Source of the DNA: an uncultured Paraburkholderia sp.
GTDB lineage: Bacteria; Pseudomonadota; Gammaproteobacteria; Burkholderiales; Burkholderiaceae
Length of the DNA: 64,000 bases
Assembly: GCA_940747215.1 (NCBI GenBank)
Contig: CALNWS010000019.1
Location: 476-64,475 of the forward strand
Direction: 5' to 3'
In this document: one piece after another, positions 1 through 64,000 of the stretch
Layout of the letters: every line of letters begins with the position of its first letter
Position numbering within the stretch: position 1 is the first letter of the stretch
Made by a program: the position numbers and the translations under genes
Notes under the pieces: model-generated
Seen by the model: only the letters and a program-made list of their open reading frames with translations
Databases searched by the model: none
What the model was told of the DNA's origin: nothing

Positions 1-681
1 GACCGTTCGCGAGCAGCGGCGGCAACTGCGGCGCCGAGCGTGTCGGTGATGCCCATCATGCGGTGGTTGCCACGGTCCCACATGTCCTGGCGCAACTGGC
101 CATCTTCGCTGAAAAGCGTATTGACGAGCCGGTGCGAACCCGTTTCCGTCGACAGAATGTATTCGCAACCCTGCGACAGCAGATGCGAGATAGCCGCGTC
201 GAGGCTGGGCGCTTCTGCGTCGCCATCGGGCTGCGCGATCGCGAGCAGCGTGGCCGAGTCGGCGACCAGCAACGTGGTTTGCGGCGCGAGCAGGTCGGCG
301 ATCCGCTTCGCGCAGTTCGTCGGCGGCGAGTACGTGTTCGTCGTCGAGCGTGAAGTCGGGCGCGAGGATGAGCGGGATGTCGTCGTAATCCGCGACCACT
401 TCGGCAATCGCGCTCACGACTTCCGCGCGCGTGCACGCGCCCACCTTGAACGCGGCGATGGGCATATCTTCGAGCAGCATGCGCGCCTGCGTGGCCACCA
501 TTTCGGGATCGAGTCCGTTGACTTAGTCGCAGGTGGCCGAGTCACGCACCGTGTAGCCGGTCAACACGGAAACGCCGTGACCCATGCTCGCAAGGGTCAT
601 CAGGTCGGCTTGCAGGCCGGAACCGCTGGTGGGATCGGAAAGGCCGAAGGTAAGGACGATCGGGGACGTGTCGCTGGGCAT
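1..681 (-). pseudogene. ThiD/PfkB-like hydroxymethylpyrimidine/phosphomethylpyrimidine kinase family gene, disrupted; its 3' end runs off the window
   Basis: The minus-strand ATG (681-679) gives MPSDTSPIVLTFGLSDPTSGSGLQADLMTLASMGHGVSVLTGYTVRDSATCD, then an in-frame TAA (complement of 523-525). The same frame continues VNGLDPEMVATQARMLLEDMPIAAFKVGA...DDEHVLAADELREA. The protein-like continuation (IADLLAPQTTLLVADSATLLAIAQPDGDAEAPSLDAAISHLLSQGCEYILSTETGSHRLVNTLF...) is only recovered in another frame, after an extra G near 303. Confidence 0.7.
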
Positions 682-1011
682 GAAAATTGTCGAAAAAGTG
701 CGTTATCTGGCGCAGTGAGTACGCAATCGGCTCAATTATGCGTCTTAAACCGCAAGCAGGGCGTTTTTTCGCGTTCGCATGCGAAGGGCCGGCGGCGGTG
801 CTGGCCGCGCGGTGTCACGGTCATGTGACAGGAATCGGATACGCTCGTCCGAACGCGCAGGCAATTGCACGCCCGAGCAATGCCGGGCAAGCTGGACGAT
901 GCCGGGCCAGCCCGATGCCCGCCGTGCGCCTTTCTGATTGCTAGGCATTGGGGCGGCAACACGGTACCATCATGGCTCCCGTTTCCACGGACACTACGAC
1001 GCGACACAAGA

Positions 1012-1182
1012 ATGGAATATCAAAGCTGGATGTGCCTCATTTGCGGCTGGATTTACGACGAAGAAACCGGTTTGCCGGACGAAGGCATTGCACCGGGCAC
1101 GCGCTGGGAAGACGTTCCCATTAATTGGGCGTGTCCCGAGTGCGGTGCGCGTAAAGAAGACTTCGAGATGGTTCAGATCTGA
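1012..1182 (+). CDS. Rubredoxin (56 aa), intact
   Basis: MEYQSWMCLICGWIYDEETGLPDEGIAPGTRWEDVPINWACPECGARKEDFEMVQI carries the two CxxCG iron-binding knuckles typical of rubredoxin. Confidence 0.93.
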   Translation: MEYQSWMCLICGWIYDEETGLPDEGIAPGTRWEDVPINWACPECGARKEDFEMVQI

Positions 1183-1438
1183 AGTCGGAACGGGCGGCGC
1201 GGCGCCGCTGCGCATAGCTGCTGGCACAGGGCGCGGCGCACCGCCCGAAGCGCCGGCAGCTGGCGCACTGGGCGCATGAGCACCGCCAGAAACGCTGCCC
1301 CCAACACATTGCGGCGGAACATCCTCGATTTCGCCGTGTCGCAAAGGTAGTCTGTTCTTGTACTGTCGCCGGTTCGCGTTAGCCGAGTAGTCTTCATGTG
1401 GCGCGAGGCGACGGCCCGTCGTCACCTGTCGCCCGCAC

Positions 1439-2788
1439 ATGAACCTTCTACCTTCCGCCCCCGATCCCTTCGATGCCTTGCCCAATGCGCGCGGCGGCGC
1501 TGTGCGTCCTGCGGAACTCGCATTAGCCGAAGCGCTGCTGGCGTTCGAGCAGCGTGGCGAGAGCTCCGCTGCGCTGCTGCGCGCGTCGCACGCGCTGCGT
1601 GCCACCGGCTGGCTGAGCGCGCAGCGTTTCGCCGACGCGCTCGTCCGTCTGTCGCCGCTTGCCTCGGGCGATCCGGCGAACGCAGGCACGGCACGGCCGG
1701 TATTCGGTGCTGCGTTGTGTGATTTCCGCGCGGCGCTCGAACGGCACAATCTGCGCGAACTGTCCTGTTCGCCCATCCTCTTCGACCACTACCGCGCGGT
1801 GTGCACGCATCTGTCGGAGCACACGCCGGGCAATACGGTCGCATTCGAAGATCTCGCGCTGGCGGCGCGTCCCGTGCCGCCGGGTGTCCGCCGGCGCGCA
1901 GCGCCGATCAGTAGGCTCATTTGCGGGCGCGTACGAGCGCGCGCTGCTGCCGGCGCTGCGCTCGCAGCCCGATAGCGGCAGCGCAGCCGTGCGCGCGGCA
2001 ACCAATGCGGCGCTCGACGAACTCGACGCTGTCCTTGCCGACCTCGCCGGTCCCGATCCGTACGACTTCTGGCGTCTCGCGAAAGCGTGCGCGAAGGCGC
2101 TGCGCGTGAGCGGACGCGCAATGGGCGGCGTCGACGGCCGGCGTTTCTATGCGCGCTGCAATCTGGCGCTCGGCGACCACACGCGCGGCATCCAGCTCGC
2201 GCCGCGCCCGCTCGTGCGCGCCACGCTGGCACTGCTGTGGCACGATTACGCGCTGTTCGGCGTCGCAGCGGAAGACGCCAATCAGGTCGACGTGCTGCGC
2301 GACTACGGCCTGACGGTCGACTGGCACGTGGCGGGCACGCAGGCGTCGGAAGTGCTGTGGGAGGCGGGCACACCGCTCAGGCGCAGTCGGTCAGCGCGAC
2401 GCATAGCTCGCTCACGCGCGAATTGGGCGTGTTGGCGGTCAACGCGCACGCATACGAAGACTTTCTGCAAACTGCCGATGCGTCGATCGCCGCGCTCACC
2501 GGCACGCACGTGCCGCGGATCAGCCGGAAAAGGCCGATCCGGGCGAGGCGCTGCAGGCCGGCGACGCTGCCTATCATCTCGGCGCGGCAGCCTGCGCGCT
2601 CGGCCTCGGCCACGTCGCGCTGCTCGCGGATGCGCTGGGTCTCGCGTGGCGTCGCCGAGCGCACGCTGGAGCAGTCCGCCGAAGCGTTGCGGGCGACGTT
2701 GCACAAAGTTGCGGCCGGCGTCGCGCAGCCCGTGAGCAGCGACGTTCTGGCCTCACTCACGCGCGCCATCGAACAGGGCGGCGCCTGA
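1439..2788 (+). pseudogene. Conserved hypothetical gene with an Hpt-like segment, heavily frameshifted
   Basis: Protein-like sequence hops between all three + frames. Frame a: 1439 to about 1900 (MNLLPSAPDPFDALPNARGG...). Frame b: about 1900-2370 (YERALLPALRSQPDSGSAAVRAATNAALDELDAVLADLAGPDPYDFWRLAKA...). Frame c: from about 2375 (AQSVSATHSSLTRELGVLAVNAHAYEDFLQTADASIAAL). A further excursion at about 2515-2645 reads EKADPGEALQAGDAAYHLGAAACALGLGHVALLADALGL (Hpt-like). It then returns to the C-terminus ...LEQSAEALRATLHKVAAGVAQPVSSDVLASLTRAIEQGGA. At least 4-5 frame changes. Confidence 0.6.
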
Positions 2789-3137
2789 GCGCGCTGCACA
2801 CGTCTGTCTGATGTATCCGCCGAAAGGGTCCTATGCATGAGTCCGCCAGATGCCCGCCGCATATATCCCCGATGCATTTGACCGCCATTTCCACCGCGCT
2901 GCCCGCAAGCACGGGCGCGTTGAAAATTGAAGGCAACGAGCGCACCGGGCGAGGCGCGCCGCGTGCGCCTCGTGGCCCCGAACGCTGCACCCTAGGCAGG
3001 GCGCGCGTGCGTGATAGAGTGCAACCTGATCCGCCGTCGGTGGCACGCGACACGCATCGGGGAACGCCCTGCAGAACACGTCGCGCTCCCACGCTCGAAG
3101 CCCGCCATCCTGCATCGTCTTTGCTAAAATCCGAACT

Positions 3138-3713
3138 ATGTCCAAGAGTACCGATCGCATTAATCTGACCAACCAGTTCCTGATCGCCATGCCGAACATG
3201 GCCGATCCGACGTTTTCGGGAACGGTGGTTTACCTTTGCGATCACAGCGAGCGCGGTGCGCTCGGCCTCGTCATCAACCGGCCGACCGATATCGATCTGG
3301 AAGCGCTCTTCAGTCGCATCGACCTCACGCTCGAGATCGAACCCCTTCTCCACGTTCCCGTTTATTTCGGCGGTCCGGTGCAAACCGAGTGCGGCTTCGT
3401 GCTGCACGATCCGAAAGGCGGCGGCTACACGTCTTCCATGTCGGTGCCGGGCGGCCTCGAAATGACCACGTCGAAAGACGTGCTCGAAGCGGTGGCCAGC
3501 GGCAACGGTCCCGAACGTTTCCTGCTCACGCTTGGCCATGCCGGCTGGGGCGCGGGTCAGCTCGAAGAGGAAATCTCGAAGAACGGCTGGCTCACGGTGG
3601 AAGCCGACCCGAAAATCGTCTTCGACGTGCCCGCCGAGGAACGCCTCGAGGCAGCGCTCGCACTGCTTGGCATCAATCTCTCGATGCTGTCGGGCGAGGC
3701 GGGCCACGCATGA
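3138..3713 (+). CDS. yqgE: YqgE/AlgH family protein (UPF0301), intact
   Basis: 191-aa ORF: [49 protein letters not shown]...[17 protein letters not shown], the characteristic family signature. Its stop overlaps the ruvX start (ATGA). Confidence 0.9.
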
Positions 3714-4150
3714 ATCTCGCGGCCGGACGTGAGGCGACGCTGCTTACGTTCGACTACGGAGAAAAACGCATCGGCGTGGCGGTCGGCAATTCGCTCACGC
3801 GCAGCGCGCGGCCGCTCGTCATCGTGCAGAACCGCAGTCGCGAATATCGCTTCGAGGCGGTCGGCAAGCTGATCGCCGAGTGGAAGCCGAATGCGTTGAT
3901 CGTCGGCTTGCCCATGCATCCCGATGGCACGCCGCACGAAATGACCCAGCTTGCGAAACGCTTCGGCAATCAGCTGAATGGCCGCTTCAATCTGCCCGTT
4001 ACGTGGATCGACGAACGCTATTCGTCGGTCGAGGCGAAAGCGGAAATCCGCGCCGGCAACGGCCGCGCCGACATGCTCGACGCCGAAGCCGCCAGCATAA
4101 TCCTCCAGCAATATCTAGACGGACTTTCCGACGATCATGAGCTCCATTGA
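3710..4150 (+). CDS. ruvX: Putative pre-16S rRNA nuclease / Holliday junction resolvase-like YqgF (RuvX), intact
   Basis: [39 protein letters not shown]...[15 protein letters not shown]...[14 protein letters not shown]. Canonical yqgE-yqgF pairing. Confidence 0.9.
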
Positions 4151-4692
4151 CGCCGAAGCGCTTTATCGCGCGTTGCTCGACCAGATTCGCGCGGTGTACG
4201 GCGACCAGCTCGGTGCCGGGCCGAACGGTGCCGAAGGCGCGGTGCTCGCCGGCATTTACAGCAGCGGCGCGTGGCTCGCCGAGCGGTCTCGCCCATGACC
4301 TGAACCTGCCGAGCTTCGGTGTGGTGAACGTGGCGCTGCATCGCGACGACTACGCGAAAAAAGGCCTGCATTCGCAGGCGAGCTCGACCTCGCTGCCGTT
4401 TTCCGTGGACAAGCGCCGCATCGTGCTGGTGGACGACGTGCTGTACACCGGCCGCACGATCCGCGCGGCGCTGAACGAACTGTAAGACTATGGCCGGCCG
4501 GCTTCGGTCGAACTCGCCGTGCTCGCCGATCGCGGCGGCCGCGAGTTGCCGGTGGCGGCGCGCTTCGTAGGCGGTGTGGTAGAGGTTCCCGCCGATTCAA
4601 CGCTTGTGCTTGCCCGCCAGGACGACAGCGCGCAAGGCGACGCAAAAGGCGCCCCGCGTTTCACCTTTCATACCGGGGCACGCGTCGATTGA
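4137..4692 (+). pseudogene. pyrR: pyrR (bifunctional pyrimidine operon regulator / uracil phosphoribosyltransferase), disrupted
   Basis: [22 protein letters not shown]...GIYSSGAWLAER loses its frame at an extra T near 4287. The continuation LAHDLNLPSFGVVNVALHRDDYAKKGL...VLVDDVLYTGRTIRAALNEL lies in the next frame. An in-frame TAA at 4483-4485 follows, where homologs have Tyr (NEL*DYGRPASVELAVLADRGGRELP...). Confidence 0.85.
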
Positions 4693-4851
4693 AGACGCGC
4701 TCCGGTCTGCACGATCGTGAGCCGTCAGCATCGGGTCGCGCCGCGCGTGCAACTGCGTACGAGCCGCCGCGATCCGCAATACCGAAGTCCGTCACACGCA
4801 GTGCGCATCGACACCGATTACGTTGAAGCCCGTTTCTGAAGCAGGTAAATC

Positions 4852-5876
4852 ATGAACACCGCCACCCAGCAGGCCCCTAGGATTCCGCCGACAGCGCCAC
4901 CGAGCGCTTCCGTTATGGCTTCCTAAAGGGCAACCCGCAGTTCACGAAGAATGGCGAGCTCAAACATCTGTTGTCGATCGAAGGGTTGCCTAAGTCGATC
5001 GTCAATCACATTATCGATACCGCTGAGCAGTTCGTCAGCGTGATCGATCGTGAAGTGAAGAAGGTGTCGCTGCTGCGCGGCAAGTCGGTGTTCAACCTCT
5101 TCTTCGAGAACTCCACGCGTACGCGCACCACGTTCGAAATCGCGGCGACGCGTCTGTCGGCGGACGTGCTGAACCTGAACATCAACGCTTCTTCCACGAG
5201 CAAGGGCGAGTCGCTGCTCGACACGATCAATAATCTGTCGGCGATGCACGCGGACCTTTTCGTCGTGCGCCATGCGTCGAGCGGCGCGCCGTATCTGATC
5301 GCCCAGTATTGTGCGCCGCACGTGCACGTGATCAATGCGGGCGACGGGCGTCACGCGCACCCCACGCAGGGGCTGCTCGACGTGTACACGATCCGCCACT
5401 ACAAGAAAGATTTCACGAATCTGCGCGTGGCGATCGTCGGCGACATTCTGCATTCGCGCGTCGCACGTTCCGACATTCACGCGCTCACCACGCTCGGCGT
5501 GCCGGAAGTGCGCACGGTCGGTCCGCGCACGCTTGCTGCTAGGCGGTTTCGAACAGATGGGCGTGCGCGTGCACAATCTCGACGAAGGCCTGAAGGACGT
5601 CGACGTGATCATCAGCTGCGTCTGCAGAACGAGTGGATGAGCGGCGCATTGCTGCCTTCGGTGCAGAAATACTTCAAGAGCTGGGGTTTGACGCCAGAGC
5701 GGCTCGCGCTCGCGAAACCCGACGCGATCGTGATGCACCCCGGTCCGATGAATCGCGGTGTCGAAATCGACTCGCAGGTGGCCGACGGTCCGCAGTCGGT
5801 GATCCTGAATCAGGTGACGTTCGGCATCGCGGTGCGCATGGCGGTGATGGGCATCGGCGTCGGCAATCACGACTGA
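4852..5876 (+). pseudogene. pyrB: pyrB (aspartate carbamoyltransferase catalytic chain), disrupted
   Basis: The body frame reads ...[44 protein letters not shown]...[13 protein letters not shown]...HPTQGLLD.... The upstream ATG (4852) is in a different frame, and the body frame has a TAG at 4878-4880. Internally, a +1 shift near 5531-5535 and a -1 shift near 5614-5616 put about 28 codons out of frame. The correct peptide [27 protein letters not shown] is only seen in the neighbouring frame. The ORF stays open (301 aa) but is scrambled. Confidence 0.8.
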
Positions 5877-5992
5877 TCGCACCGAACACCAGACACATGG
5901 AACGAAGCCGCAGGATAGCACGCGGCACCCGGCAGAACACACTAGTTGAACACCGCGTTGACATAGCGGTTGACACTTACTTAAGGCAGCGT

Positions 5993-7262
5993 ATGAAGAT
6001 TCATATTCAAGGTGGCACGCTGATCGATCCGGCAGCGGGCACCAAACAGCAGCAGGACGTTTTTATCGCGGCGGGCAAGATCGTCGCCATCGGCGAGGCA
6101 CCGGCCGAGTTTCACATGGCGAAGACCATCGACGCGCGCGGCTTGTACGTCGCGCCCGGTCTCGTCGATCTTTCTGCACGTCTGCGCGAACCGGGCTACG
6201 AACATAAGGTCACGCTCGAATCGGAAATGGCGGCGGCGCTCGCGGGCGGCGTGACGAGCCTCGTGTGTCCGCCGGACACCGACCCGACGCTCGACGAACC
6301 CGGTCTCGTCGAAATGCTCAAGTTCCGCGCGCGCAATCTGAACCAGGCGCACGTGTATCCGATCGGCACGCTGACCGTCGGGCTGAAAGGGCAGATCATC
6401 ACCGAGATGGTCGAGTTGACCGAAGCCGGTTGTATCGGCTTCTCGCAGGCCGACGTGTCGGTGGTCGACACGCAGGTTCTGCTGCGCGCGTTGCAGTACG
6501 CGAAGACGTACGGCTTCACGGTGTAGCTCCGTCCTGTGGACGCCTATCTCGGCAAGGGCGGCAAGCGGCGCGCTGGCGTCGCGGCTCGGCTTGTCGGGCG
6601 TGCCGGTGTCGGCGGAAACCATCGCGTTGCACACCATTTTCGAACCTGGTGCGCGTGACGGGCGCCCGCGTGCACCTGTCGCACGTGTCGTCGGCGGCGG
6701 GCATCGCGCTGATGCGCGCGGCCAAGGCCGAGGGCTTGCCGGTGTCGTGCGACGTCACCGTCAATCACGTGCATCTGATCGATCTCGACATCGGCTATTT
6801 CGACGCGCAATTCCGCCTCGATCCGCCGCTGCGTCAACAGCGCGATCGCGAAGCGATCCTCGCAGGTCTCGTGGACAGCACGATCGACGCAATCTGCTCC
6901 GACCACACGTCCGTCGACGACGAAAAGCTGCTGCCATTCGCCGAAGCTACACCGGGCGCAACCGGCCTCGAGCTGTTCCTGTCGCTCACCGTGAAATGGG
7001 CCGACGAAGCCGGCGTGCCGTTCGCCAAGGCGCTGAACCGCATCACCGCGTCGCCGGCCGAAGTGCTCGAGCTGGAAGCGGCGGGGCGCGTCGCCGTGGG
7101 CGGCGTGGCCGACCTGTGCGTGTTCGACCGCAACACGCACTGGCGCGTCGAGCCGCGTGCGCTGAAGAGCCAGGGCACAACACGCCGTTCCTCGGCTACG
7201 AATTGCTGGCACGCGTGCGGGTGACCATTGTGTCCGGTCACGTCGCGTTTGAGCAGCGCTGA
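5993..7262 (+). pseudogene. pyrC: Dihydroorotase-like gene (pyrC'/pyrX-type partner of pyrB), disrupted
   Basis: MKIHIQGGTLIDPAAGTKQQQDVFIAAGKIVAIG...ALQYAKTYGFTV is followed by an in-frame TAG at 6524-6526 (a Trp position; V*LRP). Frame changes follow near 6560, near 6645 (ttcgaaCctggtg) and near 7178. The pieces ASGALASRLGLSGVPVSAETIALHTIFE, VRVTGARVHLSHVSSAAGIALMRAAKAEGLPVSCDVTVNH... and HTPFLGYELLARVRVTIVSGHVAFEQR lie in three frames. Confidence 0.8.
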
Positions 7263-7301
7263 TCGTCGCGCGGCATTGGCTAGTTACGGAAAGCTCCAAC
7301 C

Positions 7302-8008
7302 ATGAAGCTCGCGTTACGCAAGGCTCGTCTCGTACTTCATCTGCTGCACGGCATGTGGATCGTTGCCATGCGCTTCCCGAAGGCAGGCGCGGACGTTCGT
7401 CGCACGCTCAACCGCGAATGGTCGCTGAAAATGCTGCGCCTGTGCGGCATGCGTCTTGTCGTACACAATGACAGCGCGCGGCTCGATCGCGGCACACTCA
7501 CACTGGTAGTCGCCAATCACATCTCGTGGATCGACATCTACGTGATCAACACGTGGCGGCCTACGCCGTTCGTCTCAAAGGCGGAGATCCGCCAGTGGCC
7601 GATCGTCGGCTGGCAGGCACGACGTCGAACGGACTCGCCGTGCTGCCGTTTCGCGCGAACATGTTCCAGGCGGCGGTGTCGGCATCCGTGCCGGTGCAGC
7701 CGCTTTACATCATGTACGAAGACGCGCAGGGCCGGCAGTCCACGGCGCCTGCCTATATCGACGATCTCTCGCTCGCCGATTCGCTGAACCTGCTGCTGGG
7801 CAGCGGTCCGTTGACGGCGCACGTGTATGTCGGCGCGCCGCTTGCGCCGGGCGCGGACCGGCGCACGCTGGCGGCAGAAGCGGAAGGGGTAATTGCCGCC
7901 GCGTTGCGCAAGATGCAGGTCGGCGCGGCGCGTGCTGGCACGGTATTCGTGGAGCGGCCGGAGACGCTATCGGCGCCCGGCGCAATGGTGGAGCCGCCGG
8001 TGGATTAA
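7302..8008 (+). pseudogene. 1-acyl-sn-glycerol-3-phosphate acyltransferase-like (PlsC family) gene with an out-of-frame internal deletion
   Basis: The N-terminal part (…LVVANHISWIDIYVINTWRPTPFVSKAEIRQWPIVGW) carries the HxxxxD-type block. Near 7613-7620 the sequence jumps directly, in another frame, to GTTSNGLAVLPFRANMFQAAVSASVPVQPLYIMYED.... The roughly 40 aa normally lying between the FVxK...P.xG block and the (P)EGTTS block appear to be missing. Confidence 0.65.
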
Positions 8009-8082
8009 CCGCCGGGGCATTCGGCGTAGTTCGCTCGTCGCCTCAAGGAGCGTGAGCCACGCTTTCCTGAAATAACCGCGCG

Positions 8083-8964
8083 CTAGTTGCCGCCGCTAGG
8101 CGCGCGACACGATTCGCAATCCACCTGCGTGAGCGTGCGTTCCGCCGGATCCTGCGTGAGACGCACGGCCGACAGTTTTTCTCCCCACACACAACCCGAG
8201 TCGAGCCCGATCAGGTTGTCGCGCAAGGTCAGACCCAGCGCGGCCCAGTGGCCGAACACCACGGTGACGTCCGCCGTTTTGCGCGACGGCACGTCGAACC
8301 ATGGCATGCAGCCGGCAGGCGCGGTATTCAGGCCGCCGCTGCTCGTGAAATCCATCGTGCCTTCGGCATCGCAAAAGCGCACGCGCGTGAGCGCGCTGCA
8401 CGTGAGACGCAGGCGGTTGATGCCCTTGAGGTTCGGCGTCCAGCGATTCGGCTTGTTGCCATAAAGACCCGCGAGTGTTTCCTTCCAGTCTGGCGCGCGC
8501 AATGCCTTCTGCAGTTCTTCCGCGAGTTCCATCGTCAACGCCGCGTCCCACTGCGGCAGCACGCCCGCGTGCACCATCAGCATGCCGTTCTCGAAATGCG
8601 TGAGCGGCCGGTGACGCACCCAGTCGAGCAGATCGTCCGCGTCGGGCGCGGCGAGAATTTCGTCGATCGTGTCGCCTCTCTTCGATTTGCGAATGCCCGC
8701 CGACACCGACAGCAGATGCAGATCGTGATTGCCCAGCACCGGCACCGCGAGATCGCCGAGCGCGATGATGTCGCGCAGCGTGGCAAGCGACTCGGAGCCA
8801 CGGTTGATCAGATCGCCCGCGAACCACAACGGCGTGCTCGCCAGCGGCGCGGCCTTGGCCAGCAGTTGCTGGAACGGCTTGCGGCAGCCTTGCAGATCGC
8901 CGAAGGCAAGCGGTGCCGGGCGCGGATGGGAAAGGTTGGAAGGCGTGGCGGCGGGTGTCATCAA
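8083..8964 (-). CDS. apaH: Bis(5'-nucleosyl)-tetraphosphatase, symmetrical (ApaH), intact
   Basis: 293-aa ORF with the metallophosphatase motifs FGDLQGC, GDLINRG, GNHDLHLL, VHAG and GHWA. Confidence 0.92.
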   Translation of the reverse strand: MMTPAATPSNLSHPRPAPLAFGDLQGCRKPFQQLLAKAAPLASTPLWFAGDLINRGSESLATLRDIIALGDLAVPVLGNHDLHLLSVSAGIRKSKRGDTIDEILAAPDADDLLDWVRHRPLTHFENGMLMVHAGVLPQWDAALTMELAEELQKALRAPDWKETLAGLYGNKPNRWTPNLKGINRLRLTCSALTRVRFCDAEGTMDFTSSGGLNTAPAGCMPWFDVPSRKTADVTVVFGHWAALGLTLRDNLIGLDSGCVWGEKLSAVRLTQDPAERTLTQVDCESCRAPSGGN

Positions 8965-9163
8965 GGAAGTGAGGGCAGTTTGATACAGGTGTTACGTATA
9001 TTGCGTGCCGCGTTCGGCAGTGCAACATGTTAGCGTGGCATAATAGCTTATTTGAAGTGCAGTGATCGCGTCGAGTGGCTTCGGGGGCTACCGGCACGCG
9101 CTACAGGCAATGCGTTCCGCGATATTGCAATACAACAGGATGGCTCTGGTGAACGGAGAAAGC

Positions 9164-10080
9164 ATGTCGTCTTTTGCCCATGCGCAACAAACAGTCCGTG
9201 CGCTCGTTACCGGTGCGAGCGGTTTCACGGGCCGTTATCTGGTCGAAAAGCTGCTCGGTCGCGGTCATACCGTGAGCGAAACTTTTGCCGGCCGCGAAGA
9301 GGCCGAAACGCCGACGCGCGTGCGCCTCGACATCACGTCGCCGGACGCATGCCGGCGCGTGATCGACGCCACGTGGCCCGATTACATCGTGCATCTGGCT
9401 GCAATCAGCTTCGTGGGTCATAGCGATCCGCTCGACTTCTATCGCGTGAACGTTATGGGCACGCTGAATCTGCTCGAAGCGTGCGGCGCCGTCGGCCATA
9501 CGCCGCGCAAGCTGCTGATCGCGAGCAGCGCGAACGTCTACGGCAACGTGACGAGCGACGCCATCGACGAAACCTTCCCGGTCACACCCGTCAATCACTA
9601 CGCGGCGAGCAAGGCGGCCATGGAAACCATGGTGCGCACGTGGTTCGACCGTCTGCCGATCCTGATCGTGCGGCCGTTTAACTACACGGGCCGTGGCTAA
9701 GTGCCGAACTTCCTCGTGCCGAAGATCGGCGAGCATTTCGCACGCCGCGAGTCGTCCATTGAACTGGGCAACATCGACGTCGCGCGCGATTTCTCCGACG
9801 TGCGCTACGTGGCGAACGCCTACGAAGCGCTGCTCGATTTCGACGTCGCGGCGGAAACTGTTAACGTATGCACAGGCAAGCCGTACACGCTGCGCGAAAT
9901 TCTCTCGGCCGCAAGCGAGCTGACCGGCCACGAACTGAAAATCCAGATCAACCCAGCGTTCGTGCGTAAAACCGACGTGAAGATGCTCGCCGGTTCGCCC
10001 GCCAAGTTGCGCTCGCTCGTGCCGCAGATCGAGTCCATTCCGCGTTCATGGACACGTTGCACTGGATGCTTGCGGCCTGA
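9164..10080 (+). pseudogene. NAD-dependent sugar-nucleotide epimerase/reductase (Rmd / GDP-6-deoxyhexose reductase-like SDR), disrupted
   Basis: RBS GGAGAA then the ATG at 9164. VRALVTGASGFTGRYL (Rossmann fold) ... NHYAASKAAME (YxxxK) ... PFNYTGRG, then an in-frame TAA at 9698-9700. The same frame continues VPNFLVPKIGEHFARRESSIELGNIDVARDFSDVRYV.... A 2-nt CG duplication near 10041-10044 shifts the last about 12 codons (expected ...IPFMDTLHWMLAA*, stop at 10078-10080). Confidence 0.7.
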
Positions 10081-10289
10081 CGGGCCGCTTCCGAGTCGGC
10101 GTCTCACGTCTACACGTCTGCACCGGCATCGCGGCGCAGCCTTCCCATTCCGCTGACGAAACTGGCCCGCGACTCGCACAGAGCCTCAATTTGCGCTCGT
10201 AAAACGGCTTGATGCAGAGCCTGTGAGCGCGCGCTCGATGTACTTTCTCGCGCCAATGGAAACCAAACTTGTCAAGCTGTTTCAAGTTG

Positions 10290-10502
10290 TTAGGGTTCTA
10301 GTTTTTGCCTCGTGCCGCCTTATAATTGGGGTTTCATAAGATTGTTGTCCAAGCGTCTGCCGGCTGCGTGCAGCAAGTCCGCATCGAGTGTGCAAAGGCA
10401 AACGTCGGGTACGTCGAGAACAATCGGACACCACAAGCAGTGAGAGCGGATCGGCGAGGCGCCACGATCCGCCGCTAACATCTAGAAGGAGAAGGGATTT
10501 TC
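10290..10502 (+). promoter_or_regulatory. Putative promoter and structured 5' leader of the rml operon
   Basis: A perfect TATAAT lies at 10321-10326 in an AT-richer patch. A hairpin GCGGATCG/CGATCCGC lies at 10446-10472. The RBS AGGAGAA lies at 10487-10493, 9 nt before the rmlB ATG. No -35 box with convincing spacing was found. Confidence 0.3.
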
Positions 10503-11564
10503 ATGATTCTGGTAACGGGCGGTGCCGGCTTTATCGGCGCCAATTTCGTGCTCGACTGGCTGAATGCGTCGGACGAAGCGGTGCTGAATGTAGACAAGCT
10601 GACCTACGCGGGCAATCTGGGCACGCTCAAGTCCCTGCAAGGCGATCCCCGTCACGTATTCGCGCGCGCCGACATATGCGACCGCGCCGCGCTCGACGCA
10701 CTCTTTGCCGAACACAAGCCGCGCGCGGTGCTGCACTTCGCAGCGGAAAGCCACGTCGACCGCTCGATCCACGGCCCGGCCGATTTCGTGCAAACCAACG
10801 TCGTCGGCACTTTCACGCTGCTCGAAGCTACTCGCCAGTACTGGAACACGTTGGGCGACGCCGATAAGGCCGCCTTCCGTTTCCTGCATGTTTCGACCGA
10901 CGAAGTATTCGGCTCGCTCTCCGCTACCGATCCGCAGTTCTCCGAAACCACGCCGTACGCGCCGAACAGCCCTTACTCGGCTACCAAGGCGGGTTCCGAT
11001 CACCTCGTGCGCGCCTACCATCACACGTATGGTCTGCCGGTGCTCACTACGAACTGCTCGAACAACTACGGTCCGTACCAGTTCTCCGAAAAGCTCATTC
11101 CGCTGATGATCGCTAACGCGCTCGGCGGCAAGCCGCTGCCGGTGTACGGCGACGGTCAGAACGTGCGCGACTGGCTTTACGTCGGCGACCATTGCAGCGC
11201 GATCCGCGAAGTGCTCGCGCGCGGCACGCCGGGCGAAACGTACAACGTCGGCGGCTGGAACGAGAATAAGAATCTGGAAGTCGTGCATACGCTGTGCGAC
11301 CTGCTCGACCAGTTGCGCCCGAAGGCGGGCGCGTCGTACCGCGATCAGATCACCTACGTGAAGGACCGTCCGGGCCACGACCGCCGTTACGCGATCGACG
11401 CCCGCAAGCTCGAACGCGAAATCGGCTGGAAGCCGGCGGAAACGTTCGAAACGGGCCTCGCCAAAACGGTTCAGTGGTATCTGGACAATCAGGCATGGTC
11501 CGACGAAGTCGCTTCCGGCGACTACCGGAAATGGGTTGAGACGAACTACGCGCAGCGCGCGTAA
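10503..11564 (+). CDS. rmlB: dTDP-glucose 4,6-dehydratase
   Basis: 353 aa. [16 protein letters not shown]...[14 protein letters not shown]...[10 protein letters not shown]... has the classic RmlB motifs. Confidence 0.95.
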
Positions 11565-11574
11565 AGGCACGGCA

Positions 11575-12468
11575 ATGGCACGCAAAGGCATTATTCTCGC
11601 GGGCGGCTCGGGCACTCGCCTGTATCCGATCACGCACGTTGTATCGAAGCAGTTGCTGCCGGTCTACGACAAGCCCATGATCTACTACCCGCTGTCCACG
11701 CTGATGGTGGCGGGTATCTGCGACGTGCTGATCATCTCCACGCCACAGGACACGCCGCGTTTCGAAGCCATGCTCGGCGACGGCAGCCAGTGGGGCATGA
11801 ATATCCAGTACGCGGTTCAGCCTTCGCCGGACGGGCTCGCACAGGCGTTCATCCTCGGCCGGGACTTCGTGGCTAACGATCCTTCGACGCTGATTCTCGG
11901 CGACAACATCTTCTACGGTCACGACCTCGCGAAGCAGCTCGATCGCGCGAACCAGCAGGAAGATGGCGCAACCGTCTTCGCCTATCACCTGCACGATCCG
12001 GAGCGCTACGGCGTGGTGGAATTCGACAAGCAGTTCCGCGCGTTGTCGATCGAAGAAAAGCCGCTCAAGCCGCGCTCGAATTACGCGGTCACGGGCCTCT
12101 ACTTCTACGACAAGGAAGTGTGCGACATTGCCGCGGACATCAAACCGTCACCGCGCGGTGAACTCGAAATCACCGACGTGAATTCGCGCTATCTGTCCAA
12201 GGGCGCGCTGAACGTCGAGATCATGGGCCGCGGTTATGCCTGGCTCGACACCGGCACGCACGATTCGCTGATCGAAGCCGCCACCTTCATCGCCACGCTG
12301 CAGAAGCGTCAGGGTTTGGTGGTGGCGTGTCCCGAAGAGATCGCGTTCCGCCGTCAGTGGATCGACGCCGAGAAACTGCTTTCGCTCGCCAAGCCGCTTG
12401 CGAAGAACGCCTACGGGCAATATCTGCAAAACCTTCTTACGGATCAAGTTGCATGGCCATCCAAGTAA
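11575..12468 (+). CDS. rmlA: Glucose-1-phosphate thymidylyltransferase
   Basis: [44 protein letters not shown]...[15 protein letters not shown]. Confidence 0.95.
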
Positions 12469-13004
12469 CCGCTACCGCGCTGCCTGAAGTCAAGAGCATC
12501 GAACCCAAGGTGTTCGGCGACGCGCGCGGCTTTTTCTTCGAAAGCTTCAACGCGAAAGAGTTTGCCGAGCAGGTTGGAACGGCCGCCGAATTCGTGCAGG
12601 ACAATCACTCGCGTTCGGCAAAGGGTGTGCTGCGCGGCCTGCACTATCAGATCCAGAATGCGCAGGGCAAGCTAGTGCATGTGGTGGAAGGCGAGGTGTT
12701 CGACGTCGCCGTGGACATCCGCAAAAGCTCGCCGAACTTCGGCAAGTGGGTGGGCGTGACGCTCTCGGTAGATAACCATCGGCAACTGTGGGTGCCGCCG
12801 GGTTTCGCGCACGGTTTCGTCGTGCTGTCCGAATCTGCGCAGTTCCTCTACAAGACCACCGACTACTGGTTTCCCGAGCACGAGCGCAGCATCGTCTGGA
12901 ACGATCCGGACATCGGCATCGAATGGCCGATCGATTTCGAGCCGCTGCTCGCTGCGAAAGACGCGGCCGGCAAGCGTCTCGCCGACGCCGAAGTTTACGC
13001 ATAA
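12453..13004 (+). CDS. rmlC: dTDP-4-dehydrorhamnose 3,5-epimerase
   Basis: [33 protein letters not shown]...RGLHYQ...[11 protein letters not shown]. Overlaps the rmlA end by 16 nt. Confidence 0.93.
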
Positions 13005-13015
13005 GGGGCCGCTGC

Positions 13016-13954
13016 ATGAGCGCACAGGATGCCACGCGGACGATTCTCGTCACCGGTGTGAACGGCCAAGTCGGCTACGAGCTCGCGCGCACGCTGCAAG
13101 GGCTCGGCCATGTCGTGGCGGTGGATCGCTCGCGGCTCGACCTCTCGAATCTGGATCAGGTTCGCGCGGTGGTTCGCGAAGTGCGTCCCGCGCTGATCGT
13201 CAATCCGGCTGCCTACACGGTGGTGGATAAGGCGGAAGAGGAAGTCGAACTCGCTATGCGCATCAACGGCGAAACGCCGGGTGTGCTCGCCGAAGAAGCG
13301 AAGAAACTCGACGCGGCGCTGATCCATTATTCGACCGACTACATCTTCAACGGCGAGAAGGAAGGCGCGTACGTCGAGGACGATCCCACCGATCCGCAGA
13401 ACGTGTATGGCCGCTCCAAGCTCGCGGGCGAAGAAGCGATCGCCGCTACCGGCGCGAATCATCTCGTGCTGCGTACGAGCTGGGTGTACGGTACCCGCGG
13501 CAAGAATTTTCTGCTCACCATGCTGCGTTTGGGCGCGGACCGTCCGGAATTGAAGGTGGTGGCGGACCAGTTCGGCGCGCCCACGTGGTGCAACACCATC
13601 GCCACGCTCAGTGCGCATCTCGCTGCGCAGTCGTTTGCCACGCAGGACAGCGCCGCGTGGTGGAGCGAGCGTTCGGGTGTCTACCACCTGTGCGCCGGCG
13701 ACTCGACTTCGTGGCGCGGTTTCGCTTCGGCCATCTTCGAACTCGCGCACGAGTCCGGTCTGATCGCCACGCAGCCGCGCACGCTACCCATTCCCGCTTC
13801 CGATTATCCGACGCCGGCAAAACGTCCTTCGAATTCGAGGATGTCCAATGAGAAGCTCGCGCAGGTATTCGGACTCGCGGCACCGCACTGGCGCGACGCC
13901 TTGAAGCTGTGTCTGATGGACGCGTTCCCGCGTTCGCCTGCTGCACGCGCCTGA
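13016..13954 (+). CDS. rmlD: dTDP-4-dehydrorhamnose reductase
   Basis: ILVTGVNGQVGYEL...NPAAYTVVDKAE...YGRSKLAGE...RTSWVYG is the RmlD signature. Confidence 0.93.
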   Translation: MSAQDATRTILVTGVNGQVGYELARTLQGLGHVVAVDRSRLDLSNLDQVRAVVREVRPALIVNPAAYTVVDKAEEEVELAMRINGETPGVLAEEAKKLDAALIHYSTDYIFNGEKEGAYVEDDPTDPQNVYGRSKLAGEEAIAATGANHLVLRTSWVYGTRGKNFLLTMLRLGADRPELKVVADQFGAPTWCNTIATLSAHLAAQSFATQDSAAWWSERSGVYHLCAGDSTSWRGFASAIFELAHESGLIATQPRTLPIPASDYPTPAKRPSNSRMSNEKLAQVFGLAAPHWRDALKLCLMDAFPRSPAARA

Positions 13955-14200
13955 AATGGCGCACGCCTTCACCTGCGGTACGCTCTGCGCCTTCGCTATC
14001 CTGACGATCGTGAAAGGGCGCGGAGGTAGAATAATTCCGGGTCCGGAGGGAGGTGTCATAGGGCGCGGCTTTGCAAGCGCGTACGGCAATTTAGACGCAA
14101 AAGCACGCAAGATCGCGCGAATAGCCGGTTTTATGGGTTGTGCTGACTAACTAACTGTGGTCAGTCGATCCCGTAATTAATACGGTACTGAGAGGGCTCT

Positions 14201-15616
14201 GTGAGTTTGTTACCGATCATTCTGTGTGGCGGTGTGGGATCGCGGCTCTGGCCGGTTTCGCGCGAGTCGCACCCGAAGCCGTTCATTCGTCTCGCAGACG
14301 GCGAAAGCCTGCTGCAAAAGGCGTTTTTGCGTGCAGTCGGTTTGCCCGGCGTGAAGGAAGTGCTGACGGTAACGAACCGCGATCTGTTCTTCAAGACCGA
14401 AGACGATTTTCGCGAAGTGAACGCGAAAGGCTGCGCCACCTCGTTCATTCTGGAACCGTTCGGACACAATACCGCAGCGGCAGTTGCTACGGCCGCGTTG
14501 CACGCGGCCAGGGTGCACGGCGACCAGACGGTCATGCTGGTGCTCGCCGCCGACCATCTGATCGCCGACCAGACCGCGTTCGCGTTGGCGGTGGCGGAAG
14601 CCACGAAGCTCGCGCAGGCGGGCAAGGTGGTCACGTTCGGCGTACATCCGGAAACGCCCGAAACCGGCTACGGCTACATCGAGGCGGACGGCGACAAGGT
14701 GGTCGCGTTCATCGAGAAGCCGTCGCTCGACAAGGCGCGCGAGTATCTGGCCTCGGGCCGCTTCGTCTGGAATTCGGGCATGTTCTGCTTCGCGGCGGGC
14801 ACGATCCTGAAGGAGATGCAGCAGCACTGTCCGGACATTCTCGCGGCGGCGGCGGACTGCATGGAGAAGTCGCCATCGGCGGCGGGCAAGGACGGCGCGC
14901 AGGTGCGGCTCGAACCGGCTTCGTTCGGCGCGGTACCGGAGCTCTCGTTCGATTACGCCGTGATGGAGAAGTGCCGGCAGGCGGCCGTGGTCCGCTGCAA
15001 CATCGGCTGGACGGACGTGGGTTCGTGGACGGCGCTGAGCGACCTGTCGCCGGCCGACAGCAGCGGCAATCGCGTGGAAGGCGAGGCATTACTCGTCGAC
15101 GTGAACAACTGCTACGTGCGTGGCGGCGAGCGGCTGATCGGCGCGGTGGGAATCAACAACCTGATCGTGATCGACACGCCCGACGCACTACTGGTGGCGA
15201 AGCGCGACCGCGCGCAGGACGTGAAGCAGATTTTCGCCGAACTCAAATCGCGCGGCCACGAAACCTACAAGGTGCATCGTAAGGTGCACCGGCCGTGGGG
15301 CACGTATTCGGTGCTCGAAGAAGGACCGCGTTTCAAGATCAAACGCATCGAGGTCAAGCCGGGCGCGAGTCTCAGTTTGCAGATGCATCATCACCGCAAC
15401 GAACATTGGGTGGTAGTGAGCGGCATGGCCAAGGTCGTCAACGGAGAGCGGGAATTCTTCGTGTCGACCAACGGATCGACCTACATCCCCGCGGGACATA
15501 AGCATTGCCTCGAAAATCCGGGCGTCGTCGAGCTCGTGATGATCGAAGTGCAAAGCGGCGAGTATTTGGGCGAAGACGACATCGTCCGCTTTGAAGACAT
15601 TTACGGACGTACTTGA
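14201..15616 (+). CDS. manC: Mannose-1-phosphate guanylyltransferase / mannose-6-phosphate isomerase (type II PMI-GMP)
   Basis: 471 aa from a GTG start. LPIILCGGVGSRLWPVSRESHPKPF... is the N-terminal nucleotidyltransferase domain. ...RPWGTYSVLEEGPRFKIKRIEVKPGASLSLQMHHHRNEHWVVVSG is the C-terminal cupin domain. Confidence 0.92.
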   Translation: MSLLPIILCGGVGSRLWPVSRESHPKPFIRLADGESLLQKAFLRAVGLPGVKEVLTVTNRDLFFKTEDDFREVNAKGCATSFILEPFGHNTAAAVATAALHAARVHGDQTVMLVLAADHLIADQTAFALAVAEATKLAQAGKVVTFGVHPETPETGYGYIEADGDKVVAFIEKPSLDKAREYLASGRFVWNSGMFCFAAGTILKEMQQHCPDILAAAADCMEKSPSAAGKDGAQVRLEPASFGAVPELSFDYAVMEKCRQAAVVRCNIGWTDVGSWTALSDLSPADSSGNRVEGEALLVDVNNCYVRGGERLIGAVGINNLIVIDTPDALLVAKRDRAQDVKQIFAELKSRGHETYKVHRKVHRPWGTYSVLEEGPRFKIKRIEVKPGASLSLQMHHHRNEHWVVVSGMAKVVNGEREFFVSTNGSTYIPAGHKHCLENPGVVELVMIEVQSGEYLGEDDIVRFEDIYGRT

Positions 15617-15617
15617 G

Positions 15618-16436
15618 ATGGATATCAGTTTTAGCAACGAGACCGAAAATCTGACGCAGCACACCGAAACCGACGACCTGCTCGTCGGCATGAAATCGGT
15701 GCGCGTGTGGGGCACGCTCGGCTGGCACGACATTCGGCAGCGTTATCGCCGTTCGGTGCTCGGGCCGTTCTGGTTCACGCTCAGCACGATCATCATGGTG
15801 GTGGTGCTTGGGGCGTTGTACTCCACGCTGCTGCATCAGAAGATTTCGAATTACCTGCCGTACCTCGCCGTGGGCCTTGTGGTGTGGGCATATCTCGCGG
15901 CAGTGGCGAACGAAGGCTGTCTCGCGTTCATCGGCGCGGCGTATCTGATCAAGCAGATCAGGCTGCCGCTCACCATTCACGTGTGCCGCATCGCGTGGCG
16001 CAATTTCGTGATCCTGCTGCACAGCCTGCCGGTGGTCGTGGTGCTGCTACTCGCATTCGGGCGCTGGCCCGGCTGGGAATTCCTGCTCGTGCCGTTCGCG
16101 CTCTTCATGCTGCTGCTGCACGGCGTGTGGCTCGGCGTGTGGCTCGGCGTGCTGTGCGCGCGCTTTCGCGACATTCCGCCTATCGTCACCAACCTGATCC
16201 AGGTCGTGTTCTTTTTCACGCCCGTCATGTGGTCGCCGGAAATTCTGAAAGACCGCGCGTGGGTCGCCGAATACAACCCGCTCTACCATCTGATCGAAAC
16301 GGTGCGCGCACCGCTCGCCGGCCGTCCGACTCACTGGGAGTCGTGGGCGTGGTCGATTGGTCTGTTAGTGGTCGGCTTTGTGTTCGCGCAACTGCTGATG
16401 AAACGTTTCCGTAATCGCGTTCCTTACTGGCTTTGA
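15618..16436 (+). CDS. wzm: ABC-2 type polysaccharide/O-antigen export permease
   Basis: 272 aa. WHDIRQRYRRSVLGPFWFTLS is the ABC-2 signature, followed by 6 hydrophobic segments. Sits immediately upstream of the ATPase. Contains an in-frame 12-bp tandem repeat (GVWLGVWLGV). Confidence 0.88.
   Translation: MDISFSNETENLTQHTETDDLLVGMKSVRVWGTLGWHDIRQRYRRSVLGPFWFTLSTIIMVVVLGALYSTLLHQKISNYLPYLAVGLVVWAYLAAVANEGCLAFIGAAYLIKQIRLPLTIHVCRIAWRNFVILLHSLPVVVVLLLAFGRWPGWEFLLVPFALFMLLLHGVWLGVWLGVLCARFRDIPPIVTNLIQVVFFFTPVMWSPEILKDRAWVAEYNPLYHLIETVRAPLAGRPTHWESWAWSIGLLVVGFVFAQLLMKRFRNRVPYWL
16121..16151 (+). repeat. 12-bp tandem repeat (about 2.6 copies of CGGCGTGTGGCT) inside wzm
   Basis: Read directly: cggcgtgtggct cggcgtgtggct cggcgtg. 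It is in frame and encodes GVWL-GVWL-GV within a predicted TM helix. Confidence 0.9.
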
Positions 16437-16440
16437 TATT

Positions 16441-17217
16441 GTGAGTTCTTCATCGATTATTGCTCGTAACATCTCGGTCGAATTTCCGATTTACGAGAAC
16501 TCCCATCGCTCACTGAAAAAAGCGGTGCTCAATCTCACGACGGGTGGCCGCATCGGCCAGGACGCCGGCCGCCATGCGATCGTCCGCGCGATCGACGACC
16601 TGAGCTTCAGCTTCACCGAAGGTACGCGCGTAGGTCTCGTCGGCCATAACGGCTCGGGCAAGACCACGCTGCTGCGCACGCTCTCGGGTGTCTATGCGCC
16701 GGTGCGCGGCGAACTCAAGGTGCAAGGCAAGATTGCCTCGCTCCTCGACGTCTCCATGGGCCTCGATCCGGACGCAACCGGCTTCGAGAACATCTATCTG
16801 CGCGGCATTCTCGACGGCCTGAAGCCGGCGCGTATCCGCAGCAAGATCGACGAGATCGCCGACTTCAGCGAACTGGGCGATTACCTGAATCTGCCGGTAC
16901 GCACGTATTCGAGCGGGATGATGCTGCGCCTCGCGTTCGCCATTTCCACGAGTGTCGAAGCCGACATCCTCATCATGGACGAGTGGCTGAGCGTGGGCGA
17001 CGCGGAGTTCAGCCTGAAGGCCGCGCAACGCCTCGAGAGTCTGGTGGGCAAGGCATCGGTGCTGGTGGTGGCGTCGCACGATCCGGCGCTGGTGGCGCGG
17101 GTGTGCAACCGCAAGATCCTGATGGAACAGGGCAAGATGATTTCCGACGAGCCTGTGTTACCGCCAGTTGAAAGCGAAGGTCAGCTCGTCAGCCAGTCTG
17201 CGCATTTGCCGCATTAA
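16441..17217 (+). CDS. wzt: Polysaccharide/O-antigen export ABC transporter ATP-binding protein (short form, no C-terminal carbohydrate-binding domain)
   Basis: 258 aa from a GTG start. Walker A GHNGSGKTT, signature YSSGMMLRLAF, Walker B ILIMDE. Only about 40 aa follow the NBD. Confidence 0.88.
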   Translation: MSSSSIIARNISVEFPIYENSHRSLKKAVLNLTTGGRIGQDAGRHAIVRAIDDLSFSFTEGTRVGLVGHNGSGKTTLLRTLSGVYAPVRGELKVQGKIASLLDVSMGLDPDATGFENIYLRGILDGLKPARIRSKIDEIADFSELGDYLNLPVRTYSSGMMLRLAFAISTSVEADILIMDEWLSVGDAEFSLKAAQRLESLVGKASVLVVASHDPALVARVCNRKILMEQGKMISDEPVLPPVESEGQLVSQSAHLPH

Positions 17218-17294
17218 AGACCGCGCGAGCGGCGAGCCGCATAAAGAGCGGCCCAATAATAACAGGATAACAGGCGCAACAAGGTTCGAAAGTC

Positions 17295-18677
17295 ATGCGA
17301 GCTAATCATCCGTTTCTGCGGTATTCCGAATCCGTGCTGGTTCGCCAGCTGTTCCGCACGCTCAAGGGTTTCGCGGGCGGCTATATCGCCTATCCGATCG
17401 CCGAGAGCCGCGAAAAACGCAGCGTGCGTCCGAAGATCGAGGAATTGCGTCAGCACTACATCTTGCCGATGCCGCACCGCAAGCGCATCGCGCTGGAGCG
17501 GCTTGCCGCCATGCTCGAATTCGCCGGCGCCAAGGTGCCGTACTACCGCGATCTGTTCCAGGCAAAGCAGTTCGATCCGGCCAAGGTCAAGGACGATCCG
17601 CGCTATCTGGAAGAGCTGCCGTATCTGACCAAGGACATCATTCGCGAGCAGGGCGCGCGCATGTTGTCGGCACCGCTCGAAGCTGGCCGTCATCACGTCT
17701 GCAAGACGGGCGGCTCGACGGGCCTGTCCACCGTTATCTACTACGACCAGGAAGGCGCGGACTATTCGTCGGCCGTCACGTCGTACGCACGTGAGCGCAT
17801 CGGCAAGCTGCGTCATCGCTCGGAGCTTCACTTCGCATGCCGCTTTCCGGATCAAGTGATTCCGGAGTGGCCGTCGCGCGAAGACTTCAAATGCTTTGCG
17901 ATGAACCGCAGCAACATTTTCTTCGACCGGATCGACGATCAGGGCCTCGAAGAAATGTGGCAAACGCTCAAGCGCCGCAAGCCGTATCTCGCGCACTCGC
18001 ATCCGTCCACCATGTACGCGCTCGCCTGCTACGTGCAGCGCAAGTACGGCGGCGGCAAGGCATTCCAGGTATTCGAATCGAGCGGCGAACTGCTCGAACC
18101 GCACGCACGCGAAATAATCGCGAAAGCGCTGTGCTGCCGCGTGATCGACCGTTACGGTCTCGCCGAACTCGGCGTGATGGCCTACGAACTTGACGGTCAC
18201 GAAGGCGGCTTCCAGATTCTCGAATCGGAAGGCTGGCCGGAAAGCCGCGTGTCCGAGGGTAATCCCGAAGGCGCGCACGAACTCGTGTTCACCGGCTTCC
18301 GCAACAGGCTGATGCCGCTCGTGCGTTACGCGACCGGCGACCTCGCGCGCGTGCAGGAAACCAGCAAGGGCTTTTATCTGACCGACGTGGTGGGCCGCAT
18401 TCATGACATCGTGCCGATCAACGGCGTCGCGCATCCCACGCACCACATTCAGGACATGCTGGATCACCGCGTCGGCGGGATTCAGGAGTTCCAGATCGAT
18501 TTGCGCACGTCGCCGCCCACGCTGCGCATCGTGCTCGAACCGCACGCGAATGCCGACGAAACGACGGCCAAGCTGCGCCACTTCTGGCAGGACGCGTTCA
18601 CGATTGCCTACATCGGTCACGACGATCTGGTGCGCATGGGCAGCCGCGCGAAGTTCCGTCACGTGGTGACTGCATGA
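17295..18677 (+). CDS. Adenylate-forming enzyme of the phenylacetate-CoA ligase / F390-synthetase (PaaK, 'CapK'-type) family
   Basis: 460 aa, uninterrupted. P-loop-like KTGGSTGLS (the T/S-S-G-S/T-T-G adenylation motif), ...YATGDL..., and a C-terminal ...GSRAKFRHVV. Embedded in the glycan operon, with a stop/start overlap to the next gene. Confidence 0.65.
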   Translation: MRANHPFLRYSESVLVRQLFRTLKGFAGGYIAYPIAESREKRSVRPKIEELRQHYILPMPHRKRIALERLAAMLEFAGAKVPYYRDLFQAKQFDPAKVKDDPRYLEELPYLTKDIIREQGARMLSAPLEAGRHHVCKTGGSTGLSTVIYYDQEGADYSSAVTSYARERIGKLRHRSELHFACRFPDQVIPEWPSREDFKCFAMNRSNIFFDRIDDQGLEEMWQTLKRRKPYLAHSHPSTMYALACYVQRKYGGGKAFQVFESSGELLEPHAREIIAKALCCRVIDRYGLAELGVMAYELDGHEGGFQILESEGWPESRVSEGNPEGAHELVFTGFRNRLMPLVRYATGDLARVQETSKGFYLTDVVGRIHDIVPINGVAHPTHHIQDMLDHRVGGIQEFQIDLRTSPPTLRIVLEPHANADETTAKLRHFWQDAFTIAYIGHDDLVRMGSRAKFRHVVTA

Positions 18678-20251
18678 TTGGCGTTGCCTACCAGCATGCT
18701 TCGACGCAAGCCGGCCAGCTCGTGCTGGCGGCGCTGCGCCGTTCGGTCAGCGCTACGCAGGCGCAAGCCGTCTCGCGCGGCATGCTGCGCCAGAGCGCGG
18801 CGGACGTCGTGGTGGCCGTCGACGCGCCGGACGGCTGGAGCGCCGACTTGATCGCGTGGGTGCGCGCGCGTCCGCGCAAGCTGGTAGTGTTCGGCCATAT
18901 GCCGATCGCGCTCGCCGAATATCTCGGCTATCGCGCTGCGAACGCGTTCGCGGAGCTGGAGGCGGCAAGCCACAGCGCGCCGGCGCTTTCGCGTGAGTCG
19001 CGTGAAAGCGCGGCGGCGGTGCGCTACGGCGCGCTTGCGAAAACGCTCGGTGGCGACGCATGGGATCGTCCGTTCGAACGTTTCGATTTCACCGACGAGT
19101 GGAACAACCTAGGCTACGGCGCCATTCGCGGCGACGGCTCGATCTGGGCCGTGGGTCAGCCCATGAACGTGCCCGCCGACGCCGAACTCGCGGCGGTGTG
19201 CATCGACGGCGAGCGGCGCTTTTCGTATGCCGCGCTCTCAAACGTGGGTGGCTCTAGCGTGCTGTGGTTCAACCGCGCGGTGGGTCCGTGCGATTCGTTC
19301 GAATGGCGCCTCGTCGAAAATTTCCTGTCCAGTTATCACGCAGACAGGCTGCCCTGTCAGCCCGTGCTGAGCGAGCTGCCGTGGGGCTACGACGCGGCGA
19401 TCACGTCGCGGCTCGATTGCGACGAAAGCGTCGAGGCGTCGCGCCCGCTGTGGCAGGCCTATCAGCGTCTCGGCGTGCCGTTCTCGCTCGCGGTTCACAC
19501 GCAGAATCTGAGCCGCCCGGAGCATCACGCCATTCTACGCGAGCTTCTCGCCAACCGTGAACGGGGCGCCGTGCTGTCGCACACCGCAACGCACGTGCCG
19601 AATTGGGGCGGCTCGTATGAAAACGCGCTCGCGGAAGCCGCGCAGTCGGCGAGTCTGCTCGAAGCCGTGACGGGCGTGCCGGTGCGCTACGGCGTCTCGC
19701 CGTTTCACCAGTCGCCGCCGTATGCCATGCGCGGTCTTGCCGACGCCGGTTTCGAAGGCTGCGTGGGCGGCATCATCCGCAACGATCCCGAGTTTCTGAG
19801 CGCACGCGCGGGCACACTGGCCGACATGCCCGAAGGTTTCGTCGCGCACAGCCAGCAGTGCATGTTGCACGGCGAATGCATGCTCGGCAAAGACGATCCG
19901 CTCGCGGTGTTCAAGCAGGCTTTCGACTACGCGTACGCCACAAACACGCTCTTCGGCTATCTCGATCATCCTTTCTCCGAGCGTTACTCGTACGGCTGGA
20001 CCGACGAAGCAGAGCGCATCAAGGCACACGAAGACTTCATCGCTTACATGCGCGGCAAGGCGCGCAGACTACTGTTCCTGCACGAGGACGCGGCGCTCGA
20101 CTTCCTGCGCGCCCGCTCGCTCACACAGGTGGTCGGCGCGAACGGAGACTTCGAGATCATCACGTCTGCCGGCGACATCACGCCGCTCACGCTCGGCGTC
20201 GAATATCGCGGCGAACTCACACCGGTCGAGGCCGGGAAGCCGCTGCAATGA
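18674..20251 (+). CDS. Two-domain protein: unknown N-terminal domain (about 230 aa) plus a polysaccharide-deacetylase-like (CE4/NodB-like) C-terminal domain
   Basis: 525 aa, uninterrupted. ITSRLDCDES (Asp-Asp/Glu-type metal motif), VLSHTATHVP (HxxxH-type motif), YGVSPFHQ. The assignment rests on motif resemblance only. Confidence 0.5.
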   Translation: MIGVAYQHASTQAGQLVLAALRRSVSATQAQAVSRGMLRQSAADVVVAVDAPDGWSADLIAWVRARPRKLVVFGHMPIALAEYLGYRAANAFAELEAASHSAPALSRESRESAAAVRYGALAKTLGGDAWDRPFERFDFTDEWNNLGYGAIRGDGSIWAVGQPMNVPADAELAAVCIDGERRFSYAALSNVGGSSVLWFNRAVGPCDSFEWRLVENFLSSYHADRLPCQPVLSELPWGYDAAITSRLDCDESVEASRPLWQAYQRLGVPFSLAVHTQNLSRPEHHAILRELLANRERGAVLSHTATHVPNWGGSYENALAEAAQSASLLEAVTGVPVRYGVSPFHQSPPYAMRGLADAGFEGCVGGIIRNDPEFLSARAGTLADMPEGFVAHSQQCMLHGECMLGKDDPLAVFKQAFDYAYATNTLFGYLDHPFSERYSYGWTDEAERIKAHEDFIAYMRGKARRLLFLHEDAALDFLRARSLTQVVGANGDFEIITSAGDITPLTLGVEYRGELTPVEAGKPLQ

Positions 20252-21369
20252 AAGTCATGGTGGTCATGGGCACGCGGCCCGAAGTCATCAAACTCGCGCC
20301 GGTCGTGAACGCGCTGCGCGGGGCGGCCGAAACGGTTGTCTGCGCGAGCGGCCAGCACAAGGACATGGCCGCGCAGGCGCTCGAGTTCTTCGGCATCGAG
20401 CCCGACTTCACGCTCGACACGATGAGCGCCGGGCAATCGCTCAATACGTTGTCCGCGCGGCTGTTCGCCGCGCTCGATCACGCGCTCGAACAGGTCAAAC
20501 CGGATTGGGTGATCGTGCAGGGCGACACGACGACCGCGTTCTGCGCGGGCCTCGCGGCGTTCCATCGCGGCGTCAAGGTCGGACACGTCGAAGCCGGTTT
20601 GCGTACCGGCGATCTGGAGAGCCCGTTTCCCGAAGAAGCGAACCGTTCGCTGTTGAGCCGCATTGCCACGCTGCATTTCGCGCCGACCGAACGCGCGCGC
20701 CGGCATCTGCTGGACGAAGGTATTGCTGCGGAAAAAATCGCCGTGACGGGCAATACGGTGGTGGACGCCATCGAAGCCGTGCGCGCGAACTGGCAAGCCA
20801 CGCCGCCGCAGAGCCCGTTGCCCGCATGGCACGGCACGCAGCAGCAACACGTTCTCGTCACGTGCCATCGTCGCGAGAATTTTGGCGACGTGCTGCAGGA
20901 CATCTGCCGCGTGTTGCGCGATCTGTGTCAACGCTACAGCGATTACCGCTGGGTGTTTCCGGTGCATCTGAATCCGGCTGTGCGCGCGCCCGTGTTGCGC
21001 GAACTGGACGGCATCGCGAATTTCGCGTTGATCGAACCGGTGGATTATCCGACGAGCCTCTATCTGATCAGCGGCAGCGCCGTCGTGGTGAGCGACTCCG
21101 GCGGCATTCAGGAGGAAGCGCCGACGTTCGGCGTGCCGGTGGTCGTCATGCGCAATCACACGGAGCGGCGCGAGGTTGTCGATGCGGGCTTTGCCACGCT
21201 CGCGGGCCAGGCGCCGGAAAGTATCGAGAACGCGGTGGTCGGCTGGCTCGACGACCCGGCACGGCGTGCGTCGCTGCGCAATCGCGCCAATCCTTATGGC
21301 GACGGCCGCGCGTCGCAACGTATCGTCGAGAGTCTTTTGGGCCGACCGGTCGAGGTGTTCAGTGGTTGA
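20248..21369 (+). CDS. wecB: UDP-N-acetylglucosamine 2-epimerase (non-hydrolysing)
   Basis: MKVMVVMGTRPEVIKLAPV...VQGDTTT...HVEAGLRT...PFPEEANR...DSGGIQEEAP. 373 aa. Confidence 0.9.
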   Translation: MKVMVVMGTRPEVIKLAPVVNALRGAAETVVCASGQHKDMAAQALEFFGIEPDFTLDTMSAGQSLNTLSARLFAALDHALEQVKPDWVIVQGDTTTAFCAGLAAFHRGVKVGHVEAGLRTGDLESPFPEEANRSLLSRIATLHFAPTERARRHLLDEGIAAEKIAVTGNTVVDAIEAVRANWQATPPQSPLPAWHGTQQQHVLVTCHRRENFGDVLQDICRVLRDLCQRYSDYRWVFPVHLNPAVRAPVLRELDGIANFALIEPVDYPTSLYLISGSAVVVSDSGGIQEEAPTFGVPVVVMRNHTERREVVDAGFATLAGQAPESIENAVVGWLDDPARRASLRNRANPYGDGRASQRIVESLLGRPVEVFSG

Positions 21370-22654
21370 AGGCAAGGGCGCCGTGTTTCACGTGCAAGAC
21401 CGCGACGCGCAAGACTGCGTGCTTTTTTCCACCGCCGACTGGGACGAACCCTACTGGACCAACAAGCAGCACACCGCGAGCATTCTGGCCGCGCGTGGCT
21501 GGCGCATCCTGTACGTGGAAAGCGTGGGTTTTCGCTCGCCGAAAGTAGGCAGCGGGCGCGACTGGAAGCGTCTGTGGCGGCGCCTGTGGCGCGGCGTGCA
21601 GTCGCTCGTGCTCGGGCCGCCGCAACGCGCGGACAACATCTGGGTGCTGTCGCCGCTCATGGTGCCGGCGGGGCACCATCTGCCGTTCGTGCGCCCGCTG
21701 AACCAGGCGCTGCTGTGCTTTTCGGTCAGCCGTTTCACGAAGTCGCGGCGCTTTAACAAGCCTGTCGTGTGGACCTATCACCCGTACATGCTCGACGCCA
21801 TCGCGACACTGCCGCGCGGGCCGCTCGTCTATCACTGCGTCGACGATATCGCCAAGATTCCGGGCGTCGACATGCAGGCGTTCCGCAGTGCGCAGCAGGC
21901 GCTGCTCTGGCGCTGCGAGGTCGTCTTCACCACCGCGATGTCGCTGAAGGAGACCTGCGAGCCGTTCAATCGCAACACGCACTTCTTCGGCAACGTGGTG
22001 GACGACACGCACTTCGGTATGGCCCGCGCGCCGGGTCTGGTGCCGTCGGAACTGGCCGCCATTCCCGAGCCGCGCCTCGTGTATCACGGCGTGTTGTCCG
22101 ACTTCAAGGTCGACTTTCCGTTGCTGATCCAGACGGCGAAGGCGCGGCCTGACTGGCATTGGGTCATCATCGGCGAAGAGCGGGAAGGGCAGCGCAGCGA
22201 GCTGCTCGCGCAGCTCGCACGCCTGCCGAACGTGCATCTGCTCGGCTATCGTCCGTATCAGAATCTGCCCGCGTACCTGCGCGGCATGCAGGTGGGCGTG
22301 CTGCCCACTTTGCTGAACGACTACACGCGCTCCATGTTTCCGATGAAGTTCTACGAATACCTCGCGGCCGGTTTGCCGGTCGCCTCCACGCCGCTCGACT
22401 TCGCGAAGGAGCCGCGCGCCGGTCTCGAAGTGGGCAGCGATTTCGACGCCTTCGTGGCCGCCATCGAAAAGCAGCTCGCGCGCGGCAAGCTGAGCACGGA
22501 CGAGGCGCGCGCGGCGGTGGGCGAGAACACGTGGGAGCGGCGACTGGACAAGATGCTCGCCATCATCTTCAGACAGGACGAAGCAAACGGCGGCACATTC
22601 AGCAACACGCACGACGGCTCGAAGCACGCGGGCGGCGCGGAGGTGCGCACGTGA
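21362..22654 (+). CDS. Glycosyltransferase, GT-B fold (GT4-like; TuaH/WbaZ-like)
   Basis: The ORF is open from 21176. GTG 21362 was chosen because it overlaps the wecB stop. CVLFSTADWDEPYWTNKQH...; the C-terminal domain reads ...LGYRPYQNLPAYLRGMQVGVLP...TRSMFPMKFYEYLAAGLPV (E-x7-E-like). The start is uncertain by up to 30 nt. Confidence 0.72.
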   Translation: MVEGKGAVFHVQDRDAQDCVLFSTADWDEPYWTNKQHTASILAARGWRILYVESVGFRSPKVGSGRDWKRLWRRLWRGVQSLVLGPPQRADNIWVLSPLMVPAGHHLPFVRPLNQALLCFSVSRFTKSRRFNKPVVWTYHPYMLDAIATLPRGPLVYHCVDDIAKIPGVDMQAFRSAQQALLWRCEVVFTTAMSLKETCEPFNRNTHFFGNVVDDTHFGMARAPGLVPSELAAIPEPRLVYHGVLSDFKVDFPLLIQTAKARPDWHWVIIGEEREGQRSELLAQLARLPNVHLLGYRPYQNLPAYLRGMQVGVLPTLLNDYTRSMFPMKFYEYLAAGLPVASTPLDFAKEPRAGLEVGSDFDAFVAAIEKQLARGKLSTDEARAAVGENTWERRLDKMLAIIFRQDEANGGTFSNTHDGSKHAGGAEVRT

Positions 22655-23781
22655 GGGTGGTTCATGTGTATCGCACGTATTTTCCCGACCCGCCGGGCGG
22701 CCTGCAGGAAGCGATCCGGCAGATTGCGCTGTCCACGCGCGCATGCGGCGTCGAGCCGCGCATCCTGACGCTTTCGCCCACGCCCGAGCCGGTTGTCGTG
22801 TCGTTTCCCGAGGGTGACGTGATCCGTTCGAAGTCGTGGGCCGCGCCCGCTTCGTGCGATCTCGGCGGGCCTGCTTCGCTGTTGAAATACCGCGAGATGG
22901 CCGCTTGGGCCGACGTCGTGCATTTTCATTTTCCGTGGCCGTTCGCGGATGTGCTACATCTGCTCGGCCGCACGAAAAAGCCGACGGTGATGACGTATCA
23001 CTCCGACATCGTGCGTCAGAAGGCGCTCGGCGCCGTGTACGGACCGCTGATGCGGCGCATGCTGCGCAGCATGTCGGTGGTCGTCGCGACGTCGCCGGCC
23101 TACGCGCAAACCAGCGAGACGCTGCGCGGCTCTGTGACGAAAGAGCGGCTCAAGACGATACCGCTCGGCATCATCGACTACCGCGATGCGCCGCATCCTG
23201 CGAACGTGCAGCGCGACATCGAGCAGCGGCTCGGCATTGCGCCGGGAAAGCCGTACTTTCTCGCGCTCGGCGTGCTGCGCTATTACAAGGGTCTGCATAC
23301 GCTCGTCGAGGCCGCGCGTCAGGTGAATGCGAAAGTCGTGATCGCGGGCTCGGGTCCAGAGCGCGAACGTCTTGCCGAACAGGCGAAAGAAGCCGGCGCA
23401 ACGAACGTGGTGTTCGCCGGACAGGTCACGCACGAAGAGAAAGTCGCGTTGCTGAAGGGCTGCTGCGCGATGGTGTTGCCTTCGCATCTGCGTTCGGAAG
23501 CGTTCGGCATGGTGCTCGTCGAAGCGGAAATGTTCGGCAAGCCGATGATCTGCTGCGAAGTGGGCTCGGGCACGTCGTATATGAACGAAGACGGCGTGAC
23601 GGGTTTCGTCGTGAAGCCGGAAGCGCCGCACGAACTGGCGCGCGCAATGAACGCGCTGCTCGCCGACGACGAACTCGCCGCGCGCATGAGTGAGGCGGCG
23701 CGGGCGCGTTATGAGACGCACTTTTCGGGCGAGGTGCTCGGGCGGGCGTATAGCGCGCTGTACAGCGAAGTCGCGCGCTGA
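22651..23781 (+). CDS. Glycosyltransferase family 4 (GT-B; mannosyl/rhamnosyl-transferase-like)
   Basis: VRVVHVYRTYFPDPPGGLQEAI... and ...SEAFGMVLVEAEMFGKPMICCEVGSGTSYMNEDGVTGFVV (the EX7E motif). The start overlaps the previous stop. Confidence 0.8.
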   Translation: MRVVHVYRTYFPDPPGGLQEAIRQIALSTRACGVEPRILTLSPTPEPVVVSFPEGDVIRSKSWAAPASCDLGGPASLLKYREMAAWADVVHFHFPWPFADVLHLLGRTKKPTVMTYHSDIVRQKALGAVYGPLMRRMLRSMSVVVATSPAYAQTSETLRGSVTKERLKTIPLGIIDYRDAPHPANVQRDIEQRLGIAPGKPYFLALGVLRYYKGLHTLVEAARQVNAKVVIAGSGPERERLAEQAKEAGATNVVFAGQVTHEEKVALLKGCCAMVLPSHLRSEAFGMVLVEAEMFGKPMICCEVGSGTSYMNEDGVTGFVVKPEAPHELARAMNALLADDELAARMSEAARARYETHFSGEVLGRAYSALYSEVAR

Positions 23782-23931
23782 TGGCGGGCGCACGCGGCGC
23801 TAGCGCATTCCCGCCCGGCCACGGCTCGCCGGACGAACCGTATACAATGCAATGGGGCGTTTCGTGCAGTCGGCGCGACGCCTGCCTTTTTGCCGTTCCC
23901 TTCGCCGCGCTCTTCATCGTGACGCATCGGC

Positions 23932-24984
23932 ATGACAAACATGACATCAAGTACCCCCAGCAAACCTCACTCAATTGCCGTCGTCATTCCGAGCTATAAG
24001 GTGCGCGCGCACATTCTCGGCGTGATCGCGAAGATCGCCCCGGAAGTGGAGAGGATTTACGTGGTCGACGACTGCTGTCCCGACAGCAGCGGCACGTTCG
24101 TCGAAAGTCATTGCGACGACGCGCGCGTGCGTGTGGTCCTGCATACGGTGAATCAGGGTGTCGGCGGCGCGGTGATGACGGGTTATGAGGCGGCGATTGC
24201 CGACGGTGCAGACGTCATCGTGAAAGTGGACGGCGACGGCCAGATGGACCCGGCTCTGCTGCCGCAATTCATTCTGCCGATCGTCGAAGGCTGGGCCGAT
24301 TACACGAAGGGCAACCGCTTCTACGATCTGACGCACATCACCCACATGCCGGCCATGCGTCTGATCGGCAACGCGGGTCTGTCGATCATGACGAAGATTT
24401 CCACGGGCTACTGGACGATCTTCGATCCGACCAACGGCTACACGGCGATCAATGCGCGCACGGCGGCGCATCTGCCGTTCGATCGCATCAGCAAGCGCTA
24501 TTTCTTCGAAACGGACATGCTGTTCCGCCTGAATACGCTGCGCGCCGTGGTGGCCGATATTCCGATGGACGCCGTGTACGGCGACGAAAAGTCGAACCTG
24601 AAGATCGGCCAGGTGCTGTTCGAATTCATGGGCAAGCACGCGAAGAACCTCGCGAAGCGCATCTTCTACAACTACTTCCTGCGCGACATGACGGCGGCGA
24701 CCTTCGAGCTGATCGTCGGCGTCGTGCTGTTCGTGTTCGGCGTGTGCTTCGGCATTGTGCACTGGATCAGCGCGCTGGCCACCGCCACGCCTACGCCGCT
24801 CGGCACGATCATGCTCTCGGCGTTGCCCGTGCTGATCGGCTTGCAATTCCTGCTGGGGTTCCTCAATTTCGACGTCGCCAACGTGCCCTCGCGGCCCATC
24901 AGCCCGTTCCTGCCGTTACGGCCACGAGCCGCACGCGAACCGTTGAAGGCCGAAAACGAGGCGCAGCTCGATCCCATCGAATAA
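23932..24984 (+). CDS. GT2 polyprenyl-phosphate glycosyltransferase (GtrB/ArnC/DPM1-like) with C-terminal TM helices
   Basis: IAVVIPSYKV...VVDDCCPDSSG...VKVDGDGQMDP (DxD) ...TGYWTIFDPTNGY.... This is followed by two hydrophobic helices (FELIVGVVLFVFGVCFGIVHWI, IMLSALPVLIGLQFLLGFL). Confidence 0.8.
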   Translation: MTNMTSSTPSKPHSIAVVIPSYKVRAHILGVIAKIAPEVERIYVVDDCCPDSSGTFVESHCDDARVRVVLHTVNQGVGGAVMTGYEAAIADGADVIVKVDGDGQMDPALLPQFILPIVEGWADYTKGNRFYDLTHITHMPAMRLIGNAGLSIMTKISTGYWTIFDPTNGYTAINARTAAHLPFDRISKRYFFETDMLFRLNTLRAVVADIPMDAVYGDEKSNLKIGQVLFEFMGKHAKNLAKRIFYNYFLRDMTAATFELIVGVVLFVFGVCFGIVHWISALATATPTPLGTIMLSALPVLIGLQFLLGFLNFDVANVPSRPISPFLPLRPRAAREPLKAENEAQLDPIE

Positions 24985-25072
24985 GTCTGCTTGCCGTGGC
25001 GGGTGCTCCGATTGCGTTCGGAGCACCCCACGCGCAAGCGCCATTCATTCTGCTTTACTGACCGTACAGAGC

Positions 25073-25423
25073 ATGACTCCACTTCAAACCCTCTACGCTA
25101 TTGCCTGCGCCTGCATCATCGCCATCGGACAGATCGCCTTCAAGAAAGCCGGCATGGAAGTGCAAAGCGCCGGGACGTGGTTCTCGCCGCGCGCGATGAT
25201 CACGATCTGCTTCGCGCTCGCCATTTACGCGGTCGCCACGCTGCTGTGGATCAACCTGCTGCGCTTCGTCAATCTGAACCGCGCGTATTCGTTCATGACG
25301 CTGTGCTTCATCATCGTGCCGCTTGCGAGCCATTTCGTGTTCAAGGAACACATCACGCCGGGATACGCGATCGGCACGGCGCTCGTCGTGCTCGGTCTTT
25401 TCGTCGCGACGCGCTTCGGCTAA
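25073..25423 (+). CDS. Small 4-TM DMT/SMR-like membrane protein (ArnE/ArnF-like candidate polyprenyl-P-sugar flippase)
   Basis: 116 aa with four hydrophobic segments. GQIAFKKAG and NLNRAYSFMTL resemble EamA/ArnE-ArnF motifs. It lies between the GT2 and the giant membrane protein. Confidence 0.6.
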   Translation: MTPLQTLYAIACACIIAIGQIAFKKAGMEVQSAGTWFSPRAMITICFALAIYAVATLLWINLLRFVNLNRAYSFMTLCFIIVPLASHFVFKEHITPGYAIGTALVVLGLFVATRFG

Positions 25424-25448
25424 AGCAGATTTACCGGCCCGGCGTCGA

Positions 25449-25482
25449 CATGGGCAGCTCTCAAGCATGGGCAGCTCTCAAG
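25449..25482 (+). repeat. Perfect 17-bp tandem duplication (CATGGGCAGCTCTCAAG x2) 11 nt upstream of the 835-aa ORF start
   Basis: Read directly: catgggcagctctcaag catgggcagctctcaag, in the 69-nt intergenic gap 25424-25492. Confidence 0.95.
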
Positions 25483-25492
25483 ACTACGGAAC

Positions 25493-28000
25493 ATGCGCAA
25501 GCTTCTGATCACACTCTGCACGCTTCTCACGTGCCTGCATCTGACCAACGCATTCGCAGCCGAAGCCGAAGCGCCTGCCGCGGGCCGCGCGTTTCTCGAT
25601 GCGGTTGCCGTCGCTTCCACCACGCACACGATGCAGCTCGTGGTTTGGGCCGTGGTGCCGGGCGGCAAGGTGGGCGTGCCGACGCTGCATGTGTTCGTCG
25701 ATCAGCAGGAAGTGTATGTGGGCACCGCACAGCAGCAGGTTCGGCCGGACGTCGCCAAGGCAACCGGCCACGCCGAGTGGGCCAACGCGGGCTGGGTGGC
25801 GAGCGTGCCGTTGCCGGCCAGCGTCGGTCCGGGTACGGACAGCCTGCTCGTGCGCGTTCAGTTCGGCGCTTACGTCTGTATGGACAGCCGCCCGTCGTCG
25901 CCGCAAAACGCGTCGATCAGCATTCCCGAGCCGAAGTCGTTCACGCGAGAGATCTGGGGCGTGCTATTGAGTTTCGCCGTCGTGCTCGGCAGCTACTTCT
26001 TCGCGCCTTTGTTAAGCCGTACGCTGTCGCGCGTCACGGGCCGCGCGGTCGCGCCGCAGGCGTCGCCCGTGCTCGGTCTTCTGATCTGCTTTGCGCTTTT
26101 CGTCGGCTTCGGCGTGTCGGGCACGTCGGTTCACGAAACGGAAGGTGCGTCGCTGCCCATTCAGGGCATCCGCACGACGGTGATTGCGGGCGAGAGCCGG
26201 CCGATCCGCAGCGATGAATGGCTCGTGTTGTCGACAATGGCGATCGGACAGGTGCGCGCCGATCCCGCATTTCCGGTCGTGAACAAAGACGTCGGCCCCG
26301 ACGGCCAGAACATGCTGGTAGTCGGCATGACGTCGGTGCCGGTGCTCGACGTTTCCGCGTTGGGGCGCCCCGCCACGTGGGGCTACTTCTTCCTGCCGCT
26401 GCCTCAGGCGATGGCGTGGCACTGGTGGTTCCCTGCGTTCGCGTGCGTACTTGGATTGTGGGCATGCCTGTCGCTGCTGCTTCCCGGACGCTGGCGCACG
26501 ACGCTCGTGCTGTCGTTATGTTTCGTGCTGTCGCCGTATGTCGTCGCGTGGTCGTACTGGCCCGCGTACGTCACCCTGTTCGCCGCCACCGCATTTGTGG
26601 CGGTCGTTACCTTGCTCAAGGACGGCAACCGGCTGTTGAAGCCGTTGCTGGCGGCGGTGGTGGGCATTAGCGCGGGCGGCTTCGCGCTGACGCTCTATCC
26701 CGCGTGGCAGGTGCCGCTCGCTTATCTGTTCGCGCTGCTGCTGGTGGGCGTGGCGGTGCGCGACTGGCGCTCGCTCAGGTTCTCCGTCGGTAACATCGCG
26801 TGGCTCGTGCTCGGGCTCGTGCTGGCGGGTGTCATCGTCGGATCGTGGTGGCTCCATGCGCGCGACGCGGTGGCGGCGATGGTCGTGACGATCTATCCGG
26901 GACAGCGTACAGCGGTGCCGGGCGGCGGCATCGAGCCGTGGTACATGGCGCGCGGCTTCACCAATTTCAGGACGCTGTATTCGGACCTGCAAGGCTTCAC
27001 GAATCAGAGCGAGGTGTCGTCGTTCCTGTATTTCTTCGTGCCGGCGCTCGTAGGCGCGGTGTTCAATCGCGCGCACTCCGGCCGCAACAAGCCGGTGTTC
27101 TACGCGATCCTCGCCTTCATGGCGCTGACGTTCTGGTATCAGTACATCGGCTTTCCCGTCGCGCTGGCCAAGCTGACGCAATGGGGCCGCTCGTTCCCGA
27201 CGCGTGCCGATATCGCGCTCGGCGTGGCGTCGTTCGCGCTGCTCGGACTCGCGCTCGCGAAAGAGGGCGGAGAAGCGCGCGAATCGCATCCGCTGCCTTT
27301 GGAGCGCATCGGCGCGTGCATCGCGGCGGCGGTGTGGGTCGCGATTCTCTACTGGAGCATGCGGGAAATGCCTGGCCCGATCGCCGGTTTGATGGACCGG
27401 CCGCGCATGGTGCTGATGCTCGTCGTGATCGGCTGGTGTTCGTATGCGCTCGCGTCGCGCTGGTCCGGCGCGTTCCTCGCGTCGCTGCTTGCGCTGCTGC
27501 TTTTCACGACCGCCGCCTTCAATCCGTGGACGGTCATCACGGCGTCCGCCCAGCCGAAGCCCGCCGTGGGCAGTTGCGCGATGGGCGATGGGCGCACGCT
27601 GGTGCTCGGTTCGCACGTGCCGGCCATGACCTTGATGGCCTCCGGCTGCGAGGTGCTCGATGGCGTGTCCTACTATCCGCAGATGTCGCTGTGGCACAAG
27701 CTGGATCCGGGCGGACAGCAAAGCCAGGTCTACAACCGCTATATGCATCTGCTCGTCGACGTGGGCGATCTGCACGGCTCGCCGGCCGCGCAGATCATGA
27801 CGCCGCAAAGCGACGTGGTTCGCATGACACTCGACCCCAAAGGCTTCGACTTCGTGCAGTTGCCAATTGCCTACGTGCTGGTGCGCGCGGACATCGCGGC
27901 CGCGCTCGAGTCGAATCCTTCGTTGCAGAAAATGACACCGCTCTCGGCCGTGTGGTCGCGTTTCAAGGTGGTCCGCAAAGACGCGAACGGCCAGTCCTAA
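25493..28000 (+). CDS. Large polytopic membrane protein, candidate GT-C-type periplasmic glycosyltransferase (835 aa), uncharacterised
   Basis: Signal peptide MRKLLITLCTLLTCLHLTNAFA. Then an about 130-aa beta-rich segment and roughly 13-15 hydrophobic segments. An acidic loop motif RPIRSDEWLV follows the second TM. The C-terminal about 170 aa form a soluble domain. Uninterrupted ORF. The GT-C assignment is inferred from architecture and context. Confidence 0.5.
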   Translation: MRKLLITLCTLLTCLHLTNAFAAEAEAPAAGRAFLDAVAVASTTHTMQLVVWAVVPGGKVGVPTLHVFVDQQEVYVGTAQQQVRPDVAKATGHAEWANAGWVASVPLPASVGPGTDSLLVRVQFGAYVCMDSRPSSPQNASISIPEPKSFTREIWGVLLSFAVVLGSYFFAPLLSRTLSRVTGRAVAPQASPVLGLLICFALFVGFGVSGTSVHETEGASLPIQGIRTTVIAGESRPIRSDEWLVLSTMAIGQVRADPAFPVVNKDVGPDGQNMLVVGMTSVPVLDVSALGRPATWGYFFLPLPQAMAWHWWFPAFACVLGLWACLSLLLPGRWRTTLVLSLCFVLSPYVVAWSYWPAYVTLFAATAFVAVVTLLKDGNRLLKPLLAAVVGISAGGFALTLYPAWQVPLAYLFALLLVGVAVRDWRSLRFSVGNIAWLVLGLVLAGVIVGSWWLHARDAVAAMVVTIYPGQRTAVPGGGIEPWYMARGFTNFRTLYSDLQGFTNQSEVSSFLYFFVPALVGAVFNRAHSGRNKPVFYAILAFMALTFWYQYIGFPVALAKLTQWGRSFPTRADIALGVASFALLGLALAKEGGEARESHPLPLERIGACIAAAVWVAILYWSMREMPGPIAGLMDRPRMVLMLVVIGWCSYALASRWSGAFLASLLALLLFTTAAFNPWTVITASAQPKPAVGSCAMGDGRTLVLGSHVPAMTLMASGCEVLDGVSYYPQMSLWHKLDPGGQQSQVYNRYMHLLVDVGDLHGSPAAQIMTPQSDVVRMTLDPKGFDFVQLPIAYVLVRADIAAALESNPSLQKMTPLSAVWSRFKVVRKDANGQS

Positions 28001-28041
28001 ACAGCGCGCTCGCGAGCGAAGCGCAACGCGCGCCTCGTTTT

Positions 28042-28896
28042 CTAGAACGGCAGGCCGGGCCCTTCGTTGGCGGCGCTTGCTTCCATGTGCCGCCAGCTGT
28101 TCACGATGTGCGACTTGTCCGTGGACGGCTGCAGCGCGACGAAAAACTCCATGTCGTTGCGCTCGGTGTAGAAGAAGTTGCCGCAGGCGAAGTCGATCAG
28201 ATCGAGCTTCGCCATCTCGCGGAACAGGCGCGCAAAGGAGCCGGCGTGAACACCCAGCAGTGCACGTCGTGATAGGCACCGTTTTCGAGGCTGTCGCGCG
28301 CCACGCCCATTGCCGTGTCGAACGTGGGATGGCGCTCGGTGGTTACGGGGTCGAGCGGTCCTTTCCACGCAAGACCGCAGTCCACCTTCGCGGCATTCAG
28401 ACAGAAGTCGATCAGGATTTCGGATTGAGGCACGCGCGCATGCACGAGATTGCAATGCAGCACGCCGGCCATACGCGTTTCGTTGCGGAAGTAGTCGAAC
28501 GTGTAGCGCTTGTCCGCACGATGAGCCGCACTTCGCCGCCCGGATTCAGCACGGAGCGCAACTCGTGTAACCACGCCACGAGATCGGGCACATGCTCGAT
28601 GACATGCGACGCCACGATGTAATCCACGCGCCGTCCGCCGAGCGCTTCCTGCAACGTGCTCGCGCCCCACACGGCATCCACGTGAACGATGCGCGCGACA
28701 TCCACCTTGGGATCGTCCTTATATTTTTCCTGCAGCGTGGCGGTGTCCGCATGATCGACGTAGAGCACCGGGCCGTCTTCTTTCAGCAGAAACGGCCTGC
28801 ATAGCGCGCCGATTTCCAGACCGACGCAATCCTTCTGACCAGTCCAGCAAGCAGTTTTTCTTTCCGGGTGAACGGGGCACGCTGCGCAGCATTCAT
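28042..28896 (-). pseudogene. Class I SAM-dependent methyltransferase (Methyltransf_11-like plus C-terminal domain), frameshifted
   Basis: Pieces lie in three frames. (1) ATG 28896: MNAAQRAPFTRKEKLL.... (2) GLEIGALCRPFLLKEDGPVLYVDHADTATLQEKYKDDPKVDVARIVHVDAVWG...DYIVASHVIEHVPDLVAWLHELRSVLNPGGEVRLIV. (3) PDKRYTFDYFRNETRMAGVLHCNLVH...HDVHCWVFTP, after a missing C near 28516-28520. (4) SFARLFREMAKLDLIDFACGNFFYTERNDMEFFVALQP..., after a shift near 28240. Confidence 0.7.
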
Positions 28897-28972
28897 GTCG
28901 TTCCTGCCTTGAGGGCGGGGCGAAGCCCGCTGGTTCGTTACGGGGCGAGATTCCGGCCTGCTTGTACGTCCT

Positions 28973-29964
28973 TTAAGTTTTAACCTGGACCTTAATGGAA
29001 TCGCTGCTCTTGTCCGCCGCGAGGCGGAATGCTTCGTGAATGTCGTTCAGACTCAGTTCGTGCGTGATCATGTGACGCAAGGCGTCGCCTTTGCGGGCAA
29101 GCAGGTCGATGGCGCGCGCGAAGTCGTGTTCGCCGTCGATGCAGCCGTAGCAGTTCGGCAGATGGATTGTGAGTTCCTTGATGTGCGGCGCGATGATTTC
29201 GACGCCTCTGAAACCGTGGTCGAAAGCGCCGAGCATGCTCACCATGCCGAGCGGCCGCACGAACTGGCATGCGTAGTCGAGCGTATCTGCCGTGCCGCCT
29301 ACGGCTTCCATCGCGAAGTGCGCGCCGAGGCCGCTGGTTGCCGTCTGCACCATGCCGAGCGCTTCGGCACGATCGGCGGGCATAATCGCTTCCGCGCCCA
29401 TCGCGAGCGCGGCGAGGCCAATCGAGCCTGCGCCGATCACCATGCCGACCATGCCCGGCTCGATACACATCTTGCGGCACGTATGCACGTCTACCGCAAC
29501 GGGCTCGACGATCGCGCCGAGGTGATCGTCCACTGCATCGGGCAGCGGGAAAACGCCGGCTTCCTTCGTGCGCACGAATTCGGCAAAGCCGCCGCCGAAC
29601 GGAAACTCTCTCGCGCGGTAATGAATCGGCGTGCCGAGCTTGCAGTATTCGCAGACGCCGCATGCGGCGCCGAGCACCATGTCGATGGTGACGCGTTGGC
29701 CCACCCGGAACATCGTCGCGCCGACGCCGGTTTGCGCCGCCGTGCCGCTCAGTTCGTGGCCGCCGGGAAAATGCTGCTGCGCTTCGGTTCGATAAGCGTG
29801 CAGGTCGCTGCCGCAAATGCCCGCATTGGCCACCTTGACGACCACCGTGCCGGGCAACGCTTCCGGTATCGGCATCTGGATACGGCCATGGTGCGCAGCC
29901 CGGTCTGCAACCCCGCGCACATGGTGCCTTGCTCGCCGTGTTGCAGTTCGCTTGTCGACGTCAT
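28973..29964 (-). pseudogene. Zn-dependent alcohol/polyol dehydrogenase (MDR family), probably disrupted
   Basis: The body reads ...GTVVVKVANAGICGSDLHAY...GGHELSG...CGVCEYCKLG...GAGSIGLAAL.... A strong RBS (GGAGA) and the ATG at 29964 (MTSTSELQHGEQGTM) are in a different frame from the body, which only opens at GTG 29920 with no RBS. The nucleotide-binding domain also looks about 25 aa short (GAGSIGLAALAMGAEAIMPADRAEALGMVQTATSGLGAHFAMEAVGG). Whether any function remains is uncertain. Confidence 0.55.
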
Positions 29965-30038
29965 CTGCAAGTCTCCTTCCTAATGTTTCTTCGAACTGGA
30001 TACAGCGTTGGTTTTTGAAAGTGCGCTTCGGGGAGCCT

Positions 30039-30926
30039 TTAGCGGGTCTTTCTGATCCAGAAACTCGCGCCGGGATTGTTCATGAAACAAGGCAATTTCC
30101 CGCGCATGGAGTCGCCGTGGAAATGGCCCATGAACGTATTCATGAGCACGATTTCAAACGTGCTGTTGTACTGAAGGAATGCACGCAGCAGATACGCTTC
30201 GTTCTACGCGCGGCCTTTGTAGATCCATTGCGCGGGATATTCGAGCGGCAGGAACACGTCGTGGAAATGGATATGGACGTCGGACGCGAGCATCGGCAGG
30301 ATTTCGAAGACGATGCGGTTCACGTCGCTATCGAGCTTGCTGACGTGCGACGAATCGACGAACAGAATGTCGTTCGCTTCGAGCTCCGTGAAGACCGACA
30401 GCAGCCGTTCGTTGTTCGGCTCGACGAACGTGCATTGAATCTTGCCGATCGAAGAAAAGATCGTTCGTGTCGAGCGAAACCGCGGACGAAAAGCCGGAGC
30501 CGATTTCGACGATACGGCGTGGCCTCAGATGACGGATCATGCAGTAGAGCGAAGTGGCATCGCCACACGAAAACATCACGTTTTCGAAATAGAAACGCAG
30601 TCCTTCCTGCTTGTGCTGACCGAAGGGCATGTCGCCATAATATTTTTCGGCGAATTCCTCGACCAGCGCGAGTTGCTTCTCTTCGTTGAAATCGATTGCA
30701 GGCAGTGTTCGCAAAACGCTATTGAAAAACCGTGCCTCGGCCTTTTTACCTCGGGGATCGAAGGGATTGGCGAATAGTAATGCCCGGGAGGCACGTTGCC
30801 GAGATTCTCGAAGTACGGAACATTCGCCCACAATTCGTCGCGGTATTTGTCGCGCTCGGCGATGAGACTGGCTACTTCGGGATATTGCGATGCTAAGGAG
30901 TTCAGGCGATCGTTCGACAAGGACAT
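30039..30926 (-). pseudogene. SAM-dependent methyltransferase (Methyltransf_24-like, HYYSPIP motif), disrupted
   Basis: MSLSNDRLNSLASQYPEVASLIAERDKYRDELWANVPYFENLGNVPPGHYYSPIPSIPEVK is followed by a frameshift in an A5/T5 run (30743-47). Then KAEARFFNSVLRTLPAIDFNEEKQLALVEEFAEKYYGDMPF...RIVEIGSGFSSAVSLDTNDLFF, then a frameshift near 30447-52. Then IGKIQCTFVEPNNERLLSVFTELEANDILFVDSSHVSKLDSDVNRIVFEILP...YKGRA, then an in-frame TAG (complement of 30203-30205, a Trp position). It ends NEAYLLRAFLQYNSTFEIVLM.... Confidence 0.72.
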
Positions 30927-31376
30927 CTAGGATCTCCAACCGGATGGGTGTCGTGAGGACAATGCGCGGTTGCGGCACTCAGGCGCGAAATTCAAGCCGT
31001 TTGAATCGGTAAGTCACAGGCAGTCTAACTTACCTTTGCTTACTTCAGAAAGTCGTTTGGGCCATTGCGCTGCGCTTTGCTTAGGACGCGAGCGAAATTG
31101 CAAAGCTGTAAGAGATCGGTGTTACGCATACTTACAAATTGCCGGCTGCCGAGCCGTTTTGCATGGGCCACGTCGTCCTCGCGCCCGTTACGTCTGGTAG
31201 CGCTTTGACGCCATGACGGGCCGTTTGCACGATGATTTGGCGTAAAATCAGAAGCCCGCCGATAGGGGGGTTGGAGCGATTTTCGCGGGCCGCCGCGTCA
31301 GCGCGATTGCGCTGTACGAGCGGGCGGTGCCAAGCGCTCACCTTACTGGACGAACCGGGACGGAGCCCGCACCTTA
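30927..31376. promoter_or_regulatory. Divergent intergenic region (AT-richer by eye), probable promoter region for the 31377-34908 block
   Basis: A 450-nt non-coding gap between a minus-strand and a plus-strand gene. No convincing ORF. No promoter boxes were assigned. Confidence 0.3.
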
Positions 31377-32366
31377 ATGCATTTCAGGATTCTTCTGACC
31401 ACTCACAGCACCGCGTTCATGACGAGCGGCGGGGGTGAGTCAGAACTCGTGCAGGTTGCCGAGTTGCTCAACGACGCCGGCGTGCAGGCGGACATCTACG
31501 GTATCCGCAGCAGGCCGCTGCGCTTTTACGACGCGGTCATGCATTTCTCCGTGAATGCCGACGGCGAGGCGATGATCCGCGAGATCGTGCAGTACGGCAA
31601 AACGTTGCTGCTGTGGCCGAACGTGTGGTGGCTCACGCCGCCCGACGCCGCCGAAATCGCGCGGATCGAGAGCATCGCGCGGCGCGCGGACCGGCTCTTC
31701 TTCAAGTCGGTCACCGAGCGCGATCACTTCCTCACGTACATCGCGGTCGAGCCCGCCAAGTGCTCGGTGGTCGGCACCGGCATATCTGACCGGTTCCTCG
31801 CGCCGGCCGATAAAGATTTACTGCCCACGGTCTGCGACGTCTCCGATTACGTGCTGTGTCTCGGCCTTATCGAGCCGATGAAAAACCAGCTCGAACTCAT
31901 TCGCGCGCTCAACAGCCTCGAACTGAACGGCCTGATGATGGGCGGCTTCAGAGATGAGGCGTATTACCGGCGGTGCGTGGCCGAGGCGCATCGCGGCATC
32001 CATTTTCTGCCGTTCATCCAGCCGTGCAGCGCGCTTCTGCGCTCGGCGTTCGCCAACGCGCTGGTGGTGGCCGAGCCGAGCTTCGATCCGCCGGGGCGTT
32101 CGTGCCTCGAGGGCGCGTACATGAAGAAGCCGCTTGTCATGGTAGATGGGGATTGGCAACGCGAACACTTCGATGACAATGTCTGGTACACGGCGTCTAC
32201 TAGCGCATCGGACATCGTTCCCGCCATCCGCGCGGCACTTGCCGACGCGAGCCGGGACGAGAAGATCGAAAGCAACTACGAATGCGTCTATGCACGGCAC
32301 TCGTCGAGCACGGTAGCAACTGATCTTATCAAATACCTGATCGATGCCGGCCTCACAAACTACTAA
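31377..32366 (+). CDS. Glycosyltransferase, GT-B fold (GT4-like)
   Basis: 329 aa. MHFRILLTTHSTAFMTSGGGESELVQV... is a typical GT4 N-terminus. The C-terminal half carries ...EPSFDPPGRSCLEGAYMKKPLV. Uninterrupted. Confidence 0.75.
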   Translation: MHFRILLTTHSTAFMTSGGGESELVQVAELLNDAGVQADIYGIRSRPLRFYDAVMHFSVNADGEAMIREIVQYGKTLLLWPNVWWLTPPDAAEIARIESIARRADRLFFKSVTERDHFLTYIAVEPAKCSVVGTGISDRFLAPADKDLLPTVCDVSDYVLCLGLIEPMKNQLELIRALNSLELNGLMMGGFRDEAYYRRCVAEAHRGIHFLPFIQPCSALLRSAFANALVVAEPSFDPPGRSCLEGAYMKKPLVMVDGDWQREHFDDNVWYTASTSASDIVPAIRAALADASRDEKIESNYECVYARHSSSTVATDLIKYLIDAGLTNY

Positions 32367-33429
32367 GGTTTTCCGTCTGTTGGTGGTTCAGCGGCGCTCC
32401 ATGACCGATGGGCGAATGAAATCCCGCACCATCGGTGCCCGGTTCGCACCATTGCTTTCGTACATGCAGCGGCATCAGCTGATCGAATGGGAGCAGATTT
32501 CCGAGGAAGAGGTGGGCATCAGCTACCTGCATCGTTTCGATGTGGTGCTTTTCAACAAGCACGTCTCGAACGGTTCGCTGAAAATCATGCGCATGGCCAA
32601 CGAACTCGGCCTGCACACCATTTACGATCTCGACGACTGGCTGCTCGACCTGCCTTCGTGGAGCGTCCTCGAAATGAACGAGGACGTGCTGTACAACGTG
32701 CTCGCCATGATTCGTGAAGCGAGCGCCGCCACGGCGTCGAACCACTTGCTGCAGGAGCGTATGCACAAGGTGCGCCGCTCCGAGGTGCTGACCATCCCCA
32801 ATGGTTTCGACGACCACGCGTTCGACATTTCACCCGAACTCTGGCACGAACAGCAGCCGCCGAAAATCATCTTTTCGAATCTCGACGGCATCAAGCTGAT
32901 TCATTTCCGCAAGGCGTTCTTTGCTACGTTGCGTGCGTTTCTCACGAAACACGAATCGGTGTCGATCGACTTCTGGGGCGACCCGTTTCCCGAGCTGAAT
33001 TCCATTCCGCGCGTGACGCACCGCGGCAGCCGCGGCAACATCGAGTACAAGAAGGCGATCCGCGACGAAGGCTATCTGTTCGCGATCGTGCCGCTCGGCG
33101 CGGAAGAAGACCCCGATACGCTCTTCTTCAACTCGTGCAAATCGCCGATCAAGTACGCGGACTACGGCAGTCTCGGTATTCCCGCAATCTACTCGGATTG
33201 CCCGGCGTATCGCGAGAACGTGAAGCATCTCGACACCGGCTACATCGCGGCGAATAACGCCGAAAGCTGGGAGCACGCGCTCGAAGAGATGTTCCGCAAT
33301 CATGCGCTGCGGCAGTCGATTCGCGTGAACGCATATGCGGACGTGACCGAGCGTTTTGGCGTGCGCCGTATCGCCGACATGTTCATGAACGCGTTGCCCG
33401 ATCCTACGTCACCAAGCAGCCAGACCTGA
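32344..33429 (+). CDS. Putative glycosyltransferase (GT-B-like), poorly characterised
   Basis: 361 aa. VFRLLVVQRR...ARFAPLLSYM...VVLFNKH...IYDLDDWLLDLP...; the C-terminal part reads ...CKSPIKYADYGSLGIPAIYSDCPAYRENVKHLDTGYI. The start overlaps the upstream gene by 23 nt. Alternative internal starts are possible. Confidence 0.6.
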   Translation: MPASQTTKVFRLLVVQRRSMTDGRMKSRTIGARFAPLLSYMQRHQLIEWEQISEEEVGISYLHRFDVVLFNKHVSNGSLKIMRMANELGLHTIYDLDDWLLDLPSWSVLEMNEDVLYNVLAMIREASAATASNHLLQERMHKVRRSEVLTIPNGFDDHAFDISPELWHEQQPPKIIFSNLDGIKLIHFRKAFFATLRAFLTKHESVSIDFWGDPFPELNSIPRVTHRGSRGNIEYKKAIRDEGYLFAIVPLGAEEDPDTLFFNSCKSPIKYADYGSLGIPAIYSDCPAYRENVKHLDTGYIAANNAESWEHALEEMFRNHALRQSIRVNAYADVTERFGVRRIADMFMNALPDPTSPSSQT

Positions 33430-33430
33430 T

Positions 33431-34021
33431 ATGGATTTACTTCTGATTCGCCACGGCCAGTCGCACGGCAACGTCGCAGGATTGCTCAATTCCACCGAGC
33501 AGGACGGTCTGACGGAACACGGCCTCGAACAGACCGCGAAACTTCGCGCGCTGATGGAAAGCCGCGGCATGGCGCCGGACAAGGTGTTTTCGAGCCCGTG
33601 GCTGCGCGCGTTGCAAACCACCGAAGTGCTCTTTCACGACAAAGGCGACTGGACCGTCGACGCGCGTCTCGGCGAGACCAATGCAGGCCGCTTCGCCACA
33701 TGGCGCTACGACACGTTCCGTGAAACCTATCTCGAGTTCGGCAAGCATCTGTCGGATCGCTACGAGGGCGGTGAATCGCATCTCGAACTGGCGGCGCGTT
33801 CCATCAACTGGCTCGAAGAAGAATTTCTTCCTCACGCCGAGACGCCGGGCCTGCTCGCGGCCGTGTGCCACGCAGGGCCGATTTCGGTGATTTCGCAATA
33901 TCTGCTGAACGTGCCGTTGTCGAGATTCCCGAACGTGCTCGTGCCGAATGCGTCGCTCACGGTGTTTCGCTGGAACGCGCACACGAAGAATTTCTATCTC
34001 CACATCGCAGGGCTGTCATGA
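33431..34021 (+). CDS. Histidine phosphatase family protein (phosphoglycerate-mutase-like)
   Basis: MDLLLIRHGQSHGN (the RHG motif), ...SSPWLRALQT..., ...GGESH..., ...CHAGPI. 196 aa. Confidence 0.85.
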   Translation: MDLLLIRHGQSHGNVAGLLNSTEQDGLTEHGLEQTAKLRALMESRGMAPDKVFSSPWLRALQTTEVLFHDKGDWTVDARLGETNAGRFATWRYDTFRETYLEFGKHLSDRYEGGESHLELAARSINWLEEEFLPHAETPGLLAAVCHAGPISVISQYLLNVPLSRFPNVLVPNASLTVFRWNAHTKNFYLHIAGLS

Positions 34022-34908
34022 GCGAATCAATCAGGATTTACGAACCGATCTACGCTCAGGGACAGGTTCTATCGGAGAAGTCCTTCCATGCGCTCGTGCT
34101 CAAGGACAACGCGCACGCCGCGTGGCGCGAGTTCTACATTCTGGTCGACATGTACCGGAAGGGCCTGCATCGTCAGCAGCAATTTACAGGGCTGTTCTCA
34201 CCGAAGTTTTCGCTGAAGGCGCGGATCGACGGCAAGCGTTTTCTCGATTACGTGCAGGCCGACATGGATGCCGACGTCTGCCTGATCAACCCGCTCCCGC
34301 AACTCGCGTACTTCTCATACAATGCGTGGATGCAGGGCGAGCATGCGCATCCGGGGCTCGTCGAGCGAAGCCAGTTGCTGCTCGATGCCTGCGCGATTCC
34401 GTGGACGCTGCGCGATGCGCCGCGCCAGGGTCCGGCTATGCTGTGCTACTGCAATTTCTGGGTGGGCACGGAACGGTTCTGGGAAGAGTATGTGGGCAAG
34501 GTGCTGGAGCCTATCTCGACGTTTCTCGAAACGCAAAGCAGCACGGAAGCCGCGCGCGCGGTGCTCGAACTCACCGTGCATTCCGACGACGCGCCATTTC
34601 TGCCGTTCATCGCCGAGCGCCTGTTCAGCACGTTTCTGTCGCTCACGCCCGAGCTTAAGATCGCCGCCTATCCGATCGAAGGCGACGACGTGCTCGACTA
34701 CTGCGTGAGCGATTTCGAAAAAGACATCGTCAGGTATATGCGCAAACCGGTTGAAGCCGCGGACAAGGCAGGTTCGTTCGCCGCGGATCAGATCGGCTTG
34801 ATGAACCTGCTGTGCCAGCTTTCGCAGAAATACGTGCGCTCGCATTTCTCGATCAACCCGCATCCGCACACCGGCCAGCCGATCGATTTCGACAGGAAAG
34901 GCACCTAG
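34018..34908 (+). CDS. Hypothetical protein, no recognisable family (296 aa)
   Basis: Uninterrupted ORF translationally coupled (ATGA) to the phosphatase gene. MSESIRIYEPIYAQGQVLSEKSFHALVLKDNAHAAWREFYILVDMYRKG...GLFSPKFSLKARIDG...DVCLINPLPQLAYFSYNAWMQGEHAHPG. Codon usage is consistent with its neighbours. Confidence 0.55.
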   Translation: MSESIRIYEPIYAQGQVLSEKSFHALVLKDNAHAAWREFYILVDMYRKGLHRQQQFTGLFSPKFSLKARIDGKRFLDYVQADMDADVCLINPLPQLAYFSYNAWMQGEHAHPGLVERSQLLLDACAIPWTLRDAPRQGPAMLCYCNFWVGTERFWEEYVGKVLEPISTFLETQSSTEAARAVLELTVHSDDAPFLPFIAERLFSTFLSLTPELKIAAYPIEGDDVLDYCVSDFEKDIVRYMRKPVEAADKAGSFAADQIGLMNLLCQLSQKYVRSHFSINPHPHTGQPIDFDRKGT

Positions 34909-34949
34909 GCCACATCGCCCCGGCAGCAACCCGCCGCCGGCGCGATTGG

Positions 34950-35944
34950 CTACTTTTTCGTGGCGATGAGCGTAGTGGAACTGGCGAGCGCCAGGTTTTT
35001 CTCCGGGCTCAGATTCTTGACGAACGGGCGGTCGAGCAGCGCGGGCGCACCGTTCAGCAGGTCCGCAACCGTCAGCGTCTTGAAGTCGGCGAGCGCTTCT
35101 TCGTCGAGTCCTTCCGCCCAGTCGTTTGCAATCCACACCAGCGTCCAGACCGGCGACGTAGAGATCGGCACGTACACTTTGCTCACGTCGATCGACGGCG
35201 TTAACAGATTCAGAATGCCCTTGGCCGTCATGTTGTAGTAGTGGTGCGGAAGCCGTGCGTGGGTTGCGTGAGCGGCACCACGACGACGAGATCGCCGCCC
35301 GGCTTCAGCACACGCAGCAATTCTCTAGCGGCCGTGAACGGGTCTTTCACATGCTCCAGCACTTTGAGCGACAGCACGGCGTCGAACGAGTTGTCGACGA
35401 AGGGCAGCACTTCGCCCACGCCGCGAACGTCAGTGGACGGATACGCGCTGATCTTGAAGTTGACCACGTTGTCGAATATGAGCGGGTGGCTTCCCGCGCC
35501 GCAGTCGAGAATCAGATCGTCGCGGTGATGCTCGATCACGGCGAGCGCGTCGCCGTCGTACAGATTCTCAACGATCAGCTCGGAATCGTGGATGTCGAAC
35601 TTTGCCTTCAGTTCCGGGCTGAGAAAGTCGAACAGACGTCCGTAGTCGGCATAGGGAAGGGACTTGTCCAGCAGCGCTTCGATGCGGGCGCGGCACTTTT
35701 GCCGTTCCTCACGCGCGATGTCCACGGCCTGTTTGCGATGCGCTTCCTTGTGGCCGAACAGATCGAAATGCATGTGGCCCGATGCGATCGACCCGGCGCG
35801 TACGGCTTCGGCGACATCGGCGTTGGTGGCGAGATAGGCGCGCTCGCAGAAACTCAGTCGGGTGATGGACTCCAGCGACGGCGATGATTCGTGTGCGTTG
35901 CCGTCGTGTGTGCGCAGATCTTGCATAAGGCTCCTCGTCATCAA
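34950..35944 (-). pseudogene. SAM-dependent methyltransferase (Methyltransf_11-like), single frameshift
   Basis: The 238-aa ORF reads ...LILDCGAGSHPL...FDAVLSLKVLEHVKDPFTAARELLRVLKPGGDLVVVVPLTQPTHGF and then runs into a stop. Restoring one C/G in the run at about 35246-35249 gives FPHHYYNMTAKGILNLL.... That joins it to the following 93-aa ORF (34950-35231), which has no independent RBS. Confidence 0.7.
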
Positions 35945-36011
35945 GCAAACGTTGATCGATAGTACCCAGAGTGCAGATGCGTTTATCCGCCGCCGTGGCG
36001 TTGCCAGGCCG

Positions 36012-37055
36012 TCAGGCCGCGAGGATGTGCCGCCACTCTGCGTCGCTCGCGCGTTGCAGGACGCTTTCCGCGTGGCTCACGTATGCCGGATTCACGGCGT
36101 TCAGGCTCGTTGCCTTGTCGAGGCGCGCGGCGATGTTCTCCGCCCATACGGTGAGGTCCGCCGCCGTATCGAATACACAGTCGGCGGGGCATATTTCCTG
36201 AGCCGCCGTGCCGCCGCGCACGAACACCGGCTTGCCGAAGTGCATGGCTTCGAGAACCGGCACGCAGAAACCCTCGTGACGGCTCATCGCGAGCAGGGCG
36301 CTCGCGCCGTCGTAGCAGTCGAACAGATCGGCGTCGTCGAGCATGCCTTTGAAGTCGACCTGTTCGAGCACGCCGAGCGCACGCGCACGGTTGATCAGGA
36401 ACTTCAGATAGTCGTAGTTCGGCGCGCTGCCGACGATGGTGAGCGTTGCGTCGATGTCGTGCTGCTTCAGCAGCGCAAGCAGGTCGATGGCGTCGTCGAT
36501 ACGCTTGTGCGGCACCACGCGGCCGACTATCAGCAGATTCGGTTCGCGCAGCGGCGCGTGCTTTTGCGCGGGCGCGAGCACGAACGCCACCATGTCGGCG
36601 AAGATCGGCGGAATTACCTTGACTTCCGGCATGTTCGCGACGTCCGCGAGACTCTGCGCGGTTTGCTGCGAATTCGCGATCACGGCGTCGAAGCCCGCGA
36701 GCAGCGGCAACTGCCTGAGCGCCGCCTCGCACAGGTCCGCGATTCGCGGCTCGAACTCGCGCAGCAGATGCGGATCGGTCACGCCGTGGAAATAGCAGAC
36801 CTTTTTGCACGGCAACGCGAGAAAGCGTTCGAGATTCGCGTCGTAAATCGAGTAGCTCAGAAGAACAATGTCGTCTTTGTGCGTGCTCGTGAACACCTCT
36901 TCGAGCGGACGAACGCCCGGCGTACTGAAGTCGTAGCTTTTAGCGTACACCTCGGTCTGGATGCCGAGGCGTTCAGCCGCGCGGGCGATGCCGAGGCAGT
37001 GGTTGCCCACTGCGTCGCCTGCAAAGATATCCAGAGCACACACATGGAGGATCAT
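36012..37055 (-). CDS. Glycosyltransferase family 4 (GT-B)
   Basis: MILHVCALDIFAGDAVGNHCLGIAR... and ...SRHEGFCVPVLEAMHFGKPVFVRGGTAAQEI (EX7E). Its ATG overlaps the stop of the upstream 914-aa gene (ATGA). Confidence 0.8.
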   Translation of the reverse strand: MILHVCALDIFAGDAVGNHCLGIARAAERLGIQTEVYAKSYDFSTPGVRPLEEVFTSTHKDDIVLLSYSIYDANLERFLALPCKKVCYFHGVTDPHLLREFEPRIADLCEAALRQLPLLAGFDAVIANSQQTAQSLADVANMPEVKVIPPIFADMVAFVLAPAQKHAPLREPNLLIVGRVVPHKRIDDAIDLLALLKQHDIDATLTIVGSAPNYDYLKFLINRARALGVLEQVDFKGMLDDADLFDCYDGASALLAMSRHEGFCVPVLEAMHFGKPVFVRGGTAAQEICPADCVFDTAADLTVWAENIAARLDKATSLNAVNPAYVSHAESVLQRASDAEWRHILAA

Positions 37056-39796
37056 TTCGCTCTTGCCTCGGCTATGGCCGTCAGGCACCGCTTGTAGGCG
37101 CGTGACACCGCTTCGATCGAATAATCGCGCACGATGCGCGCCTTGCCTGCCTGCGCGATCCGTTCGCGCAATGGCGCGTCCTCGATCATGCGCTTGAGTT
37201 GCTCGGCCGCGATGGATACGTCCGGGTCGCACCAGTACTGGCTTTCGGAGAACAGATAGTCGCCCGCACGCAGCGGCACCAGCTCGCCGTCGACGAGGAA
37301 CGCCGTGTCCGGATCGCAGAAGTCGACGTTGCCGGAGAAGTTCGTGGCGACCACCGGCTGGCCGAGCGCCATCGCTTCCGCGATCACGCGGCCGAAGCCT
37401 TCGCTACGATGCAGCGAAATGTAGGCGTCGCAGCAGGCCATGAAGTCGATCGAATCCTGGCGGCTCAGCCGCTCGGACACGATATGGATGCGGCTGTCAC
37501 CGGTCGCCAGTTCGCGCACCGCGCGCCACACCGGATCGTCGTCGCGCACGTTCATCGCCTTGATGACGAGGCCAACACCCGGCGAATGCTCGCCGAACGC
37601 CTGCTTGAACGCCTGCACGCCCGCAAGCGGATTCTTCCGACTCAGCCAAGAGTTGTTGTCGAACATCAGATAGAATAGGAACTCGTTCGACGGCAGGCCG
37701 AAGCGCTCGCGGCGCGGATCGACCGGCTGCGGCACGTCGACGGTCATCGGCATATGATGGACGGGCGTGTCGCCGAGACGGCTATAGACGCTCTGCACGA
37801 ATTTGCTCTGCGCCCAGATCTCGTCGACTATTTCGTAGATCTTGCCGAACGCACTGGGCCAGTGAGGTAGTTCCCACGGCCACGCGCCGATCTTGTGCGT
37901 GGGCGCGTCGATCATGCGGCGGCCGCCTTCGAGCGCGAGCCGCACCATTTCCGGCGGCGGCAGGCAGAACACGCTGACCTGATACACAAGGTCGTTGCAC
38001 AGCAGATGATTGACCGACGTGTCGATGCGCGGCGGTCCGCTCATCGGCGCGTTGATGAGCGCGATGTCGAAGCCTGCGTGCTGCATGGCGTACGCCGCCA
38101 TGCGCGCGTCTTCGCCGAGACCCAGCACGCCTTGCGGGAAACCGACGATGTTCACGCCGAACGGATGCGCCTCGATCGTCGCCGGTTCGTTGCGGATTTT
38201 GGTGATCGCACGCTCCATCAACGCAGACGGTACGACGCGCAGATGCCGGAACTCCGAATACTCGTTGCGCCCGGTGGTGTGCCACCACTCGATGAACGTC
38301 AGCGCACCGCGTTCGGTGCCGATGTCGAAGGCGCTCACGAGGTCGGGGCGGCTTTCGCGTAGCTGGAGCAGCAGGCGCGGGAGCGGCATCGCGACGTTGG
38401 GCAGGACTTCGGTGTGCAGCAGATCGCTCAGGCTTTCGTGGAGTTTCCACTTCAGGCTCGAGTATTCCTGCTGGCCCGCGCCCATCCACCATTGCATCGC
38501 GTTCAGGCGGCCACGAAACGTGTCGAGGTCGAAGAGCGATTGCAGATCGGCGCGGCTTTGCACCAGCCGCGGCAGAAATTCCGGGACGCGGAACGTGCCG
38601 CGCCTGTCGCCGTCGTCGAGCCTGTTGAGGCGGTCGAGAATGCCGGTGGTCTGCCAGTCGAGCCGGCGGTACTCCTGGCGGCCGGGGCCCATCCACCATT
38701 GCATTGCATTGAGACGGCCGCGGAACGTGTCGAGGTCGAAGAGCGCCTGCAGATCAGGCCGGCTTTGCAGGAGAAGCGGCAGGAAATTCGGCGCCGCGAA
38801 CAGGCCGCGCTCGTCGCCGTCGTCGAGCTGGTTGAGCCACGTGAAGGTCTCGGCGGTCGCCCATTCGAGCCGCGGATATTCCCGCCGGCCGTGCCCGTCC
38901 CACCAGAGCAGGATCGAGAAGCGGCCGGTGGCGCTGTTCAGGTCGATATTGCACTTCAGGTCGGGCCGGCTGTCGACGAGCGGCGTGAGGAAGTGCGGAA
39001 TGCTGATCAGCGCGCCGCCTTCGTCGTGCACGAGTTCGTTCAGGTGCTGGATCGCGGTGGAGGTGCGCCAGATCAGGCGCGGGTATTCGAACTTGCCGTG
39101 TTCGGCCCACCAGACGAGTGCGCCGAACGAGCCCGAGAACGTCGTCATGTCGAGGCTCGCGCGCAGATCGGGGCGGCTCGTCACGAGCAGATTCAGAAAG
39201 GCCGGAATGCCGATCGATTCGTCGTTCTCCGCACTGCCTAGTTCGTTCAGGTTGTCCCATACCGAATTCGGTGACCACGTGATGCGCGGATACTCGAACT
39301 GGCCATGCATTTCCCACCAGCTGAGTGCGCCCAGTTGGCCCGAGAACAGCGAGAGATCGATATGTGCGCGCAGATCGGCGCGTGAACTTACCAGCAGCGA
39401 CAGGAAGCGCGGCAGTTGCGCACGGGTCGGCTCGATCGCGAGATCGCCCTTGACTAGCGCGTCGAGCATCTGCGTTTCGTTCAGGATGTCGGGCGTGGTG
39501 CCGGCGAGCCAGAAACTGATGGCGCGCGGGAACCGTTCGATCAGCGTTTGTGCATCCAGTTGCGCGACATATTCGATGTCGGCGTCGCGCAGCACCCATT
39601 CGAAATCCGGATAGTCGCGCTTGCCGTACGCCTTCCACCAGAAGTAGAGCGTGACGCGGCCTTCGATGCTCTGATGTTCGAAGGCAGCAAGGTCCAGCCT
39701 GAACTTGAGCAGGAAATAGATTGCGTTCGGAAGTGCAAATAATGCAGTGGGAGACGGATGACGAGCTTCCGTCGCCCATTCTTGTGTCAAAGGCAT
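37052..39796 (-). CDS. Large glycosyltransferase: N-terminal 69-aa tandem-repeat domain plus a C-terminal GT4 (GT-B) catalytic domain (914 aa)
   Basis: Uninterrupted ORF. The C-terminal about 370 aa read FGVNIVGFPQGVLGLGEDAR...HRSEGFGRVIAEAMALGQPVVATNFSGNVDF (EX7E). The N-terminal about 540 aa consist of repeats with consensus [ILV]PxFLxxLVxSRxDLxxxxDLxTFxGxxxAxxWWxxxGxxEYPxLxW. Confidence 0.8.
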   Translation of the reverse strand: MPLTQEWATEARHPSPTALFALPNAIYFLLKFRLDLAAFEHQSIEGRVTLYFWWKAYGKRDYPDFEWVLRDADIEYVAQLDAQTLIERFPRAISFWLAGTTPDILNETQMLDALVKGDLAIEPTRAQLPRFLSLLVSSRADLRAHIDLSLFSGQLGALSWWEMHGQFEYPRITWSPNSVWDNLNELGSAENDESIGIPAFLNLLVTSRPDLRASLDMTTFSGSFGALVWWAEHGKFEYPRLIWRTSTAIQHLNELVHDEGGALISIPHFLTPLVDSRPDLKCNIDLNSATGRFSILLWWDGHGRREYPRLEWATAETFTWLNQLDDGDERGLFAAPNFLPLLLQSRPDLQALFDLDTFRGRLNAMQWWMGPGRQEYRRLDWQTTGILDRLNRLDDGDRRGTFRVPEFLPRLVQSRADLQSLFDLDTFRGRLNAMQWWMGAGQQEYSSLKWKLHESLSDLLHTEVLPNVAMPLPRLLLQLRESRPDLVSAFDIGTERGALTFIEWWHTTGRNEYSEFRHLRVVPSALMERAITKIRNEPATIEAHPFGVNIVGFPQGVLGLGEDARMAAYAMQHAGFDIALINAPMSGPPRIDTSVNHLLCNDLVYQVSVFCLPPPEMVRLALEGGRRMIDAPTHKIGAWPWELPHWPSAFGKIYEIVDEIWAQSKFVQSVYSRLGDTPVHHMPMTVDVPQPVDPRRERFGLPSNEFLFYLMFDNNSWLSRKNPLAGVQAFKQAFGEHSPGVGLVIKAMNVRDDDPVWRAVRELATGDSRIHIVSERLSRQDSIDFMACCDAYISLHRSEGFGRVIAEAMALGQPVVATNFSGNVDFCDPDTAFLVDGELVPLRAGDYLFSESQYWCDPDVSIAAEQLKRMIEDAPLRERIAQAGKARIVRDYSIEAVSRAYKRCLTAIAEARAK
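38177..39415 (-). repeat. Six tandem 207-nt (69-aa) coding repeats inside the 914-aa glycosyltransferase gene, plus a degenerate copy up to about 39739
   Basis: Repeat units start at aa 128, 197, 266, 335, 404 and 472 (LPRFL, IPAFL, IPHFL, APNFL, VPEFL, LPRLL). Units 4 and 5 share LFDLDTFRGRLNAMQWWMG(P/A)G(R/Q)QEY almost verbatim. Confidence 0.85.
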
Positions 39797-39800
39797 GGTG

Positions 39801-41957
39801 TTATTGAGCTTTCGACAGACGCGGCTTCATCGTGATGACGAACTCGGTCGAGTCGATAGAAAGATTCGGTGAGTAGAACGGGTCGTTCCACAGAGCATCG
39901 CCCCAGCGCTTCTTCACGAAGTCGATTTCGTTGACGAAGCGAGCCATTTTTTCGGGCGTGTCTTCATAGCCGCGCGACGCGGATTCGTGATGGTACAGCT
40001 CGGCGAACGGCGTCCACACGTTGCGATAGCCCGCTTCGCGCACGCGCAGGCAGAAGTCAACGTCGTTGAACGCGATCACGAGATCTTCGTCGAGCCCGTT
40101 CACTTCACGATAGATACTCGTGCGAATCACGAGGCAGGCGGCCGTCACGGCGCTCACCGCGCTGCGCAATGCCGCGCGGCAGAAATAGCCCGGCGCGTAG
40201 CGCGGCAGGAATTTGTGACCGTGACCGGCAAGGCCGCCCATGCCGAGATAGACGCCCGCGTGCTGAATGGTGTCGTCGGGATAGAGCAGCTTGGCGCCCA
40301 CTGCGCCGACGTTGTCCTGCAACGCGATCGAAACGAGTTCGGTCAGCCATTCCGGCGTAATTACCTCGATGTCGTTGTTGAGCAGGCAAACGAATTCGGC
40401 CTTGCTCGCGAGCGCGATGCGATTATTCAGCGCGGGATAGTTGAACGGCGAATCGTCGCGCACCACACGAATGCGTTCGTCGCCTTCATAGCTCTTGAAG
40501 AGCTCGAAGATTTCCTGCTTCACCGAACCGTTGTCGATGATCGTGATCAGGTAGTTCTGATACGTGCTGCGTTCCCTGATCGAATCGACGCACTGTTTGA
40601 CGAGACCCGCGCCGTCGCGTGTCGGAATGATGATCTCGACGCTCGGCTCCTGCTCCGGTAGATCGTAGACGACGCGCTGGTATATCGCGGCGCCGTCGGC
40701 GGACCACACGTGCGCGGCGATGTGGCTGCGGTCCAGGTGTTCCTGCACCGCGCGCGCCGCGGCGATCACGGCGTACGGCTTTGCGTCCGCGCTCGACGCC
40801 GTGCTTTCCGGCAGGACGCGCCAGTGATACAGCACGCGCGGAATGTGGCGGATCGATTGCGGGCCGGCCGCTTCCATTATGCGCAACGCGAGATCGTAGT
40901 CCTGCGAGCCTTCCATGCCGATGCGGAAACCGCCGATCTGCCGCAGCACGGCGGTGCGGTACACGCCGAAGTGCGAAACCATGTTCTGACCGAGGAACAG
41001 GTCGTAGTTGAAATCGCACTTGAAATACGGCTCGTAGCGCGTGCCTTCGACCGTGATCTTGTCTTCGTCGCTATAGATCACCGCGACGTCCGGGTTTTGC
41101 TGCAGCAGTTCCGCCACATAGTAGAGCGCGAGCGGATACAGTTCGTCGTCGTGATCGAGCAGGCCCGTGAATTTGCCCGTGGCCAGTTCCAGCGCGCTGT
41201 TGCTCGCCGCGCTGATGTGGCCGTTCGCCTCGCGATACACGACCTTGATGCGCGGATCGCGCACCATGTATTCGTCGAGCGTGGCCTTCACCTGCGGCTG
41301 CGTGGACTTGTCGTCGGCGATGCACAGTTCCCAGTTCGGATACACTTGGGCGATGACGGAATCCAGTGCCTTGCGCAGATACTCTTCCGGCGAGTTGTAC
41401 GTCGGCATGACGAGGCTGATGAGCGGCGCGTTGCTCCAGTTTTTCGCGGCTTCGGCGAGGCTCGCGTATTCGTCGGCCGGCACTTCGTTGACCGTGATCC
41501 AGTTCTCGTACGTGACGGCAAGTTCGGCGTCCGGATTCGCAGCAGCCTCGGCCGCGGCGAGTGCCGCTTCGCTGGCTTCGCCGAATGGACGCGAGTTTTC
41601 GTCGACCGTCAGCGAGAAATCGTTCAGCGAGAACGGACCCGGAAACGCGATCGGATCGAAGCGCACGCCGCGCAGCGTCCACGGAAACGAGATGATCTGA
41701 TCGACCTTGCCGTTCGCGTCGGGGCGCAGCCACACGGCGTCTTGTTCCGACATGCCTTCGCCCTTGTCGACGTACAGCATGCACGGCGTTTTCGGCATCT
41801 CGCCGGTGGTTAGCGTGAACGACAGATGGACGGTGCGACCACGCATCTGCTCCCAGTCCGCGATGGCGAACTGCGGGTCGTTCGTCGTCGCGTTCCATTG
41901 GTAGCCGGAATCCGGCTGTGCTTCAACATTGATGATGGGTCGCAGTTCAAGTTTCAT
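39801..41957 (-). CDS. Dual-domain GT2 glycosyltransferase with an extra about 180-aa N-terminal domain (718 aa); candidate chain-extending enzyme
   Basis: Two GT-A modules. The first: ISLVMPTYNSPEEYLRKALDSV...LDHDDEL...YSDED. The second: VEIIIPTRDGAGLVKQCVDSI...LLNNDIEV...QHAG. Uninterrupted. Confidence 0.85.
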   Translation of the reverse strand: MKLELRPIINVEAQPDSGYQWNATTNDPQFAIADWEQMRGRTVHLSFTLTTGEMPKTPCMLYVDKGEGMSEQDAVWLRPDANGKVDQIISFPWTLRGVRFDPIAFPGPFSLNDFSLTVDENSRPFGEASEAALAAAEAAANPDAELAVTYENWITVNEVPADEYASLAEAAKNWSNAPLISLVMPTYNSPEEYLRKALDSVIAQVYPNWELCIADDKSTQPQVKATLDEYMVRDPRIKVVYREANGHISAASNSALELATGKFTGLLDHDDELYPLALYYVAELLQQNPDVAVIYSDEDKITVEGTRYEPYFKCDFNYDLFLGQNMVSHFGVYRTAVLRQIGGFRIGMEGSQDYDLALRIMEAAGPQSIRHIPRVLYHWRVLPESTASSADAKPYAVIAAARAVQEHLDRSHIAAHVWSADGAAIYQRVVYDLPEQEPSVEIIIPTRDGAGLVKQCVDSIRERSTYQNYLITIIDNGSVKQEIFELFKSYEGDERIRVVRDDSPFNYPALNNRIALASKAEFVCLLNNDIEVITPEWLTELVSIALQDNVGAVGAKLLYPDDTIQHAGVYLGMGGLAGHGHKFLPRYAPGYFCRAALRSAVSAVTAACLVIRTSIYREVNGLDEDLVIAFNDVDFCLRVREAGYRNVWTPFAELYHHESASRGYEDTPEKMARFVNEIDFVKKRWGDALWNDPFYSPNLSIDSTEFVITMKPRLSKAQ

Positions 41958-42034
41958 GTTGGATTGTGCGGCTCTAGCTGTATATCTTTAATGGACGGCA
42001 TTGTCGGACGCGAAGCGCGGGACAACTTCAGAAT

Positions 42035-43009
42035 TCATCTCGTCGACAGAAACGTATACAGTTCTTTCAGCGGAGAAAGTACGGCTTCCCAGCACAGGTT
42101 GCGCTCACGCTCAGCGCCGCCGCGCTCGAGTGTGAGCGCCTCGCGGATGGACTGCGCGATGCTGGCGGGATCTTGCGGATTGAGATAGGCCACCTGATCC
42201 GCGAAATATTCGCGCGTGGAGCCGACTTCGGTCGCGGCAATGCGTGCACCGGCGGCGTAGGCTTCGAGCGCGGCGAGACCGGGTGTTTCGAGGATGCTCG
42301 GCAGGCAGAACGCCTCGCAGGCGGCATACGCCGAGCGCAGCAGTTCCGACTCGTGCGGCAGCGGGCCGAGGTACTTGACCTGGCTGCCGCACGCTTCGAG
42401 GCATGCACGCGCGTAGGCCGGATCGCGCTGATGGCCGATCAGCACGAGCGGCAACTCCGGCATGGACTTCATGGCCTCGACGAGCGCAAGCTGGTTCTTG
42501 CGCGGCTCGATGTTGCCGATGTTCAGCAGGAACGGTCCGCGAATATCGAAGTACTCGCGAAACAGTTCCGCCGAGACCGGCTCGTAAAACATTTCTTCGA
42601 CACCGTTATAGACCGTGGTGAACTTCTCGCGCGGCAGCTCGAGCACTTGCGCGAGCGTGTCGCATTCGATGTCCGAGTTCGCGACCACGCGGTCGGCGAG
42701 CGAGAACTGATGGCGGATTTCGTCGATGGGATAAAGGTGCTTCGTGTCCTCCGTGACCCACAGGCTCGACGAGACGACGAGTGGCAGCCCGAGCTGTTTG
42801 ACGAAGTTGCAGAAGTGGACCGAGCCGCCGACGCACGAGAAGAAGTGCACGACATCGTGCTCGAGAAAGCGCGAATTCCACGGGTCGAACAGATCGACCT
42901 CGACGCCGTGCGCGGGAAGATGTTTGCGATACGCAAGCAACTGAATCTCTCCGCCGCCGGGTGTGTGGAAAGCCATGGGGTACGTGGCAAACAGCACTTT
43001 CACTTTCAT
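42035..43009 (-). CDS. Glycosyltransferase family 4 (GT-B)
   Basis: MKVKVLFATYPMAFHTPGGGEIQLL... and ...CEAFCLPSILETPGLAALEAYAAGARIAATEVGSTREYF (EX7E). 324 aa. Confidence 0.8.
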   Translation of the reverse strand: MKVKVLFATYPMAFHTPGGGEIQLLAYRKHLPAHGVEVDLFDPWNSRFLEHDVVHFFSCVGGSVHFCNFVKQLGLPLVVSSSLWVTEDTKHLYPIDEIRHQFSLADRVVANSDIECDTLAQVLELPREKFTTVYNGVEEMFYEPVSAELFREYFDIRGPFLLNIGNIEPRKNQLALVEAMKSMPELPLVLIGHQRDPAYARACLEACGSQVKYLGPLPHESELLRSAYAACEAFCLPSILETPGLAALEAYAAGARIAATEVGSTREYFADQVAYLNPQDPASIAQSIREALTLERGGAERERNLCWEAVLSPLKELYTFLSTR

Positions 43010-43284
43010 GTATGGGAGCTTGGATCCTCGAGCTCTCGAACTTTCCGGCAACGCTTGCCATGGAGATAACGCGCTTACAATATGCGGCCACAACACACGG
43101 CGGCATGCCGCCCTCTACCCTACAGATGCCATATTGTACCGTGCTTCGTCTGCCATCCCGCTCGTCTCCGTGGGCGTATCGCCAGTTCCGTGCCCGTGGA
43201 CGCGCGGCATGAGCGGTGTGCGCTCCGCCCGTCGGGACGCCACAGCGGCAGGCGTCGATTCGTCCGTCCAGAGTGAATGAAGAC

Positions 43285-44244
43285 ATGACCCAGCGAGTGC
43301 TAATCACCGGCGCCGACGGCTTCGTCGGCAAGGCTGTGTCGAAGGCGCTGGTGCAGCGCGGCGACAGCGTCGTGGGCGTGGTACGCCACGCGCAGCGCGC
43401 GGCACCGGGCGTGCGGGAATGGCTCTTCGACGCGAACGATTTCGAGGGCATCTACGGACGCTGGCCGGTCGGCATGCATTGCGATGCGGTGATCCATCTC
43501 GCTGCCCGGGTCCACATGATGCGCGAGACCACGGCCGATCCGCTCGCGGCCTATCGCGCCACCAACGTCACGGGCGCGTTGCGCGTGGCCGCCGCGGCGC
43601 GCCGCGCGGGCGCGCGCCGCTTCGTATTCGTGAGCAGCATCAAGGCGGTGGGCGAGGGCAGCCAAGGCCGCGCCATCAAGGAAACGGACGAGCCGCAGCC
43701 GAGCGATCCTTACGGCATCTCCAAACTCGAAGCCGAACGCGCGCTGATGCAGTACGATCGCGAGTCCGGACTCGAAGTGGTGATCGTGCGGCCGCCGCTG
43801 GTCTACGGCCCGGGCGTGCGGGCGAACTTCCTGCGGCTGATGAACGCCATTGCCCGCGGCGTGCCGCTACCGCTCGGCGCGATCGCGGCGCGTCGCAGCC
43901 TCGTATTCGTCGACAACCTCGCGGACGCGCTCGTGCATTGCACCACCGACCCGCGCGCCGCGTGGCAGACGTTTCACGTGACCGACGGGCGCGACCTGAG
44001 CGTCTCCGAACTGGCGCGCGGACTGGCCACGCAGCTGCACGTGCCGGCGCGGCTCGTGCCGGTGCCGGTCAGCCTGCTAAAGCTCGCGGGACGGCTCACC
44101 GGCCGCTCCGCGCAGATCGACCGGCTGATCGGCGAGTTGCGCCTCGACAGCTCGCACCTGTGCGAGTGTCTTGGGTGGTATCCGCCGCATACGGTCGAGC
44201 ATGGTCTGCTCGAAACCGCTGCGTGGTACCGGTCGGCGCACTGA
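43285..44244 (+). CDS. NAD-dependent nucleotide-sugar epimerase/dehydratase (WbiG-like SDR)
   Basis: MTQRVLITGADGFVGKAV...SSIKAVGE...DPYGISKLEAE (YxxxK)...VIVRPPLVYGPG. 319 aa. Confidence 0.85.
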   Translation: MTQRVLITGADGFVGKAVSKALVQRGDSVVGVVRHAQRAAPGVREWLFDANDFEGIYGRWPVGMHCDAVIHLAARVHMMRETTADPLAAYRATNVTGALRVAAAARRAGARRFVFVSSIKAVGEGSQGRAIKETDEPQPSDPYGISKLEAERALMQYDRESGLEVVIVRPPLVYGPGVRANFLRLMNAIARGVPLPLGAIAARRSLVFVDNLADALVHCTTDPRAAWQTFHVTDGRDLSVSELARGLATQLHVPARLVPVPVSLLKLAGRLTGRSAQIDRLIGELRLDSSHLCECLGWYPPHTVEHGLLETAAWYRSAH

Positions 44245-44383
44245 CTCGCCGCGCGGCGTCCGCGTGCTTCGTACGCTGTTCTTACAGGATGTTCGTTCGC
44301 GCTGTTCATAAGCATTGTTCGTACGGCTAGCTCACGATTAACCTGCGCTTAACCGATATTCAAACCGTCTTAACTTATCGTCG

Positions 44384-45415
44384 ATGTCGATTGTGCCGCT
44401 TGCCCTGCTTTCCGCTCATTCCGCTATCCCGTTGTTCCTGTGGGGTGCCGTCGCGCTGTGTGCCTGCGCGGCGATTCTGTGGGCGCTGCTCGGAACCGGC
44501 CTCGCCTGGCGCCTCGCCACCGACATCCCCAATGACCGCTCGTTGCACACACGGCCCACGCCGCGCGTCGGCGGCTGGGGCATCGTGCCGGTGGCGGTGC
44601 TGCTGATCGGGCTCGCGGAGCCCGCGCTGTGGCTTCCCGCGCTCGCGGCGGCGCTGCTCGCGGCGCTTTCGCAGATCGACGACCGACGCGGCCTGCCGGC
44701 GCGCGTGCGCTTCGGCGGCCATGCGGCGGCGGTGGCGCTGCTGGTGGCGGTGTATCCCGCGGACGTGCCGTGGTGGGCGCTCGCATGCATGGCGGTTTTA
44801 CTCGTCTGGCTGGTCAATTTATACAATTTCATGGACGGCTCGGACGGACTCGCCGGCGGCATGGCGCTCTTCGGCTTCGCAGGGTATGCGATCGCCGCGT
44901 CGATTTCGAGCCGGCCCGACCCTGCGCTCGCCCTTGCCTGCGCGATCGTGGCGGGCGCGGCGGCGGGCTTCCTCCTGTTCAATTTTCATCCGGCGCGTAT
45001 TTTTCTCGGCGACGCCGGTTCTATCCCGCTCGGCTTTCTCGCCGGCGCGCTGGGTTACTGGGGCTGGCGCGAGAGCATCTGGCCAGTCTGGTTTCCCGCA
45101 GTGTGCTTTTCGGCGTTCATCGGCGATGCTTCGGTGACGCTGCTCAAACGTCTGCTTCGCGGAGAAAAGTTCTGGCAGGCGCATCGCGAACACTACTATC
45201 AAAGACTGGTGCAGTCGGGCTTCGGACACGCCCCGACCACTTGGGTTTGGTATTTGGTCATGGTCGCGGGCATAATGCTTGCTTTGTGGGCAATGGAAGT
45301 TGCCGTGCTGTATCAATGGCTGGTTGTGGTCGCGTGGGCTGTCGTACTCGTCGTCGCCGGGCTGTGCATTGATCGCCGCTGGCGGCACCATCTGTCCCGT
45401 TCCAGGCAATCCTGA
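44384..45415 (+). CDS. Polyprenyl-phosphate N-acetylhexosamine-1-phosphate transferase (GT4-family MraY/WecA/WbpL; WbiH-like)
   Basis: 343 aa, polytopic. DIPNDRSLHTRPTPRVGG, NLYNFMDGSDGLAGG, FLGDAGSIPLGF. Confidence 0.85.
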   Translation: MSIVPLALLSAHSAIPLFLWGAVALCACAAILWALLGTGLAWRLATDIPNDRSLHTRPTPRVGGWGIVPVAVLLIGLAEPALWLPALAAALLAALSQIDDRRGLPARVRFGGHAAAVALLVAVYPADVPWWALACMAVLLVWLVNLYNFMDGSDGLAGGMALFGFAGYAIAASISSRPDPALALACAIVAGAAAGFLLFNFHPARIFLGDAGSIPLGFLAGALGYWGWRESIWPVWFPAVCFSAFIGDASVTLLKRLLRGEKFWQAHREHYYQRLVQSGFGHAPTTWVWYLVMVAGIMLALWAMEVAVLYQWLVVVAWAVVLVVAGLCIDRRWRHHLSRSRQS

Positions 45416-45426
45416 GGTTTAGCGCA

Positions 45427-47310
45427 ATGAAAAGATTCAAAGCCCGATGGCTTTCGTTCAATGCGTTCGCGTTCGACCTGTGCGCAGTAGCTTTGGCTTG
45501 GATGCTGGCATACGTGATCCGTTTCAACGGACCGGTGCCCGACCCATTCTGGTGGAGCGGGCTGTATGCACTCGTGTGGGTGCTTTTGATCTACGCCGTG
45601 ATGTTCCGCAGCTACGGTCTGTACCGCGGCATGTGGGTCTTCGCGAGCCTGCCCGATCTCGTGCGTATCGCAAAGGCGATCGGCGTCGGTGCGCTGGTTG
45701 TCATGATCGGCTCCGCGCTGCTGCAACCCGCGCCGGTCGTACCCCGTTCCGTTCTGATCGTTTCGCCCATGCTGCTGTTTCTGGCGATGGGCGGCTCGCG
45801 CGCGCTCTATCGCGCGGCCAAGGAGTTCTATCGCTACGGCGGTCTCGTAGGCCAAGGCAAGCCCGTGCTCGTGCTCGGCGCGGGTAATGCCGGCGCGAAT
45901 CTCGTGCGCGAACTGAAGCGTTCGGGCGAATGGCGTCTCGCCGGTCTGCTCGACGACGATCCGGTCAAGCAGGGCCGCGAAATCTACGGCTACCGCGTGC
46001 TCGGCGCGATCAGCGATCTGCAGAAAATCACCGCCGACCTGAAAGTCGAGCACGTGATCATCGCGGTGCCGTCGGCCTCCGTGGAGGCGCACCGCCGCAT
46101 CGCCACGCTGTGCGTGCGCGCCGGTGTGCGCGCCATGACACTGCCGGCGCTCACGCCGCTCACGCAAGACCAGGCGTTTCTGTCGCGCGTGCGTCAGATC
46201 GATCTGGAGGACCTGCTGGGCCGCGATCCGGTGATGGTCGACACCGAACACGTCGAAGCGCTGCTCAAGAACCGCGTCGTGATGGTGATGGGCGCGGGCG
46301 GCTCGATTGGCTCCGAGCTGTGCCGCCAGATTCTGCGCTTCGGTCCCGTGCAACTGCTCGCGCTCGACATCTCCGAGTTCGCGATCTACCGTCTGAACGA
46401 AGAGCTGCGCGACAAGTATCCGGAAGTGTCGGTGGTGCCGGTCATCGGCGACGTGAAGGATTCGCTGCTGCTCGATCAGGTGATGGCGCGCTACTGTCCA
46501 CACATCGTCTTCCACGCGGCCGCCTACAAGCACGTGCCGCTCATGGAAGAGGTCAATACGTGGCAGGCGGTGCGCAACAACGTGCTCGGCACTTATCGGG
46601 TGGCGCGCGCGGCGATCCGCCACGACGTCGCCCACTTCGTGCTGATTTCCACCGACAAGGCCGTCAACCCGACCAACGTGATGGGCGCGAGCAAGCGGCT
46701 CGCCGAGATGGCGTGCTCCGCATTGCAGGCGCAGGGCACGCGGCGCACGCAGTTCGAGATCGTGCGCTTCGGCAACGTGCTCGGCAGCGCGGGCAGCGTT
46801 ATTCCGAAGTTCCAGGAACAGATTGCGCGCGGCGGTCCGGTCACCGTCACGCACCCGGAAATCACGCGCTTTTTCATGACGATTCCCGAGGCGTCGCAGC
46901 TCGTGCTGCAGGCATCGAGCATGGGGCGCGGCGGCGAGATTTTCATTCTCGACATGGGCAAGCCGGTGCGGATCGCCGATCTCGCGCACGACCTGATCCG
47001 TCTGTACGGTTTTGGCGAAGAGCAGATCCGCGTAGTGTTCACGGGGCTGCGCCCCGGCGAAAAGCTCTACGAGGAGCTGCTCGCCGACGACGAAATCACT
47101 ACGCGCACGCCGCATCCGAAGCTGCGTATCGCGCGTGTGCGCGAGGTGCCAGACAGCCTGATTGACAATCTGCTGCCGTGGCTCATGCAGCATCGCGTAC
47201 CGACCGACGACGAAGTGCGCCGCGACCTGCGCCGCTGGGTGCCGGAGTATAAGCCGGGTACGTCGACGTTGTTGCGCAGCGTGCCGGTGGTCACGACACG
47301 GGCGTCCTGA
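45427..47310 (+). CDS. Membrane-anchored nucleotide-sugar 4,6-dehydratase/epimerase (CapD/WbpM/PglF family; WbiI-like)
   Basis: 627 aa. Four N-terminal TM segments, VLGAGNAGANL, MVMGAGGSIGSEL, STDKAVNPTNVMGASKRLAE, RFGNVLGSAGSVIP. Confidence 0.9.
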   Translation: MKRFKARWLSFNAFAFDLCAVALAWMLAYVIRFNGPVPDPFWWSGLYALVWVLLIYAVMFRSYGLYRGMWVFASLPDLVRIAKAIGVGALVVMIGSALLQPAPVVPRSVLIVSPMLLFLAMGGSRALYRAAKEFYRYGGLVGQGKPVLVLGAGNAGANLVRELKRSGEWRLAGLLDDDPVKQGREIYGYRVLGAISDLQKITADLKVEHVIIAVPSASVEAHRRIATLCVRAGVRAMTLPALTPLTQDQAFLSRVRQIDLEDLLGRDPVMVDTEHVEALLKNRVVMVMGAGGSIGSELCRQILRFGPVQLLALDISEFAIYRLNEELRDKYPEVSVVPVIGDVKDSLLLDQVMARYCPHIVFHAAAYKHVPLMEEVNTWQAVRNNVLGTYRVARAAIRHDVAHFVLISTDKAVNPTNVMGASKRLAEMACSALQAQGTRRTQFEIVRFGNVLGSAGSVIPKFQEQIARGGPVTVTHPEITRFFMTIPEASQLVLQASSMGRGGEIFILDMGKPVRIADLAHDLIRLYGFGEEQIRVVFTGLRPGEKLYEELLADDEITTRTPHPKLRIARVREVPDSLIDNLLPWLMQHRVPTDDEVRRDLRRWVPEYKPGTSTLLRSVPVVTTRAS

Positions 47311-47360
47311 GACTGCTGTGTGACCTACGGAAGGTAACGGGCACGACAGTCGCGAGCAAA

Positions 47361-47394
47361 AGAAAAGGCGCCCGAGGGCGCCTTTTCTTTTTTC
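47361..47394. terminator. Bidirectional rho-independent terminator between convergent genes
   Basis: agAAAAGGCGCCCgagGGCGCCTTTTcttttttc is a GC stem flanked by an A-run and a T-run. It lies between the wbiI-like gene (+) and the wecA-like gene (-). Confidence 0.75.
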
Positions 47395-47424
47395 TGCCGC
47401 AGCGATCCTGATGCCGTTACGGCT

Positions 47425-48522
47425 TCAGCGACGCGACCTCCGCACCACCATCCAGCGAGGCGACTTGAACCGCACGATGCTCACGTAAAGCCAGACATAC
47501 GTCGCGGCAAACACCATCACGAAGCAGAACAGATGCAGCGTGTGCCGCCAGAACAGCGTGGCGGGCACCACGGCGATCAGACACAGCAGCCACAGATACG
47601 GCGACGTGAGCGAGTTGCGGCGCGTCAGTTCGCGCGCGGTGCGTGTGCCAACCGCCCAGTGCATCAGACGCTTGTAGACGAGCATGTGCAGATGCACGCC
47701 GTCGGGAATACCCGGCGACATGCCGCGAATGAATTTTTTCCGGTAGATCGAGAAACACGTCTCGAAGATCGGATACATTAAGAGCAGAATCGGATACCAC
47801 GCCGACACGTCGCGATTGCGCATCACGAGCATGATCGACAGTTCGGCGAGCATGAAGCCGATGAAATAGGCACCGCCGTCACCGAGAAAAATTAGACCGG
47901 CCGGGAAATTCCAGATGAAGAAGCCGAGCACCGCGCCCATCATCATGAACGACGCCGACAGCACGATCGGATCGGACACTTGGAACGCCACGTAGGCGAG
48001 CGAGGCGAACATCATGAAGGCGACCATCGACGCGAGGCCGTTGAAGCCGTCGATGATATTGATCGCGTTGGCGAGCGCGGTGACCGCGAGCACCGTGACC
48101 GCACACGAAATCACCGCGTACGAGAGCAGGAAATCGAGCGGCGGCACGCTGATGCGCGTGACGGCGATGTTCAGCATGAAGTACGCGAGCGCGGCGGCGG
48201 CCATCGTGCAGACGAACCGCACGAGTGGCGACACGCGCTTGGTCAGATCTTCGATGAGGCCAGAACCGAACGCGGGCATGCCGCACGCGATCAGCCCGAG
48301 AATGCCGTCCGACACGGCCGGATACGCGTGATGCAGTTGCACGGCGGAGACAATCAGCCCGAGCAGAATTCCCGTGCCGCCGATGCGCGGCACCGGACGC
48401 GCGTGAAACTTCTGTACGCCGCCCAGATCGGTGTCAGCGAATTTTTCATGCAGATGCGCGTAGCGCACGATCAACAGCGTGATCAGCAGTGAAACGAGAA
48501 AGCCGAGCGCAAAACTAAGCAT
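47425..48522 (-). CDS. Second polyprenyl-phosphate HexNAc-1-P transferase (WecA-like, GT4 family)
   Basis: MLSFALGFLVSLLITLLIV...KFHARPVPRIGG...NIIDGFNGLASM...FLGDGGAYFIGF. The ORF is open to 48573, but the ATG at 48522 fits the first TM helix. Confidence 0.83.
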   Translation of the reverse strand: MLSFALGFLVSLLITLLIVRYAHLHEKFADTDLGGVQKFHARPVPRIGGTGILLGLIVSAVQLHHAYPAVSDGILGLIACGMPAFGSGLIEDLTKRVSPLVRFVCTMAAAALAYFMLNIAVTRISVPPLDFLLSYAVISCAVTVLAVTALANAINIIDGFNGLASMVAFMMFASLAYVAFQVSDPIVLSASFMMMGAVLGFFIWNFPAGLIFLGDGGAYFIGFMLAELSIMLVMRNRDVSAWYPILLLMYPIFETCFSIYRKKFIRGMSPGIPDGVHLHMLVYKRLMHWAVGTRTARELTRRNSLTSPYLWLLCLIAVVPATLFWRHTLHLFCFVMVFAATYVWLYVSIVRFKSPRWMVVRRSRR

Positions 48523-48828
48523 GAAAGTGGGCCTGAGTGAAGAAGCCGAATTATACAAACGAACGCCCGACACCCGGCAAAGCAGCCTTGTTGCGCGATG
48601 CGCCGCGAATCCCAGATAGTGGCGAAAATCGCCCGCAAACGCCCGCCAGTCATGGATTTCACCTATCTAGCACGGCCTTTTACGGACCGTTAACCTGGTT
48701 GCGGCGAAGTGTAGGTCACGCGCAACAAGAGAAAGCGCCGGCGAGGAATGGCACCTGATGAATCGGAAGGCACGCGAGGGCCCGGCATCACGCCGTGCCA
48801 CCGTTCGACCGCACGTTCCGGAGACCCC

Positions 48829-50380
48829 ATGCTAAAAACATCACCATTCGTGGTGGGCTGACGCTGGTTATCAGCGTGTTCGTCGCTTTCCTGCTAATCG
48901 TGATCGGCGTCGGCTATGGCGCTCTCAAGCTCGCCAACAGTAGTCTTGGCGACACGCAGCGCAGTTCCGCCGCGCTGTCGCATCTGAAGGCCAGCTCCGA
49001 AAAACTGTTGCAGGTGCAACTGGCGCTCGGCACGTATCAGACGCTCTTCAGCATCGGCAAGCAGACCGACGACCTGCTGCCCACCGCGCACAAGGTGCTG
49101 GCGGAATCGAGCAAGGACTTTGCCAACTAACTACATGTCCGGTCCGTTCGTGAGCGACGAGGAAAAGGCACTCGCACAGGCGGTCGCGCAGGCGCGCACG
49201 GCGCTCGTCGAGAAGGCGATGGAGCCAGAATTCAAGGCGCTCGCGGATTTCGACTTCAACACGTTCCGCAATATTCAGGGCGATACGGCCAATAGCCTCT
49301 ACGCGGCGTACTCGAAAGCGATCGACTCGCTCGAGCGCGTACAGATCGCCAATCAGCATCGGCAGGCCGAGACCGGCGCATCGCGCTTCCAGATGGCGAC
49401 GCTGCTGTTCGTCGCGATCGGCGCGCTCGCGATTGCGATTGGCGTGGCGGCGCGCATCGGTTTATCGGCGGCGCTGATCAAGCCGGTAAACGCGACGGTC
49501 AGGCACTTCGAGCGTATCGCCGCGGGCGACCTGACTGGGGCGATCCGCGTCAAGTCGCGCAACGAGATGGGGCAGTTGCTCGGCGCATTGGCGACGATGC
49601 GCGACGGCCTCGTCGAAACCGTGTCGAAAGTGCGCGGCAGCACGAGCGCGATCACGCAAGGCGCGAACGGAATCGCCTCGGGCAAGGCGGACCTCTCGTC
49701 TCGCACCGAACAGCAGGCGGCGGCCTTGCAGCAGACCGCAGCCAGCATGGAGCAGCTCTCGGCCACGGTGAAGCAGAACGCGGACAACGCGAAGCAGGCG
49801 AACCGTCTTGCGCAGGGCGCGCTCGACACCGTGACGCGCGGCGGTACCGTCGTCTCGCGCGTCACGCAGACGATGGACGGCATCACCGAGTCGTCGCGCG
49901 AGGTCGCGGAGATCATCGGCATGATCGAGGGCATCGCATTCCAGACGAACATTCTCGCGTTGAATGCGGCGGTGGAAGCGGCGCGCGGGTGAACAGGGGC
50001 GCGGTTCGCGGTGGTGGCCTCGGAAGTGCGCAGCCTCGCGCAGCACTCCGGCGCGGCGGCCAAGGAGATCAAGGAGCTGATCGGCGCGTCGGCGGCGAAG
50101 GTGGAAGAGGGCGCGTTGCTCGTATCGGACGCGCAGAAGACCATTCAGGAAGCGCTCGGTGCCGTGCAGCGCGTGACGGGCGTCATGCACGAGATCGAGG
50201 CTTCGGCACTCGAACAGAGCGACGGCATCGAACAGGTCAACAAGGCCGTTTCGCAGATCGACGAAGTCACGCAACAGAACGCGGCGCTCGTCGAGCAGGC
50301 CGCGGCTGCGGCGCGGTTCGCTCGACGAGCATGCGGTGACGTTGCGTGACGCTGTGTTGGTGTTTCAGGTCGCTGCGTGA
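48829..50380 (+). pseudogene. Methyl-accepting chemotaxis protein, multiply disrupted
   Basis: ATG 48829 (ML) precedes an A5 run (48834-38) that is one A short, so KNITIRGGLTLVISVFVAFLL continues in another frame. An AACTAACT 4-bp duplication (49125-49132) creates a TAA and a frameshift. The HAMP domain (IKPVNATVRHFERIAAGDLTG) and the signalling domain (QTNILALNAAVEAAR) follow. The conserved GEQGRGFAVVA is locally out of frame and creates a TGA at 49990-92. A last frameshift near 50305-15 precedes ...GSLDEHAVTLRDAVLVFQVAA*. Confidence 0.82.
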
Positions 50381-50410
50381 TTCGCAACTGAGGCGCGGGT
50401 CGGCGCGCCG

Positions 50411-50874
50411 CTATCGTTGAGCAATGTAGCGCCATAGCGCGGCGCAGTCCGCGTTCGTGGCTTCGTATTGCGGCATCGCTTTGCGCAACAGGATTTCGGC
50501 CGGGTCGATGCTCTTGCGGATCGCGCGGCCGAACGACGTTTCGTCGTAAGCGCTCGGCGGACCGCCGCGCCGGCTCGCCGTGCCCTGCAGTGCGTTGCCC
50601 ATCAGCGCCCCGGCGCGAATTCGCCGCCGGCCGGTTTCACGTCCGTGTGACAGTTGACGCAGCGCGTGGTCCACGCGGGCAACGTACGGTCGTCGTCGCG
50701 CAGATGAGCCGGTATCGCGCGCTCTCCATTGAAGATCAGACAGCCTCTATCCGACGCATTGCAGGACTGATCGGCGTGCGCCGCGTGCGCGGCCACGATT
50801 ACGATTAGCATGACGCCGGTCGTGGCGCGCGCAACGGCACGCTTGCCGATACGTTTGAACCACTCCGCCATCAC
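50411..50874 (-). pseudogene. c-type cytochrome (single CxxCH), frameshifted
   Basis: MAEWFKRIGKRAVARATTGVMLIVIVAAHAAHA (signal) ...CVNCHTDVKPAGGEFAP loses its frame near 50610. The continuation ALMGNALQGTASRRGGPPSAYDETSFGRAIRKSIDPAEILLRKAMPQYEATNADCAALWRYIAQR is in the neighbouring frame (Met ligand motif AMPQY). Confidence 0.6.
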
Positions 50875-50879
50875 TGGTA

Positions 50880-52151
50880 CGCAGCGTGCGCGACACGCTC
50901 GGCACGCCGTTCGCGTTCAGCGCGAACAGCATGTAGTAACCAAGAATCACGGTGCCCGGATCGGCCGGAATGTTCAGCAGATATTCGCCGCCCGTGTCGA
51001 CCGTGAACGTCAGCGGAATGCGCCGCTGCTCATTGTTCAGCGAGTGCGTGACCGACGACAGACGCATCAGCACGAACGCCTTGATGCCGCTGCTCGCCGT
51101 CACCGCGATCGACGTGCCGAGCGTCGCCGTGGTGGGCACGGCGCTCAGCGTTGGCCGCGTGGCCGCTGCGCCGGTTGCGGTGAGCAGATACGGCGGCGTG
51201 AGAATTTCGACGTTGGTGTGATTCGTCGTGCACGTCGAGCCGTACAGTCCGCCGCCGCCGCTTAGCACGCGTCCGTCCGGCAGCAACAGCGCGAAGCTGT
51301 GATACACGCGCGGCACGTGCGCTTGACCGGATCCCAGATTTCCGGCGTGAGCACGGCGGTGTCGTCCGAGAACGGCAGCGCGAAGGTCTGGCCGCCCACC
51401 ACGACAACCTGGCCGTTCGGCAGCACCACGCTGTTTTTGAAGGCGCGTTGATAGCTCATCGGATCGCCCGACGTCCATTTCGACGTGGACGGCGTGTAAA
51501 TGCTCGTCTTGTCGCTGCTCGAGCCGCCCATAACGTAGATGCGTCCGTCCGGCAGATTGACGATGCCCGGGCAGAACATGTCGTGGCCGGTGTTGGTCAC
51601 GATCACCTGTTTGCTGGTTTGCGTGGTCGGATTGGAGACGGCGGTGTAGGTCTTGCCCGGCGTGAAATTGAGCGGGCTATCCGCCGACCAGACGAGCACC
51701 GTGCCGTCGGGCAAATTGGCGGCGGTGACCGGAATGATCGGCAGGTTGATCGGCGCGGTCCACTTCGACGGCAATGCGGTCGCCGCCTTGATGCCGTTCA
51801 CCTGCCACGTTTGCGCCGTGCTCGCGTTGCAGGTCTGCTGCGTGATCTGCGAGCCGGGCGTCGTCATGCTTCCCGTTGTCAGACACAGACCGCTATTCGC
51901 GTTGACGATCGCGTAGCCCGCGCCTTGCGCCTTCAGCGTGTAGTCCTGGTTCGCGCCGCCCGTGCAGGTCCACGTGATGGCGGAAGCGCCCGGATCGAGC
52001 GATTCGGAATCGATGTCTGCGCCTCGATGTCTGTGCCTGTGTGCGTCGGCAACGCTGCGAACGGCGACGCGAGGGCGGTCCGCAACAGGGCGCGCAGGCA
52101 CCTGTCGAACGTGCGGGAGTGCGCCCCGCGGGATAAGAGTCGTGACAACAT
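50880..52151 (-). pseudogene. Secreted ricin-B-lectin plus galactose-oxidase/glyoxal-oxidase-like (kelch propeller plus C-terminal Ig-like domain) gene, frameshifted
   Basis: RBS GGAGA then ATG 52151 (MLSRLLSRGAHS...ALASPFAALP). The frame changes near 52020 to SESLDPGASAITWTCTGGANQDYTLKAQGAGYAIVNANSGLCLTTG...TAQTWQVNG (QxW lectin repeat) and the propeller region ...HDMFCPGIVNLPDGRIYVMGG.... It changes again near 51300 to HVPRVYHSFALLLPDGRVLSGGGGLYG...LSSVTHSLNNEQRRIPL...GYYMLFALNANGVPSVS. The true 3' end is uncertain. Confidence 0.68.
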
Positions 52152-52200
52152 GGTTCAGGTCTCCAGGCGTGCCGGCTTATACGCGTTCCAGTGCGTCGAG

Positions 52201-52778
52201 TTACGGCACAAACTTCGTCGGCACGGGGAAGACCGGCACTGCGCCAACGCAACATGCCGTTTGCGTCGAAGCAGTAGATCTGGGTTGAGTGATTAGCAAT
52301 GTTTCCGAGCGGCAAACTGTTTCCGGCGAGCGCCGGCGTCGCGGCATTCCACGCGGGACCGGCCTGAAAGCGTTTTGAGCTAGTCGTGCAGCGCGGCAGG
52401 TGAATCCGACAACGGATCGATGCCGATGGAAAGCTGTTGAACCGGATGGCGCGCACGCACGGCCGACATACGCTCCTGCACCGTACTGAAAAGCGCGCCT
52501 TGCAGCGGACAGACCGAACTGCATCCGGTGTAAATCGATTGAAGCGCAGTCACGCGACGATTCAGCAGATCGCTCAACAAGCGCTTTCTGCCGGTCTGAT
52601 CGATCAACTGGGCGTCCGCGAGCCGCACGGGCGGATCGACCGGCCCCATGCCCGCGTGTTGCGCGAACGAGGGTGTCGAAATGGCGGCGAATTGCGCTGA
52701 CGCCATGCCGATCAGCAAGGCGCGTCGAACGCGTTGTCGAACAGACGGATGCTCGATGGAAGGCAGGCGCGTTTGCAT
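52201..52778 (-). pseudogene. SCO1/SenC family copper chaperone (thioredoxin fold), disrupted
   Basis: MQTRLPSIEH...LIGMASAQFAA...VTALQSIYTGCSSVCPLQG (CxxxCP) ...DPLSDSPAALHD is followed by an in-frame TAG (complement of 52380-52382, a Trp position: HD*LK). A frameshift follows directly, to ...RFQAGPAWNAATPALAGNSLPLGNIANHSTQIYCFDANGMLRWRSAGLP. The 3' end is approximate. Confidence 0.62.
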
Positions 52779-53177
52779 GTTGTCGTCTGATCGGGATCGG
52801 CTCGCGGCCGGTGCGAAATTCGATTTAACGAGCGTCCCAACGGAAGCTCCACGTGGGCTGGAATGCTCTGGCTCGTCAATCAGTGGCCAACGCGAACGAT
52901 TGTTATGTCGGTTGCGTCGGCTCGCTTATGGCATCCGCGCGTGTAAAAAGAAGATGCGACTGCCTTTGGAAACCCCAACAAAAAGATAGCCGACGGAAAC
53001 GCTCGCGAAAGTGCCAAATGCAGGAGTCTGTGCGGTCGGCCACGTTCTCGTGACTTCTTTTGACAACCGCCGCACAGGGTTCACGAAACGAGGCTTGAAG
53101 GCCGCCTCATTTGCATGTAAATGCCTGCCTGAAGAAGCTCTCACACAGGTCGACCACGCTCTGCCGCGCGGCGGGAT

Positions 53178-54796
53178 TCAGCACCCGTGGTCCATGTTCG
53201 GAATGATCATCGCGCTTGTATGCGAGAGCTTGTTGAGCCGCTTTCCGCCGGGTCCGAAGTGCATGCGCAATTCGTCGAGGCCGTGATCGAGCGGACTGAA
53301 CAGGAGTCGCACACGTATGCCGCGCGCGTCGAGATCCTTCATACGACGGCGTGCACGCGCGCCCTTGTTGCTAGAGTTGGAACTCGCACCGCCGAAGAGC
53401 GACGAGGTCTTGCTCGCAACCGTGTCGACTGCATAACGTGTCAGCGTTCGCAGCACGGGGCGCAGACTCACTTCGCCGTGCAGCACCTGCGTCCATTTCC
53501 GCACACGGAACATCGCGCGGAAATGGACGCTTGTCGAACCCGCGCCGATGGTTGCGGCGTCACACATGCGAAAGCCTTCGGGGAAATCGAAACTCTGCAG
53601 ATTTACTACTAGGAGCGCGGCCGCGACCGCGGGGTTCTTGGTGGCGGCGCGCAGGTCGAGATATGCGCCCGAGCAGATGCCGAACACGGTGACGTGCGGA
53701 TGGCTACGCTCGACGGCCCAATCGACCGCGAGCGACGTGTCTTTGGCGAGCTGGTCGTAACTGAGCAGCGACGGATTCGCGACCGTGCCCGCGCCGCGGC
53801 TGTCGCCGATGCCGTGTGCGTCGACGCGCATGGAAGCGATGCCCGCGCGTGCGAGCGAGCGGGCGAGGTCCACGTTGAAGCGGCCGTCGCCGACGTGATG
53901 CGTGGCGGCGGTGTTGGCGATCATCACCATCGGCGAGCGCTCGGGATGATTCTCCGGTTCGCACAGCATCGCGAAGAGGCGGCCGTCGGCGAGTTCGACC
54001 GGCGTTTCGACCACGCCGTCGAGTCCTACCGCGCGGCGCGACGGAAGGCTGCTGCGCGACTTCCTGCACGAACCATTTTTCGATCGATTGCAATGTGGCT
54101 TCAGGCAACACCGCTTGCCAGGAAGGCTGCATCGCTTCGGGATACTCGGGAAACGGCAGCGAGTCGACGCGTGCGCCGAGCGTCGTATAAAGATTGCCCA
54201 GTTCGTAGCTCGGCCCCTGATTGAGCGCGTGCACGATCAGGAACTGGTTGGCCGGCGCTACCGTGACGCGGCGCAGATCGCAACGGTTCACGACGTCGAT
54301 CGATTGACGGCAAAAGTGGTGGCCAATGACGTCGAATGCATGATCCGGCGCGCCATGGCTGATGATATGGCGGCTGGTCTTTTCGAACCACGCGCGTTGC
54401 AGAACGCTCATCTCACGCACGAACTGGCGTCCCACCACGACGGGTGCGATCAGTGCCAGCGTATCGACACGAGCGGTCTGCGCGGCCTGTACGGCGACCA
54501 TCGCGCCGAAGCGGATGTCGATCATCGACACGCGTTCGACGCCCGTGCTTTCGCGCAGGAAGTTCACGGCTTCCACGGCTTCGCTTGCCCACTTGTCGGG
54601 CTCGACGGAACTTGCCCGTTTCGACGGAATCGCCGGTGCCGGCGTAGTCGAATCTCAGTACCGCGAAGCCCTGGTCTGCGAGGCGATCGGCGAGCGAGCG
54701 CATGGTTTGATGAAGCCACAACGCTTCATGCCCGAGCGGGCCGCAGATCACGATCCCCGATTTCCCGTTTTCGTTGGACTGCGACCCCGGTTCGTA
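53178..54796 (-). pseudogene. Tandem alpha/beta-hydrolase-fold gene (two homologous halves), 5'-truncated and frameshifted
   Basis: The reading begins abruptly at ...LYEPGSQSNENGKSGIVICGPLGHEALWLHQTMRSLADRLADQGFAVLRFDYAGTGDS, with no start codon, abutting the transposase remnant. Frameshifts lie near 54590 and near 54030. The second half reads VETPVELADGRLFAMLCEPENHPERSPMVMIANTAATHHVGDGRFNVDLARSLARAGIASMRVDAHGIGDS...FGICSGAY.... Function unknown. Confidence 0.55.
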
Positions 54797-55135
54797 AAGC
54801 CACCCTTTACGGGCTGCCCCACATCGTGAACACCGATCAAGGCCGCCAGTTCACGGCGGGCGTTTTCACCGAGGCTGTGCTGCGCCGGGACATCCGTCTT
54901 TCGATGGATGGCAGGGGATGCTGGCGCGACAACGTGTTCGTCGGGCGGGTGTGGCACAGCATCAAGTACGAGGAGTGTTACCTGAAGGCCTACGGGTTCT
55001 GTCAGCCATGCCCGACGCTCCATCGCCGAATACATCGGACTGTACAACCGGAAACGGCCCCATTCCAGCCTGGCAGACCGGATGCCGGATGAGGCATACT
55101 TCGCAACGCTGCCTGCGATCAGATCGGCAGCATGA
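54797..55135 (+). mobile_element. IS3-family transposase (OrfB, rve integrase core) 3' remnant, frameshifted
   Basis: ...LYGLPHIVNTDQGRQFTAGVFTEAVLRRDIRLSMDGRGCWRDNVFVGRVWHSIKYEECYLKAYG matches the DDE-integrase block of IS3-family OrfB. After a frameshift near 54995 it reads ...ARRSIAEYIGLYNRKRPHSSLADRMPDEAYFATLPAIRSAA*. There is no OrfA, no N-terminal half and no recognisable inverted repeats. Confidence 0.8.
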
Positions 55136-55508
55136 TCGCCCCGGCCGCTCCACTGATCCGGCTATCCAAATTCCCGCGACCACTTCTGCGTCACCCAACG
55201 CGACACGGTGAGGAAGTTCGTGATCCCCCGGTAAACTTTTCTAAAGATTGATGACTCTCGCAACCTTTGCTGAATAAAGGAGCGGTTCAGCTGATCAACA
55301 GGGTTCGCGCGGGTACTTCCTCGAGCCTTGCGTCGTCTCGACAAAGAAGAAAAAAGCTTGATAGAAATGCGATTAAAAATTTTGGTCCGTCATGCAAGGC
55401 TGACGGCGACGCTTTCTGGTCAGCGATGAGAAACGCGCCTGACGCTTGGCTCATTGCTCTCGTGGCAGTATTGAAATCGGATCGCTCTGGCATCGACAGT
55501 GAGGCGTG

Positions 55509-56106
55509 CTAAGTGGAAAGGTCGGTGGACGGAGTCGCGTCAACGGTTAGTTCTAAACCCGCGAGATGCCGACACAGTGTCCTTGGATGGACGCCGTAAT
55601 TCGCGGCGACTTTACGTGCGCTCCATCCGTCGTTCTGCAATTGCATCGCCTCCTGACACTGGATTGATGTGAGCGACGGTTGACGCCCGAGTCGCTTCCC
55701 GCCAAACCGTGCTGCGGCCATGCCTGCGCGTGTGCGTTCGCTGATCAACGTTCGCTCAAATTCGGCAAGCGCGGCCATCAGATGAAAAATCAAGCGTCCG
55801 CCCGATGACGTCGTGTCGATGTTTTCATTCAGTGAGCGATTGAAAGCGAATTTCACGTCTGCCGAGTTGCTCAAGCAATGTGACCAGATGAACGAGCGAA
55901 CGACCTAGACGGTCAAGTCGCCAGACCACAAGTTTTCCATCCGGTTTGAGCCGGCGCAGTGCTCGTTCCAGGCCGGGTCGGGAAGCCTGCGCGCTGGAGA
56001 CTCCATGATCGGTATAAATCCGGACACATCCGGCAAGCTTGAGGGCATTTATCTGTAAAGCTAGGCTCTGCTCTTCGGTAGAAACGGGTGCGTATCCGAT
56101 GATCAA
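55509..56106 (-). pseudogene. Small serine recombinase (resolvase/invertase family), disrupted
   Basis: MIIGYAPVSTEEQSLALQINALKLAGCVRIYTDHGVS...VVWRLDRLGRSLVHLVTLLEQLGRREIRFQSLTE is followed by a TGA created by a 4-bp tandem duplication (TGAA TGAA; plus-strand TTCATTCA at 55824-55831). It continues NIDTTSSGGRLIFHLMAALAEFERTLISERTRAG... plus a C-terminal HTH (SARKVAANYGVHPRTLCRHL). It also has Pro in place of the conserved Arg in GYARVS. Confidence 0.8.
55824..55831 (-). repeat. 4-bp tandem duplication (TGAA x2 on the coding strand) causing the frameshift and stop in recombinase 1
   Basis: Read directly. Removing one TGAA restores ...SLTENIDTTSSGGR, which parallels ...SITEHIDTHSSGGR in the paralog. 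Confidence 0.85.
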
Positions 56107-56526
56107 GGCACACTCCTTATTTCAAGAAGGTTGCATCAACTTTCAAGGCAAGAGGGCCGGTGATTTGCATGGGAGCGGCGACCCGCGCAACCTGGCGAGT
56201 GGTCCCATGCATAACCGATGAATCTGTGATTTTAATTGCGTCTTCTAAAAAAACGGACGCGTTGCTTCGCCTGATGGTCTGATCAGTGCGCTTTTCGCTT
56301 ATTTTTTTCGTATCGCAGCTAAGATTGAATAGTTGTCGCATAGCACACATCGTGTGCGTTGGCGGACGCCTGTGTTCCGCCTGGCTCCCGTCTCGTGACG
56401 GGATCTAACTAGAGGACGGCGGTGCGACGATGATGCTCGTCAGAGCACCCGTGCCTAACATTCATGTCACGCGCTGGTTGACCTTTTAGGGTCGTCGAAG
56501 CGCGCGCTCGTTCGTCAACGCCGCAT

Positions 56527-57150
56527 TCACGGAACGTCCTTGGTTGTTGACCGCGCTTCATGCTTGAGCTCATTCAGACGGGTCAATCCGCGAAGCAGCG
56601 TTCGTCGATGGACGCCGTACTCTGCCGCAATCTCCCTGGCGCTCACCGTCCCACTGGTCAATCGATGCTCGGCGTCGCGCAGTTGTACAATGACAATGGA
56701 GAGCAACGGCTGACGACCTCTATCTGGCGCCCGGACACCCGGGCCGCCGCAATACCGGCTTTCGTGCGCTCGCTTTTCGTGCGCTCGCTGATCAGAGTCC
56801 GTTCGAATTCCGCGAGTGCCGCCCATCATATGGAACACGAGGCGCCCACCTGAGGAGTGCGTATCGATATGTTCAGTAATCGAGTGAAAGCCGACCTGCC
56901 TGCGGCCAAGTGTCTCCATCAAACGAACCAGGTGCACCAGTGACCGACCCAGACGGTCAAGCCGCCAGACCACAAGTGTGTCTCCGGCTTTCAATCGTGC
57001 CAGCGCGCGGTCGAGACCAGGCCGTGAACTGACGCTGCCGGATACGCCGTGATCCGTATAAATCTTCTCGCAACCGCTTCGCGTTAAGGCCTGAGTCTGC
57101 AGGTCGACATTCTGATCTCCGGTGGAGACGCGGGCATATCCAATCATCAT
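56527..57150 (-). pseudogene. Second small serine recombinase (paralog of 55509-56106), disrupted
   Basis: MMIGYARVSTGDQNVDLQTQALTRSGCEKIYTDHGVSGS...VVWRLDRLGRSLVHLVRLMETLGRRQVGFHSITEHIDTHSSGGRLVFHMM is followed by an extra G. AALAEFERTLISERTKSERTKAGIAAARV lies in the +1 frame and includes a 15-bp duplication. It returns to the original frame for ...LRDAEHRLTSGTVSAREIAAEYGVHRRTLLRGL (HTH). Confidence 0.8.
56760..56789 (-). repeat. 15-bp tandem duplication (plus strand TTTCGTGCGCTCGCT x2) inside recombinase 2, encoding SERTK-SERTK
   Basis: Read directly from the sequence. Confidence 0.9.
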
Positions 57151-57261
57151 TTTAAGAACCAACAAAAAGGCAGATGTCGCGTGCACATTCAAGCGTCTGA
57201 GTCCGCAACGGTTGCGGCATGGAGCGCGTGTAATGCCAGCCACACCGTTTATTGACAAAAG

Positions 57262-58045
57262 TGGTCACATCGCAAAGCTGAGAATCGACACGAGCGCCGC
57301 GGCCTCGCGCGGCTCGAAGCCCTGCACGTCGCGCAGCTAGGCACCGACCCACAGCGATTGCATCGCGTAAAAGACACCTTGCGTGACCACCGCGAACGAC
57401 CCCATCTTCCAGAACGCGAGGCTTCGCAGAATCTGCAGCGTGCCCTTGAACTGCGCCGCGATGCTCTCCTAGTCGCGAACGTCGTCTGCGTCGGGCGCAA
57501 TCGTCCACTGCGCAAACGCTACCAGCACCTTGAAAATGCCGAGGCCAACGCACACCGTCCGCCAGCTTTCGAAGCCCAGCATCCACGTGAGCGACGAGCC
57601 GACCACCACGCCGCCGAAGCCGCCCATCGCCATGACGAGACCGTTCATCAGCGGCAGGCGCGCCGCCGCAAAATGCTGCGTCAGCGCCTTGAACGCGCCG
57701 CCGAGACACACGGAGACACCAACGCCGATCAGGAGCCGCCCCACCATCATCGCGCCGACGCCATTCGCCGCGCCGAACACCCAGATGCCGAGCGCCGCGA
57801 ACAGCAACATCGCCGCGGTTACACGGCGCGGGCCGTAGTGGTCGAGCAGAACGCCCGCCGGAATCTGCGCGCCGGCGAAGCCGAGAAAATAGAGACTCGT
57901 CAGCAAACCGAGATCGGCGGCCGACAAACCTAGGTCGTGCGTGATGAACGGCGCGAAGCCGAGATTCACGCCTCTAAAGGAAGAGATACGAGACGAAATA
58001 GCACGCCGAAAACAGCAGGAATACACGCAGTTGGGTGGGCGACAT
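57262..58045 (-). pseudogene. MFS transporter, 3'-truncated with a frameshift and two in-frame TAG codons
   Basis: ATG 58045: MSPTQLRVFLLFSACYFVSYLF, then a frameshift. Then RGVNLGFAPFITHDLGLSAADLGLLTSLYFLGFAGAQIPAGVLLDHYGPRR (MFS motif A region) ...APDADDVRD, then TAG (57469-71). Then ESIAAQFKGTLQILRSLAFWKMGSFAVVTQGVFYAMQSLWVGA, then TAG (57337-39, a Trp position). Then LRDVQGFEPREAAALVSILSFAM. The homology ends near 57262, with only about 6 of 12 TM segments present. Confidence 0.7.
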
Positions 58046-58170
58046 ACGCTTTCTGATGGAGAGCTGCTCAGGTCAAGGCCAAGGTCCACACGATAAAGGA
58101 AATGCACTAGGCTTGCGCATGAACCCTTCTCGCAAACAACGGTGCTGCGAGACAAAACGAACGCACCAAT

Positions 58171-58202
58171 GAAAAACGCCGTCACCCTGAGGTGACGGCG
58201 TT
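58171..58202 (-). terminator. Rho-independent terminator downstream of mltD
   Basis: On the minus strand: AACGCCGTCACC-tcag-GGTGACGGCGTT followed by TTTTTC. It lies about 87 nt after the mltD stop. Confidence 0.72.
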
Positions 58203-58288
58203 GAAGAAACACGGTGCGTGACCGGAGCGCAATTCATGCGCTGCCCCCGCAGCGCATGGGGTCACTACCGTGGAAAGTCGCTTTTGGT

Positions 58289-59986
58289 CTACTTACCCTT
58301 CTTCGCGTTGGCTGCGGTCTTCGGGCGGCCTTCAGCCGCAGCCTTCAACGCCTTGCCGGACGTGGATGCTACCACCTTCGTCACTTTGCCTTTGCTGGCA
58401 GTCGACGCAGTCGGCTTGCTGATCTTGCCCACCGGTTCCGCTACCTTGACAACCGGCGAGTGGCCACGACCCTTTTTCTTATCGTAGCGCGATTCGCTGC
58501 GCGTGTCCGCTACGCGGGTACCGACGATCTTCTGGACGCCGCCGCCTTGCACGTCGGTGGCGAGGCGCTCCGGACCCGGCTCGCTCGGCATGGCTTTGCC
58601 GACCGGCACGTGCAGCACGACCACCTGACCGCGCGAAACCTGATCGTGGCACGTACGGTTCCAGGCCTTCAACTGACCGACCGACACGCCGTAGCGCCCG
58701 GCGATCGCTGCCATGGACTGATTGCGGCGCACGCGAATCAGCATCTTGCGGGTGTCGGGGACGTCTGGCTCCATGGCCAGCACCGCGCTTTCGGCGACGT
58801 CGGCGCTGATGTCCTCGTCGTCGTCCGAACCGCGCGGCACGACGATCGTGGAACCCGGCTTCAGAAGCATGCCGACCGGAATCTTGTTCACTTCCATCAG
58901 CGTGTCGGCGTCCACGCCGATTTTCTGCGCGATTGCCGCGGGCGTGGCGCGCTGGTCGACCGTGTACGTGGTCCACGACGACAGCGAACCCGAATACGCC
59001 TTCAGGTTGCGCTCGAACGCGCTGGCGTTGTCGAACGGAAGCAGGATCTGCGGCTGCGTGGCGCCGAGAATCACCGGTTTGCGGAACGACGGGTTCAGCG
59101 AACGGAACTCCTCGGTCGAGAGGTTCGCGAGCTTGGTCGCCATGTCCACGTCGATGTCGTGCGACATGGTGACCGTGACGAAGTACGGGTGATTCGGAAT
59201 GGTGGGCAGCGTGAGCCCGTACATTTGCGGGTTCATCACGATGTTCTTCACCGCCTGCAGCTTCGGCACGTAGTTGCGCGTCTCGTTCGGCATGCGCAGG
59301 CTGAGGTAATCGGTCGGCAGCCCGGCAGCTTCGTTACGCGCGATCGCGCGCTGCACATTGCCCTCGCCCCAGTTGTATGCGGCGAGCGCGAGCTGCCAGT
59401 CGCCGAACATGTCGTGCAGACGCAAGAGGTAATCGAGCGCGGCACTGGTGGAAGCCAACACATCGCGGCGCTCATCCTGCCACATGTTCTGCTTGAGGTT
59501 GTAGGTGCGGCCCGTGCCCGGCATGAACTGCCACATGCCGGCAGCCTTCGAGACGGACAACGCCTGCGGGCTGTACGCCGATTCGATGAACGGCAGGAGC
59601 GCGAGCTCAGTCGGCATGTTGCGCGCCTCGAGTTCCTCGACGATGTGGTACAGGTACTTCTGCGAGCGCTCGGTCATGCGCTGGACATAGTCCGGACGCT
59701 GCGCGTACCAGTTCACCTGTATGTCGACGAGGTCGGTCTGCAGGTCGGGCATCTGGAAATCACGACGAATACGGCCCCACAGATCGGCGTCGGCACTGGT
59801 CAGTTGCGTGACCGAACCCTGGTCGACGTTGATCGTTTCCTTGGCGGTGGCTGTCTTGCGAAGGGCGTCAGCGACGGCTTGCTGACTGGCGGGATTGGTT
59901 GCGGTGGTGGGGCTATTCGTTGTCGGTCCCTGGCTCGCGCAAGCGGCGAGTGTCAGGACCAGCAACGCACTAAAGATAAATCTCAT
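58289..59986 (-). CDS. mltD: Membrane-bound lytic murein transglycosylase D (lipoprotein with LysM repeats)
   Basis: MRFIFSALLVLTLAACAS (lipobox) ...LPFIESAYSPQALSVSKAAGMWQFMPGTG (SLT catalytic E-S motif) ...AAYNWGEGNV.... Two LysM-like segments (ATPAAIAQKIGVDADTLMEVN; QSMAAIAGRYGVSVGQLKAWN) and a Lys-rich tail. Confidence 0.9.
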   Translation of the reverse strand: MRFIFSALLVLTLAACASQGPTTNSPTTATNPASQQAVADALRKTATAKETINVDQGSVTQLTSADADLWGRIRRDFQMPDLQTDLVDIQVNWYAQRPDYVQRMTERSQKYLYHIVEELEARNMPTELALLPFIESAYSPQALSVSKAAGMWQFMPGTGRTYNLKQNMWQDERRDVLASTSAALDYLLRLHDMFGDWQLALAAYNWGEGNVQRAIARNEAAGLPTDYLSLRMPNETRNYVPKLQAVKNIVMNPQMYGLTLPTIPNHPYFVTVTMSHDIDVDMATKLANLSTEEFRSLNPSFRKPVILGATQPQILLPFDNASAFERNLKAYSGSLSSWTTYTVDQRATPAAIAQKIGVDADTLMEVNKIPVGMLLKPGSTIVVPRGSDDDEDISADVAESAVLAMEPDVPDTRKMLIRVRRNQSMAAIAGRYGVSVGQLKAWNRTCHDQVSRGQVVVLHVPVGKAMPSEPGPERLATDVQGGGVQKIVGTRVADTRSESRYDKKKGRGHSPVVKVAEPVGKISKPTASTASKGKVTKVVASTSGKALKAAAEGRPKTAANAKKGK

Positions 59987-60142
59987 GAACGTCTCGGCTT
60001 CCACAAGGGCTGGAATTTGCAGCCGATAGTACGAAACGGCGACGTTTACGTCAATCGGAAAGTAACGAAAAAATCAAGCAAATCTTAGGATTGGCGAATT
60101 TTTCCGATTTACTGGATGAGCAATGCCCGCAGCATTTTCCGC

Positions 60143-60940
60143 TTAACGGAAGCGGTTTTTCCATTCCCGCATGAGCGTAAAGGCGGCTAAACGGTCAGGC
60201 ACCGCTTCGTGCAATTGCTCGCGCAACGTGGCCTGAACCGCGGCTTCGTCCGCACGCAGGAACGGGTTCACCGCGCGTTCGTGAGCAATCGTGGTGGGCA
60301 GCGTCGGCACGTTGCGCTCGCGCAGTTCGGTGGCCTTGTCGCGCCATGCCTGCAACTCCGCGTTATCCGGCTCGCAGGCAAGCGCGAAGCGGATGTTCGA
60401 GAGCGTGTACTCGTGCGCGCAGTGCACCTCGGTGTTGCCGGGCAGCGCGGCGAGCGCGTCGAGCGAGGCCAGCATCTGCTTCGGCGTGCCTTCGAAGAGC
60501 CGGCCGCAGCCGCAGGCGAAAAGCGTGTCGCCGCAAAAAACGTGGGGCGTGCCTTGCGGGTCGGCCGCCTGAAAATAGGCGATGTGACCGCTCGTGTGAC
60601 CGGGCACGTCGAGCACGCTAAACTCGAGAGCAGGTGCAGCAATTTTCACGTGATCGCCATTTTCGAGACGCTGTGTGAGATACTCGATTGCCTCACCGGC
60701 GGGGCCGTACACGGGCACGGCTTGGCCTTTTAGCAGATCGGCCACCCCACCGACGTGGTCTTGATGGTGGTGCGTGAGTAAAATAGCGCTCAGCCGCCAA
60801 CCCCGTTTCGCGAGATACGCACACACAGGGGCGGCCTCGCCCGGATCGACGGCAACCACGTCCACGTGGTGTCCGTCGGAAACGACCCAGATGTAATTGT
60901 CATCAAACGCCGGGACTGGTACGTACTCGAGCGCATTCAT
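60143..60940 (-). CDS. gloB: Hydroxyacylglutathione hydrolase (glyoxalase II)
   Basis: MNALEYVPVPAFDDNYIWVV...LLTHHHQDHVGG...PGHTSGHIAY...GDTLFACGCGRLFEGT...CAHEYT. Confidence 0.92.
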   Translation of the reverse strand: MNALEYVPVPAFDDNYIWVVSDGHHVDVVAVDPGEAAPVCAYLAKRGWRLSAILLTHHHQDHVGGVADLLKGQAVPVYGPAGEAIEYLTQRLENGDHVKIAAPALEFSVLDVPGHTSGHIAYFQAADPQGTPHVFCGDTLFACGCGRLFEGTPKQMLASLDALAALPGNTEVHCAHEYTLSNIRFALACEPDNAELQAWRDKATELRERNVPTLPTTIAHERAVNPFLRADEAAVQATLREQLHEAVPDRLAAFTLMREWKNRFR

Positions 60941-60959
60941 AGGCGACGCATTCTTTGGT

Positions 60960-61880
60960 ATGACTGACCGAGCGATTATAGACTGGCCCACCTGGACCGA
61001 CTCGCCACCCGGCCGATACGTGCTCGAGTGGGAGCAGACCCAGCTCGACCGCGTGGTGTCCGACGTGTTCGGCTACCACGCGCTGCAGCTCGGCCTGCCT
61101 CAGCTCGACGCCCTGCGTGAAAACCGCATGCCGTGCCGTGGCCTCGTGCTCGACGCGGCGAGCGGCGCGAGCGCGCCCTACGCTTTTCCACGCGCCGGCG
61201 GTAAGGCTGGCAACGGCAATGGAAGGGAAAACGATAACGGACTCGTCGGCAGCGCCGCCGTTGGCCGCGCGCTCAACGGCGGTGCGGCCAACGGCGCTTC
61301 GTCGCCCGCTACCGTTTCCGGTTCGCCCGCACCGGCCGGACGCAGCGCGGTCTGGTGTGATCTGCTCGACCTGCCGTTCGAAGCGCAGAGCGTCGACCTG
61401 ATCGTGATGCCGCACACACTCGAATTCACGAGCGACCCGCACCGTCTGCTGCGCGAAGCCGAACGCATGCTGATGCCGGAAGGTCAGTTGATCATTCTCG
61501 GCTTCAATTCGCTCTCGCTGTGGGGCGCGCGGCAGTCGGTCGGCAAGATGACCGGGCGGCCGTTCGTGCCGTCCGCCGTCGATCTGATCGCCTTCACGCG
61601 TCTGAAAGACTGGATCAAGCTGCTCGGTTTCGACCTTGAACGCGGACGCTTCGGCTGCTATCGTCCGCCGCTCGGCAGCGACCAGTGGCTCTCGCGCTAC
61701 GGCTTCATGGAAGCCGCCGGCGACCGCTGGTGGCCGACCTTCGGCGCGACTTACATGGTCAAGGCGATCAAGCGCGTGCGCAGCATGCGGCTCGTCGGCC
61801 CGCTGAAAGTGAAGAAACCTGTCCTCGCCGCGGGCCTCGCGCCCGCCGCCACTCCGAATACTCGCAACCACACTCAATGA
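60960..61880 (+). CDS. SAM-dependent methyltransferase (YafS-like gene in the gloB-rnhA position) with a low-complexity insertion
   Basis: 306 aa. ...[23 protein letters not shown]..., ...[46 protein letters not shown].... A Gly/Asn/Ala/Ser-rich stretch of about 50 aa ([48 protein letters not shown]) is encoded at about 61190-61340. Confidence 0.78.
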
Positions 61881-62323
61881 CCACCGACACCATCGACATT
61901 TACACCGACGGCGCCTGCAAGGGCAATCCCGGCCTAGGCGGCTGGGGCGCGCTGCTGCGCTTCGGCGCCCAGGAAAAGGAACTGTTCGGCGGCGAAGCCA
62001 ACACCACCAACAACCGCATGGAACTGATGGGCGTGATCGCCGCGCTCGAAGCATTGAAGCGCCCCTGCAAGGCCGTCGTGCACACCGACTCGCAATACGT
62101 CCAGAAAGGCATCAGCGAGTGGATTCACGGCTGGAAGAAAAAAGGCTGGATCACGGCGGCCAAACAGCCCGTGAAGAACGCCGATCTGTGGAAGCGGCTC
62201 GACGCGCTCGTCGCCCAGCATCAGATCGAATGGCGCTGGGTGCGCGGGCATAATGGCCACCCGGAAAACGAACGGGCCGACCAGTTGGCCGATCGCGGCG
62301 TCGCGTCGCTCGCGGAAATCTGA
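61877..62323 (+). CDS. rnhA: Ribonuclease HI
   Basis: [22 protein letters not shown]...[16 protein letters not shown]...VHTDSQYV...[20 protein letters not shown]. Confidence 0.93.
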
Positions 62324-62434
62324 TGCGAGCGACGTCGCTGCCAGTCGCAATCATGAGCGTGGTGATGCCCGTCAAGCAGAACACGCAAGCACCCTTCACT
62401 TCCGCAGTCATTTTCTGAAGCAGAGTACCCCGAC

Positions 62435-63169
62435 ATGCGTCAACTGATTCTCGACACCGAAACCACCGGCCTGAATGCCCGCACCGGCGACCGCATTCTC
62501 GAACTCGGTTGCGTCGAACTGGTGAACCGCCGGCTTACCGGCAACAACCTGCATTTCTACATCAACCCCGAGCGCGACAGCGATCCGGGCGCGCTCGCCG
62601 TTCACGGCCTGACCACGGAATTTCTGAGCGACAAGCCGAAGTTCGCCGAGATCGCCGACCAGTTTCGCGACTTCATCGAAGGCGCCGACCTGATCATCCA
62701 CAACGCGCCGTTCGACATCGGCTTTCTCGACTCCGAGTTCGCGTTGCTCGGCTTGCCGCCGGTAAGTAACTATTGTGGCGAAATCATCGACACGCTCGCG
62801 CGCGCGAAGCAGATGTTCCCCGGCAAGCGCAATTCGCTCGACGCGCTGTGCGACCGCTTCGGCATCAGCAACGCGCACCGTACGCTGCACGGTGCGCTGC
62901 TCGACTCGGAATTGCTCGCCGAGGTTTATCTGTCGATGACGCGCGGCCAGGAAAGCCTCGTCATCGCCATGCTCGGCGAATCGCATGGCGGCGGCGATGC
63001 GCACGCGCCGCGCGTCGCGCTCGGTTCGCTCGAACTCGTCGTGATTGCCGTGAGCGACGAAGAGAACGCCGCGCATCAGGCGGTGCTAGACGGTCTCGAT
63101 AAGGCGATCAAAGGCACGAGTGTCTGGCGCACGGAACCCGCGCCCGCCGCGGATGAGCAAACCGCTTAA
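62435..63169 (+). CDS. dnaQ: DNA polymerase III epsilon subunit (3'-5' proofreading exonuclease)
   Basis: MRQLILDTETTGL (ExoI) ...IIHNAPFDIGFL (ExoII) ...HGALLDSELLAEVYL (ExoIII). 244 aa, intact. Confidence 0.93.
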   Translation: MRQLILDTETTGLNARTGDRILELGCVELVNRRLTGNNLHFYINPERDSDPGALAVHGLTTEFLSDKPKFAEIADQFRDFIEGADLIIHNAPFDIGFLDSEFALLGLPPVSNYCGEIIDTLARAKQMFPGKRNSLDALCDRFGISNAHRTLHGALLDSELLAEVYLSMTRGQESLVIAMLGESHGGGDAHAPRVALGSLELVVIAVSDEENAAHQAVLDGLDKAIKGTSVWRTEPAPAADEQTA

Positions 63170-63216
63170 AAAGTACTGGACGCCTCGAAAATCCCTGACA
63201 TAATTCGGCTCTCTTC

Positions 63217-63291
63217 GGGTGGTTAGCTCAGCGGTAAAGCACTGCCTTCACACGGCAGGGGTCACTGGTTCGATCCCAGTACTGCCCACCA
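63217..63291 (+). tRNA. tRNA-Val (anticodon CAC)
   Basis: A 75-nt cloverleaf read by hand. Acceptor GGGTGGT/ACTGCCC with two adjacent G-U wobbles. D arm GCTC..AAGC with a C-A mismatch. Anticodon stem CTGCC/GGCAG with loop TTCACAC. T arm ACTGG-TTCGATC-CCAGT. Encoded CCA. Confidence 0.88.
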
Positions 63292-63320
63292 GAATTTTGG
63301 TGTGTCGATCACCGAAGACA

Positions 63321-63360
63321 AAAGGGCTCACGCAGTGATGCGTGAGCCCTTTTCCATTTT
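63321..63360 (+). terminator. Rho-independent terminator after tRNA-Val
   Basis: AAAGGGCTCACGCA-gtga-TGCGTGAGCCCTTT followed by TCCATTTT. Confidence 0.72.
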
Positions 63361-63823
63361 GGCTTCTTCTGTTCCGCGCTGTTCGATCTACGCTGTTTCG
63401 GCCTCGCGTTCAGGCAGGCACACCGACATCGCCGTCAACTGCGAAACTTCGTACAATTGCAGCGGCTATACGCCGCTGATATAGTGGGCGCTCGGGCATT
63501 CGCCCCGTCCATTTTCTCTCCAACTTTTTCGACCTATAGGGAGGCGTCACATGTTCACCATGCACATTGCTTACCTTGGTATGGTCGCGCGATCGATTTT
63601 CCGACCTTGACTTCGCAGTACTAACGTTAGTCACCGCCGTAGCGCGAATGAGCGCCCAGCAAAATCGTCGCTCTAGTGGTCCCGCCTTCAGGGGCGTTCC
63701 ACACAAAATCTCAGGCAGTCCCAGCTCTTCATGTCAGTGCGCTCGTCGCACTGCGTCGATTGTCTGTTCCTCTCGCTTCTGACTGGAACCCCGGTACGTG
63801 CATGCGTCGCCGGGTCATGGCAA

Positions 63824-64000
63824 ATGACCAGAAAAACTCGACTTTCGCGGGCAATCCTTCAAGGACGTCCTCGGCTTCACTTTCCGGCACTGGGCTGAGC
63901 AGCCTTGGCGCGTCATCGTCATCATCGTGCTGGCGCTGCTCTCCGCGCTCGCCGATGTGCTCACGCCGATGTTCGCGGGCCGTCTCGTCGACGCTATCGC
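63824..64000 (+). pseudogene. ABC exporter (fused TMD-NBD type) 5' end, partial at the window edge, apparent frameshift after codon 4
   Basis: The conserved N-terminal/TM1 sequence (LDFRGQSFKDVLGFTFRHWAEQPWRVIVIIVLALLSALADVLTPMFAGRLVDAI) is in a frame with no start codon after its upstream TGA. ATG 63824 (MTRK) is in the -1 frame and joins it if the A5 run (63832-36) is shortened by one A. This could also be a homopolymer sequencing error. Confidence 0.45.

Follow-up and report, generated by a model that had tools for sequence, protein, structure and literature searches.

Along the 64-kb stretch of Paraburkholderia DNA analysed here in full (the window), disrupted and uninterrupted genes alternate, and the question arises whether this mosaic reflects true gene decay and in which organism it took place. 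A preliminary description had counted about 21 broken genes interleaved with about 36 uninterrupted ones and had proposed the ongoing reductive evolution of a host-restricted Burkholderia-group symbiont, leaf symbionts being named among the possibilities. The broken genes were aligned with the orthologues present at collinear loci in four free-living Paraburkholderia genomes, and were compared with Pfam. The count was confirmed: about 21 genes, approximately one third of the genes of the window, carried frameshifts, nonsense codons or deletions and were interleaved with 35–36 lesion-free genes. As read from the sequence, the lesions were lineage-specific, all or nearly all references being intact where the window was broken. 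Thirty-five intact genes aligned end to end and in one frame with their orthologues, with 0 internal stops. They corresponded to 12,887 codons or ~38.7 kb, so that the lesion-free set was indeed large and its size exceeded the ~33 kb first estimated.

The MltD and 835-aa proteins of the window had exact (100%) counterparts among the NCBI proteins of a metagenome-assembled genome (MAG) labelled "uncultured Paraburkholderia sp.", and the locus tag on the matching protein was CPDRYMAC_2689. CPDRYDRY tags designate Candidatus Paraburkholderia dryadicola in Danneels et al. (bioRxiv 10.1101/2022.09.27.509721). Because the proteins are identical and the CPDRYMAC prefix matches these tags, the window is identified as a chromosomal contig of Ca. 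P. dryadicola, an uncultured Vangueria leaf endophyte, whose genome is very probably in an early phase of reductive evolution. This endophyte lives in the leaves of Vangueria dryadum and V. macrocalyx and infects more than one host species, and its genomes were described as having "rampant null or frameshift mutations" and a low coding capacity (bioRxiv 10.1101/2022.09.27.509721; ENA PRJEB52430). The nearest free-living relatives of the window showed only ~80–86% nucleotide identity, and an ANI below 83% was reported for the nearest relatives (bioRxiv 10.1101/2022.09.27.509721).

The first 10 kb were compared with P. aspalathi L002, P. phenoliruptrix L003, Paraburkholderia sp. EB58 L004 and the MAG L001. 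The thiD-like pseudogene of the phosphomethylpyrimidine kinase family (1–687, minus strand), which runs off the left edge, showed a +1 at 304 and a GAA>TAA change at 525. Both of the two references were intact at these sites, and the L002 orthologue matched Pfam Phos_pyr_kin and the NCBIfam HMP-P kinase. The gene of a conserved 484-aa protein (1380–2803, plus strand) had a tblastn match split over three frames and contained seven frameshifting events, all window-specific (−1 at 1421, +1 at 1882, −2 at 1902, −1 at 1931, +2 at 2373, −1 at 2501 and −62 at 2668). No Pfam or NCBIfam family matched this protein, and its initial label, "Hpt-like", was unsupported. Between broken genes, yqgE/algH and ruvX (3138–4147, plus strand) were full-length, with 94–96% amino acid identity to L002, 0 frameshifts and 0 stops, and YqgE was among the deposited proteins of both MAGs. 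The intact ruvX overlapped by a few bases the pyrR pseudogene (4137–4689, plus strand), disrupted by a +1 at 4285, a TAC>TAA change at 4483 and two 12-nt insertions. In the pyrB (aspartate carbamoyltransferase) pseudogene (4852–5876, plus strand), a +2 at 4870 and a TAG at 4878 removed the native start, and 27 codons were scrambled between 5532 (+1) and 5614 (−1); the 301-aa pyrB ORF was absent among the deposited proteins. The dihydroorotase-like pyrC' pseudogene (5993–7259, plus strand) was recovered by tblastn in four frame segments (TGG>TAG at 6524, −8 at 6560, +1 at 6645 and −1 at 7172). The olsA/plsC-family acyltransferase pseudogene (7290–8008, plus strand), whose orthologue matches the NCBIfam lyso-ornithine lipid O-acyltransferase, had a 118-nt deletion at 7614, within the acyltransferase domain. 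The next gene, apaH (8086–8970, minus strand), was intact (NCBIfam equivalog, 338.8 bits; full-length match to L002). An NAD-dependent sugar epimerase/dehydratase pseudogene, first called "rmd-like" (9062–10,095, plus strand), carried a CAA>TAA at 9698 (CAG in each of the three references) and a +2 at 10,041.

The surface-glycan locus, ~38 kb in size, was almost wholly preserved. Its first half (10,503–28,000, plus strand) matched L002 and L082 over the full length of its genes, in a single frame and with 0 stops, and contained rmlBACD, manC, wzm, wzt, a CoA-ligase-like gene and five glycosyltransferase or epimerase genes, together with an EamA fragment and the 835-aa DUF7657 protein. Four products of this half were deposited identically in both MAGs. 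Further on, four genes (329, 340, 196 and 296 aa; 31,377–34,902, plus strand) were full-length, with 82–87% identity to L082 and 0 stops. The second half (36,021–48,522), with glycosyltransferases of 345, 914, 718 and 320 aa, an epimerase, two WecA-like transferases and a 627-aa WbiI-like dehydratase, likewise matched L082 and L084 at full length and in a single frame. Two of the three methyltransferases thought to be broken within the locus were so: a remnant keeping, in two frames, only residues 28–227 of the 386-aa L082 orthologue (28,239–28,834, minus strand), and a Methyltransf_24-family pseudogene with 47% identity to the 318-aa L082 orthologue and 4 in-frame stops (30,042–30,926, minus strand). 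The third, a class-I SAM methyltransferase ORF (35,228–36,076, minus strand), sits in 1.1 kb absent from L082 and L084, matched Methyltransf_11 in its C-terminal half only and was absent among the deposited proteins; its status as a broken gene is uncertain, a good reference being wanting. The Zn-dependent alcohol dehydrogenase (ADH; 28,973–29,964, minus strand), also listed initially as broken, is probably degenerate: its 315-aa ORF is open, yet the 30 codons of the N-terminus lie in a different frame when aligned with L082 and the Rossmann domain is partly missing (Pfam ADH_N was complete, ADH_zinc_N lacked profile positions 1–29). This call too is uncertain for want of a good reference.

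Beyond the glycan locus, a methyl-accepting chemotaxis protein pseudogene (48,828–50,480, plus strand) had at least 8 indels in all: −1 at 48,837, +4 at 49,125, −2 at 49,981, −1 at 50,005, +1 at 50,314 and, at the 3' end, another three insertions. Its loss matches the absence of flagella reported for Ca. P. dryadicola (bioRxiv 10.1101/2022.09.27.509721). The segment from 50.4 to 58.3 kb, at a synteny break, was a graveyard of mobile-element remnants and accessory genes. The cytochrome c pseudogene with a CVNCH motif (50,414–50,871, minus strand) was called from a frame change between 50,605 and 50,536 by reading the sequence, with no reference orthologue. In the galactose-oxidase-like pseudogene (50,873–52,101, minus strand), Pfam Ricin and Kelch were in one frame and GO-like_E_set in another; it spans ~380 aa and is shorter than the roughly 650 aa of this family. 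The SCO1/SenC pseudogene (52,241–52,778, minus strand) matched positions 5–84 of 134 of Pfam SCO1-SenC, followed by a stop, the C-terminal part being in another frame. Two tandem alpha/beta-hydrolase genes (53,181–54,757, minus strand) followed. The upstream copy was frameshifted near 54,600, as expected from the broken hydrolase described earlier; the downstream ORF (53,181–54,014), whose N-terminus matched Hydrolase_4 and Peptidase_S15, may be intact, although a good reference is wanting here as well. Mobile elements in the window were remnants only, with no proliferating IS copies. They comprised about 350 nt of an IS3-family transposase (54,808–55,154, plus strand; Pfam rve_3; 86–88% nucleotide identity to Burkholderia IS3 transposase genes at their 3' ends) and two tandem serine-recombinase (resolvase) pseudogenes (55,512–57,150, minus strand), both ~69% identical to recombinase genes of Burkholderia plasmids. 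Pfam Resolvase was split across frames, with a shift at profile position ~97 in copy 2 and two compensating shifts in copy 1. Open ORFs can conceal compensated double frameshifts, as seen in pyrB and in one resolvase. An MFS transporter pseudogene truncated by the resolvase (57,244–58,212, minus strand) matched positions 13–259 of 347 of Pfam MFS_1 and had three in-frame stops.

The block of mltD, gloB, a methyltransferase gene, rnhA, dnaQ and tRNA-Val (58,292–63,291) was intact and collinear with P. phenoliruptrix L081, with 86–92% amino acid identity and 0 lesions. The long ORFs first noted at 914, 835, 718, 627 and 565 aa were all intact, the last being MltD, which measures 571 aa and was identical in both MAGs. 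At the right edge, an ABC exporter gene running off the window (63,822–64,000, plus strand) had lost 2 nt from an A-run in its codon 3 when compared with L081, and its native frame stopped after 24 codons.

The graveyard at the synteny break, and the ADH gene, which is a 98-aa remnant in the free-living relatives L082 and L083 too, could suggest that decay is only local, in a degraded accessory or mobile region of an otherwise ordinary free-living Paraburkholderia. This is extremely unlikely, as the breakage reaches core genes in a conserved syntenic block (pyrR, pyrB, pyrC', the thiD-like gene and olsA) and as the published genome-wide analysis reported a low coding capacity and an erosion approaching that of the Psychotria symbionts (bioRxiv 10.1101/2022.09.27.509721).

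The distribution of the lesions among genes was strongly non-random. In the subset with close references, the 32 reference-supported lesions all fell in 8 genes representing 18% of the codons, and 0 of 200,000 multinomial simulations of random allocation reproduced this partition (chi-square p = 2e-17). Most lesions were 1–2 nt indels, and there were also five substitutions creating stop codons, small tandem duplications and deletions of 8, 62 and 118 nt. Along the branch leading to the window, the nonsynonymous:synonymous ratio of changes was 0.31 in broken and 0.26 in intact genes, compared to 0.11–0.19 on the free-living branches for the same genes. These ratios suggest that the pseudogenes are very young, with a mild genome-wide relaxation of selection. 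The pairwise dN/dS, which the preliminary description had put forward as a check, was barely higher in broken than in intact genes (0.116 versus 0.096), so that it is chiefly the disabling lesions that argue for decay. There was no extra AT bias on the window's branch. The indel:substitution ratio in the pseudogenes, by a rough estimate ~1:4, seems high for bacteria.

It is very unlikely that the lesions arose as errors of the consensus or of the assembly and that the genes of the MAG are really intact, in spite of the prevalence of 1–2 nt indels, the metagenomic origin of the sequence and a pairwise dN/dS without clear rise in broken genes. Errors ignore gene boundaries, whereas the lesions were confined as described, with broken pyrR overlapping intact ruvX by a few bases; nonsense substitutions and deletions of 8–118 nt are present, and homopolymer runs of 3 or more held only ~2 of the 16 small indels. 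The MAG data came from a leaf metagenome sequenced as Illumina NovaSeq 2x150 reads and assembled with SPAdes --careful, for which indel error is low, and many pseudogenes were reported from the authors' own pipeline (bioRxiv 10.1101/2022.09.27.509721). The early argument against sequencing error was thus upheld. In the independent annotation of the MAGs, 8 of 8 intact ORFs were deposited as proteins, each with two accessions, against 0 of 14 fragment or doubtful ORFs (Fisher p = 3e-6), a look-up partly dependent on guessed start codons, the GT2 gene miss being best explained by a different start. The absence of the fragments fits the TFASTY-based pseudogene flagging used by the genome's authors (bioRxiv 10.1101/2022.09.27.509721).

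The two accessions indicate that the eight intact proteins (3,982 aa) are identical in the MAGs of the two host species. Together with the ANI above 99.9% reported between Ca. P. dryadicola MAGs (bioRxiv 10.1101/2022.09.27.509721), this points to a very homogeneous population. A contig that is the consensus of a mixed endophyte population, in which some lesions would be polymorphic or chimeric and fixed in no single genome, might be imagined for a leaf metagenome and a species infecting several hosts; given this homogeneity it is as improbable as a purely local decay.

We therefore retain the reductive evolution of Ca. P. dryadicola, in agreement with the symbiont first proposed, and we infer that its cause is relaxed selection following host restriction. 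In this model, genes dispensable inside the plant would recently have lost purifying selection and would gather frameshifting indels, nonsense substitutions and deletions at a roughly neutral rate, while lesions in genes still needed would be purged. The genes lost in the window are those of de novo pyrimidine synthesis and its regulator, the thiD-like kinase, the ornithine-lipid acyltransferase, the chemoreceptor, the copper-oxidase/SCO1/cytochrome c cluster, transporters and mobile-element genes. Nearly the whole O-antigen/glycan locus, apaH, ruvX, yqgE, mltD, gloB, rnhA and dnaQ are retained. The idea that surviving genes reveal what is under selection is reasonable for the whole set and is no proof for a single gene.

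Pseudogene-rich genomes of recently host-restricted bacteria include those of Sodalis-allied insect symbionts, Mycobacterium leprae and Burkholderia gladioli Lv-StB of Lagria beetles. The window resembles them in being at the first stage of genome reduction, in which pseudogenes and mobile elements build up before DNA deletion (bioRxiv 10.1101/2022.09.27.509721, introduction), but here the host is a plant and the pseudogenes seem to be of very recent origin, without visible AT drift. Burkholderia/Caballeronia kirkii and relatives are likewise Burkholderia-group plant-leaf symbionts with pseudogene-rich genomes, but they inhabit leaf nodules and fall in another clade of genus rank (Caballeronia). 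Leaf-symbiont genomes keep a G+C of 59–64% and a coding capacity of 40–83%, and IS elements reach up to ~10% of the genome in some Caballeronia leaf-nodule symbionts, as compared to one IS3 remnant in the window (bioRxiv 10.1101/2022.09.27.509721).

With respect to the published Ca. P. dryadicola genomes (Danneels et al., bioRxiv 10.1101/2022.09.27.509721; PRJEB52430), the organism is the same, without difference in kind, and its genome erosion is already known from their authors. Their paper, centred on genome-wide statistics and cyclitol metabolism, is silent on pyrimidine genes, on the O-antigen locus and on chemotaxis. The local details added here are the youth suggested for the pseudogenes, the breakage of all three of pyrR, pyrB and pyrC', and the almost complete conservation of the ~38-kb surface-glycan locus. 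Ca. P. dryadicola would now depend on the plant for its pyrimidines.

The 835-aa ORF of the window was an exact match to the protein CPDRYMAC_2689, and MltD was 100% identical to CAH2808840.1 and CAH2926872.1, both labeled "MAG: ... uncultured Paraburkholderia sp.". Six further ORFs matched deposited proteins exactly, with two accessions each. Tags of the CPDRYDRY type (e.g., CPDRYDRY_6570) are used for Candidatus Paraburkholderia dryadicola, an uncultivated bacterium that was detected in leaves of both Vangueria dryadum and V. macrocalyx. It is known from two near-identical MAGs (ANI above 99.9%); no described species reaches an ANI of 83% with it, and the value for the P. phenoliruptrix endophytes is 0.83 (Danneels et al., bioRxiv 10.1101/2022.09.27.509721). 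The exact protein matches and the locus-tag prefix together assign the window to Ca. P. dryadicola. Collinear blocks were 78–86% identical at the nucleotide level to P. aspalathi, P. phenoliruptrix and Paraburkholderia sp. EB58, which fits the published ANI of less than 83%, and ApaH was 80–85% identical to its counterparts in Paraburkholderia species. Collinearity with P. aspalathi LMG 27731 extended over positions 3–18,896 (80–86% nucleotide identity). It was found with the glycan locus L082 of a free-living relative from 15.5 to 38.9 kb, with the P. rhynchosiae locus L084 from 36 to 50.4 kb, and with the P. phenoliruptrix locus L081 from 58.35 to 64 kb. The tRNA-Val gene (63,217–63,291) was the sole RNA gene of the window.

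In the first 19 kb, each P. aspalathi gene was aligned to the window and to up to three further free-living relatives. Seven genes carried lesions specific to the window, the references being intact, as the preliminary description of gene decay had anticipated; for pyrR, pyrB, pyrC', the thiD-like gene and olsA, two to three references were intact. The thiD-like kinase gene showed a +1 shift at 304 and a GAA to TAA change at 525. A conserved 484-aa gene had accumulated seven frameshifting lesions, one of them a deletion of 62 nt; the label "Hpt-like" previously given to it could not be kept, since it matched no Pfam or NCBIfam family. In pyrR, a +1 shift at 4285 was followed by a TAC to TAA change at 4483. 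In pyrB, a +2 shift at 4870 and a TAG at 4878 preceded a +1 at 5532 which, with a −1 at 5614, scrambled 27 codons. The pyrC' gene, whose product is the structural partner of the transcarbamoylase in this bacterial group, was hit by a TGG to TAG change at 6524, an 8-nt deletion at 6560, a +1 at 6645 and a −1 at 7172. The olsA/plsC-family acyltransferase gene had lost 118 nt at 7614, and a sugar epimerase gene contained a CAA to TAA change at 9698 and a +2 at 10,041. Eleven neighbors (yqgE, ruvX, apaH, rmlB, rmlA, rmlC, rmlD, manC, wzm, wzt and a CoA-ligase-like gene) had zero frameshifts and zero internal stops. Small insertions were frequent across the window. They included two of 12 nt in pyrR (4217 and 4622), a CACACT tandem duplication in olsA (7493), an AACT duplication in the chemoreceptor (MCP) gene (49,125), and, in the intact rmlD (13,759) and methyltransferase (~61,240) genes, insertions of 12 and 48 nt that keep the frame.

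The glycan locus, from 19 to 48.5 kb, was far better preserved than a GC3 frame plot had implied. Many of the shifts flagged by the plot were ordinary gene boundaries, and comparison with orthologues was used instead as the frameshift detector. An apparent N-terminal defect of the GT2 gene at 23.9 kb was likewise dismissed, the annotation of the relative being over-extended. Against L082 or L084, all glycosyltransferase, epimerase and hypothetical genes were full-length and in a single frame, apart from four methyltransferase and dehydrogenase genes. A 386-aa methyltransferase gene (28,239–28,834) was left as two out-of-frame pieces, and a Methyltransf_24 gene (30,042–30,926) contained four in-frame stops. 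In the Zn-ADH gene (28,973–29,964), the N-terminus was frameshifted and the first 29 positions of the Rossmann-domain profile were missing. In L082 (13,758–14,054) and in L083, the glycan locus of another free-living relative (7358–7654), the Zn-ADH consisted of N- and C-terminal pieces fused into 98 aa; the window copy was longer (315 aa), yet damaged. As this gene is also a remnant in free-living relatives, its decay was already under way outside the symbiosis, so that not all the decay seen here is linked to the symbiotic life. The fourth gene, a class-I SAM methyltransferase ORF on the minus strand (35,228–36,076), is of uncertain state: recognition of the domain was limited to its C-terminal half, and the ORF may be truncated. 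The 1.1 kb segment carrying it (34,903–36,020) was missing from both relatives and may represent an insertion or a gene specific to the lineage. Judged from these alignments, the ~38-kb O-antigen/glycan locus appears to be almost wholly kept, with its methyltransferase and dehydrogenase genes lost.

In the right part, from 48.7 to 64 kb, the chemoreceptor gene carried at least eight indels, and synteny with the relatives stopped past it. Decayed genes of this part were detected by comparing X-masked translations with Pfam. They formed a run on the minus strand comprising a cytochrome c, a Ricin-Kelch-E-set oxidase, SCO1, an alpha/beta hydrolase with a frameshift, two resolvases and an MFS transporter interrupted by three stops. 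Amid these pseudogenes, an alpha/beta-hydrolase ORF of 278 aa (53,181–54,014) has a plausible ribosome-binding site and may be intact, its upstream tandem paralogue being the frameshifted copy. The mobile elements of the window amounted to one 350-nt IS3 remnant on the plus strand and the two decayed resolvases at the synteny break, and no intact IS was found. Farther right, mltD, gloB, a methyltransferase gene, rnhA and dnaQ were intact, and the ABC exporter at the right edge had a 2-nt deletion in codon 3.

The synteny break spans approximately 50.4–58.3 kb, where an 8-kb stretch of accessory and mobile-element genes in decay joins two blocks. In P. phenoliruptrix (L081, 12,282–16,861) carA and carB come after mltD, and in P. 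rhynchosiae (L084, from 15,604 onward) the MCP gene is followed by a UbiA-family gene. The MltD accession of one MAG, CAH2808840, does not belong to the CAH27905xx–6xx series in which the other genes are numbered, which suggests that the contig of the sister assembly breaks somewhere in this region. A search for repeats between 50.3 and 58.4 kb returned one weak inverted repeat only (50,895–50,930 and 51,089–51,124; 36 nt, 81% complementary, 158 nt spacing). It lies inside the decayed oxidase gene and is probably a chance match. In P. phenoliruptrix a phage-type integrase (L081, 5698–6690) separates the dnaQ/tRNA region from the ABC exporter; at the equivalent site of the window, 63,166–63,830, the tRNA-Val was present and the integrase absent.

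Altogether, checks against orthologues and Pfam gave about 21 broken and 35–36 intact genes. The tally first made from the sequence alone (about 21 and 36) thus holds, and the estimate of about 33 kb of intact coding sequence has to be raised to approximately 38.7 kb. The partition is as non-random as had been claimed. When eight broken genes with close references, totaling 32 lesions, were compared with 35 intact genes, all 32 lesions fell within 18% of the codons (chi-square test of homogeneity, p = 2e-17). In 200,000 length-weighted random allocations, the number of genes without a lesion never rose above 30, short of the 35 observed. With approximately 3.8 lesions per kilobase in the broken genes, a neutral gene of 1 kb would be expected to be intact about 2% of the time, which indicates that the intact set as a whole is protected by selection.

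Sequencing or assembly errors would be an alternative source of such lesions. The assembly was made with SPAdes --careful from Illumina NovaSeq 2x150 reads (bioRxiv 10.1101/2022.09.27.509721). About two of 16 small indels were located in homopolymer runs of three or more, the lesion distribution followed gene boundaries, and the lesions included five nonsense substitutions, deletions of 8, 62 and 118 nt, and small tandem duplications (AACT in MCP, CACACT in olsA). These features argue, as the preliminary description did, against homopolymer or other error artifacts and support the view that the lesions mark real pseudogenes. Programmed frameshifting or recoding was rejected as an explanation in view of the many lesions per gene, their mixed kinds and the large deletions. 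Compensating frameshift pairs were observed in pyrB (5532–5614), resolvase 1 (56,724–56,825) and MCP (49,981–50,005), the frame being restored after 8–40 scrambled codons. Through such pairs long ORFs stay open in spite of a damaged protein; judged by ORF length alone, these genes would pass for intact, and ORF counting understates the decay.

Look-ups of exact sequences supported the reality of the lesions indirectly. All eight intact ORFs looked at were deposited as proteins with two accessions each and are thus identical in both MAGs. An exact look-up of ten pseudogene fragments and four doubtful ORFs, run with six intact controls, found none of the 14 (Fisher p = 3e-6 versus the intact ORFs), some of these misses possibly reflecting wrong guesses of the start codon. 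This suggests that the depositors flagged these broken genes as pseudogenes, and says nothing firm on the sharing of lesions between the two MAGs. The result fits the TFASTY-based method by which the authors flagged pseudogenes (bioRxiv 10.1101/2022.09.27.509721).

The preliminary description had proposed that dN/dS be compared between intact and broken genes. Pairwise values were nearly equal (0.116 for broken and 0.096 for intact genes) and uninformative as a test of relaxed selection. A three-taxon count of nonsynonymous and synonymous changes per branch, made on the genes of the 1–19 kb region, was more sensitive. For broken genes the ratio was 0.31 on the window branch versus 0.11 (p = 4e-5) and 0.19 (p = 0.02) on the other branches, an elevation that depended on the third taxon: with Paraburkholderia sp. 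EB58 in this role, the window branch was no different from the EB58 branch. For intact genes the ratio was 0.21–0.26 on the window branch versus 0.09–0.19 on the free-living branches, and on the window branch itself broken (0.31) and intact (0.26) genes did not differ. This hints that selection may be somewhat weaker genome-wide, beyond the pseudogenes. The retained genes remain under purifying selection, their ratio of 0.21–0.26 being far below the neutral ratio of approximately 2.8 that we estimated. Measured against the same estimate, the value of 0.31 would mean that the broken genes turned into pseudogenes only in the last few percent of the branch.

No extra AT mutational bias was observed on the symbiont branch (GC>AT/AT>GC of 2.45 versus 3.4 on the P. 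aspalathi branch). Unlike the tiny, AT-rich genomes of advanced reduction, the window has a G+C content of 57–66% and still contains its pseudogene DNA. Its pseudogenes are many (about 21 of 57) and include core metabolic genes, with lesions missing from free-living relatives. From sequence features such as these, the window would stand at a very early stage of reduction.

The decay itself is confirmed, and its interpretation as genome erosion is supported. Reductive evolution in a host-restricted symbiont, the lifestyle first guessed from the raw sequence, is backed by the lineage-specific lesions, by their partition and by the published identity of the organism as a leaf endophyte. On the best explanation, confinement to the plant would relax selection; genes dispensable in the leaf would then decay neutrally, and the others would be held by selection. 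The losses comprise pyrR, pyrB, pyrC', the thiD-like kinase, the ornithine-lipid acyltransferase, the chemoreceptor, transporters, mobile-element genes and the copper-oxidase, SCO1 and cytochrome c cluster. Nearly the whole O-antigen/glycan locus was kept, together with cell-wall and replication housekeeping genes. The loss of the chemoreceptor is consistent with the report that Ca. P. dryadicola has no flagella (bioRxiv 10.1101/2022.09.27.509721). With pyrR, pyrB and pyrC' all broken, the endophyte may have become auxotrophic for pyrimidines and be supplied with them by the plant.

Danneels et al. (bioRxiv 10.1101/2022.09.27.509721) described the same organism and the same erosion phenomenon, so that the finding is already known; pyrimidines, O-antigen and chemotaxis are not discussed in their work. 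The discovery value is small, as the pattern is what textbooks describe for the first stage of genome reduction in symbionts. The case serves as a worked example in which a reading of raw sequence recognized decay gene by gene and guessed the lifestyle rightly. That the pattern of kept and lost genes reveals unreported biology, namely plant-fed pyrimidine auxotrophy together with a simplified surface glycan and a very recent host restriction, is a tentative proposal which we regard as rather less than an even bet. If it is true, the pseudogenes formed in the last few percent of the history of the lineage, and the restriction to the host would be very recent. If our reading of the glycan locus is true, life in the leaf would still need the surface glycan, in a simplified form. 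Dependence on host pyrimidines, selective retention of the surface-glycan locus and very young pseudogenes would thus be three modest leads for a little-studied symbiosis.

Follow-up and report, generated by a model that had tools for sequence, protein, structure and literature searches.

Decay of a pyrR-pyrB-pyrC' operon to three pseudogenes in an uncultured Paraburkholderia, probably a leaf endophyte

Can the pyrR-pyrB-pyrC' locus of an uncultured Paraburkholderia still supply ATCase and, if it cannot, does the cell depend on a host for its pyrimidines? The locus lies in a window of 64,000 nucleotides (the whole stretch of DNA analysed here), in which NCBIfam matches place pyrR, pyrB and a dihydroorotase-like gene in this order on one strand, collinear with the pyr loci of Paraburkholderia ginsengisoli, Trinickia soli and L072, the locus of the Ardisia leaf-nodule symbiont Ca. 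Burkholderia ardisicola Acor. PyrR is the regulator in operons of the pyrR-pyrB-pyrC' type. The class A ATCase of Pseudomonas is reportedly composed of a catalytic PyrB and an inactive dihydroorotase-like PyrC'; without zinc ligands, Pseudomonas PyrC' serves as a structural partner only, and PyrB is active as a holoenzyme with it. By analogy, we assume that PyrB needs PyrC' in Paraburkholderia too. A preliminary description of the window had proposed that the whole block is inactivated, downstream of intact yqgE and ruvX genes. The features that bear on this proposal are as follows.

3138 to 3713, forward strand: yqgE, intact, 191 aa in a single ORF, 94.8% identical to the P. ginsengisoli ortholog in one HSP
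3710 to 4150, forward strand: ruvX, intact, 146 aa, one frame, with one HSP to L001 (the intact P. ginsengisoli locus) and one to L002
4137 to 4692, forward strand: pyrR pseudogene, from NCBIfam NF003545 (PyrR) and alignment to L001
4693 to 4851, forward strand: pyrR-pyrB spacer, 43 nt shorter than that of P. ginsengisoli through five deletions, compared without polarity of change
4852 to 5876, forward strand: pyrB pseudogene, from the NCBIfam match to the ATCase catalytic subunit, alignment to L001 and translations
5533 to 5613, forward strand: out-of-frame segment in pyrB, 27 codons, aligning to P. ginsengisoli PyrB residues 221-254
5993 to 7262, forward strand: pyrC' pseudogene (non-catalytic dihydroorotase-like ATCase partner), from NCBIfam dihydroorotase PRK07627, NF005791
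7302 to 8008, forward strand: plsC/olsA-like acyltransferase gene, broken, with a frame change at about 7616-7625 and about 36 residues fewer than in relatives

Lesion coordinates were taken from a nucleotide alignment to L001, together with translations. Upstream of the lesions, yqgE and ruvX proved to be uninterrupted, as had been described; a search for contigs encoding the window's YqgE gave no match. In pyrR, the alignment revealed both the insertion and the stop codon of the preliminary description: an extra T at 4287, which leaves the first 50 N-terminal codons in one frame and the remainder in the next, and a TAC>TAA change at 4483-4485. In-frame changes add 24 nt at 4218-4241 and remove 6 nt at 4640, and NF003545 matched the region in three separate pieces, every one of them below the cut-off. 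In pyrC', the TAG codon and the three frameshifts described earlier were all recovered by the L001 alignment; tblastn returned four HSPs across three frames, and NF005791 matched the gene as three pieces in three frames. The stop arises from a TGG>TAG change at 6524-6526, and the frameshifts are a deletion of 8 nt at about 6556-6560, an inserted C at 6645 and a lost G at 7172; a further 3 nt are missing in frame at 6914. At the site of the HxH zinc motif, PyrC' carries SxR, within VDLSARLREPG, in the window, in L001 and in the intact relatives alike, whereas the aligned site of the Aquifex dihydroorotase 3D6N reads IDIHVHLRDPG, with the HxH motif present.

The catalytic gene is damaged at both of the places previously pointed out, its N-terminal end and an internal segment. 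At the former, a net gain of 2 nt at 4870-4871 is followed by a CAG>TAG change at 4878-4880. The latter is bounded by an extra T at about 5531-5534 and a loss of 1 nt at 5614, and spans 27 codons (5533-5613) rather than the roughly 28 first claimed. Within it, the neighbouring (+1) frame alone yields the conserved pyrB peptide, [27 protein letters not shown], and the frame of a 301-aa ORF that runs across the segment gives [27 protein letters not shown] instead, an Arg-rich string; there is also an in-frame loss of 3 nt at 5571. We found a lesion beyond those described before, a CGG>TGG change at 5634-5636 that replaces Arg with Trp in the LRLQNERM motif. The Arg of this LRLQxERM motif is invariant in 80 out of 80 Burkholderiales loci. 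Counting frame-breaking and nonsense lesions, there are two in pyrR, four in pyrB and four in pyrC', about 10 independent lesions in all.

These lesions could be sequencing or assembly artefacts, with the genes intact in the organism, since some platforms commonly produce frameshifts. The preliminary description had itself allowed that read data might expose the segment at 5531-5616 as an error; the contigs of two runs instead reproduce it exactly. In fact the window from 3000 to 8200 is identical to independently assembled Logan contigs of these two runs, which come from two samples, at depths of 80 and 97, although this support consists of contigs only, in which minority alleles are invisible and rare variants are lost, and one of the runs is possibly the source data of the window assembly. 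Against an artefact, the lesions are of several kinds, with three nonsense substitutions alongside a deletion of 8 nt and an insertion of 2 nt, none of the indels in the three genes falls within a homopolymer of more than 4 nt, the same type of damage is found in nearby genes, and the data of the preprint 10.1101/2022.09.27.509721 are Illumina 2x150. We consider an artefact to have next to no probability: the agreement of two runs, the mixture of lesion types and the lack of long homopolymers together rule out sequencing error.

The lesions can also be polarized. Relatives from four other runs are intact at every lesion site listed for them, eleven in all: in pyrR the T insertion is absent and position 4485 is C, and they keep the intact state at 4870, 5531/5534, 5571, 5614 and 5634 in pyrB and at 6525, 6556, 6645 and 6914 in pyrC', while the ancestral state at 4878 and at 7172 was read from the L001 alignment only. 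More widely, pyrB and pyrC' are unsplit in 78 of the 80 Burkholderiales loci. For pyrB, dN/dS is 0.21 with the 27 out-of-frame codons included, compared with 0.059 between two intact orthologs, an increase of about 3.5-fold. The values for pyrC' (0.17 vs 0.146) and pyrR (0.20 vs 0.19) are barely raised, which would mean either that the decay is recent or that the test is weak. Taken together, the sequence data indicate that pyrR, pyrB and pyrC' are real pseudogenes that were struck independently, and that their multiple lesions are derived.

Could pyrB nevertheless still work? Because the +1 and -1 shifts cancel after 27 codons, the 301-aa ORF at 4971-5876 is still open, and its score against the ATCase equivalog model is 358 bits, for a cut-off of 263. 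Furthermore, an N-terminal extension of about 35 residues precedes the part of PyrB shared with the Bacillus ATCase, a core that starts no earlier than residue 36 in full-length numbering. Translation might thus restart at TTG 4971 (or CTG 4968) to yield a 301-aa core that tolerates the 27 replaced residues, or ribosomal or transcriptional slippage might restore the frame. We judge a working pyrB very improbable, however. A stretch of roughly 27 residues, conserved in relatives, has been turned into an Arg-rich string, Trp has taken the place of the invariant Arg of LRLQxERM, and PyrC', the partner, is itself interrupted by a stop and three frameshifts. The shift sites lie outside slippery homopolymers, and recoding or slippage is ruled out by the absence of slippery tracts and by the presence of both TAG and TAA stops. 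The locus can therefore be taken to yield no functional product, and the ATCase module encoded here is dead. Since the broken pyrB retains a frame that tops a curated ATCase threshold, it is also an annotation hazard, and automatic annotation or metabolic reconstruction could score the ATCase step as present.

As for the claim that the whole block is inactivated, it holds in so far as the catalytic chain, its PyrC' partner and PyrR can no longer be produced from this locus, but its emphasis on a block is overstated, as nearby genes are broken too. Immediately downstream, at 7302-8008, one ORF matches the N-terminal half of certain NCBIfam models and a second ORF, in another frame, the C-terminal half of these models, and the L002 and L072 orthologs align to the region in two HSPs; other split genes are found at 33-699 and 1415-2700. 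Because these three are also broken, three adjacent pseudogenes are not far from expectation, and they do not by themselves constitute evidence that the pathway was targeted. A deliberately targeted inactivation of the block is ruled out by the similar rate of breakage in nearby genes. A search of Rfam gave nothing in the pyr block or its vicinity; the sole match in the window was a tRNA at 63217-63288.

It is very likely that the operon decayed in the course of a genome-wide erosion affecting a leaf endophyte restricted to its host. Judging by coded run labels, this organism is most likely Candidatus Paraburkholderia dryadicola, an uncultured endophyte of Vangueria leaves. The window sequence was found in two samples of a single study, which also includes the run of the Acor symbiont. 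In keeping with this, the endophytes of V. dryadum and V. macrocalyx are near-identical, have an ANI below 83% to any known species, show rampant frameshifts and are not cultivable, with no isolation on 10% TSA or R2A (10.1101/2022.09.27.509721). Decay of this kind would have started when selection on de novo pyrimidine synthesis was relaxed, or when one subunit was struck. The remaining two genes would then have been left without a role, and all three may have gathered indels and GC>AT nonsense changes by drift.

Whether loss of the operon makes the cell an auxotroph depends on what else it encodes. pyrB is usually single-copy in Burkholderia sensu lato, and when the contigs of the two window-bearing runs were aligned to the intact pyr locus of P. 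ginsengisoli with an identity threshold of 80%, the window's own contig was the only one retrieved, so that neither run gave another pyrB contig of the Burkholderia type, whatever the depth. This comparison detects only copies with at least 80% nucleotide identity to the P. ginsengisoli gene, and is blind to a divergent or horizontally acquired ATCase. A locus that is dead without auxotrophy could therefore be explained by such a second ATCase, or by a host intermediate, such as orotate, entering the pathway downstream. Leaf endophytes often acquire genes horizontally, and no essential pathway is consistently missing from them (10.1101/2022.09.27.509721). The failure of isolation on 10% TSA or R2A counts against this explanation, as does a precedent from another host: Burkholderia sp. 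Lv-StB, the defensive symbiont of Lagria beetles, is missing pyrC and pyrE and was judged to be host-dependent for nucleotides (PMC7042692). On balance we regard escape from auxotrophy as unlikely, and somewhat favour a cell without any further ATCase that draws its pyrimidines from the host.

If ATCase is indeed absent from the cell, the endophyte depends on its plant for pyrimidines. This would provide a defined metabolic tie in a symbiosis of unknown nutritional basis, and would suggest cultivation on a medium with uracil, uridine or orotate. Otherwise, the locus offers a textbook case of genes decaying module by module in a bacterium that became host-restricted recently.

Other leaf symbionts bear on whether such a loss happens repeatedly. 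In L072, pyrR, pyrB and pyrC' are all split. Its relatives in runs X23/X24 and X25 have pyrB frameshifts of their own, which suggests that loss has recurred among the relatives of the Ardisia symbiont. The lesions differ lineage by lineage between the window, L072 and the L072 relatives, so the losses are independent. In another endophyte of the preprint study, sampled in run X21, pyrB is free of indels. A literature search for pyrB pseudogenes in Burkholderia symbionts found nothing, and the text and supplements examined of the preprint 10.1101/2022.09.27.509721 make no mention of pyr genes. It is conceivable, though we hold this only tentatively, that leaf life repeatedly and convergently ends in loss of the ATCase module, which would have occurred once in the Vangueria Paraburkholderia endophyte and on three or more occasions, by different frameshifts, in Caballeronia-type bacteria related to the Ardisia symbiont, that the hosts feed pyrimidines to these bacteria, and that auxotrophy is one reason why they resist culture.

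The Pseudomonas pyrR-pyrB-pyrC' operon has the same gene order, a PyrC' without HxH and a PyrB with an N-terminal extension of about 35 residues; unlike in that operon, all three genes in the window are pseudogenes. The leaf symbionts of Rubiaceae and Primulaceae have rampant frameshift and nonsense pseudogenes and 59-64% G+C, and are not cultivable, and the organism of the window shares with these endophytes and leaf-nodule symbionts both its rampant pseudogenes and its non-cultivability (10.1101/2022.09.27.509721). Lv-StB is likewise a symbiont of Burkholderia lineage with an eroding genome from which steps of de novo pyrimidine synthesis have been lost (PMC7042692). It differs from the window organism in the step affected, which here is ATCase, in the kingdom of its host, and in that its genes are absent where those of the window are still recognisable. 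The broken pyr genes are an expected by-product of genome decay inside a host, and they suggest, short of proof, that the bacterium obtains its pyrimidines from the plant.

The adjacent genes pyrR, pyrB and pyrC' (encoding a regulator, the ATCase catalytic chain and a non-catalytic dihydroorotase-like partner) carry independent lesions, a claim of the preliminary description that is confirmed by alignment to the intact Paraburkholderia ginsengisoli locus (L001), by relatives and by contigs from two sequencing runs. P. ginsengisoli was the nearest reference in a genome scan, with Trinickia soli (L002) second, and both keep each of the three genes in one frame. Lesions were mapped by nucleotide alignment of window positions 4101-7320 to L001, combined with frame translations.

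Genes of the pyr locus and its surroundings, with lesions relative to L001 (window positions)
33-699, minus strand: gene with a frame change at 304-308
1415-2700: gene orthologous to a P. ginsengisoli protein of 484 aa, matching in four HSPs that fall in three reading frames
3138-3713: yqgE, upstream of pyrR, whole
3710-4150: ruvX, upstream of pyrR, whole
Within 4137-7262, plus strand: pyrR (NCBIfam PyrR, 3 pieces, each under the curated cut-off); frame-breaking or nonsense, +1 T at 4287, TAC>TAA at 4483-4485; in-frame, +24 nt (4218-4241), -6 nt (4640)
Within 4137-7262, plus strand: pyrB (NCBIfam ATCase catalytic subunit, one 301-aa ORF, score 358 bits, cut-off 263); frame-breaking or nonsense, net +2 at 4870-4871, CAG>TAG at 4878-4880, +1 T at ~5533, -1 at 5614; other, in-frame -3 at 5571, CGG>TGG at 5634-5636
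Within 4137-7262, plus strand: pyrC' (NCBIfam dihydroorotase PRK07627 type, 3 pieces in 3 frames); frame-breaking or nonsense, TGG>TAG at 6524-6526, -8 at ~6556-6560, +1 C at 6645, -1 G at 7172; in-frame, -3 at 6914
7302-8008: plsC/olsA-like acyltransferase, directly downstream, split in two frames at about 7616-7625
8083-8964: apaH, whole

All the damage first described was recovered (the insertion and TAA in pyrR, the N-terminal disruption and internal out-of-frame segment in pyrB, the TAG and three frameshifts in pyrC'), the segment measuring 27 codons rather than about 28, and yqgE and ruvX are intact as stated. The label pyrC' also fits: among solved structures the intact protein is best matched by the Aquifex dihydroorotase in its complex with ATCase (3D6N), and the zinc-binding IDIHVHLRDPG of that enzyme aligns with VDLSARLREPG in Paraburkholderia PyrC' and in the window. 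PyrC' is thereby of the non-catalytic type. The true dihydroorotase gene must sit elsewhere. All four point lesions (4483, 4878, 5634 and 6524) change G/C to A/T.

In pyrB the -1 shift compensates the preceding +1 shift, leaving the 27 codons at 5533-5613 out of frame; translation in the ORF frame gives one 27-residue peptide, while the conserved 27-residue PyrB peptide is encoded there solely in the next frame. Shortly downstream, CGG>TGG converts LRLQNERM to LRLQNEWM, replacing an arginine that is invariant in 80/80 Burkholderiales pyrB loci and that we take to be Arg234 of E. coli ATCase. Because the core common with Bacillus ATCase begins only at residue 36, a restart at TTG 4971 might rescue the protein if the N-terminal damage were the only defect. 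Taking together the out-of-frame segment, the Arg-to-Trp change and the destroyed partner, an active enzyme from this locus is very unlikely. The broken gene retains its open frame at 4971-5876, scoring above the ATCase equivalog cut-off, and automatic annotation could label it functional.

Sequence error, which had been considered for the 5531-5616 segment and the TAG at 4878, was weighed against public data. All (100%) of the stretch's sampled words are present in two runs, and contigs built independently from each (55,119 bases at 80x and 55,207 bases at 97x) reproduce the window exactly over 3000-8200, with zero mismatching letters or gaps. No lesion lies in a homopolymer of >4 bases. Relatives from four other runs, compared with the window, show the intact state. 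In pyrR they lack one base at 4287 and have C at 4485; in pyrB they are two bases shorter at 4870 and one shorter at 5531/5534, carry an extra TTC at 5571 and an extra T at 5614, and read C at 5634; in pyrC' they have G at 6525, eight additional bases at 6556, one base less at 6645 and an extra CGA at 6914. Because the relatives are intact at these sites, the lesions arose in the window's own lineage; 4878 and 7172, absent from the sites listed for the relatives, are read as lesions solely from the L001 alignment.

Against P. ginsengisoli, pyrB has a dN/dS of 0.21 (the 27 out-of-frame codons included) versus 0.059 between two intact orthologs, while the values for pyrC' (0.17 versus 0.146) and pyrR (0.20 versus 0.19) are hardly raised, a pattern that fits a recent loss of constraint. 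The pyr block is no island of damage: neighbouring genes are broken too, including the acyltransferase, which lacks ~36 residues relative to its Trinickia and Acor orthologs. Genes further on, at 10.5-13 kb, are undamaged. Across the whole locus ~124 nt are deleted and 29 nt inserted relative to P. ginsengisoli (spacers unpolarised), in line with deletional bias. The spacers at 4693-4851 and 5877-5992 are shorter by 43 and 38 nt, through several small, unpolarised deletions. Elsewhere in the window, the 2-kb bins 26001-28000, 44001-46000 and 48001-50000 have unusually strong AT skew (-0.26, -0.30 and +0.18).

The two runs containing the window come from one study under differing organism labels, and the same study includes a run with L072, the locus of the Ardisia cornudentata leaf-nodule symbiont Ca. 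Burkholderia ardisicola Acor, which is recorded under the title 'Caballeronia sp. isolate Acor symbiont'. Vangueria dryadum and V. macrocalyx harbour leaf endophytes that share >99.9% ANI, have <83% ANI to any known Paraburkholderia and were named Ca. Paraburkholderia dryadicola; their Illumina data revealed rampant null and frameshift mutations, and attempts on 10% TSA or R2A yielded no isolate (10.1101/2022.09.27.509721). We infer that the window organism is this endophyte. In run X3 (2021 DNA), contigs ~92% identical to window 4100-7300 are intact where the window has lesions. Their source is a relative much nearer to the window than P. ginsengisoli (~82% identity across the pyr locus), and nearer than the closest known species, for which '<83% ANI' was reported.

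L072 is the only one of 80 Burkholderiales loci in which pyrR, pyrB and pyrC' are all split (L072:9246-12180); in one other, L076, pyrC' alone of the three is split. Five runs were compared on the intact P. ginsengisoli pyrB.

State of pyrB in the five runs (L001 positions; pyrB at L001:9884-10909)
X21, another endophyte from the window's study: gap-free
X22, containing L072 itself: -1 at 10149
X23 and X24, L072 relatives from different studies: uncompensated +GC at 10296
X25, further L072 relative: +CGCAT at 10346, +G at 10398

Shared words suggest that the X23-X25 organisms are Ardisia symbionts. The different lesions imply that several leaf symbionts, though not all, were struck by distinct mutations, and the differing frameshifts among L072 relatives suggest repeated independent loss.

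The preliminary description had predicted pyrimidine auxotrophy unless a second pyrB existed. When both runs' contigs were matched, at a threshold of 80% likeness, to the intact locus of P. ginsengisoli, no second close pyrB was found, the long matches being the window's own contig only; a divergent or acquired copy may still be present. No essential pathway is missing consistently in leaf endophytes (10.1101/2022.09.27.509721), and neither that preprint nor the supplements searched mention pyr genes. That the bacterium relies on its plant for pyrimidines is plausible, with the balance roughly level or tipped slightly in its favour.

The locus most probably represents neutral decay of a functionally coupled pyrR-pyrB-pyrC' module within a host-restricted, eroding genome. 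The literature searched seems to contain no account of this case or of the repeated pyrB lesions in leaf symbionts; the decay mechanism is ordinary, and the kind of phenomenon is already known. Within the genus group there is a precedent for absent pyrimidine-synthesis genes in Burkholderia sp. Lv-StB of Lagria beetles, which is without pyrC and pyrE (PMC7042692).

Follow-up and report, generated by a model that had tools for sequence, protein, structure and literature searches.

Gtr systems (GtrA/GtrB/GtrC) are known from the serotype-converting phages of Shigella and Salmonella, and the Arn pathway (ArnC, ArnE/ArnF and ArnT, of family GT83) adds Ara4N to lipid A, with ArnE and ArnF the accepted subunits of the Und-P-Ara4N flippase. 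Lipid A or core is decorated by ArnT, Bordetella LgmB and Rhizobium RgtA-D, and proteins by PMT and PglB. The mycobacterial arabinofuranosyltransferases AftD and AftA work at the external side of the membrane, with a polyprenyl-phosphate monosaccharide as donor. Three-component modification of O-antigens exported by ABC transporters is an established precedent (PMC11127046).

We identified three consecutive genes within an O-antigen locus of the window (the whole 64,000-nucleotide stretch of Paraburkholderia DNA that was analysed), in which the gene order is rmlBA, manC, wzm, wzt, wecB, GT4s, the trio, further GTs, wbpL-like and wbpM-like:

15591..17217, + strand: Wzm (ABC-2 permease) and Wzt (ATPase), O-polysaccharide exporter (PF01061, PF00005)
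23932..24984, + strand: GT2 donor synthase gene, ORF of 350 aa
25073..25423, + strand: gene for a 116-aa 4-TM protein, ORF
25493..28000, + strand: gene for the 835-aa GT-C candidate, ORF with DUF7657 and DUF7654

The spacers between the trio ORFs are 88 bp (first) and 69 bp (second), and the GT2 possibly starts at the ATG at 23941, where the alignment with its orthologue begins in P. strydomiana, a species that holds a syntenic copy of the trio's cluster. The ORFs look like genuine genes, as third-codon-position GC is 0.83-0.84 in each of the three. A sequence-only reading of this DNA had proposed that they follow the logic of Gtr/Arn three-component systems, and this was upheld for the same-strand ORFs (350, 116 and 835 aa) and for every role; judged from sequence and models, the GT2, the ArnE/F-like protein and the GT-C all appear to have the identity expected for such a system. 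We estimate a probability of about 75% that the trio is a three-component system for the periplasmic glycosylation of an already polymerised glycan, most likely loading a sugar on a lipid carrier, flipping it and attaching it to O-antigen in the periplasm. The strategy is well known; the transferase here comes from a large, unstudied family.

Like Gtr systems, the trio combines an Und-P-sugar GT2, a small flippase candidate with four TM segments and a polytopic transferase facing the periplasm, with conserved donor genes and a variable transferase, and its GT2 model matches GtrB structures (E about 1e-13). In contrast to Gtr, its small protein is EamA/ArnE-F-like and not of the GtrA family, its GT2 has no sequence-level PDB match to GtrB at E <= 1e-3, its transferase is 835 aa long with two accessory periplasmic domains, no copy borne by phage was found in a search of IMG/VR, and its acceptor pathway would be dependent on an ABC transporter rather than on Wzx/Wzy. 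The similarities to Arn lie in ArnC as the best structural match of the GT2 (E 3e-15), in the small protein, whose closest named relatives are ArnE/ArnF, and in the 13-TM core and C-terminal periplasmic domain of the 835-aa protein, which resemble ArnT, a significant fold match. However, the 835-aa protein has no detectable sequence relation to ArnT, the trio has one small gene where Arn has the ArnE/ArnF pair, arnA/B/D genes are missing, and the trio lies within an O-antigen locus and not in a lipid A modification operon. AftD and AftA head the Foldseek matches of the 835-aa model (probability 1.0, at E 7e-5 and 2e-4), and the 835-aa enzyme is likewise proposed to use a polyprenyl-phosphate monosaccharide at the external side of the membrane. 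They are 12-14% identical to it at TM-scores of 0.19-0.44, take their decaprenyl-P-arabinofuranose donor from another pathway, and have different accessory domains. GT136 of Citrobacter youngae O1/O2 (Kelly et al. 2024, PMC11127046) and Klebsiella gmlABC resemble the proposed system in the periplasmic, post-polymerisation change of an ABC-exported O-polysaccharide, and in a GT-C with an extra beta-rich periplasmic domain (PMC11127046). Compared by components, GT136 systems differ in their PRPP-dependent UbiA-like donor synthase and MATE-type flippase, and they carry the carbohydrate-binding module at the C-terminus, while the trio has its beta-sandwich at the N-terminus, ahead of an extra TM helix.

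Donor synthase and small membrane protein

The GT2 matches Pfam PF00535 (E 8e-16), carries D46-D47 and D100-x-D102 in its cytoplasmic GT-A domain, with acidic catalytic residues that are unchanged across orthologues, and has two hydrophobic C-terminal helices (about residues 255-316). Its best NCBIfam matches (PpgS, AglJ, dolichyl-P hexose transferase and ArnC) are all below cut-off, and its sole sequence-level PDB match is the DPMS 5mlz (E 1.3e-10). For its AF2 model (pLDDT 89), the top 22 Foldseek matches in the PDB are all ArnC, GtrB or DPMS (E 3e-15 to 4e-9) and span the full length. Sequence and fold place the protein in the polyprenyl-phosphate glycosyltransferase class, in agreement with the GtrB/ArnC-like GT2 with C-terminal TM helices described previously.

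The 116-aa protein contains four hydrophobic segments, and its K and R residues, read from the sequence, divide 4 to 3 across the two membrane faces. With EamA it scores 28.0 bits, short of the 28.2-bit cut-off, ArnF and ArnE match it at E 1.4e-10 and 1.6e-9, each under the NCBI equivalog cut-off, and E. coli ArnE is 30% identical to it over 57 aa (E 8e-7). We found no GtrA signal with Pfam and NCBIfam profiles, consistent with the earlier description of a 4-TM ArnE/F-like protein of DMT/SMR rather than GtrA type. We infer that it is a DMT/SMR-like candidate flippase for a lipid-linked sugar, presumably acting as a homodimer since there is a single gene (46 loci each have one copy).

Architecture of the 835-aa protein

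The third protein had been read as a signal peptide, a beta-rich domain, about 13-15 TM segments, an RSDEW motif and a soluble C-terminus. We recovered all these parts, with one extra and 13 core TM helices:

25493..25561, + strand: signal peptide or N-terminal anchor, residues 1-23 (ending ...TNAFA, followed by AEAEA), with hydrophobic segment 3-23
25580..25942, + strand: accessory periplasmic all-beta (beta-sandwich) domain, residues about 30-150 (DSSP strands 32-144, pLDDT about 90)
25946..26008, + strand: extra TM helix, residues 152-172, by hydropathy; loop 173-186 after it has 3 Arg and no acidic residue
26051..27511, + strand: GT-C core of 13 TM helices, residues 187-673 (model helices, hydropathy, positive-inside pattern)
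26207..26221, + strand: RSDEW motif, residues 239-243, in the first periplasmic loop (conservation in 84 homologues)
27518..27997, + strand: C-terminal periplasmic alpha/beta domain, residues 676-835 (DUF7654 over 701-826)

The statement that this protein matches no nameable family did not stand, as Pfam matches to DUF7657 (E 4e-96) and DUF7654 (E 2e-21) were identified; both families are uncharacterised, and a literature search found no biochemistry on any DUF7657 member. None of the known GT-C Pfam families matched, and neither did E. coli ArnT in hhalign. The AlphaFold (AF2) model (pLDDT 93.2, pTM 0.90) has three significant PDB fold matches, all GT-C enzymes (AftD, AftA and, at E 3e-4, ArnT), with PglB next (1e-2); this comparison of folds, which the sequence-only reading had suggested, pointed to neither a transporter nor a ligase or polymerase. 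The GT-C likeness is predicted at the fold level only, and TM-scores against AftA and ArnT are modest (0.33-0.34 by query, 0.44-0.46 by target).

In the model, the N-terminus forms a helix (2-14) and a disordered linker (16-28). The beta-sandwich is present in 62/84 aligned homologues and confined to long (about 830 aa) family members; its Foldseek Ig-like matches are insignificant (E at least 0.2), it was found in none of the other neighbouring proteins, and it may bind the acceptor glycan. Hydropathy and charge suggest that the extra TM helix brings the chain back to the cytoplasm before the canonical GT-C TM1, and short-form homologues begin at about residues 170-200 of the 835-aa protein. 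The claim that the third component is unusually large holds relative to ArnT and GtrC and fails relative to GT-C enzymes generally: the size is explained by additional N-terminal elements (signal peptide, beta-sandwich and TM helix), and accessory periplasmic domains surround a GT-C core of normal size.

No invariant residue falls outside the periplasmic loops and the C-terminal domain; the latter is mixed alpha/beta by DSSP (pLDDT above 90) and follows the 13th core TM on the outside of the membrane. R239, D241 and E242 never vary among the 84 homologues, and conservation of W243 is at least 90%. The RSDEW motif, at the start of helix 240-255 and within the loop 208-302 that follows TM1, is proposed as the catalytic acidic site. 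Other invariant residues are Y402, P403 and W405 in a periplasmic turn of the core, and T466, Y468, P469, G470 and R472 in the periplasmic loop past TM7.

Linkage in other genomes and state of the window locus

A survey of co-occurrence, also suggested earlier, found the trio together in other genomes: an orthologous GT2 (53-86% identical) and a small gene lie within 6 kb of the DUF7657 gene in 40/80 genome loci, in five gene arrangements and across Beta-, Gammaproteobacteria and Chlorobi-type MAGs, and GT-C and donor synthase are tightly linked on the same strand in 35 loci. Neither gene was within 6 kb in 34/80 DUF7657 loci (about 40%). Wzm and Wzt lie within 6 kb in 24/80; the trio adjoins Wzm, Wzt (with Wzt_C) and a WbdD-like enzyme in two Pseudomonas species, and Wzm/Wzt linkage was also identified in Comamonas loci. 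The trio's usual setting is Wzm/Wzt (ABC-transporter) O-antigen loci, and no sugar-precursor gene was consistently linked to it. With the window's trio as reference, median identity reaches 62% in the GT2 and falls to 38% in the small protein and 35% in the GT-C; the GT2 is far better conserved than its GT-C partner, a pattern shared with Gtr systems.

We additionally performed a reciprocal test on metagenome loci having an orthologous GT2 and adequate flanks (n=34), and found a large polytopic neighbour in 33/34; PMT-family GT-Cs were 2/10 of the scanned polytopic neighbours. The GT2 family is not specific to the DUF7657 GT-C, and partners many unrelated polytopic proteins. The small gene was near the GT2 in only 14/34 of these loci, and the small protein is therefore not obligatory.

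In the window, Wzt is short (258 aa) and lacks the Wzt_C domain. At least four neighbouring genes of the O-antigen locus are damaged by in-frame stops, frameshift or deletion, and the trio ORFs are whole, so that the earlier claim of an intact trio in a decaying genome was confirmed, with the decay upheld locally. Because several O-antigen-locus genes are pseudogenes, the acceptor polymer is possibly altered in this organism. The dN/dS values against P. strydomiana (GT2 0.08, small protein 0.09, GT-C 0.20) point to purifying selection on the trio and, highest in the GT-C, show the same Gtr-like asymmetry in rate; taken with its intactness, this range of 0.08-0.20 suggests that the modification is probably important.

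Proposed pathway and alternative readings

In our model, the GT2 would load undecaprenyl phosphate at the cytoplasmic face with a single sugar taken from a nucleotide sugar, and the ArnE/F-like protein, probably as a homodimer, would carry the lipid-linked sugar to the periplasmic face, as its homology and gene linkage suggest. The 835-aa GT-C, with its predicted fold and topology, would take the sugar at a periplasm-facing site around the R239/D241/E242 loop and add it as a side branch to the O-polysaccharide exported by the locus's Wzm/Wzt, before ligation of the chain to lipid A-core. The conserved genomic context points to O-polysaccharide as the acceptor, presumably brought to the periplasm by the Wzm/Wzt pathway, and the N-terminal beta-sandwich and C-terminal domain probably hold it. 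The GT2 and GT-C families usually invert; should both enzymes do so, the branch would end up with the same anomeric configuration as the nucleotide-sugar donor, e.g. alpha from a UDP-alpha-D-sugar.

The same module could instead modify lipid A/core, another envelope glycan or a periplasmic protein, given that the three best fold matches of the 835-aa model include ArnT, with PglB next, that ArnE/ArnF are the small protein's nearest named relatives, that some UniRef entries label homologues 'RgtA/B/C/D-like', and that orthologues of the GT2 also adjoin PMT-family proteins. We consider another acceptor quite improbable, because the GT-C gene lies within Wzm/Wzt O-antigen loci in Paraburkholderia, Pseudomonas and Comamonadaceae, genes of arnA/B/D-like or deacetylase type show no consistent linkage, and fast GT-C evolution with within-genome paralogues suits a variable polymer better than the conserved lipid A. 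It is very unlikely that the 835-aa protein adds a chain-end cap or adaptor sugar, or is a ligation/polymerisation helper or scaffold, with the GT2 and small protein serving another enzyme. Its fold matches are GT-C_A-type users of lipid-phosphate sugars and not WaaL, Wzy or SEDS, an invariant acidic motif lies in its first periplasmic loop, and its gene is tightly linked to the donor synthase; addition of a terminal sugar would still be GT-C glycosyl transfer. In favour of such another role are the short Wzt of the window, the many other polytopic partners of the GT2 family, and the 11 of the 34 DUF7657 loci without nearby GT2 and small genes that still adjoin Wzm and Wzt.

The role of the small protein was also weighed: it is unlikely, on balance, to serve the GT2 as an accessory subunit, in the manner of GacJ with GacI, or to be a small transporter of unrelated function, with something else flipping the sugar. 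Such roles would fit family scores that are all below curated cut-offs and the lack of a small gene in 20/34 GT2 loci, and direct demonstration of flippase activity is absent for this protein class generally (PMC11127046). However, the protein is weakly but specifically similar to ArnE and ArnF, its gene adjoins the GT2 in 46 loci, and Q20, K24, Y52, W59, P83 and E92 are among the residues conserved in or beside its TM helices.

The trio and the O-antigen locus around it

Three open reading frames were called on the forward strand, exactly where a sequence-only reading had placed a three-gene periplasmic glycosylation module:

23932-24984, +, GT2 glycosyltransferase, 350 aa
25073-25423, +, small protein, 116 aa
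25493-28000, +, 835-aa protein

The intergenic gaps are 88 and 69 bp, and the GC content at third codon positions (0.83-0.84) is like that of other real genes of the window. The window sequence is identical to that of a MAG contig from an uncultured Paraburkholderia (protein CPDRYMAC_2689). Scanning 23.5-28.6 kb for promoters and terminators returned no promoter-like site, and terminator-like sites within genes only.

The trio lies within an ABC-transporter-type O-antigen locus (9-48.6 kb), in the order rmlB, rmlA, manC, wzm, wzt, wecB, GT4 genes, the trio, further glycosyltransferase genes, an epimerase, a wbpL-like and a wbpM-like gene. P. strydomiana has a syntenic cluster, and judged against that species the following features of the window are pseudogene-like:

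9062-10156, +, NAD-dependent epimerase with an in-frame nonsense codon at 9698-9700
28412-28768, -, stray 118-aa methyltransferase fragment
28973-29920, -, alcohol dehydrogenase with an internal deletion of ~26 aa relative to the P. strydomiana orthologue
30042-30926, -, Methyltransf_24 homologue with four in-frame stops
34953-35926, -, methyltransferase, frameshifted (two frames)

The trio is intact by the same comparison, with dN/dS values of 0.08 (GT2), 0.09 (small protein) and 0.20 (835-aa protein), which are approximate because dS exceeds 1. Thus, the earlier description of an intact trio in a decaying genome holds at this locus, where neighbouring genes carry stops, a frameshift and a deletion. 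This suggests that the sugar branch the trio would add is still under selection in this organism, perhaps for host interaction.

Between wzt and wecB, we identified a 460-aa protein weakly similar to PaaK-like acyl-CoA/AMP ligases (17295-18677, +), unusual for an O-antigen locus, and a 525-aa open reading frame with a strong coding signal and no Pfam or NCBIfam family (18674-20251, +); the syntenic 1.6 kb of the P. strydomiana comparison locus (L081, 2964-4567) contains no called gene. A 329-aa open reading frame at 31377-32366 (+; third-position GC 0.81) has weak GT1-family matches and conflicts with the gene calls in P. strydomiana (L081, 15136-15921, -), where two minus-strand genes of 73 and 153 aa, also alignable to the window, were called. 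At the locus end, two PF00953 polyprenyl-phosphate sugar-1-phosphate transferases of the WecA/WbpL/MraY type (44384-45415, +; 47425-48573, -) lie either side of the wbpM-like gene.

Families and predicted folds of the GT2 and the 835-aa protein

The GT2 matches PF00535 (E 8e-16), and its best NCBIfam matches are PpgS, AglJ, PgfS, dolichyl-P hexose transferase and ArnC, all polyprenyl- or dolichyl-phosphate glycosyltransferases, with scores far under the equivalog cut-offs in every case. Its sole PDB match by sequence is the Pyrococcus dolichyl-phosphate mannose synthase, DPMS (E 1.3e-10). The top 22 Foldseek matches of its AlphaFold model (64 homologues, pLDDT 89) are ArnC, GtrB and DPMS, with alignments that span the whole protein, membrane helices included (E 3e-15 to 4e-9), hydropathy gives two C-terminal TM helices, and D46-D47 and D100-x-D102 are invariant among orthologues. 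All of this agrees with the GtrB/ArnC-like GT2 with C-terminal TM helices originally proposed, and its class, a polyprenyl-phosphate glycosyltransferase, is established. The name "dolichol-phosphate mannosyltransferase" in the source records is an automatic annotation.

The 835-aa protein had been thought to match no nameable family, which proved incorrect. It scores above the Pfam thresholds for DUF7657 (residues 196-588, E 4e-96, 322.7 bits versus a gathering threshold of 26) and DUF7654 (residues 701-826, E 2e-21, 76.6 bits versus 27), as do all the homologues checked. There was no NCBIfam match, and searches of the PDB by sequence, with the single sequence or an 84-sequence profile, returned nothing meaningful; hhalign of this profile against E. 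coli ArnT gave a probability of 0.05%, in a weak test as the template was a single sequence. Among ten DUF7657 family members scanned at E <= 10, no match to PMT, PMT_2 or another known GT-C Pfam family was found, and the UniRef name "RgtA/B/C/D-like" was thus not reproduced.

Its AlphaFold model (84 homologues, pLDDT 93.2, pTM 0.90) has AftD, AftA and ArnT as its sole significant PDB matches (E 7e-5 to 3e-4, probability 1.0), with PglB next; all four are GT-C enzymes with lipid-phosphate-linked donors. A predicted structure lacking a GT-C-like core had been named in advance as grounds for abandoning the module, and the significant matches are all GT-C. The predicted kinship to AftD, AftA and ArnT is at the level of fold only, with modest TM-scores of 0.33-0.46. 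A transporter or ligase/polymerase (WaaL/Wzy/SEDS) fold was rejected, the best non-GT-C match being an MFS transporter with a probability of 0.23 and a TM-score of 0.08.

Model, hydropathy and positive-inside pattern together give the following predicted topology:

residues 1-23, signal peptide
residues 30-150, periplasmic beta-sandwich
residues 152-172, extra TM helix
after the extra helix and before the core, short Arg-rich cytoplasmic loop
residues 187-673, 13-TM core
residues 676-835, periplasmic alpha/beta domain

The signal peptide, beta-rich domain, 13-15 TM segments and soluble C-terminal domain previously read from the sequence all recur in this topology. Every invariant residue faces the periplasm in the predicted topology: R239/D241/E242 in the first periplasmic loop (D241 and E242 within loop 208-302, after TM1), Y402/P403/W405, and T466/Y468/P469/G470/R472. 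In short-form homologues of ~665 aa, roughly the first 170-200 residues are missing, indicating that the size of the 835-aa protein is due to accessory domains around an ordinary-sized core. A local HMM of the N-terminal beta domain found it in DUF7657 proteins only.

Linkage of the three genes across genomes

At 40 of the 80 genome loci with a DUF7657 gene, the small gene and a GT2 orthologue (53-86% identity) lie within 6 kb of it, in five arrangements, so that the co-occurrence expected of a module is found; neither lies within this distance at 34 loci. By chance alone, any given gene would rarely fall within a given 12 kb of a multi-megabase genome. The GT2 is the most conserved of the three, with a median identity to the window protein of 62%, against 38% (small protein) and 35% (GT-C candidate); Gtr systems show the same pattern, their donor genes being conserved while the transferase varies.

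Some genomes have two DUF7657 genes and one donor pair, as in Diaphorobacter caeni (L053/L061) and Ottowia thiooxydans (L043/L065). The presence of two paralogues with at most one GT2 and small gene pair nearby suggests that several DUF7657 transferases in a genome share one lipid-linked donor. The Diaphorobacter caeni paralogues are ~40 kb apart, and those of Comamonas flocculans (L084, 10001-14866), another such genome, are adjacent and convergent, beside Wzt.

We investigated the reciprocal association using metagenome GT2 orthologues (57-69% identical) at the 34 loci, from L086-L165, with at least 3 kb either side. A large polytopic membrane protein is encoded beside the GT2 at 33 of these 34 loci. 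These neighbours sort into at least 15 clusters unrelated by BLAST, with DUF7657 proteins accounting for only 4-5 of the neighbours; of ten scanned against Pfam, two belong to the PMT family, one to DUF6077 and seven to no Pfam family. Examples are:

L095:5380-7659
L103:4020-6590
L116:657-3116
L110:4686-6857

The GT2 therefore serves GT-C-like enzymes of many kinds as a general donor module, and its neighbours may constitute a pool of unannotated ones.

A proposed pathway, its rivals and the wider family

The best explanation of the trio, to which we assign a probability of about three in four, is a three-step pathway in which the GT2 would make an undecaprenyl-phosphate-linked (Und-P) sugar, the small protein would flip it across the membrane, and the GT-C candidate would move the sugar onto exported O-polysaccharide. 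Such a strategy is well known from Gtr, Arn, gmlABC and GT136 systems (PMC11127046). Compared with this general class, the trio has a GT2 of polyprenyl-phosphate type, a 4-TM small protein that is linked to the GT2 and scores below cut-offs, a large protein with predicted GT-C fold matches and invariant D241/E242 in the modelled first extracytoplasmic loop, and linkage across genomes.

The flipping step would depend on the small protein, which has four hydrophobic segments and is present in one copy per locus. It resembles EamA (28.0 bits versus a cut-off of 28.2), ArnF (E 1.4e-10) and ArnE (E 1.6e-9), all three under the curated cut-offs, and shares 30% identity with E. coli ArnE across 57 residues. 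EamA was its only Pfam match at E <= 0.1, and the GtrA family (PF04138) was absent, consistent with the earlier assignment of the flippase candidate to the DMT/SMR rather than the GtrA type. Its Lys and Arg residues are split 4 to 3 between the two membrane faces, and dual-topology SMR homodimers show such a near-even balance, so that the protein may resemble these. Alternatively, it could be an accessory subunit and not a flippase.

The other rivals concern the transfer step: the acceptor could be lipid A, core or another glycan rather than O-polysaccharide, or the GT-C candidate could have a role other than branch addition. Wzm and Wzt lie within 6 kb of the DUF7657 gene at 24 of the 80 genome loci. 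The trios of Pseudomonas alliivorans and P. cremoricolorata adjoin Wzm, Wzt (with a Wzt_C domain), a WbdD-like methyltransferase-glycosyltransferase protein and rml genes. Across plant-associated Pseudomonas, Paraburkholderia and Comamonadaceae, DUF7657 is linked to O-antigen loci of the ABC-transporter type, and transfer to the exported O-polysaccharide is the reading we prefer.

The trio differs from both established systems with which it was compared. Gtr flippases belong to the GtrA family, in contrast to the small protein. The 835-aa protein is not a member by sequence of the ArnT/PMT_2 (GT83) families, Arn systems have an ArnE/ArnF gene pair where each trio locus has a single small gene, and no arnA/B/D-like genes were found in the window's locus or the Pseudomonas loci examined. 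New here are a GT-C candidate from a large family without a characterised member (DUF7657), its predicted N-terminal beta-sandwich with the extra TM helix, and its pairing, within an O-antigen locus, with just one ArnE/F-like gene. The family comprises 4,979 representatives at E <= 1e-3; at the stricter E <= 1e-30, 2,146 clusters (50% identity) match. Our literature search found no paper on DUF7657, and did not find the trio in O-antigen studies of the Pseudomonas syringae group.

O-antigen side-branch sugars determine serotype, phage and tailocin sensitivity, and host recognition. A role for DUF7657 would account for O-antigen branches without a known gene and add a CAZy glycosyltransferase family, and the conserved GT2 offers a practical genomic marker for further unannotated periplasmic glycosyltransferases. 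We only tentatively advance a broader reading, and incline somewhat against it as a whole: that DUF7657/DUF7654 proteins are founders of a new CAZy-level GT-C family, that the TM-tethered beta-sandwich is a new kind of acceptor-binding module, and that the conserved GT2 (57-69% identical across phyla) makes one common Und-P-sugar feeding at least 15 unrelated, mostly unannotated polytopic transferase families. If true, Gram-negative bacteria would decorate their periplasmic glycans through an extensive layer of enzymes that has so far stayed hidden.

Gtr systems are carried by temperate phages and prophages, whereas no relative was found in IMG/VR viral contigs. Four GenBank "phage" matches are UNVERIFIED_ORG low-GC wastewater contigs and were disregarded. 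Two contigs labelled as Listeria/Enterococcus phages (OR847128.1, L166; OR846623.1, L167; GC 36-39%) encode DUF7657-like proteins of 667-681 aa with ~25% identity; these unverified wastewater assemblies probably derive from bacteria rather than phages. Short-form DUF7657 genes were identified on plasmids of ~110 kb in Pseudomonas asturiensis (NZ_CP047266.1, 74997-76853) and Pseudomonas sp. R1-18 (Pls1, NZ_CP071659.1, L018). On Pls1 the full trio adjoins Wzm and Wzt, and thus an entire O-antigen-type cluster seems to reside on the plasmid.

What the first reader, a model, noticed from the sequence alone, without database searches (positions are those of the whole stretch)
38177..39739. Six (plus one or two degenerate) 69-aa tandem repeats form the N-terminal 540 aa of a GT4 glycosyltransferase
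Repeat units start every 69 aa (207 nt), at residues 128, 197, 266, 335, 404 and 472. The consensus is PxFLxxLVxSRxDL-x5-DLxTFxG-x5-WW-x3-G-x2-EYPxLxW.

Units 4 and 5 are near-identical over about 40 residues (LFDLDTFRGRLNAMQWWMG.G.QEY), which indicates recent duplication. The array is in frame and uninterrupted.

A long modular non-catalytic arm on a polymerising GT in a Wzm/Wzt system recalls molecular-ruler or scaffold domains that set O-antigen chain length. Copy-number change would be a simple way to tune this. I cannot assign the repeat to a named family.
Basis: partly seen in the sequence, partly recalled or inferred. Interest (0 to 1): 0.7.

Follow-up and report, generated by a model that had tools for sequence, protein, structure and literature searches.

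The report
Copy-number-variable helical arm on a glycosyltransferase
A sugar-adding enzyme in a Paraburkholderia O-antigen gene cluster carries a long arm of seven copies of an undescribed 69-residue helical module; the copy number differs (3 to 10) between close relatives, so the arm may act as an adjustable spacer in cell-surface polysaccharide assembly.

Summary
The gene at window 37052-39796 (minus strand, 914 aa) encodes seven in-frame 69-aa units (aa 17-85 and 124-536), a 38-aa non-repeat spacer, a ~22-aa low-confidence linker and a canonical GT4 catalytic domain.

The unit matches nothing in Pfam, NCBIfam or the PDB, by sequence or by fold. AlphaFold2 models each unit as four helices that stack into a confident all-helical array. 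It is not a coiled coil.

At least 119 cluster representatives share this layout, with repeats always N-terminal to the same GT4 subfamily and 1-11 full-length units (up to 15 matched stretches). Syntenic Burkholderiaceae loci hold 4-10 units. Two 21-kb loci that are 87-89% identical differ structurally only by three units. Block duplications arose independently, and the array is under purifying selection.

In some relatives the array sits between another enzyme-like domain and the GT4. One of these enzyme families carries a single unit.

The best reading is a length-adjustable spacer or docking arm within an ABC-transporter-dependent polysaccharide assembly complex. A true chain-length ruler is plausible but unproven. 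Against it, Wzt lacks a carbohydrate-binding domain, the arm carries no terminator domain, and the arm joins the GT4 through a linker modelled with low confidence. This is a new variant of a known kind and is readily testable.

The parts
37052..39796 (-). Whole gene: 914-aa repeat-arm GT4 glycosyltransferase. It is identical to P0001, annotated 'FIG00455500 hypothetical protein, uncultured Paraburkholderia sp.'
39749..39796 (-). N-terminal cap, aa 1-16 (MPLTQEWATEARHPSP), conserved in orthologues
39542..39748 (-). Unit 1 (aa 17-85). It is the most divergent unit from the others (34 bits when left out) but the best conserved unit among orthologues (0.65 mean identity).
39428..39541 (-). Spacer, aa 86-123. 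Modelled as three short helices, with no sequence similarity to the unit. Present in all close homologues.
39221..39427 (-). Unit 2 (aa 124-192)
39014..39220 (-). Unit 3 (aa 193-261)
38807..39013 (-). Unit 4 (aa 262-330)
38600..38806 (-). Unit 5 (aa 331-399). Paralogue of unit 6; both match unit 5 of six-unit orthologues.
38393..38599 (-). Unit 6 (aa 400-468). The extra unit relative to six-unit orthologues.
38234..38395 (-). Unit 7 core (aa 468-521). The last unit is divergent (47 bits when left out) and lacks the fourth helix.
38162..38233 (-). Linker, aa 522-545. pLDDT is below 50 for aa 522-543 in the full-length model, and the sequence is variable.
37055..38161 (-). GT4 (GT-B, retaining type) catalytic domain, aa 546-914, containing HRSEGFGRVIAEAM (E799-x7-E807)
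39801..41957 (-). Upstream operon partner: a 718-aa protein with two GT2 domains and an unassigned 170-aa N-terminal domain. Its stop codon lies 4 nt before the repeat gene's ATG. The gene pair is conserved in Burkholderiaceae and Hydrogenophaga.
42035..43096 (-). First gene of the minus-strand operon: a 353-aa GT4, syntenic in relatives
36012..37055 (-). Downstream GT4 (347 aa). Its ATG overlaps the repeat gene's stop codon (ATGA).
35228..35944 (-). Class-I methyltransferase (238 aa) at the end of the operon. It is not conserved in most related loci.
15591..17217 (+). wzm (ABC-2 permease) and wzt (258 aa, nucleotide-binding domain only, no carbohydrate-binding domain)

Best explanation
The N-terminal 520 aa form a non-catalytic arm built from tandem copies of a previously unannotated helical module. 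Each unit is 69 aa, with a conserved core of about 50 aa, and is modelled as strand, helix A, short helix B, long helix C, helix D, strand. The units stack into one continuous all-helical array. This array carries a conserved, non-repeat 'head' (aa 1-123) at its far end and is tied by a ~22-aa linker to a canonical GT4 glycosyltransferase.

Proposed mechanism (inferred): the arm is a length-adjustable spacer or tether. It plugs the GT4 module into the cytoplasmic O-antigen assembly complex of a Wzm/Wzt pathway. It fixes how far the GT4 active site sits from whatever the head or units bind, most likely a partner enzyme such as the two-domain GT2 encoded 4 nt upstream. Unequal recombination between units adds or removes whole units or blocks, which changes that distance. 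If the GT4 or its partner acts at a defined stage of chain growth, this would shift glycan length or the point of modification.

Shown: the repeat, its predicted fold class, the GT4 identity, copy-number variation, purifying selection, and the gene and domain associations.
Inferred: the rod-like shape, partner binding, and any effect on chain length.
For: 1. Seven significant in-frame units.
2. The AF2 model of aa 1-560 has pLDDT 87 and pTM 0.71, with four helices per unit and strand bridges between neighbouring units. The only Foldseek neighbours are generic HEAT/ARM solenoids, none significant.
3. Layout is conserved. All 119 retrieved representatives that carry the homologous GT4 have the units N-terminal to it, with 1-11 full units and up to 15 matched stretches.
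4. Length is the variable property. Species genomes have 3-10 units. GT4 domains 92-96% identical carry 7, 9 or 10 units. L011 and L014 are collinear over 21 kb at 87-89% identity, and the only large indel is 618-621 nt, equal to three units.
5. Duplications are independent and often in blocks. In the window, units 5 and 6 are 66% identical. In B. multivorans, units 3 and 4 are 85% identical. In L016, units 4-6 match 7-9 at 76, 95 and 81%. In L037, units 5-6 match 7-8 at 82 and 89%.
6. Internal units are interchangeable while the ends are special. Unit 1 is the best conserved among orthologues, and the head and last unit are always kept.
7. The arm is functional protein. dN/dS is 0.11-0.35, against 0.07-0.10 for the GT4 domain.
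8. In relatives the array links two enzymes. There are fusions of [365-aa group A domain]-[3-15 units]-[GT4] and [330-aa group B, weakly GT8-like domain]-[units]-[GT4]. Stand-alone group B genes sit directly upstream of units-GT4 genes. A class-I methyltransferase gene directly precedes units-GT4 in 10 distant loci.
9. The gene is tightly packed with its GT neighbours: a 4-nt gap upstream and an ATGA overlap downstream.
10. Synteny with wzm-wzt holds in Rouxiella, Rahnella and two Cellvibrionales genomes (L067, L070); the Cupriavidus and Polynucleobacter loci show the same downstream genes, with wzm/wzt outside the fetched stretch.
11. Precedents exist: coiled-coil spacers set chain length in WbdD and WbbB (PMC11231755), and a TPR array docks TviD to the GT4 polymerase TviE (PMC8760489).
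Against: - No experiment and no model coordinates were available, so arm length and rigidity were not measured.
- The arm-GT4 linker (aa 522-543) has pLDDT below 50 and variable sequence, which weakens any rigid-ruler reading.
- Wzt lacks the carbohydrate-binding domain typical of cap-terminated, ruler-controlled systems.
- The distal end of this protein has no catalytic domain, and no group A or group B homologue exists in the window.
- The unit occurs singly at the C-terminus of 73 of 86 full-length group B proteins. A single unit cannot be a spacer, so the unit probably has a binding function of its own.
- Some family members lie in 2-3-gene loci with no wzm or wzt within 8 kb.
- The partner is unknown.
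- The enzyme assignments of groups A and B are weak. The GT8 hit is E = 0.0019 in one of six members, and PDB 3tzt scores E = 0.22.
Confidence: 0.45

Rival explanations
1. A pure protein-protein scaffold, working like a TPR array. The units and head recruit other enzymes or the transporter into a complex. Copy number changes capacity or avidity, and there is no distance-measuring role.
For: - The TviD TPR array binds the GT4 polymerase TviE and mediates membrane association in an ABC-transporter-dependent system (PMC8760489).
- The single-unit group B enzymes encoded next to, or fused with, units-GT4 proteins suggest unit-mediated docking.
- The conserved head suggests a specific partner.
Against: - Internal units duplicate and delete freely at different positions and are the least conserved part. 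That is unexpected if each unit bound a distinct partner.
- No other protein in the window carries a unit.
- TPR, SLR, HEAT and ARM models do not match.
Confidence: 0.25
2. A multivalent glycan-binding array. Each unit binds a stretch of the growing or acceptor polysaccharide, or its undecaprenyl-diphosphate end. This would give the GT4 processivity or sense polymer length. A single unit on other enzymes would serve as a substrate-binding module.
For: - Aromatic and charged positions are invariant in every unit and also in single-copy versions (R-P-D-L, G-R, W-W/F, E-Y).
- The unit is found almost only on polysaccharide-type enzymes.
- Interchangeable units would suit a repetitive ligand.
- By analogy (own knowledge), the TPR superhelix of O-GlcNAc transferase binds the acceptor.
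Against: - There is no similarity to any carbohydrate-binding module or wall-binding repeat by sequence or fold.
- All-helical sugar-binding modules are unusual.
- The conserved residues are equally explained as helix caps and hydrophobic core.
- Exposure of these residues could not be checked because no coordinates were returned.
Confidence: 0.15
3. An oligomerisation, membrane-association or autoregulatory domain. The arm would dimerise the enzyme, hold it at the inner membrane, or occlude the active site.
For: - Known terminator and polymerase proteins use non-catalytic helical regions for membrane association and oligomerisation.
- The TviD C-terminal helical region is needed for membrane localisation.
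Against: - No transmembrane or obvious amphipathic segment was noted in the arm by eye; no predictor was run.
- A role in oligomerisation or membrane binding does not explain a 1-15-fold range in copy number.
- The monomer model is already confident (pTM 0.71).
- Not tested further.
Confidence: 0.1
4. A selectively neutral repeat expansion with no function.
For: Copy number varies a great deal, and the arm evolves faster than the GT4 domain.
Against: - dN/dS is 0.11-0.35, which indicates purifying selection.
- Ten positions are invariant across units.
- The reading frame is always kept.
- The architecture is conserved from Burkholderiales to Enterobacterales, Methylococcales and Cellvibrionales.
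- The predicted fold is confident.
Confidence: 0.03

Closest known systems
Coiled-coil molecular rulers of ABC-transporter-dependent O-antigen assembly (WbdD of E. coli O9a / K. pneumoniae O3; WbbB of K. pneumoniae O12 / Raoultella; ORF6-O7 and ORF7-O4 of K. pneumoniae)
   Same: - A long non-catalytic helical element on an O-antigen assembly protein in a Wzm/Wzt pathway.
- In relatives of the window protein the element separates two enzyme-like domains, as the coiled coil separates terminator from polymerase.
- Its length is the evolutionarily variable property.
   Different: - It is not a coiled coil. It is a tandem array of 69-aa four-helix units.
- It is modelled confidently as a monomer (oligomeric state not tested), whereas coiled coils form dimers or trimers.
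- The window protein has no terminating enzyme at the distal end.
- Wzt has no carbohydrate-binding domain.
- Length changes in quantised 69-aa steps by unit duplication.
- No experimental link to chain length exists.
TPR scaffolds in cytoplasmic polysaccharide assembly (TviD and VexE of the Vi antigen system)
   Same: A helical repeat array attached to a polysaccharide-modifying enzyme that docks to a GT4 enzyme and to the membrane in an ABC-transporter-dependent system (PMC8760489).
   Different: - The unit here is 69 aa with four helices, not a 34-aa helix pair.
- No TPR or SLR model matches at E up to 1.
- Here the array is on the GT4 itself and its copy number is highly variable.
O-GlcNAc transferase (GT41): an N-terminal TPR superhelix followed by a GT-B catalytic domain (own knowledge, not tested here)
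   Same: The same overall layout: an N-terminal alpha-solenoid followed by a GT-B fold glycosyltransferase. In OGT the solenoid binds the acceptor.
   Different: A different repeat family, a different GT family (GT4 against GT41) and a different acceptor type. No detectable homology in the arm.
PglH, a GT4 with an internal 'ruler helix' that counts three GalNAc additions (mentioned in PMC8760489)
   Same: A GT4 enzyme in which a non-catalytic helical feature limits product length.
   Different: PglH uses a single helix inside the catalytic domain and counts three residues. Here there is a separate 520-aa modular arm.

Membership tests
CAZy GT4 / Pfam Glycos_transf_1 (retaining GT-B glycosyltransferases) | Match to the family profile above its curated cut-off | tested here: met
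   PF00534 scores 44.1 bits against a cut-off of 26.4. PF13692 scores 41 bits against 27 (aa 759-886).
CAZy GT4 / Pfam Glycos_transf_1 (retaining GT-B glycosyltransferases) | GT-B fold with two Rossmann-like halves | tested here: met
   The AF2 model of aa 546-914 has alternating strands and helices. Foldseek gives E 1e-14 to 1e-10 and target-normalised TM 0.65-0.72 to GlgM, BshA, HepE and PimB' (WaaG 0.61-0.65).
CAZy GT4 / Pfam Glycos_transf_1 (retaining GT-B glycosyltransferases) | E-x7-E motif in the C-terminal half | tested here: met
   HRSEGFGRVIAEAM is present. E799 and E807 are invariant in the 44-sequence alignment.
CAZy GT4 / Pfam Glycos_transf_1 (retaining GT-B glycosyltransferases) | Glycosyl transfer activity, donor and acceptor, and whether the enzyme is polymerising | not testable with these tools
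   The best NCBIfam hits are all far below their cut-offs. No specificity can be inferred.
Coiled-coil molecular ruler proteins (WbdD / WbbB type) | Extended coiled coil | tested here: not met
   AF2 gives four short helices per 69-aa unit. A crude heptad scan of 28 cluster ORFs reaches at most 1.4 of 2. No dedicated coiled-coil predictor was available.
Coiled-coil molecular ruler proteins (WbdD / WbbB type) | Chain-terminating enzyme domain at the end distal to the polymerase | tested here: not met
   aa 1-123 have no family hit and are helical. Some relatives do carry an enzyme-like domain there, but its activity is unknown.
Coiled-coil molecular ruler proteins (WbdD / WbbB type) | Wzt with a C-terminal carbohydrate-binding domain that recognises the terminal cap | tested here: not met
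   Wzt is 258 aa and aligns to model positions 4-228 of a 244-residue NBD-only model. The Wzt genes in L067 and L070 are also about 273 aa.
Coiled-coil molecular ruler proteins (WbdD / WbbB type) | Spacer length determines the modal glycan chain length | not testable with these tools
   This needs LPS profiles of natural or engineered copy-number variants.
TPR / SEL1 / HEAT / ARM / ankyrin helical repeats | Match to a repeat-family profile, and the characteristic unit length (TPR 34 aa, ankyrin 33 aa, HEAT/ARM about 40 aa) | tested here: not met
   No Pfam hit in aa 1-545 at E up to 1. The unit is 69 aa with four helices. Foldseek hits to HEAT/ARM proteins have E of 0.14 or more and TM of 0.16 or less. 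The ankyrin proteins match only profile positions 21-42.
Carbohydrate-binding modules / cell-wall-binding repeats | Sequence or fold similarity to a known CBM or wall-binding repeat | tested here: not met
   There is no Pfam, NCBIfam or PDB sequence hit and no PDB or BFVD fold hit.

The most novel reading that the evidence does not exclude
The 69-aa unit founds a new class of alpha-solenoid 'ruler and docking' module. Arrays of it would act as quantised, recombination-tunable spacers that set polysaccharide chain length, or the position of a terminal modification, in Wzm/Wzt systems lacking both a coiled-coil protein and a Wzt carbohydrate-binding domain. Enzymes carrying a single unit would plug into these arrays.
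Probability: 0.2. Interest if true: 0.85.

Novelty: new variant of a known kind. Interest (0 to 1): 0.6.

Why it matters
How ABC-transporter-dependent systems set polysaccharide length is understood only for coiled-coil terminator proteins paired with a cap-reading Wzt. For systems that have neither, like this one, the mechanism is much less clear.

A modular arm whose length changes in 69-aa steps, on a GT4 enzyme conserved across several proteobacterial orders, is a concrete and testable candidate for a second solution. At the least, it is a new assembly scaffold.

Nature has already made the variants. Loci with 7, 9 and 10 units are otherwise collinear and come from cultured Paraburkholderia type strains, so a simple comparison of LPS ladders could support or reject the idea.

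The unit is also an unannotated domain family, with 383 cluster representatives at E of 1e-3 or better. It is linked to two further unannotated enzyme-like families, and all three deserve a family definition.

Tried and rejected
- Pfam and NCBIfam scans of the whole protein at E up to 1 gave nothing in aa 1-545.
- A PDB sequence search with the unit profile gave only chance-level hits: mitochondrial bL9 and Rho GTPases, E of 0.09 or more.
- Foldseek of the arm model against the PDB and BFVD returned no match below E = 0.1.
- A six-frame scan of the window with the unit profile, and with an iterated family profile, found no unit outside this gene. So there is no unit-bearing partner in the window.
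- The stretch at aa 86-123 was tested as a degenerate unit and rejected.
- The profile hits with 10-13 short stretches (for example P0098) are ankyrin proteins that match only positions 21-42. They are unrelated.
- tblastn of the group A and group B N-terminal domains against the window found nothing.
- Attempts to name group A and group B gave only a weak GT8 signal for B (E 0.0019 and 0.22) and nothing for A.
- The methyltransferase of the window (35228-35944) is not homologous to the methyltransferase that precedes units-GT4 genes in distant loci. It is conserved in only one related locus.
- The methyltransferase-to-units-GT4 pairs were tested for fusion. They are separate ORFs.
- Literature searches for the FIG identifier, and for repeat-bearing GT4 enzymes in O-antigen clusters, found no description of this repeat. 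The B. cenocepacia / B. multivorans hybrid-locus paper concerns different genes.
- Arm length in angstroms could not be measured, because the structure tool returns no coordinates.


Full report
**1. What is at the coordinates**

The finding lies inside one minus-strand ORF, window 37052..39796, which encodes 914 aa. It is 100% identical to a database protein named only 'FIG00455500 hypothetical protein [uncultured Paraburkholderia sp.]'. GC3 is 0.82 against GC2 of 0.44, which marks this frame as the coding one in a 62% GC window.

WW dipeptides sit at aa 53, 160, 229, 298, 367, 436 and 504. The seven 69-aa segments around them align with ten invariant positions and the consensus PxFLxxLVxSRPDL..FDLxTFxGR...WW...G..EYPRLxW.

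The repeat is far beyond chance. In leave-one-out tests each unit scores 34-93 bits against a profile of the other six. Of 500 shuffled units, the 458 that returned a score reached at most 8.2 bits. Tandem Repeats Finder sees the 207-nt period in the DNA. The stretch at aa 86-123 is not a unit.

So the array is seven units: one divergent N-terminal unit, a 38-aa spacer, then six contiguous units.

The two most similar units (aa 331-399 and 400-468) share 34 of 41 core residues. They are only 64% identical in DNA, with 52% identity at third codon positions. This is the youngest duplication in the array but not a recent one.

**2. The rest of the protein and the neighbourhood**

Residues 546-914 are a canonical GT4 domain.
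- Pfam PF00534 and PF13692 match above their cut-offs.
- The E-x7-E motif has both glutamates invariant.
- The fold matches GlgM, BshA, HepE and PimB' with TM 0.65-0.72 and WaaG with TM 0.61-0.65.

Nothing reveals the donor, the acceptor, or whether the enzyme polymerises.

The gene is the third of a tightly packed minus-strand operon:
- GT4 (42035-43096)
- a protein with two GT2 domains (39801-41957), whose stop codon lies 4 nt before the repeat gene's ATG
- the repeat-GT4 gene
- GT4 (36012-37055), with an ATGA stop/start overlap
- a methyltransferase (35228-35944)

Divergent from this operon lie an epimerase, a WecA-like transferase and a WbpM/WbiI-like dehydratase.

Upstream on the plus strand are rmlB, rmlA, manC, wzm and wzt, then two unassigned genes, further GTs and a DUF7657 protein. 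This is the layout of a Burkholderia-type O-antigen locus that uses an ABC transporter.

Wzt is 258 aa and consists of a nucleotide-binding domain only. A crude heptad scan found no extended coiled coil in any of 28 cluster ORFs.

**3. What the unit is**

The arm matches no Pfam or NCBIfam model at E up to 1. It matches no PDB sequence.

AlphaFold2, run on aa 1-560 with a 32-sequence alignment, gives pLDDT 87.1 and pTM 0.71. Each unit is modelled as helices of about 9, 6, 18 and 8 residues, and short strand bridges tie each unit to the next. A pTM of 0.71 for a 560-residue repeat protein implies a defined superstructure rather than beads on a string. That is an inference, because no coordinates were returned.

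Foldseek finds only generic HEAT/ARM solenoids, at E of 0.14 or more and TM of 0.16 or less. Nothing is found among viral models.

In the full-length model (pLDDT 86.7, pTM 0.64), the arm and the GT4 domain are joined by a segment with pLDDT below 50, at aa 522-543.

**4. The family**

A profile of the seven units was searched against 1.84 billion cluster representatives. It finds 383 proteins at E of 1e-3 or better, with 2-15 matched stretches.

Of the proteins retrieved, 119 carry both full-length units and a C-terminal domain homologous to this particular GT4. In all 119 the units are N-terminal to it. Copy number runs from 1 to 11 full-length matches, and up to 15 with an iterated profile.

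A scan of one genome per species returned 80 loci. They come from Paraburkholderia, Burkholderia, Cupriavidus, Trinickia, Polynucleobacter, Hydrogenophaga, Limnohabitans, Rouxiella, Rahnella, Methylococcales, Cellvibrionales, Azospirillum and others. Well-matched loci carry 3-10 units.

Synteny of GT4, two-domain GT2, repeat-GT4 and GT4 is conserved in Burkholderiaceae. In Rouxiella, Rahnella and two Cellvibrionales genomes (L067, L070), wzt (and in the latter two wzm) lies contiguous on one strand with the two unassigned genes, the GT4s, the two-domain GT2 (absent in the Cellvibrionales genomes) and repeat-GT4. The Cupriavidus and Polynucleobacter loci show the same order from the two unassigned genes onward, with wzm/wzt outside the fetched stretch. 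This supports a functional link to the transporter.

**5. Copy number is the fast-evolving property**

- Homologue lengths step by about 69 aa.
- GT4 domains that are 92-96% identical sit behind arrays of 7, 9 or 10 units.
- The 21-kb loci of Paraburkholderia sp. SG-MS1 (7 units) and P. ultramafica (10 units) are collinear at 87-89% nucleotide identity. The only large indel is 618-621 nt, which is three units, inside the array.

Expansions are independent and often occur in blocks:
- The window's extra unit is a copy of ancestral unit 5.
- B. multivorans duplicated unit 3, and the copies are 85% identical.
- P. susongensis duplicated the block of units 4-6 (76, 95 and 81% identity).
- P. podalyriae duplicated units 5-6 (82 and 89% identity).

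The arm is nevertheless constrained. dN/dS is 0.11-0.20 for unit 1 plus spacer and 0.16-0.35 for internal units, against 0.07-0.10 for the GT4 domain. Among six-unit orthologues, unit 1 is the best conserved part of the arm (0.65). Conservation falls to 0.42 toward the last unit, while the GT4 domain stands at 0.75.

**6. Clues from other architectures**

Some relatives carry about 350 extra N-terminal residues in front of the units. These fall into two unannotated families.
- Group A: P0031, P0047, P0066 and P0159.
- Group B: P0115, P0116, P0128, P0131, P0140, P0147 and P0158.

Group B has a DxD-like YLDPDI motif. Its only matches are weak GT8 similarities, at E = 0.0019 in one of six members and E = 0.22 to PDB 3tzt. 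Its enzymatic nature is therefore a lead and not a result.

Group B is also a large stand-alone family, with 621 hits at E of 1e-5 or better and no Pfam domain. Its C-terminus carries one copy of the unit core (RPDLQxxFxLxxxxGRxxFxxWFxxxGxREYG) in 73 of 86 full-length members. In two loci examined, such a gene lies directly upstream of a units-GT4 gene.

In ten distant loci, a class-I methyltransferase gene directly precedes a units-GT4 gene. It is a separate ORF and carries no unit.

Other rare contexts are GT4+GT2+units, RgpF+GT2+units, and a subtilase.

Two conclusions follow. First, the array repeatedly connects the GT4 to a second enzyme, either by fusion or by adjacency. Second, the unit is a mobile module that can work in single copy, so it probably binds something in its own right.

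**7. Interpretation**

I commit to an adjustable spacer and docking arm (confidence 0.45). The head and units hold the GT4 module in a multi-enzyme assembly complex at a distance set by unit number. Unit duplication and deletion retune that distance.

This is functionally analogous to the coiled-coil rulers of WbdD and WbbB, where a spacer separates terminator from polymerase (PMC11231755). It also resembles the TPR docking of TviD to the GT4 polymerase TviE (PMC8760489).

A strict chain-length ruler remains unproven and faces real objections:
- the linker is modelled with low confidence (possibly flexible);
- this protein has no distal catalytic domain;
- Wzt has no carbohydrate-binding domain;
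- the unit occurs in single copy elsewhere;
- some family members lie in loci with no wzm or wzt within 8 kb.

The rivals are a pure scaffold (0.25), a multivalent glycan-binding array (0.15), oligomerisation or membrane association (0.10), and neutral expansion (0.03, disfavoured by dN/dS and conservation).

**8. Novelty and verdict**

The GT4 domain and the cluster type are ordinary. The arm is not. It is a repeat family absent from Pfam, NCBIfam and the PDB. It has a new unit architecture and a striking quantised copy-number polymorphism. It sits in an O-antigen system that lacks both hallmarks of the known length-control mechanism. No paper in the searchable library describes it.

I rate it a new variant of a known kind (non-catalytic helical spacer or scaffold on polysaccharide assembly enzymes), with interest 0.6. 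Its interpretation is partly supported.

Noticed in passing
window 17295-20251 (+): Two genes lie directly after wzt. One is a 460-aa PaaK-like adenylate-forming enzyme (NCBIfam DVU_1553 / PaaK, E 1e-20 to 1e-15, below cut-offs). The other is a 525-aa protein with no family hit; by eye it has NodB-like D-x-D and H-x-x-x-H motifs. The pair is conserved after wzt, or ahead of the same GT genes where wzt lies outside the fetched stretch, in Rouxiella, Rahnella, Cupriavidus, Polynucleobacter and two Cellvibrionales genomes (L067, L070). This may indicate a non-sugar (acyl) modification of the polymer.
   Followed up: partly
window 23932-28000 (+): A GT2 similar to polyprenyl-phosphate glycosyl synthases (PpgS / AglJ-like) is followed by a small ORF and an 835-aa DUF7657+DUF7654 protein. 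This looks like a three-component system for periplasmic addition of a side-branch sugar.
   Followed up: no
window 41448-41957 (-), aa 1-170 of the two-domain GT2 protein: The two-GT2-domain protein encoded just upstream of the repeat gene has a 170-aa N-terminal domain with no family hit. By eye its composition is strand-rich and CBM-like. It is a candidate partner for the arm.
   Followed up: no
window 35228-35944 (-): The methyltransferase has a 140-aa N-terminal extension containing 'YLATNADVAEAVRAGSIASGHMHFDLFGHKEAHRK'. From my own recollection, not checked here, this motif is common in polysaccharide-cluster proteins. Among 80 related loci the gene is conserved only in L035.
   Followed up: partly
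related proteins P0116, P0131, P0158 and others, and P0178-P0297; loci L081 8001-9194 and L082 8001-9236: The 'group B' family has 621 or more homologues of 400-460 aa, all annotated hypothetical with no Pfam domain. Conserved motifs are FTIxSxNY, YLDPDI, NLGF and DQRW, and there is only a weak GT8 signal. Members usually end in one copy of the repeat unit and are encoded next to, or fused with, units-GT4 proteins.
   Followed up: partly
related proteins P0031, P0047, P0066 and P0159 (aa 1-365): The 'group A' domain (MKLLTLFVRYG...IIVDNALP...GGDNxRREFSGW) is fused in front of 3-15 units and the GT4. It has no Pfam or PDB match at all.
   Followed up: partly
loci L052, L054, L057, L058, L063, L064, L065, L068, L072 and L073: In distant relatives (Telluria, Limnohabitans, Comamonas, Aquabacterium, Methylomonas and other MAGs), a class-I methyltransferase gene ends within a few bases of, or overlaps, the start of a GT4 gene carrying 3-4 units.
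   Followed up: partly
window 44384-45415 (+) and 47425-48573 (-): Two separate WecA/MraY-family (PF00953) initiating transferase genes flank the WbpM-like gene.
   Followed up: no
window 38010-39614 (+): A 534-aa antisense ORF overlaps the repeat region. Its GC1 of 0.44, GC2 of 0.65 and GC3 of 0.83 are as expected for a shadow of the real gene in a high-GC genome and not for a coding frame.
   Followed up: yes
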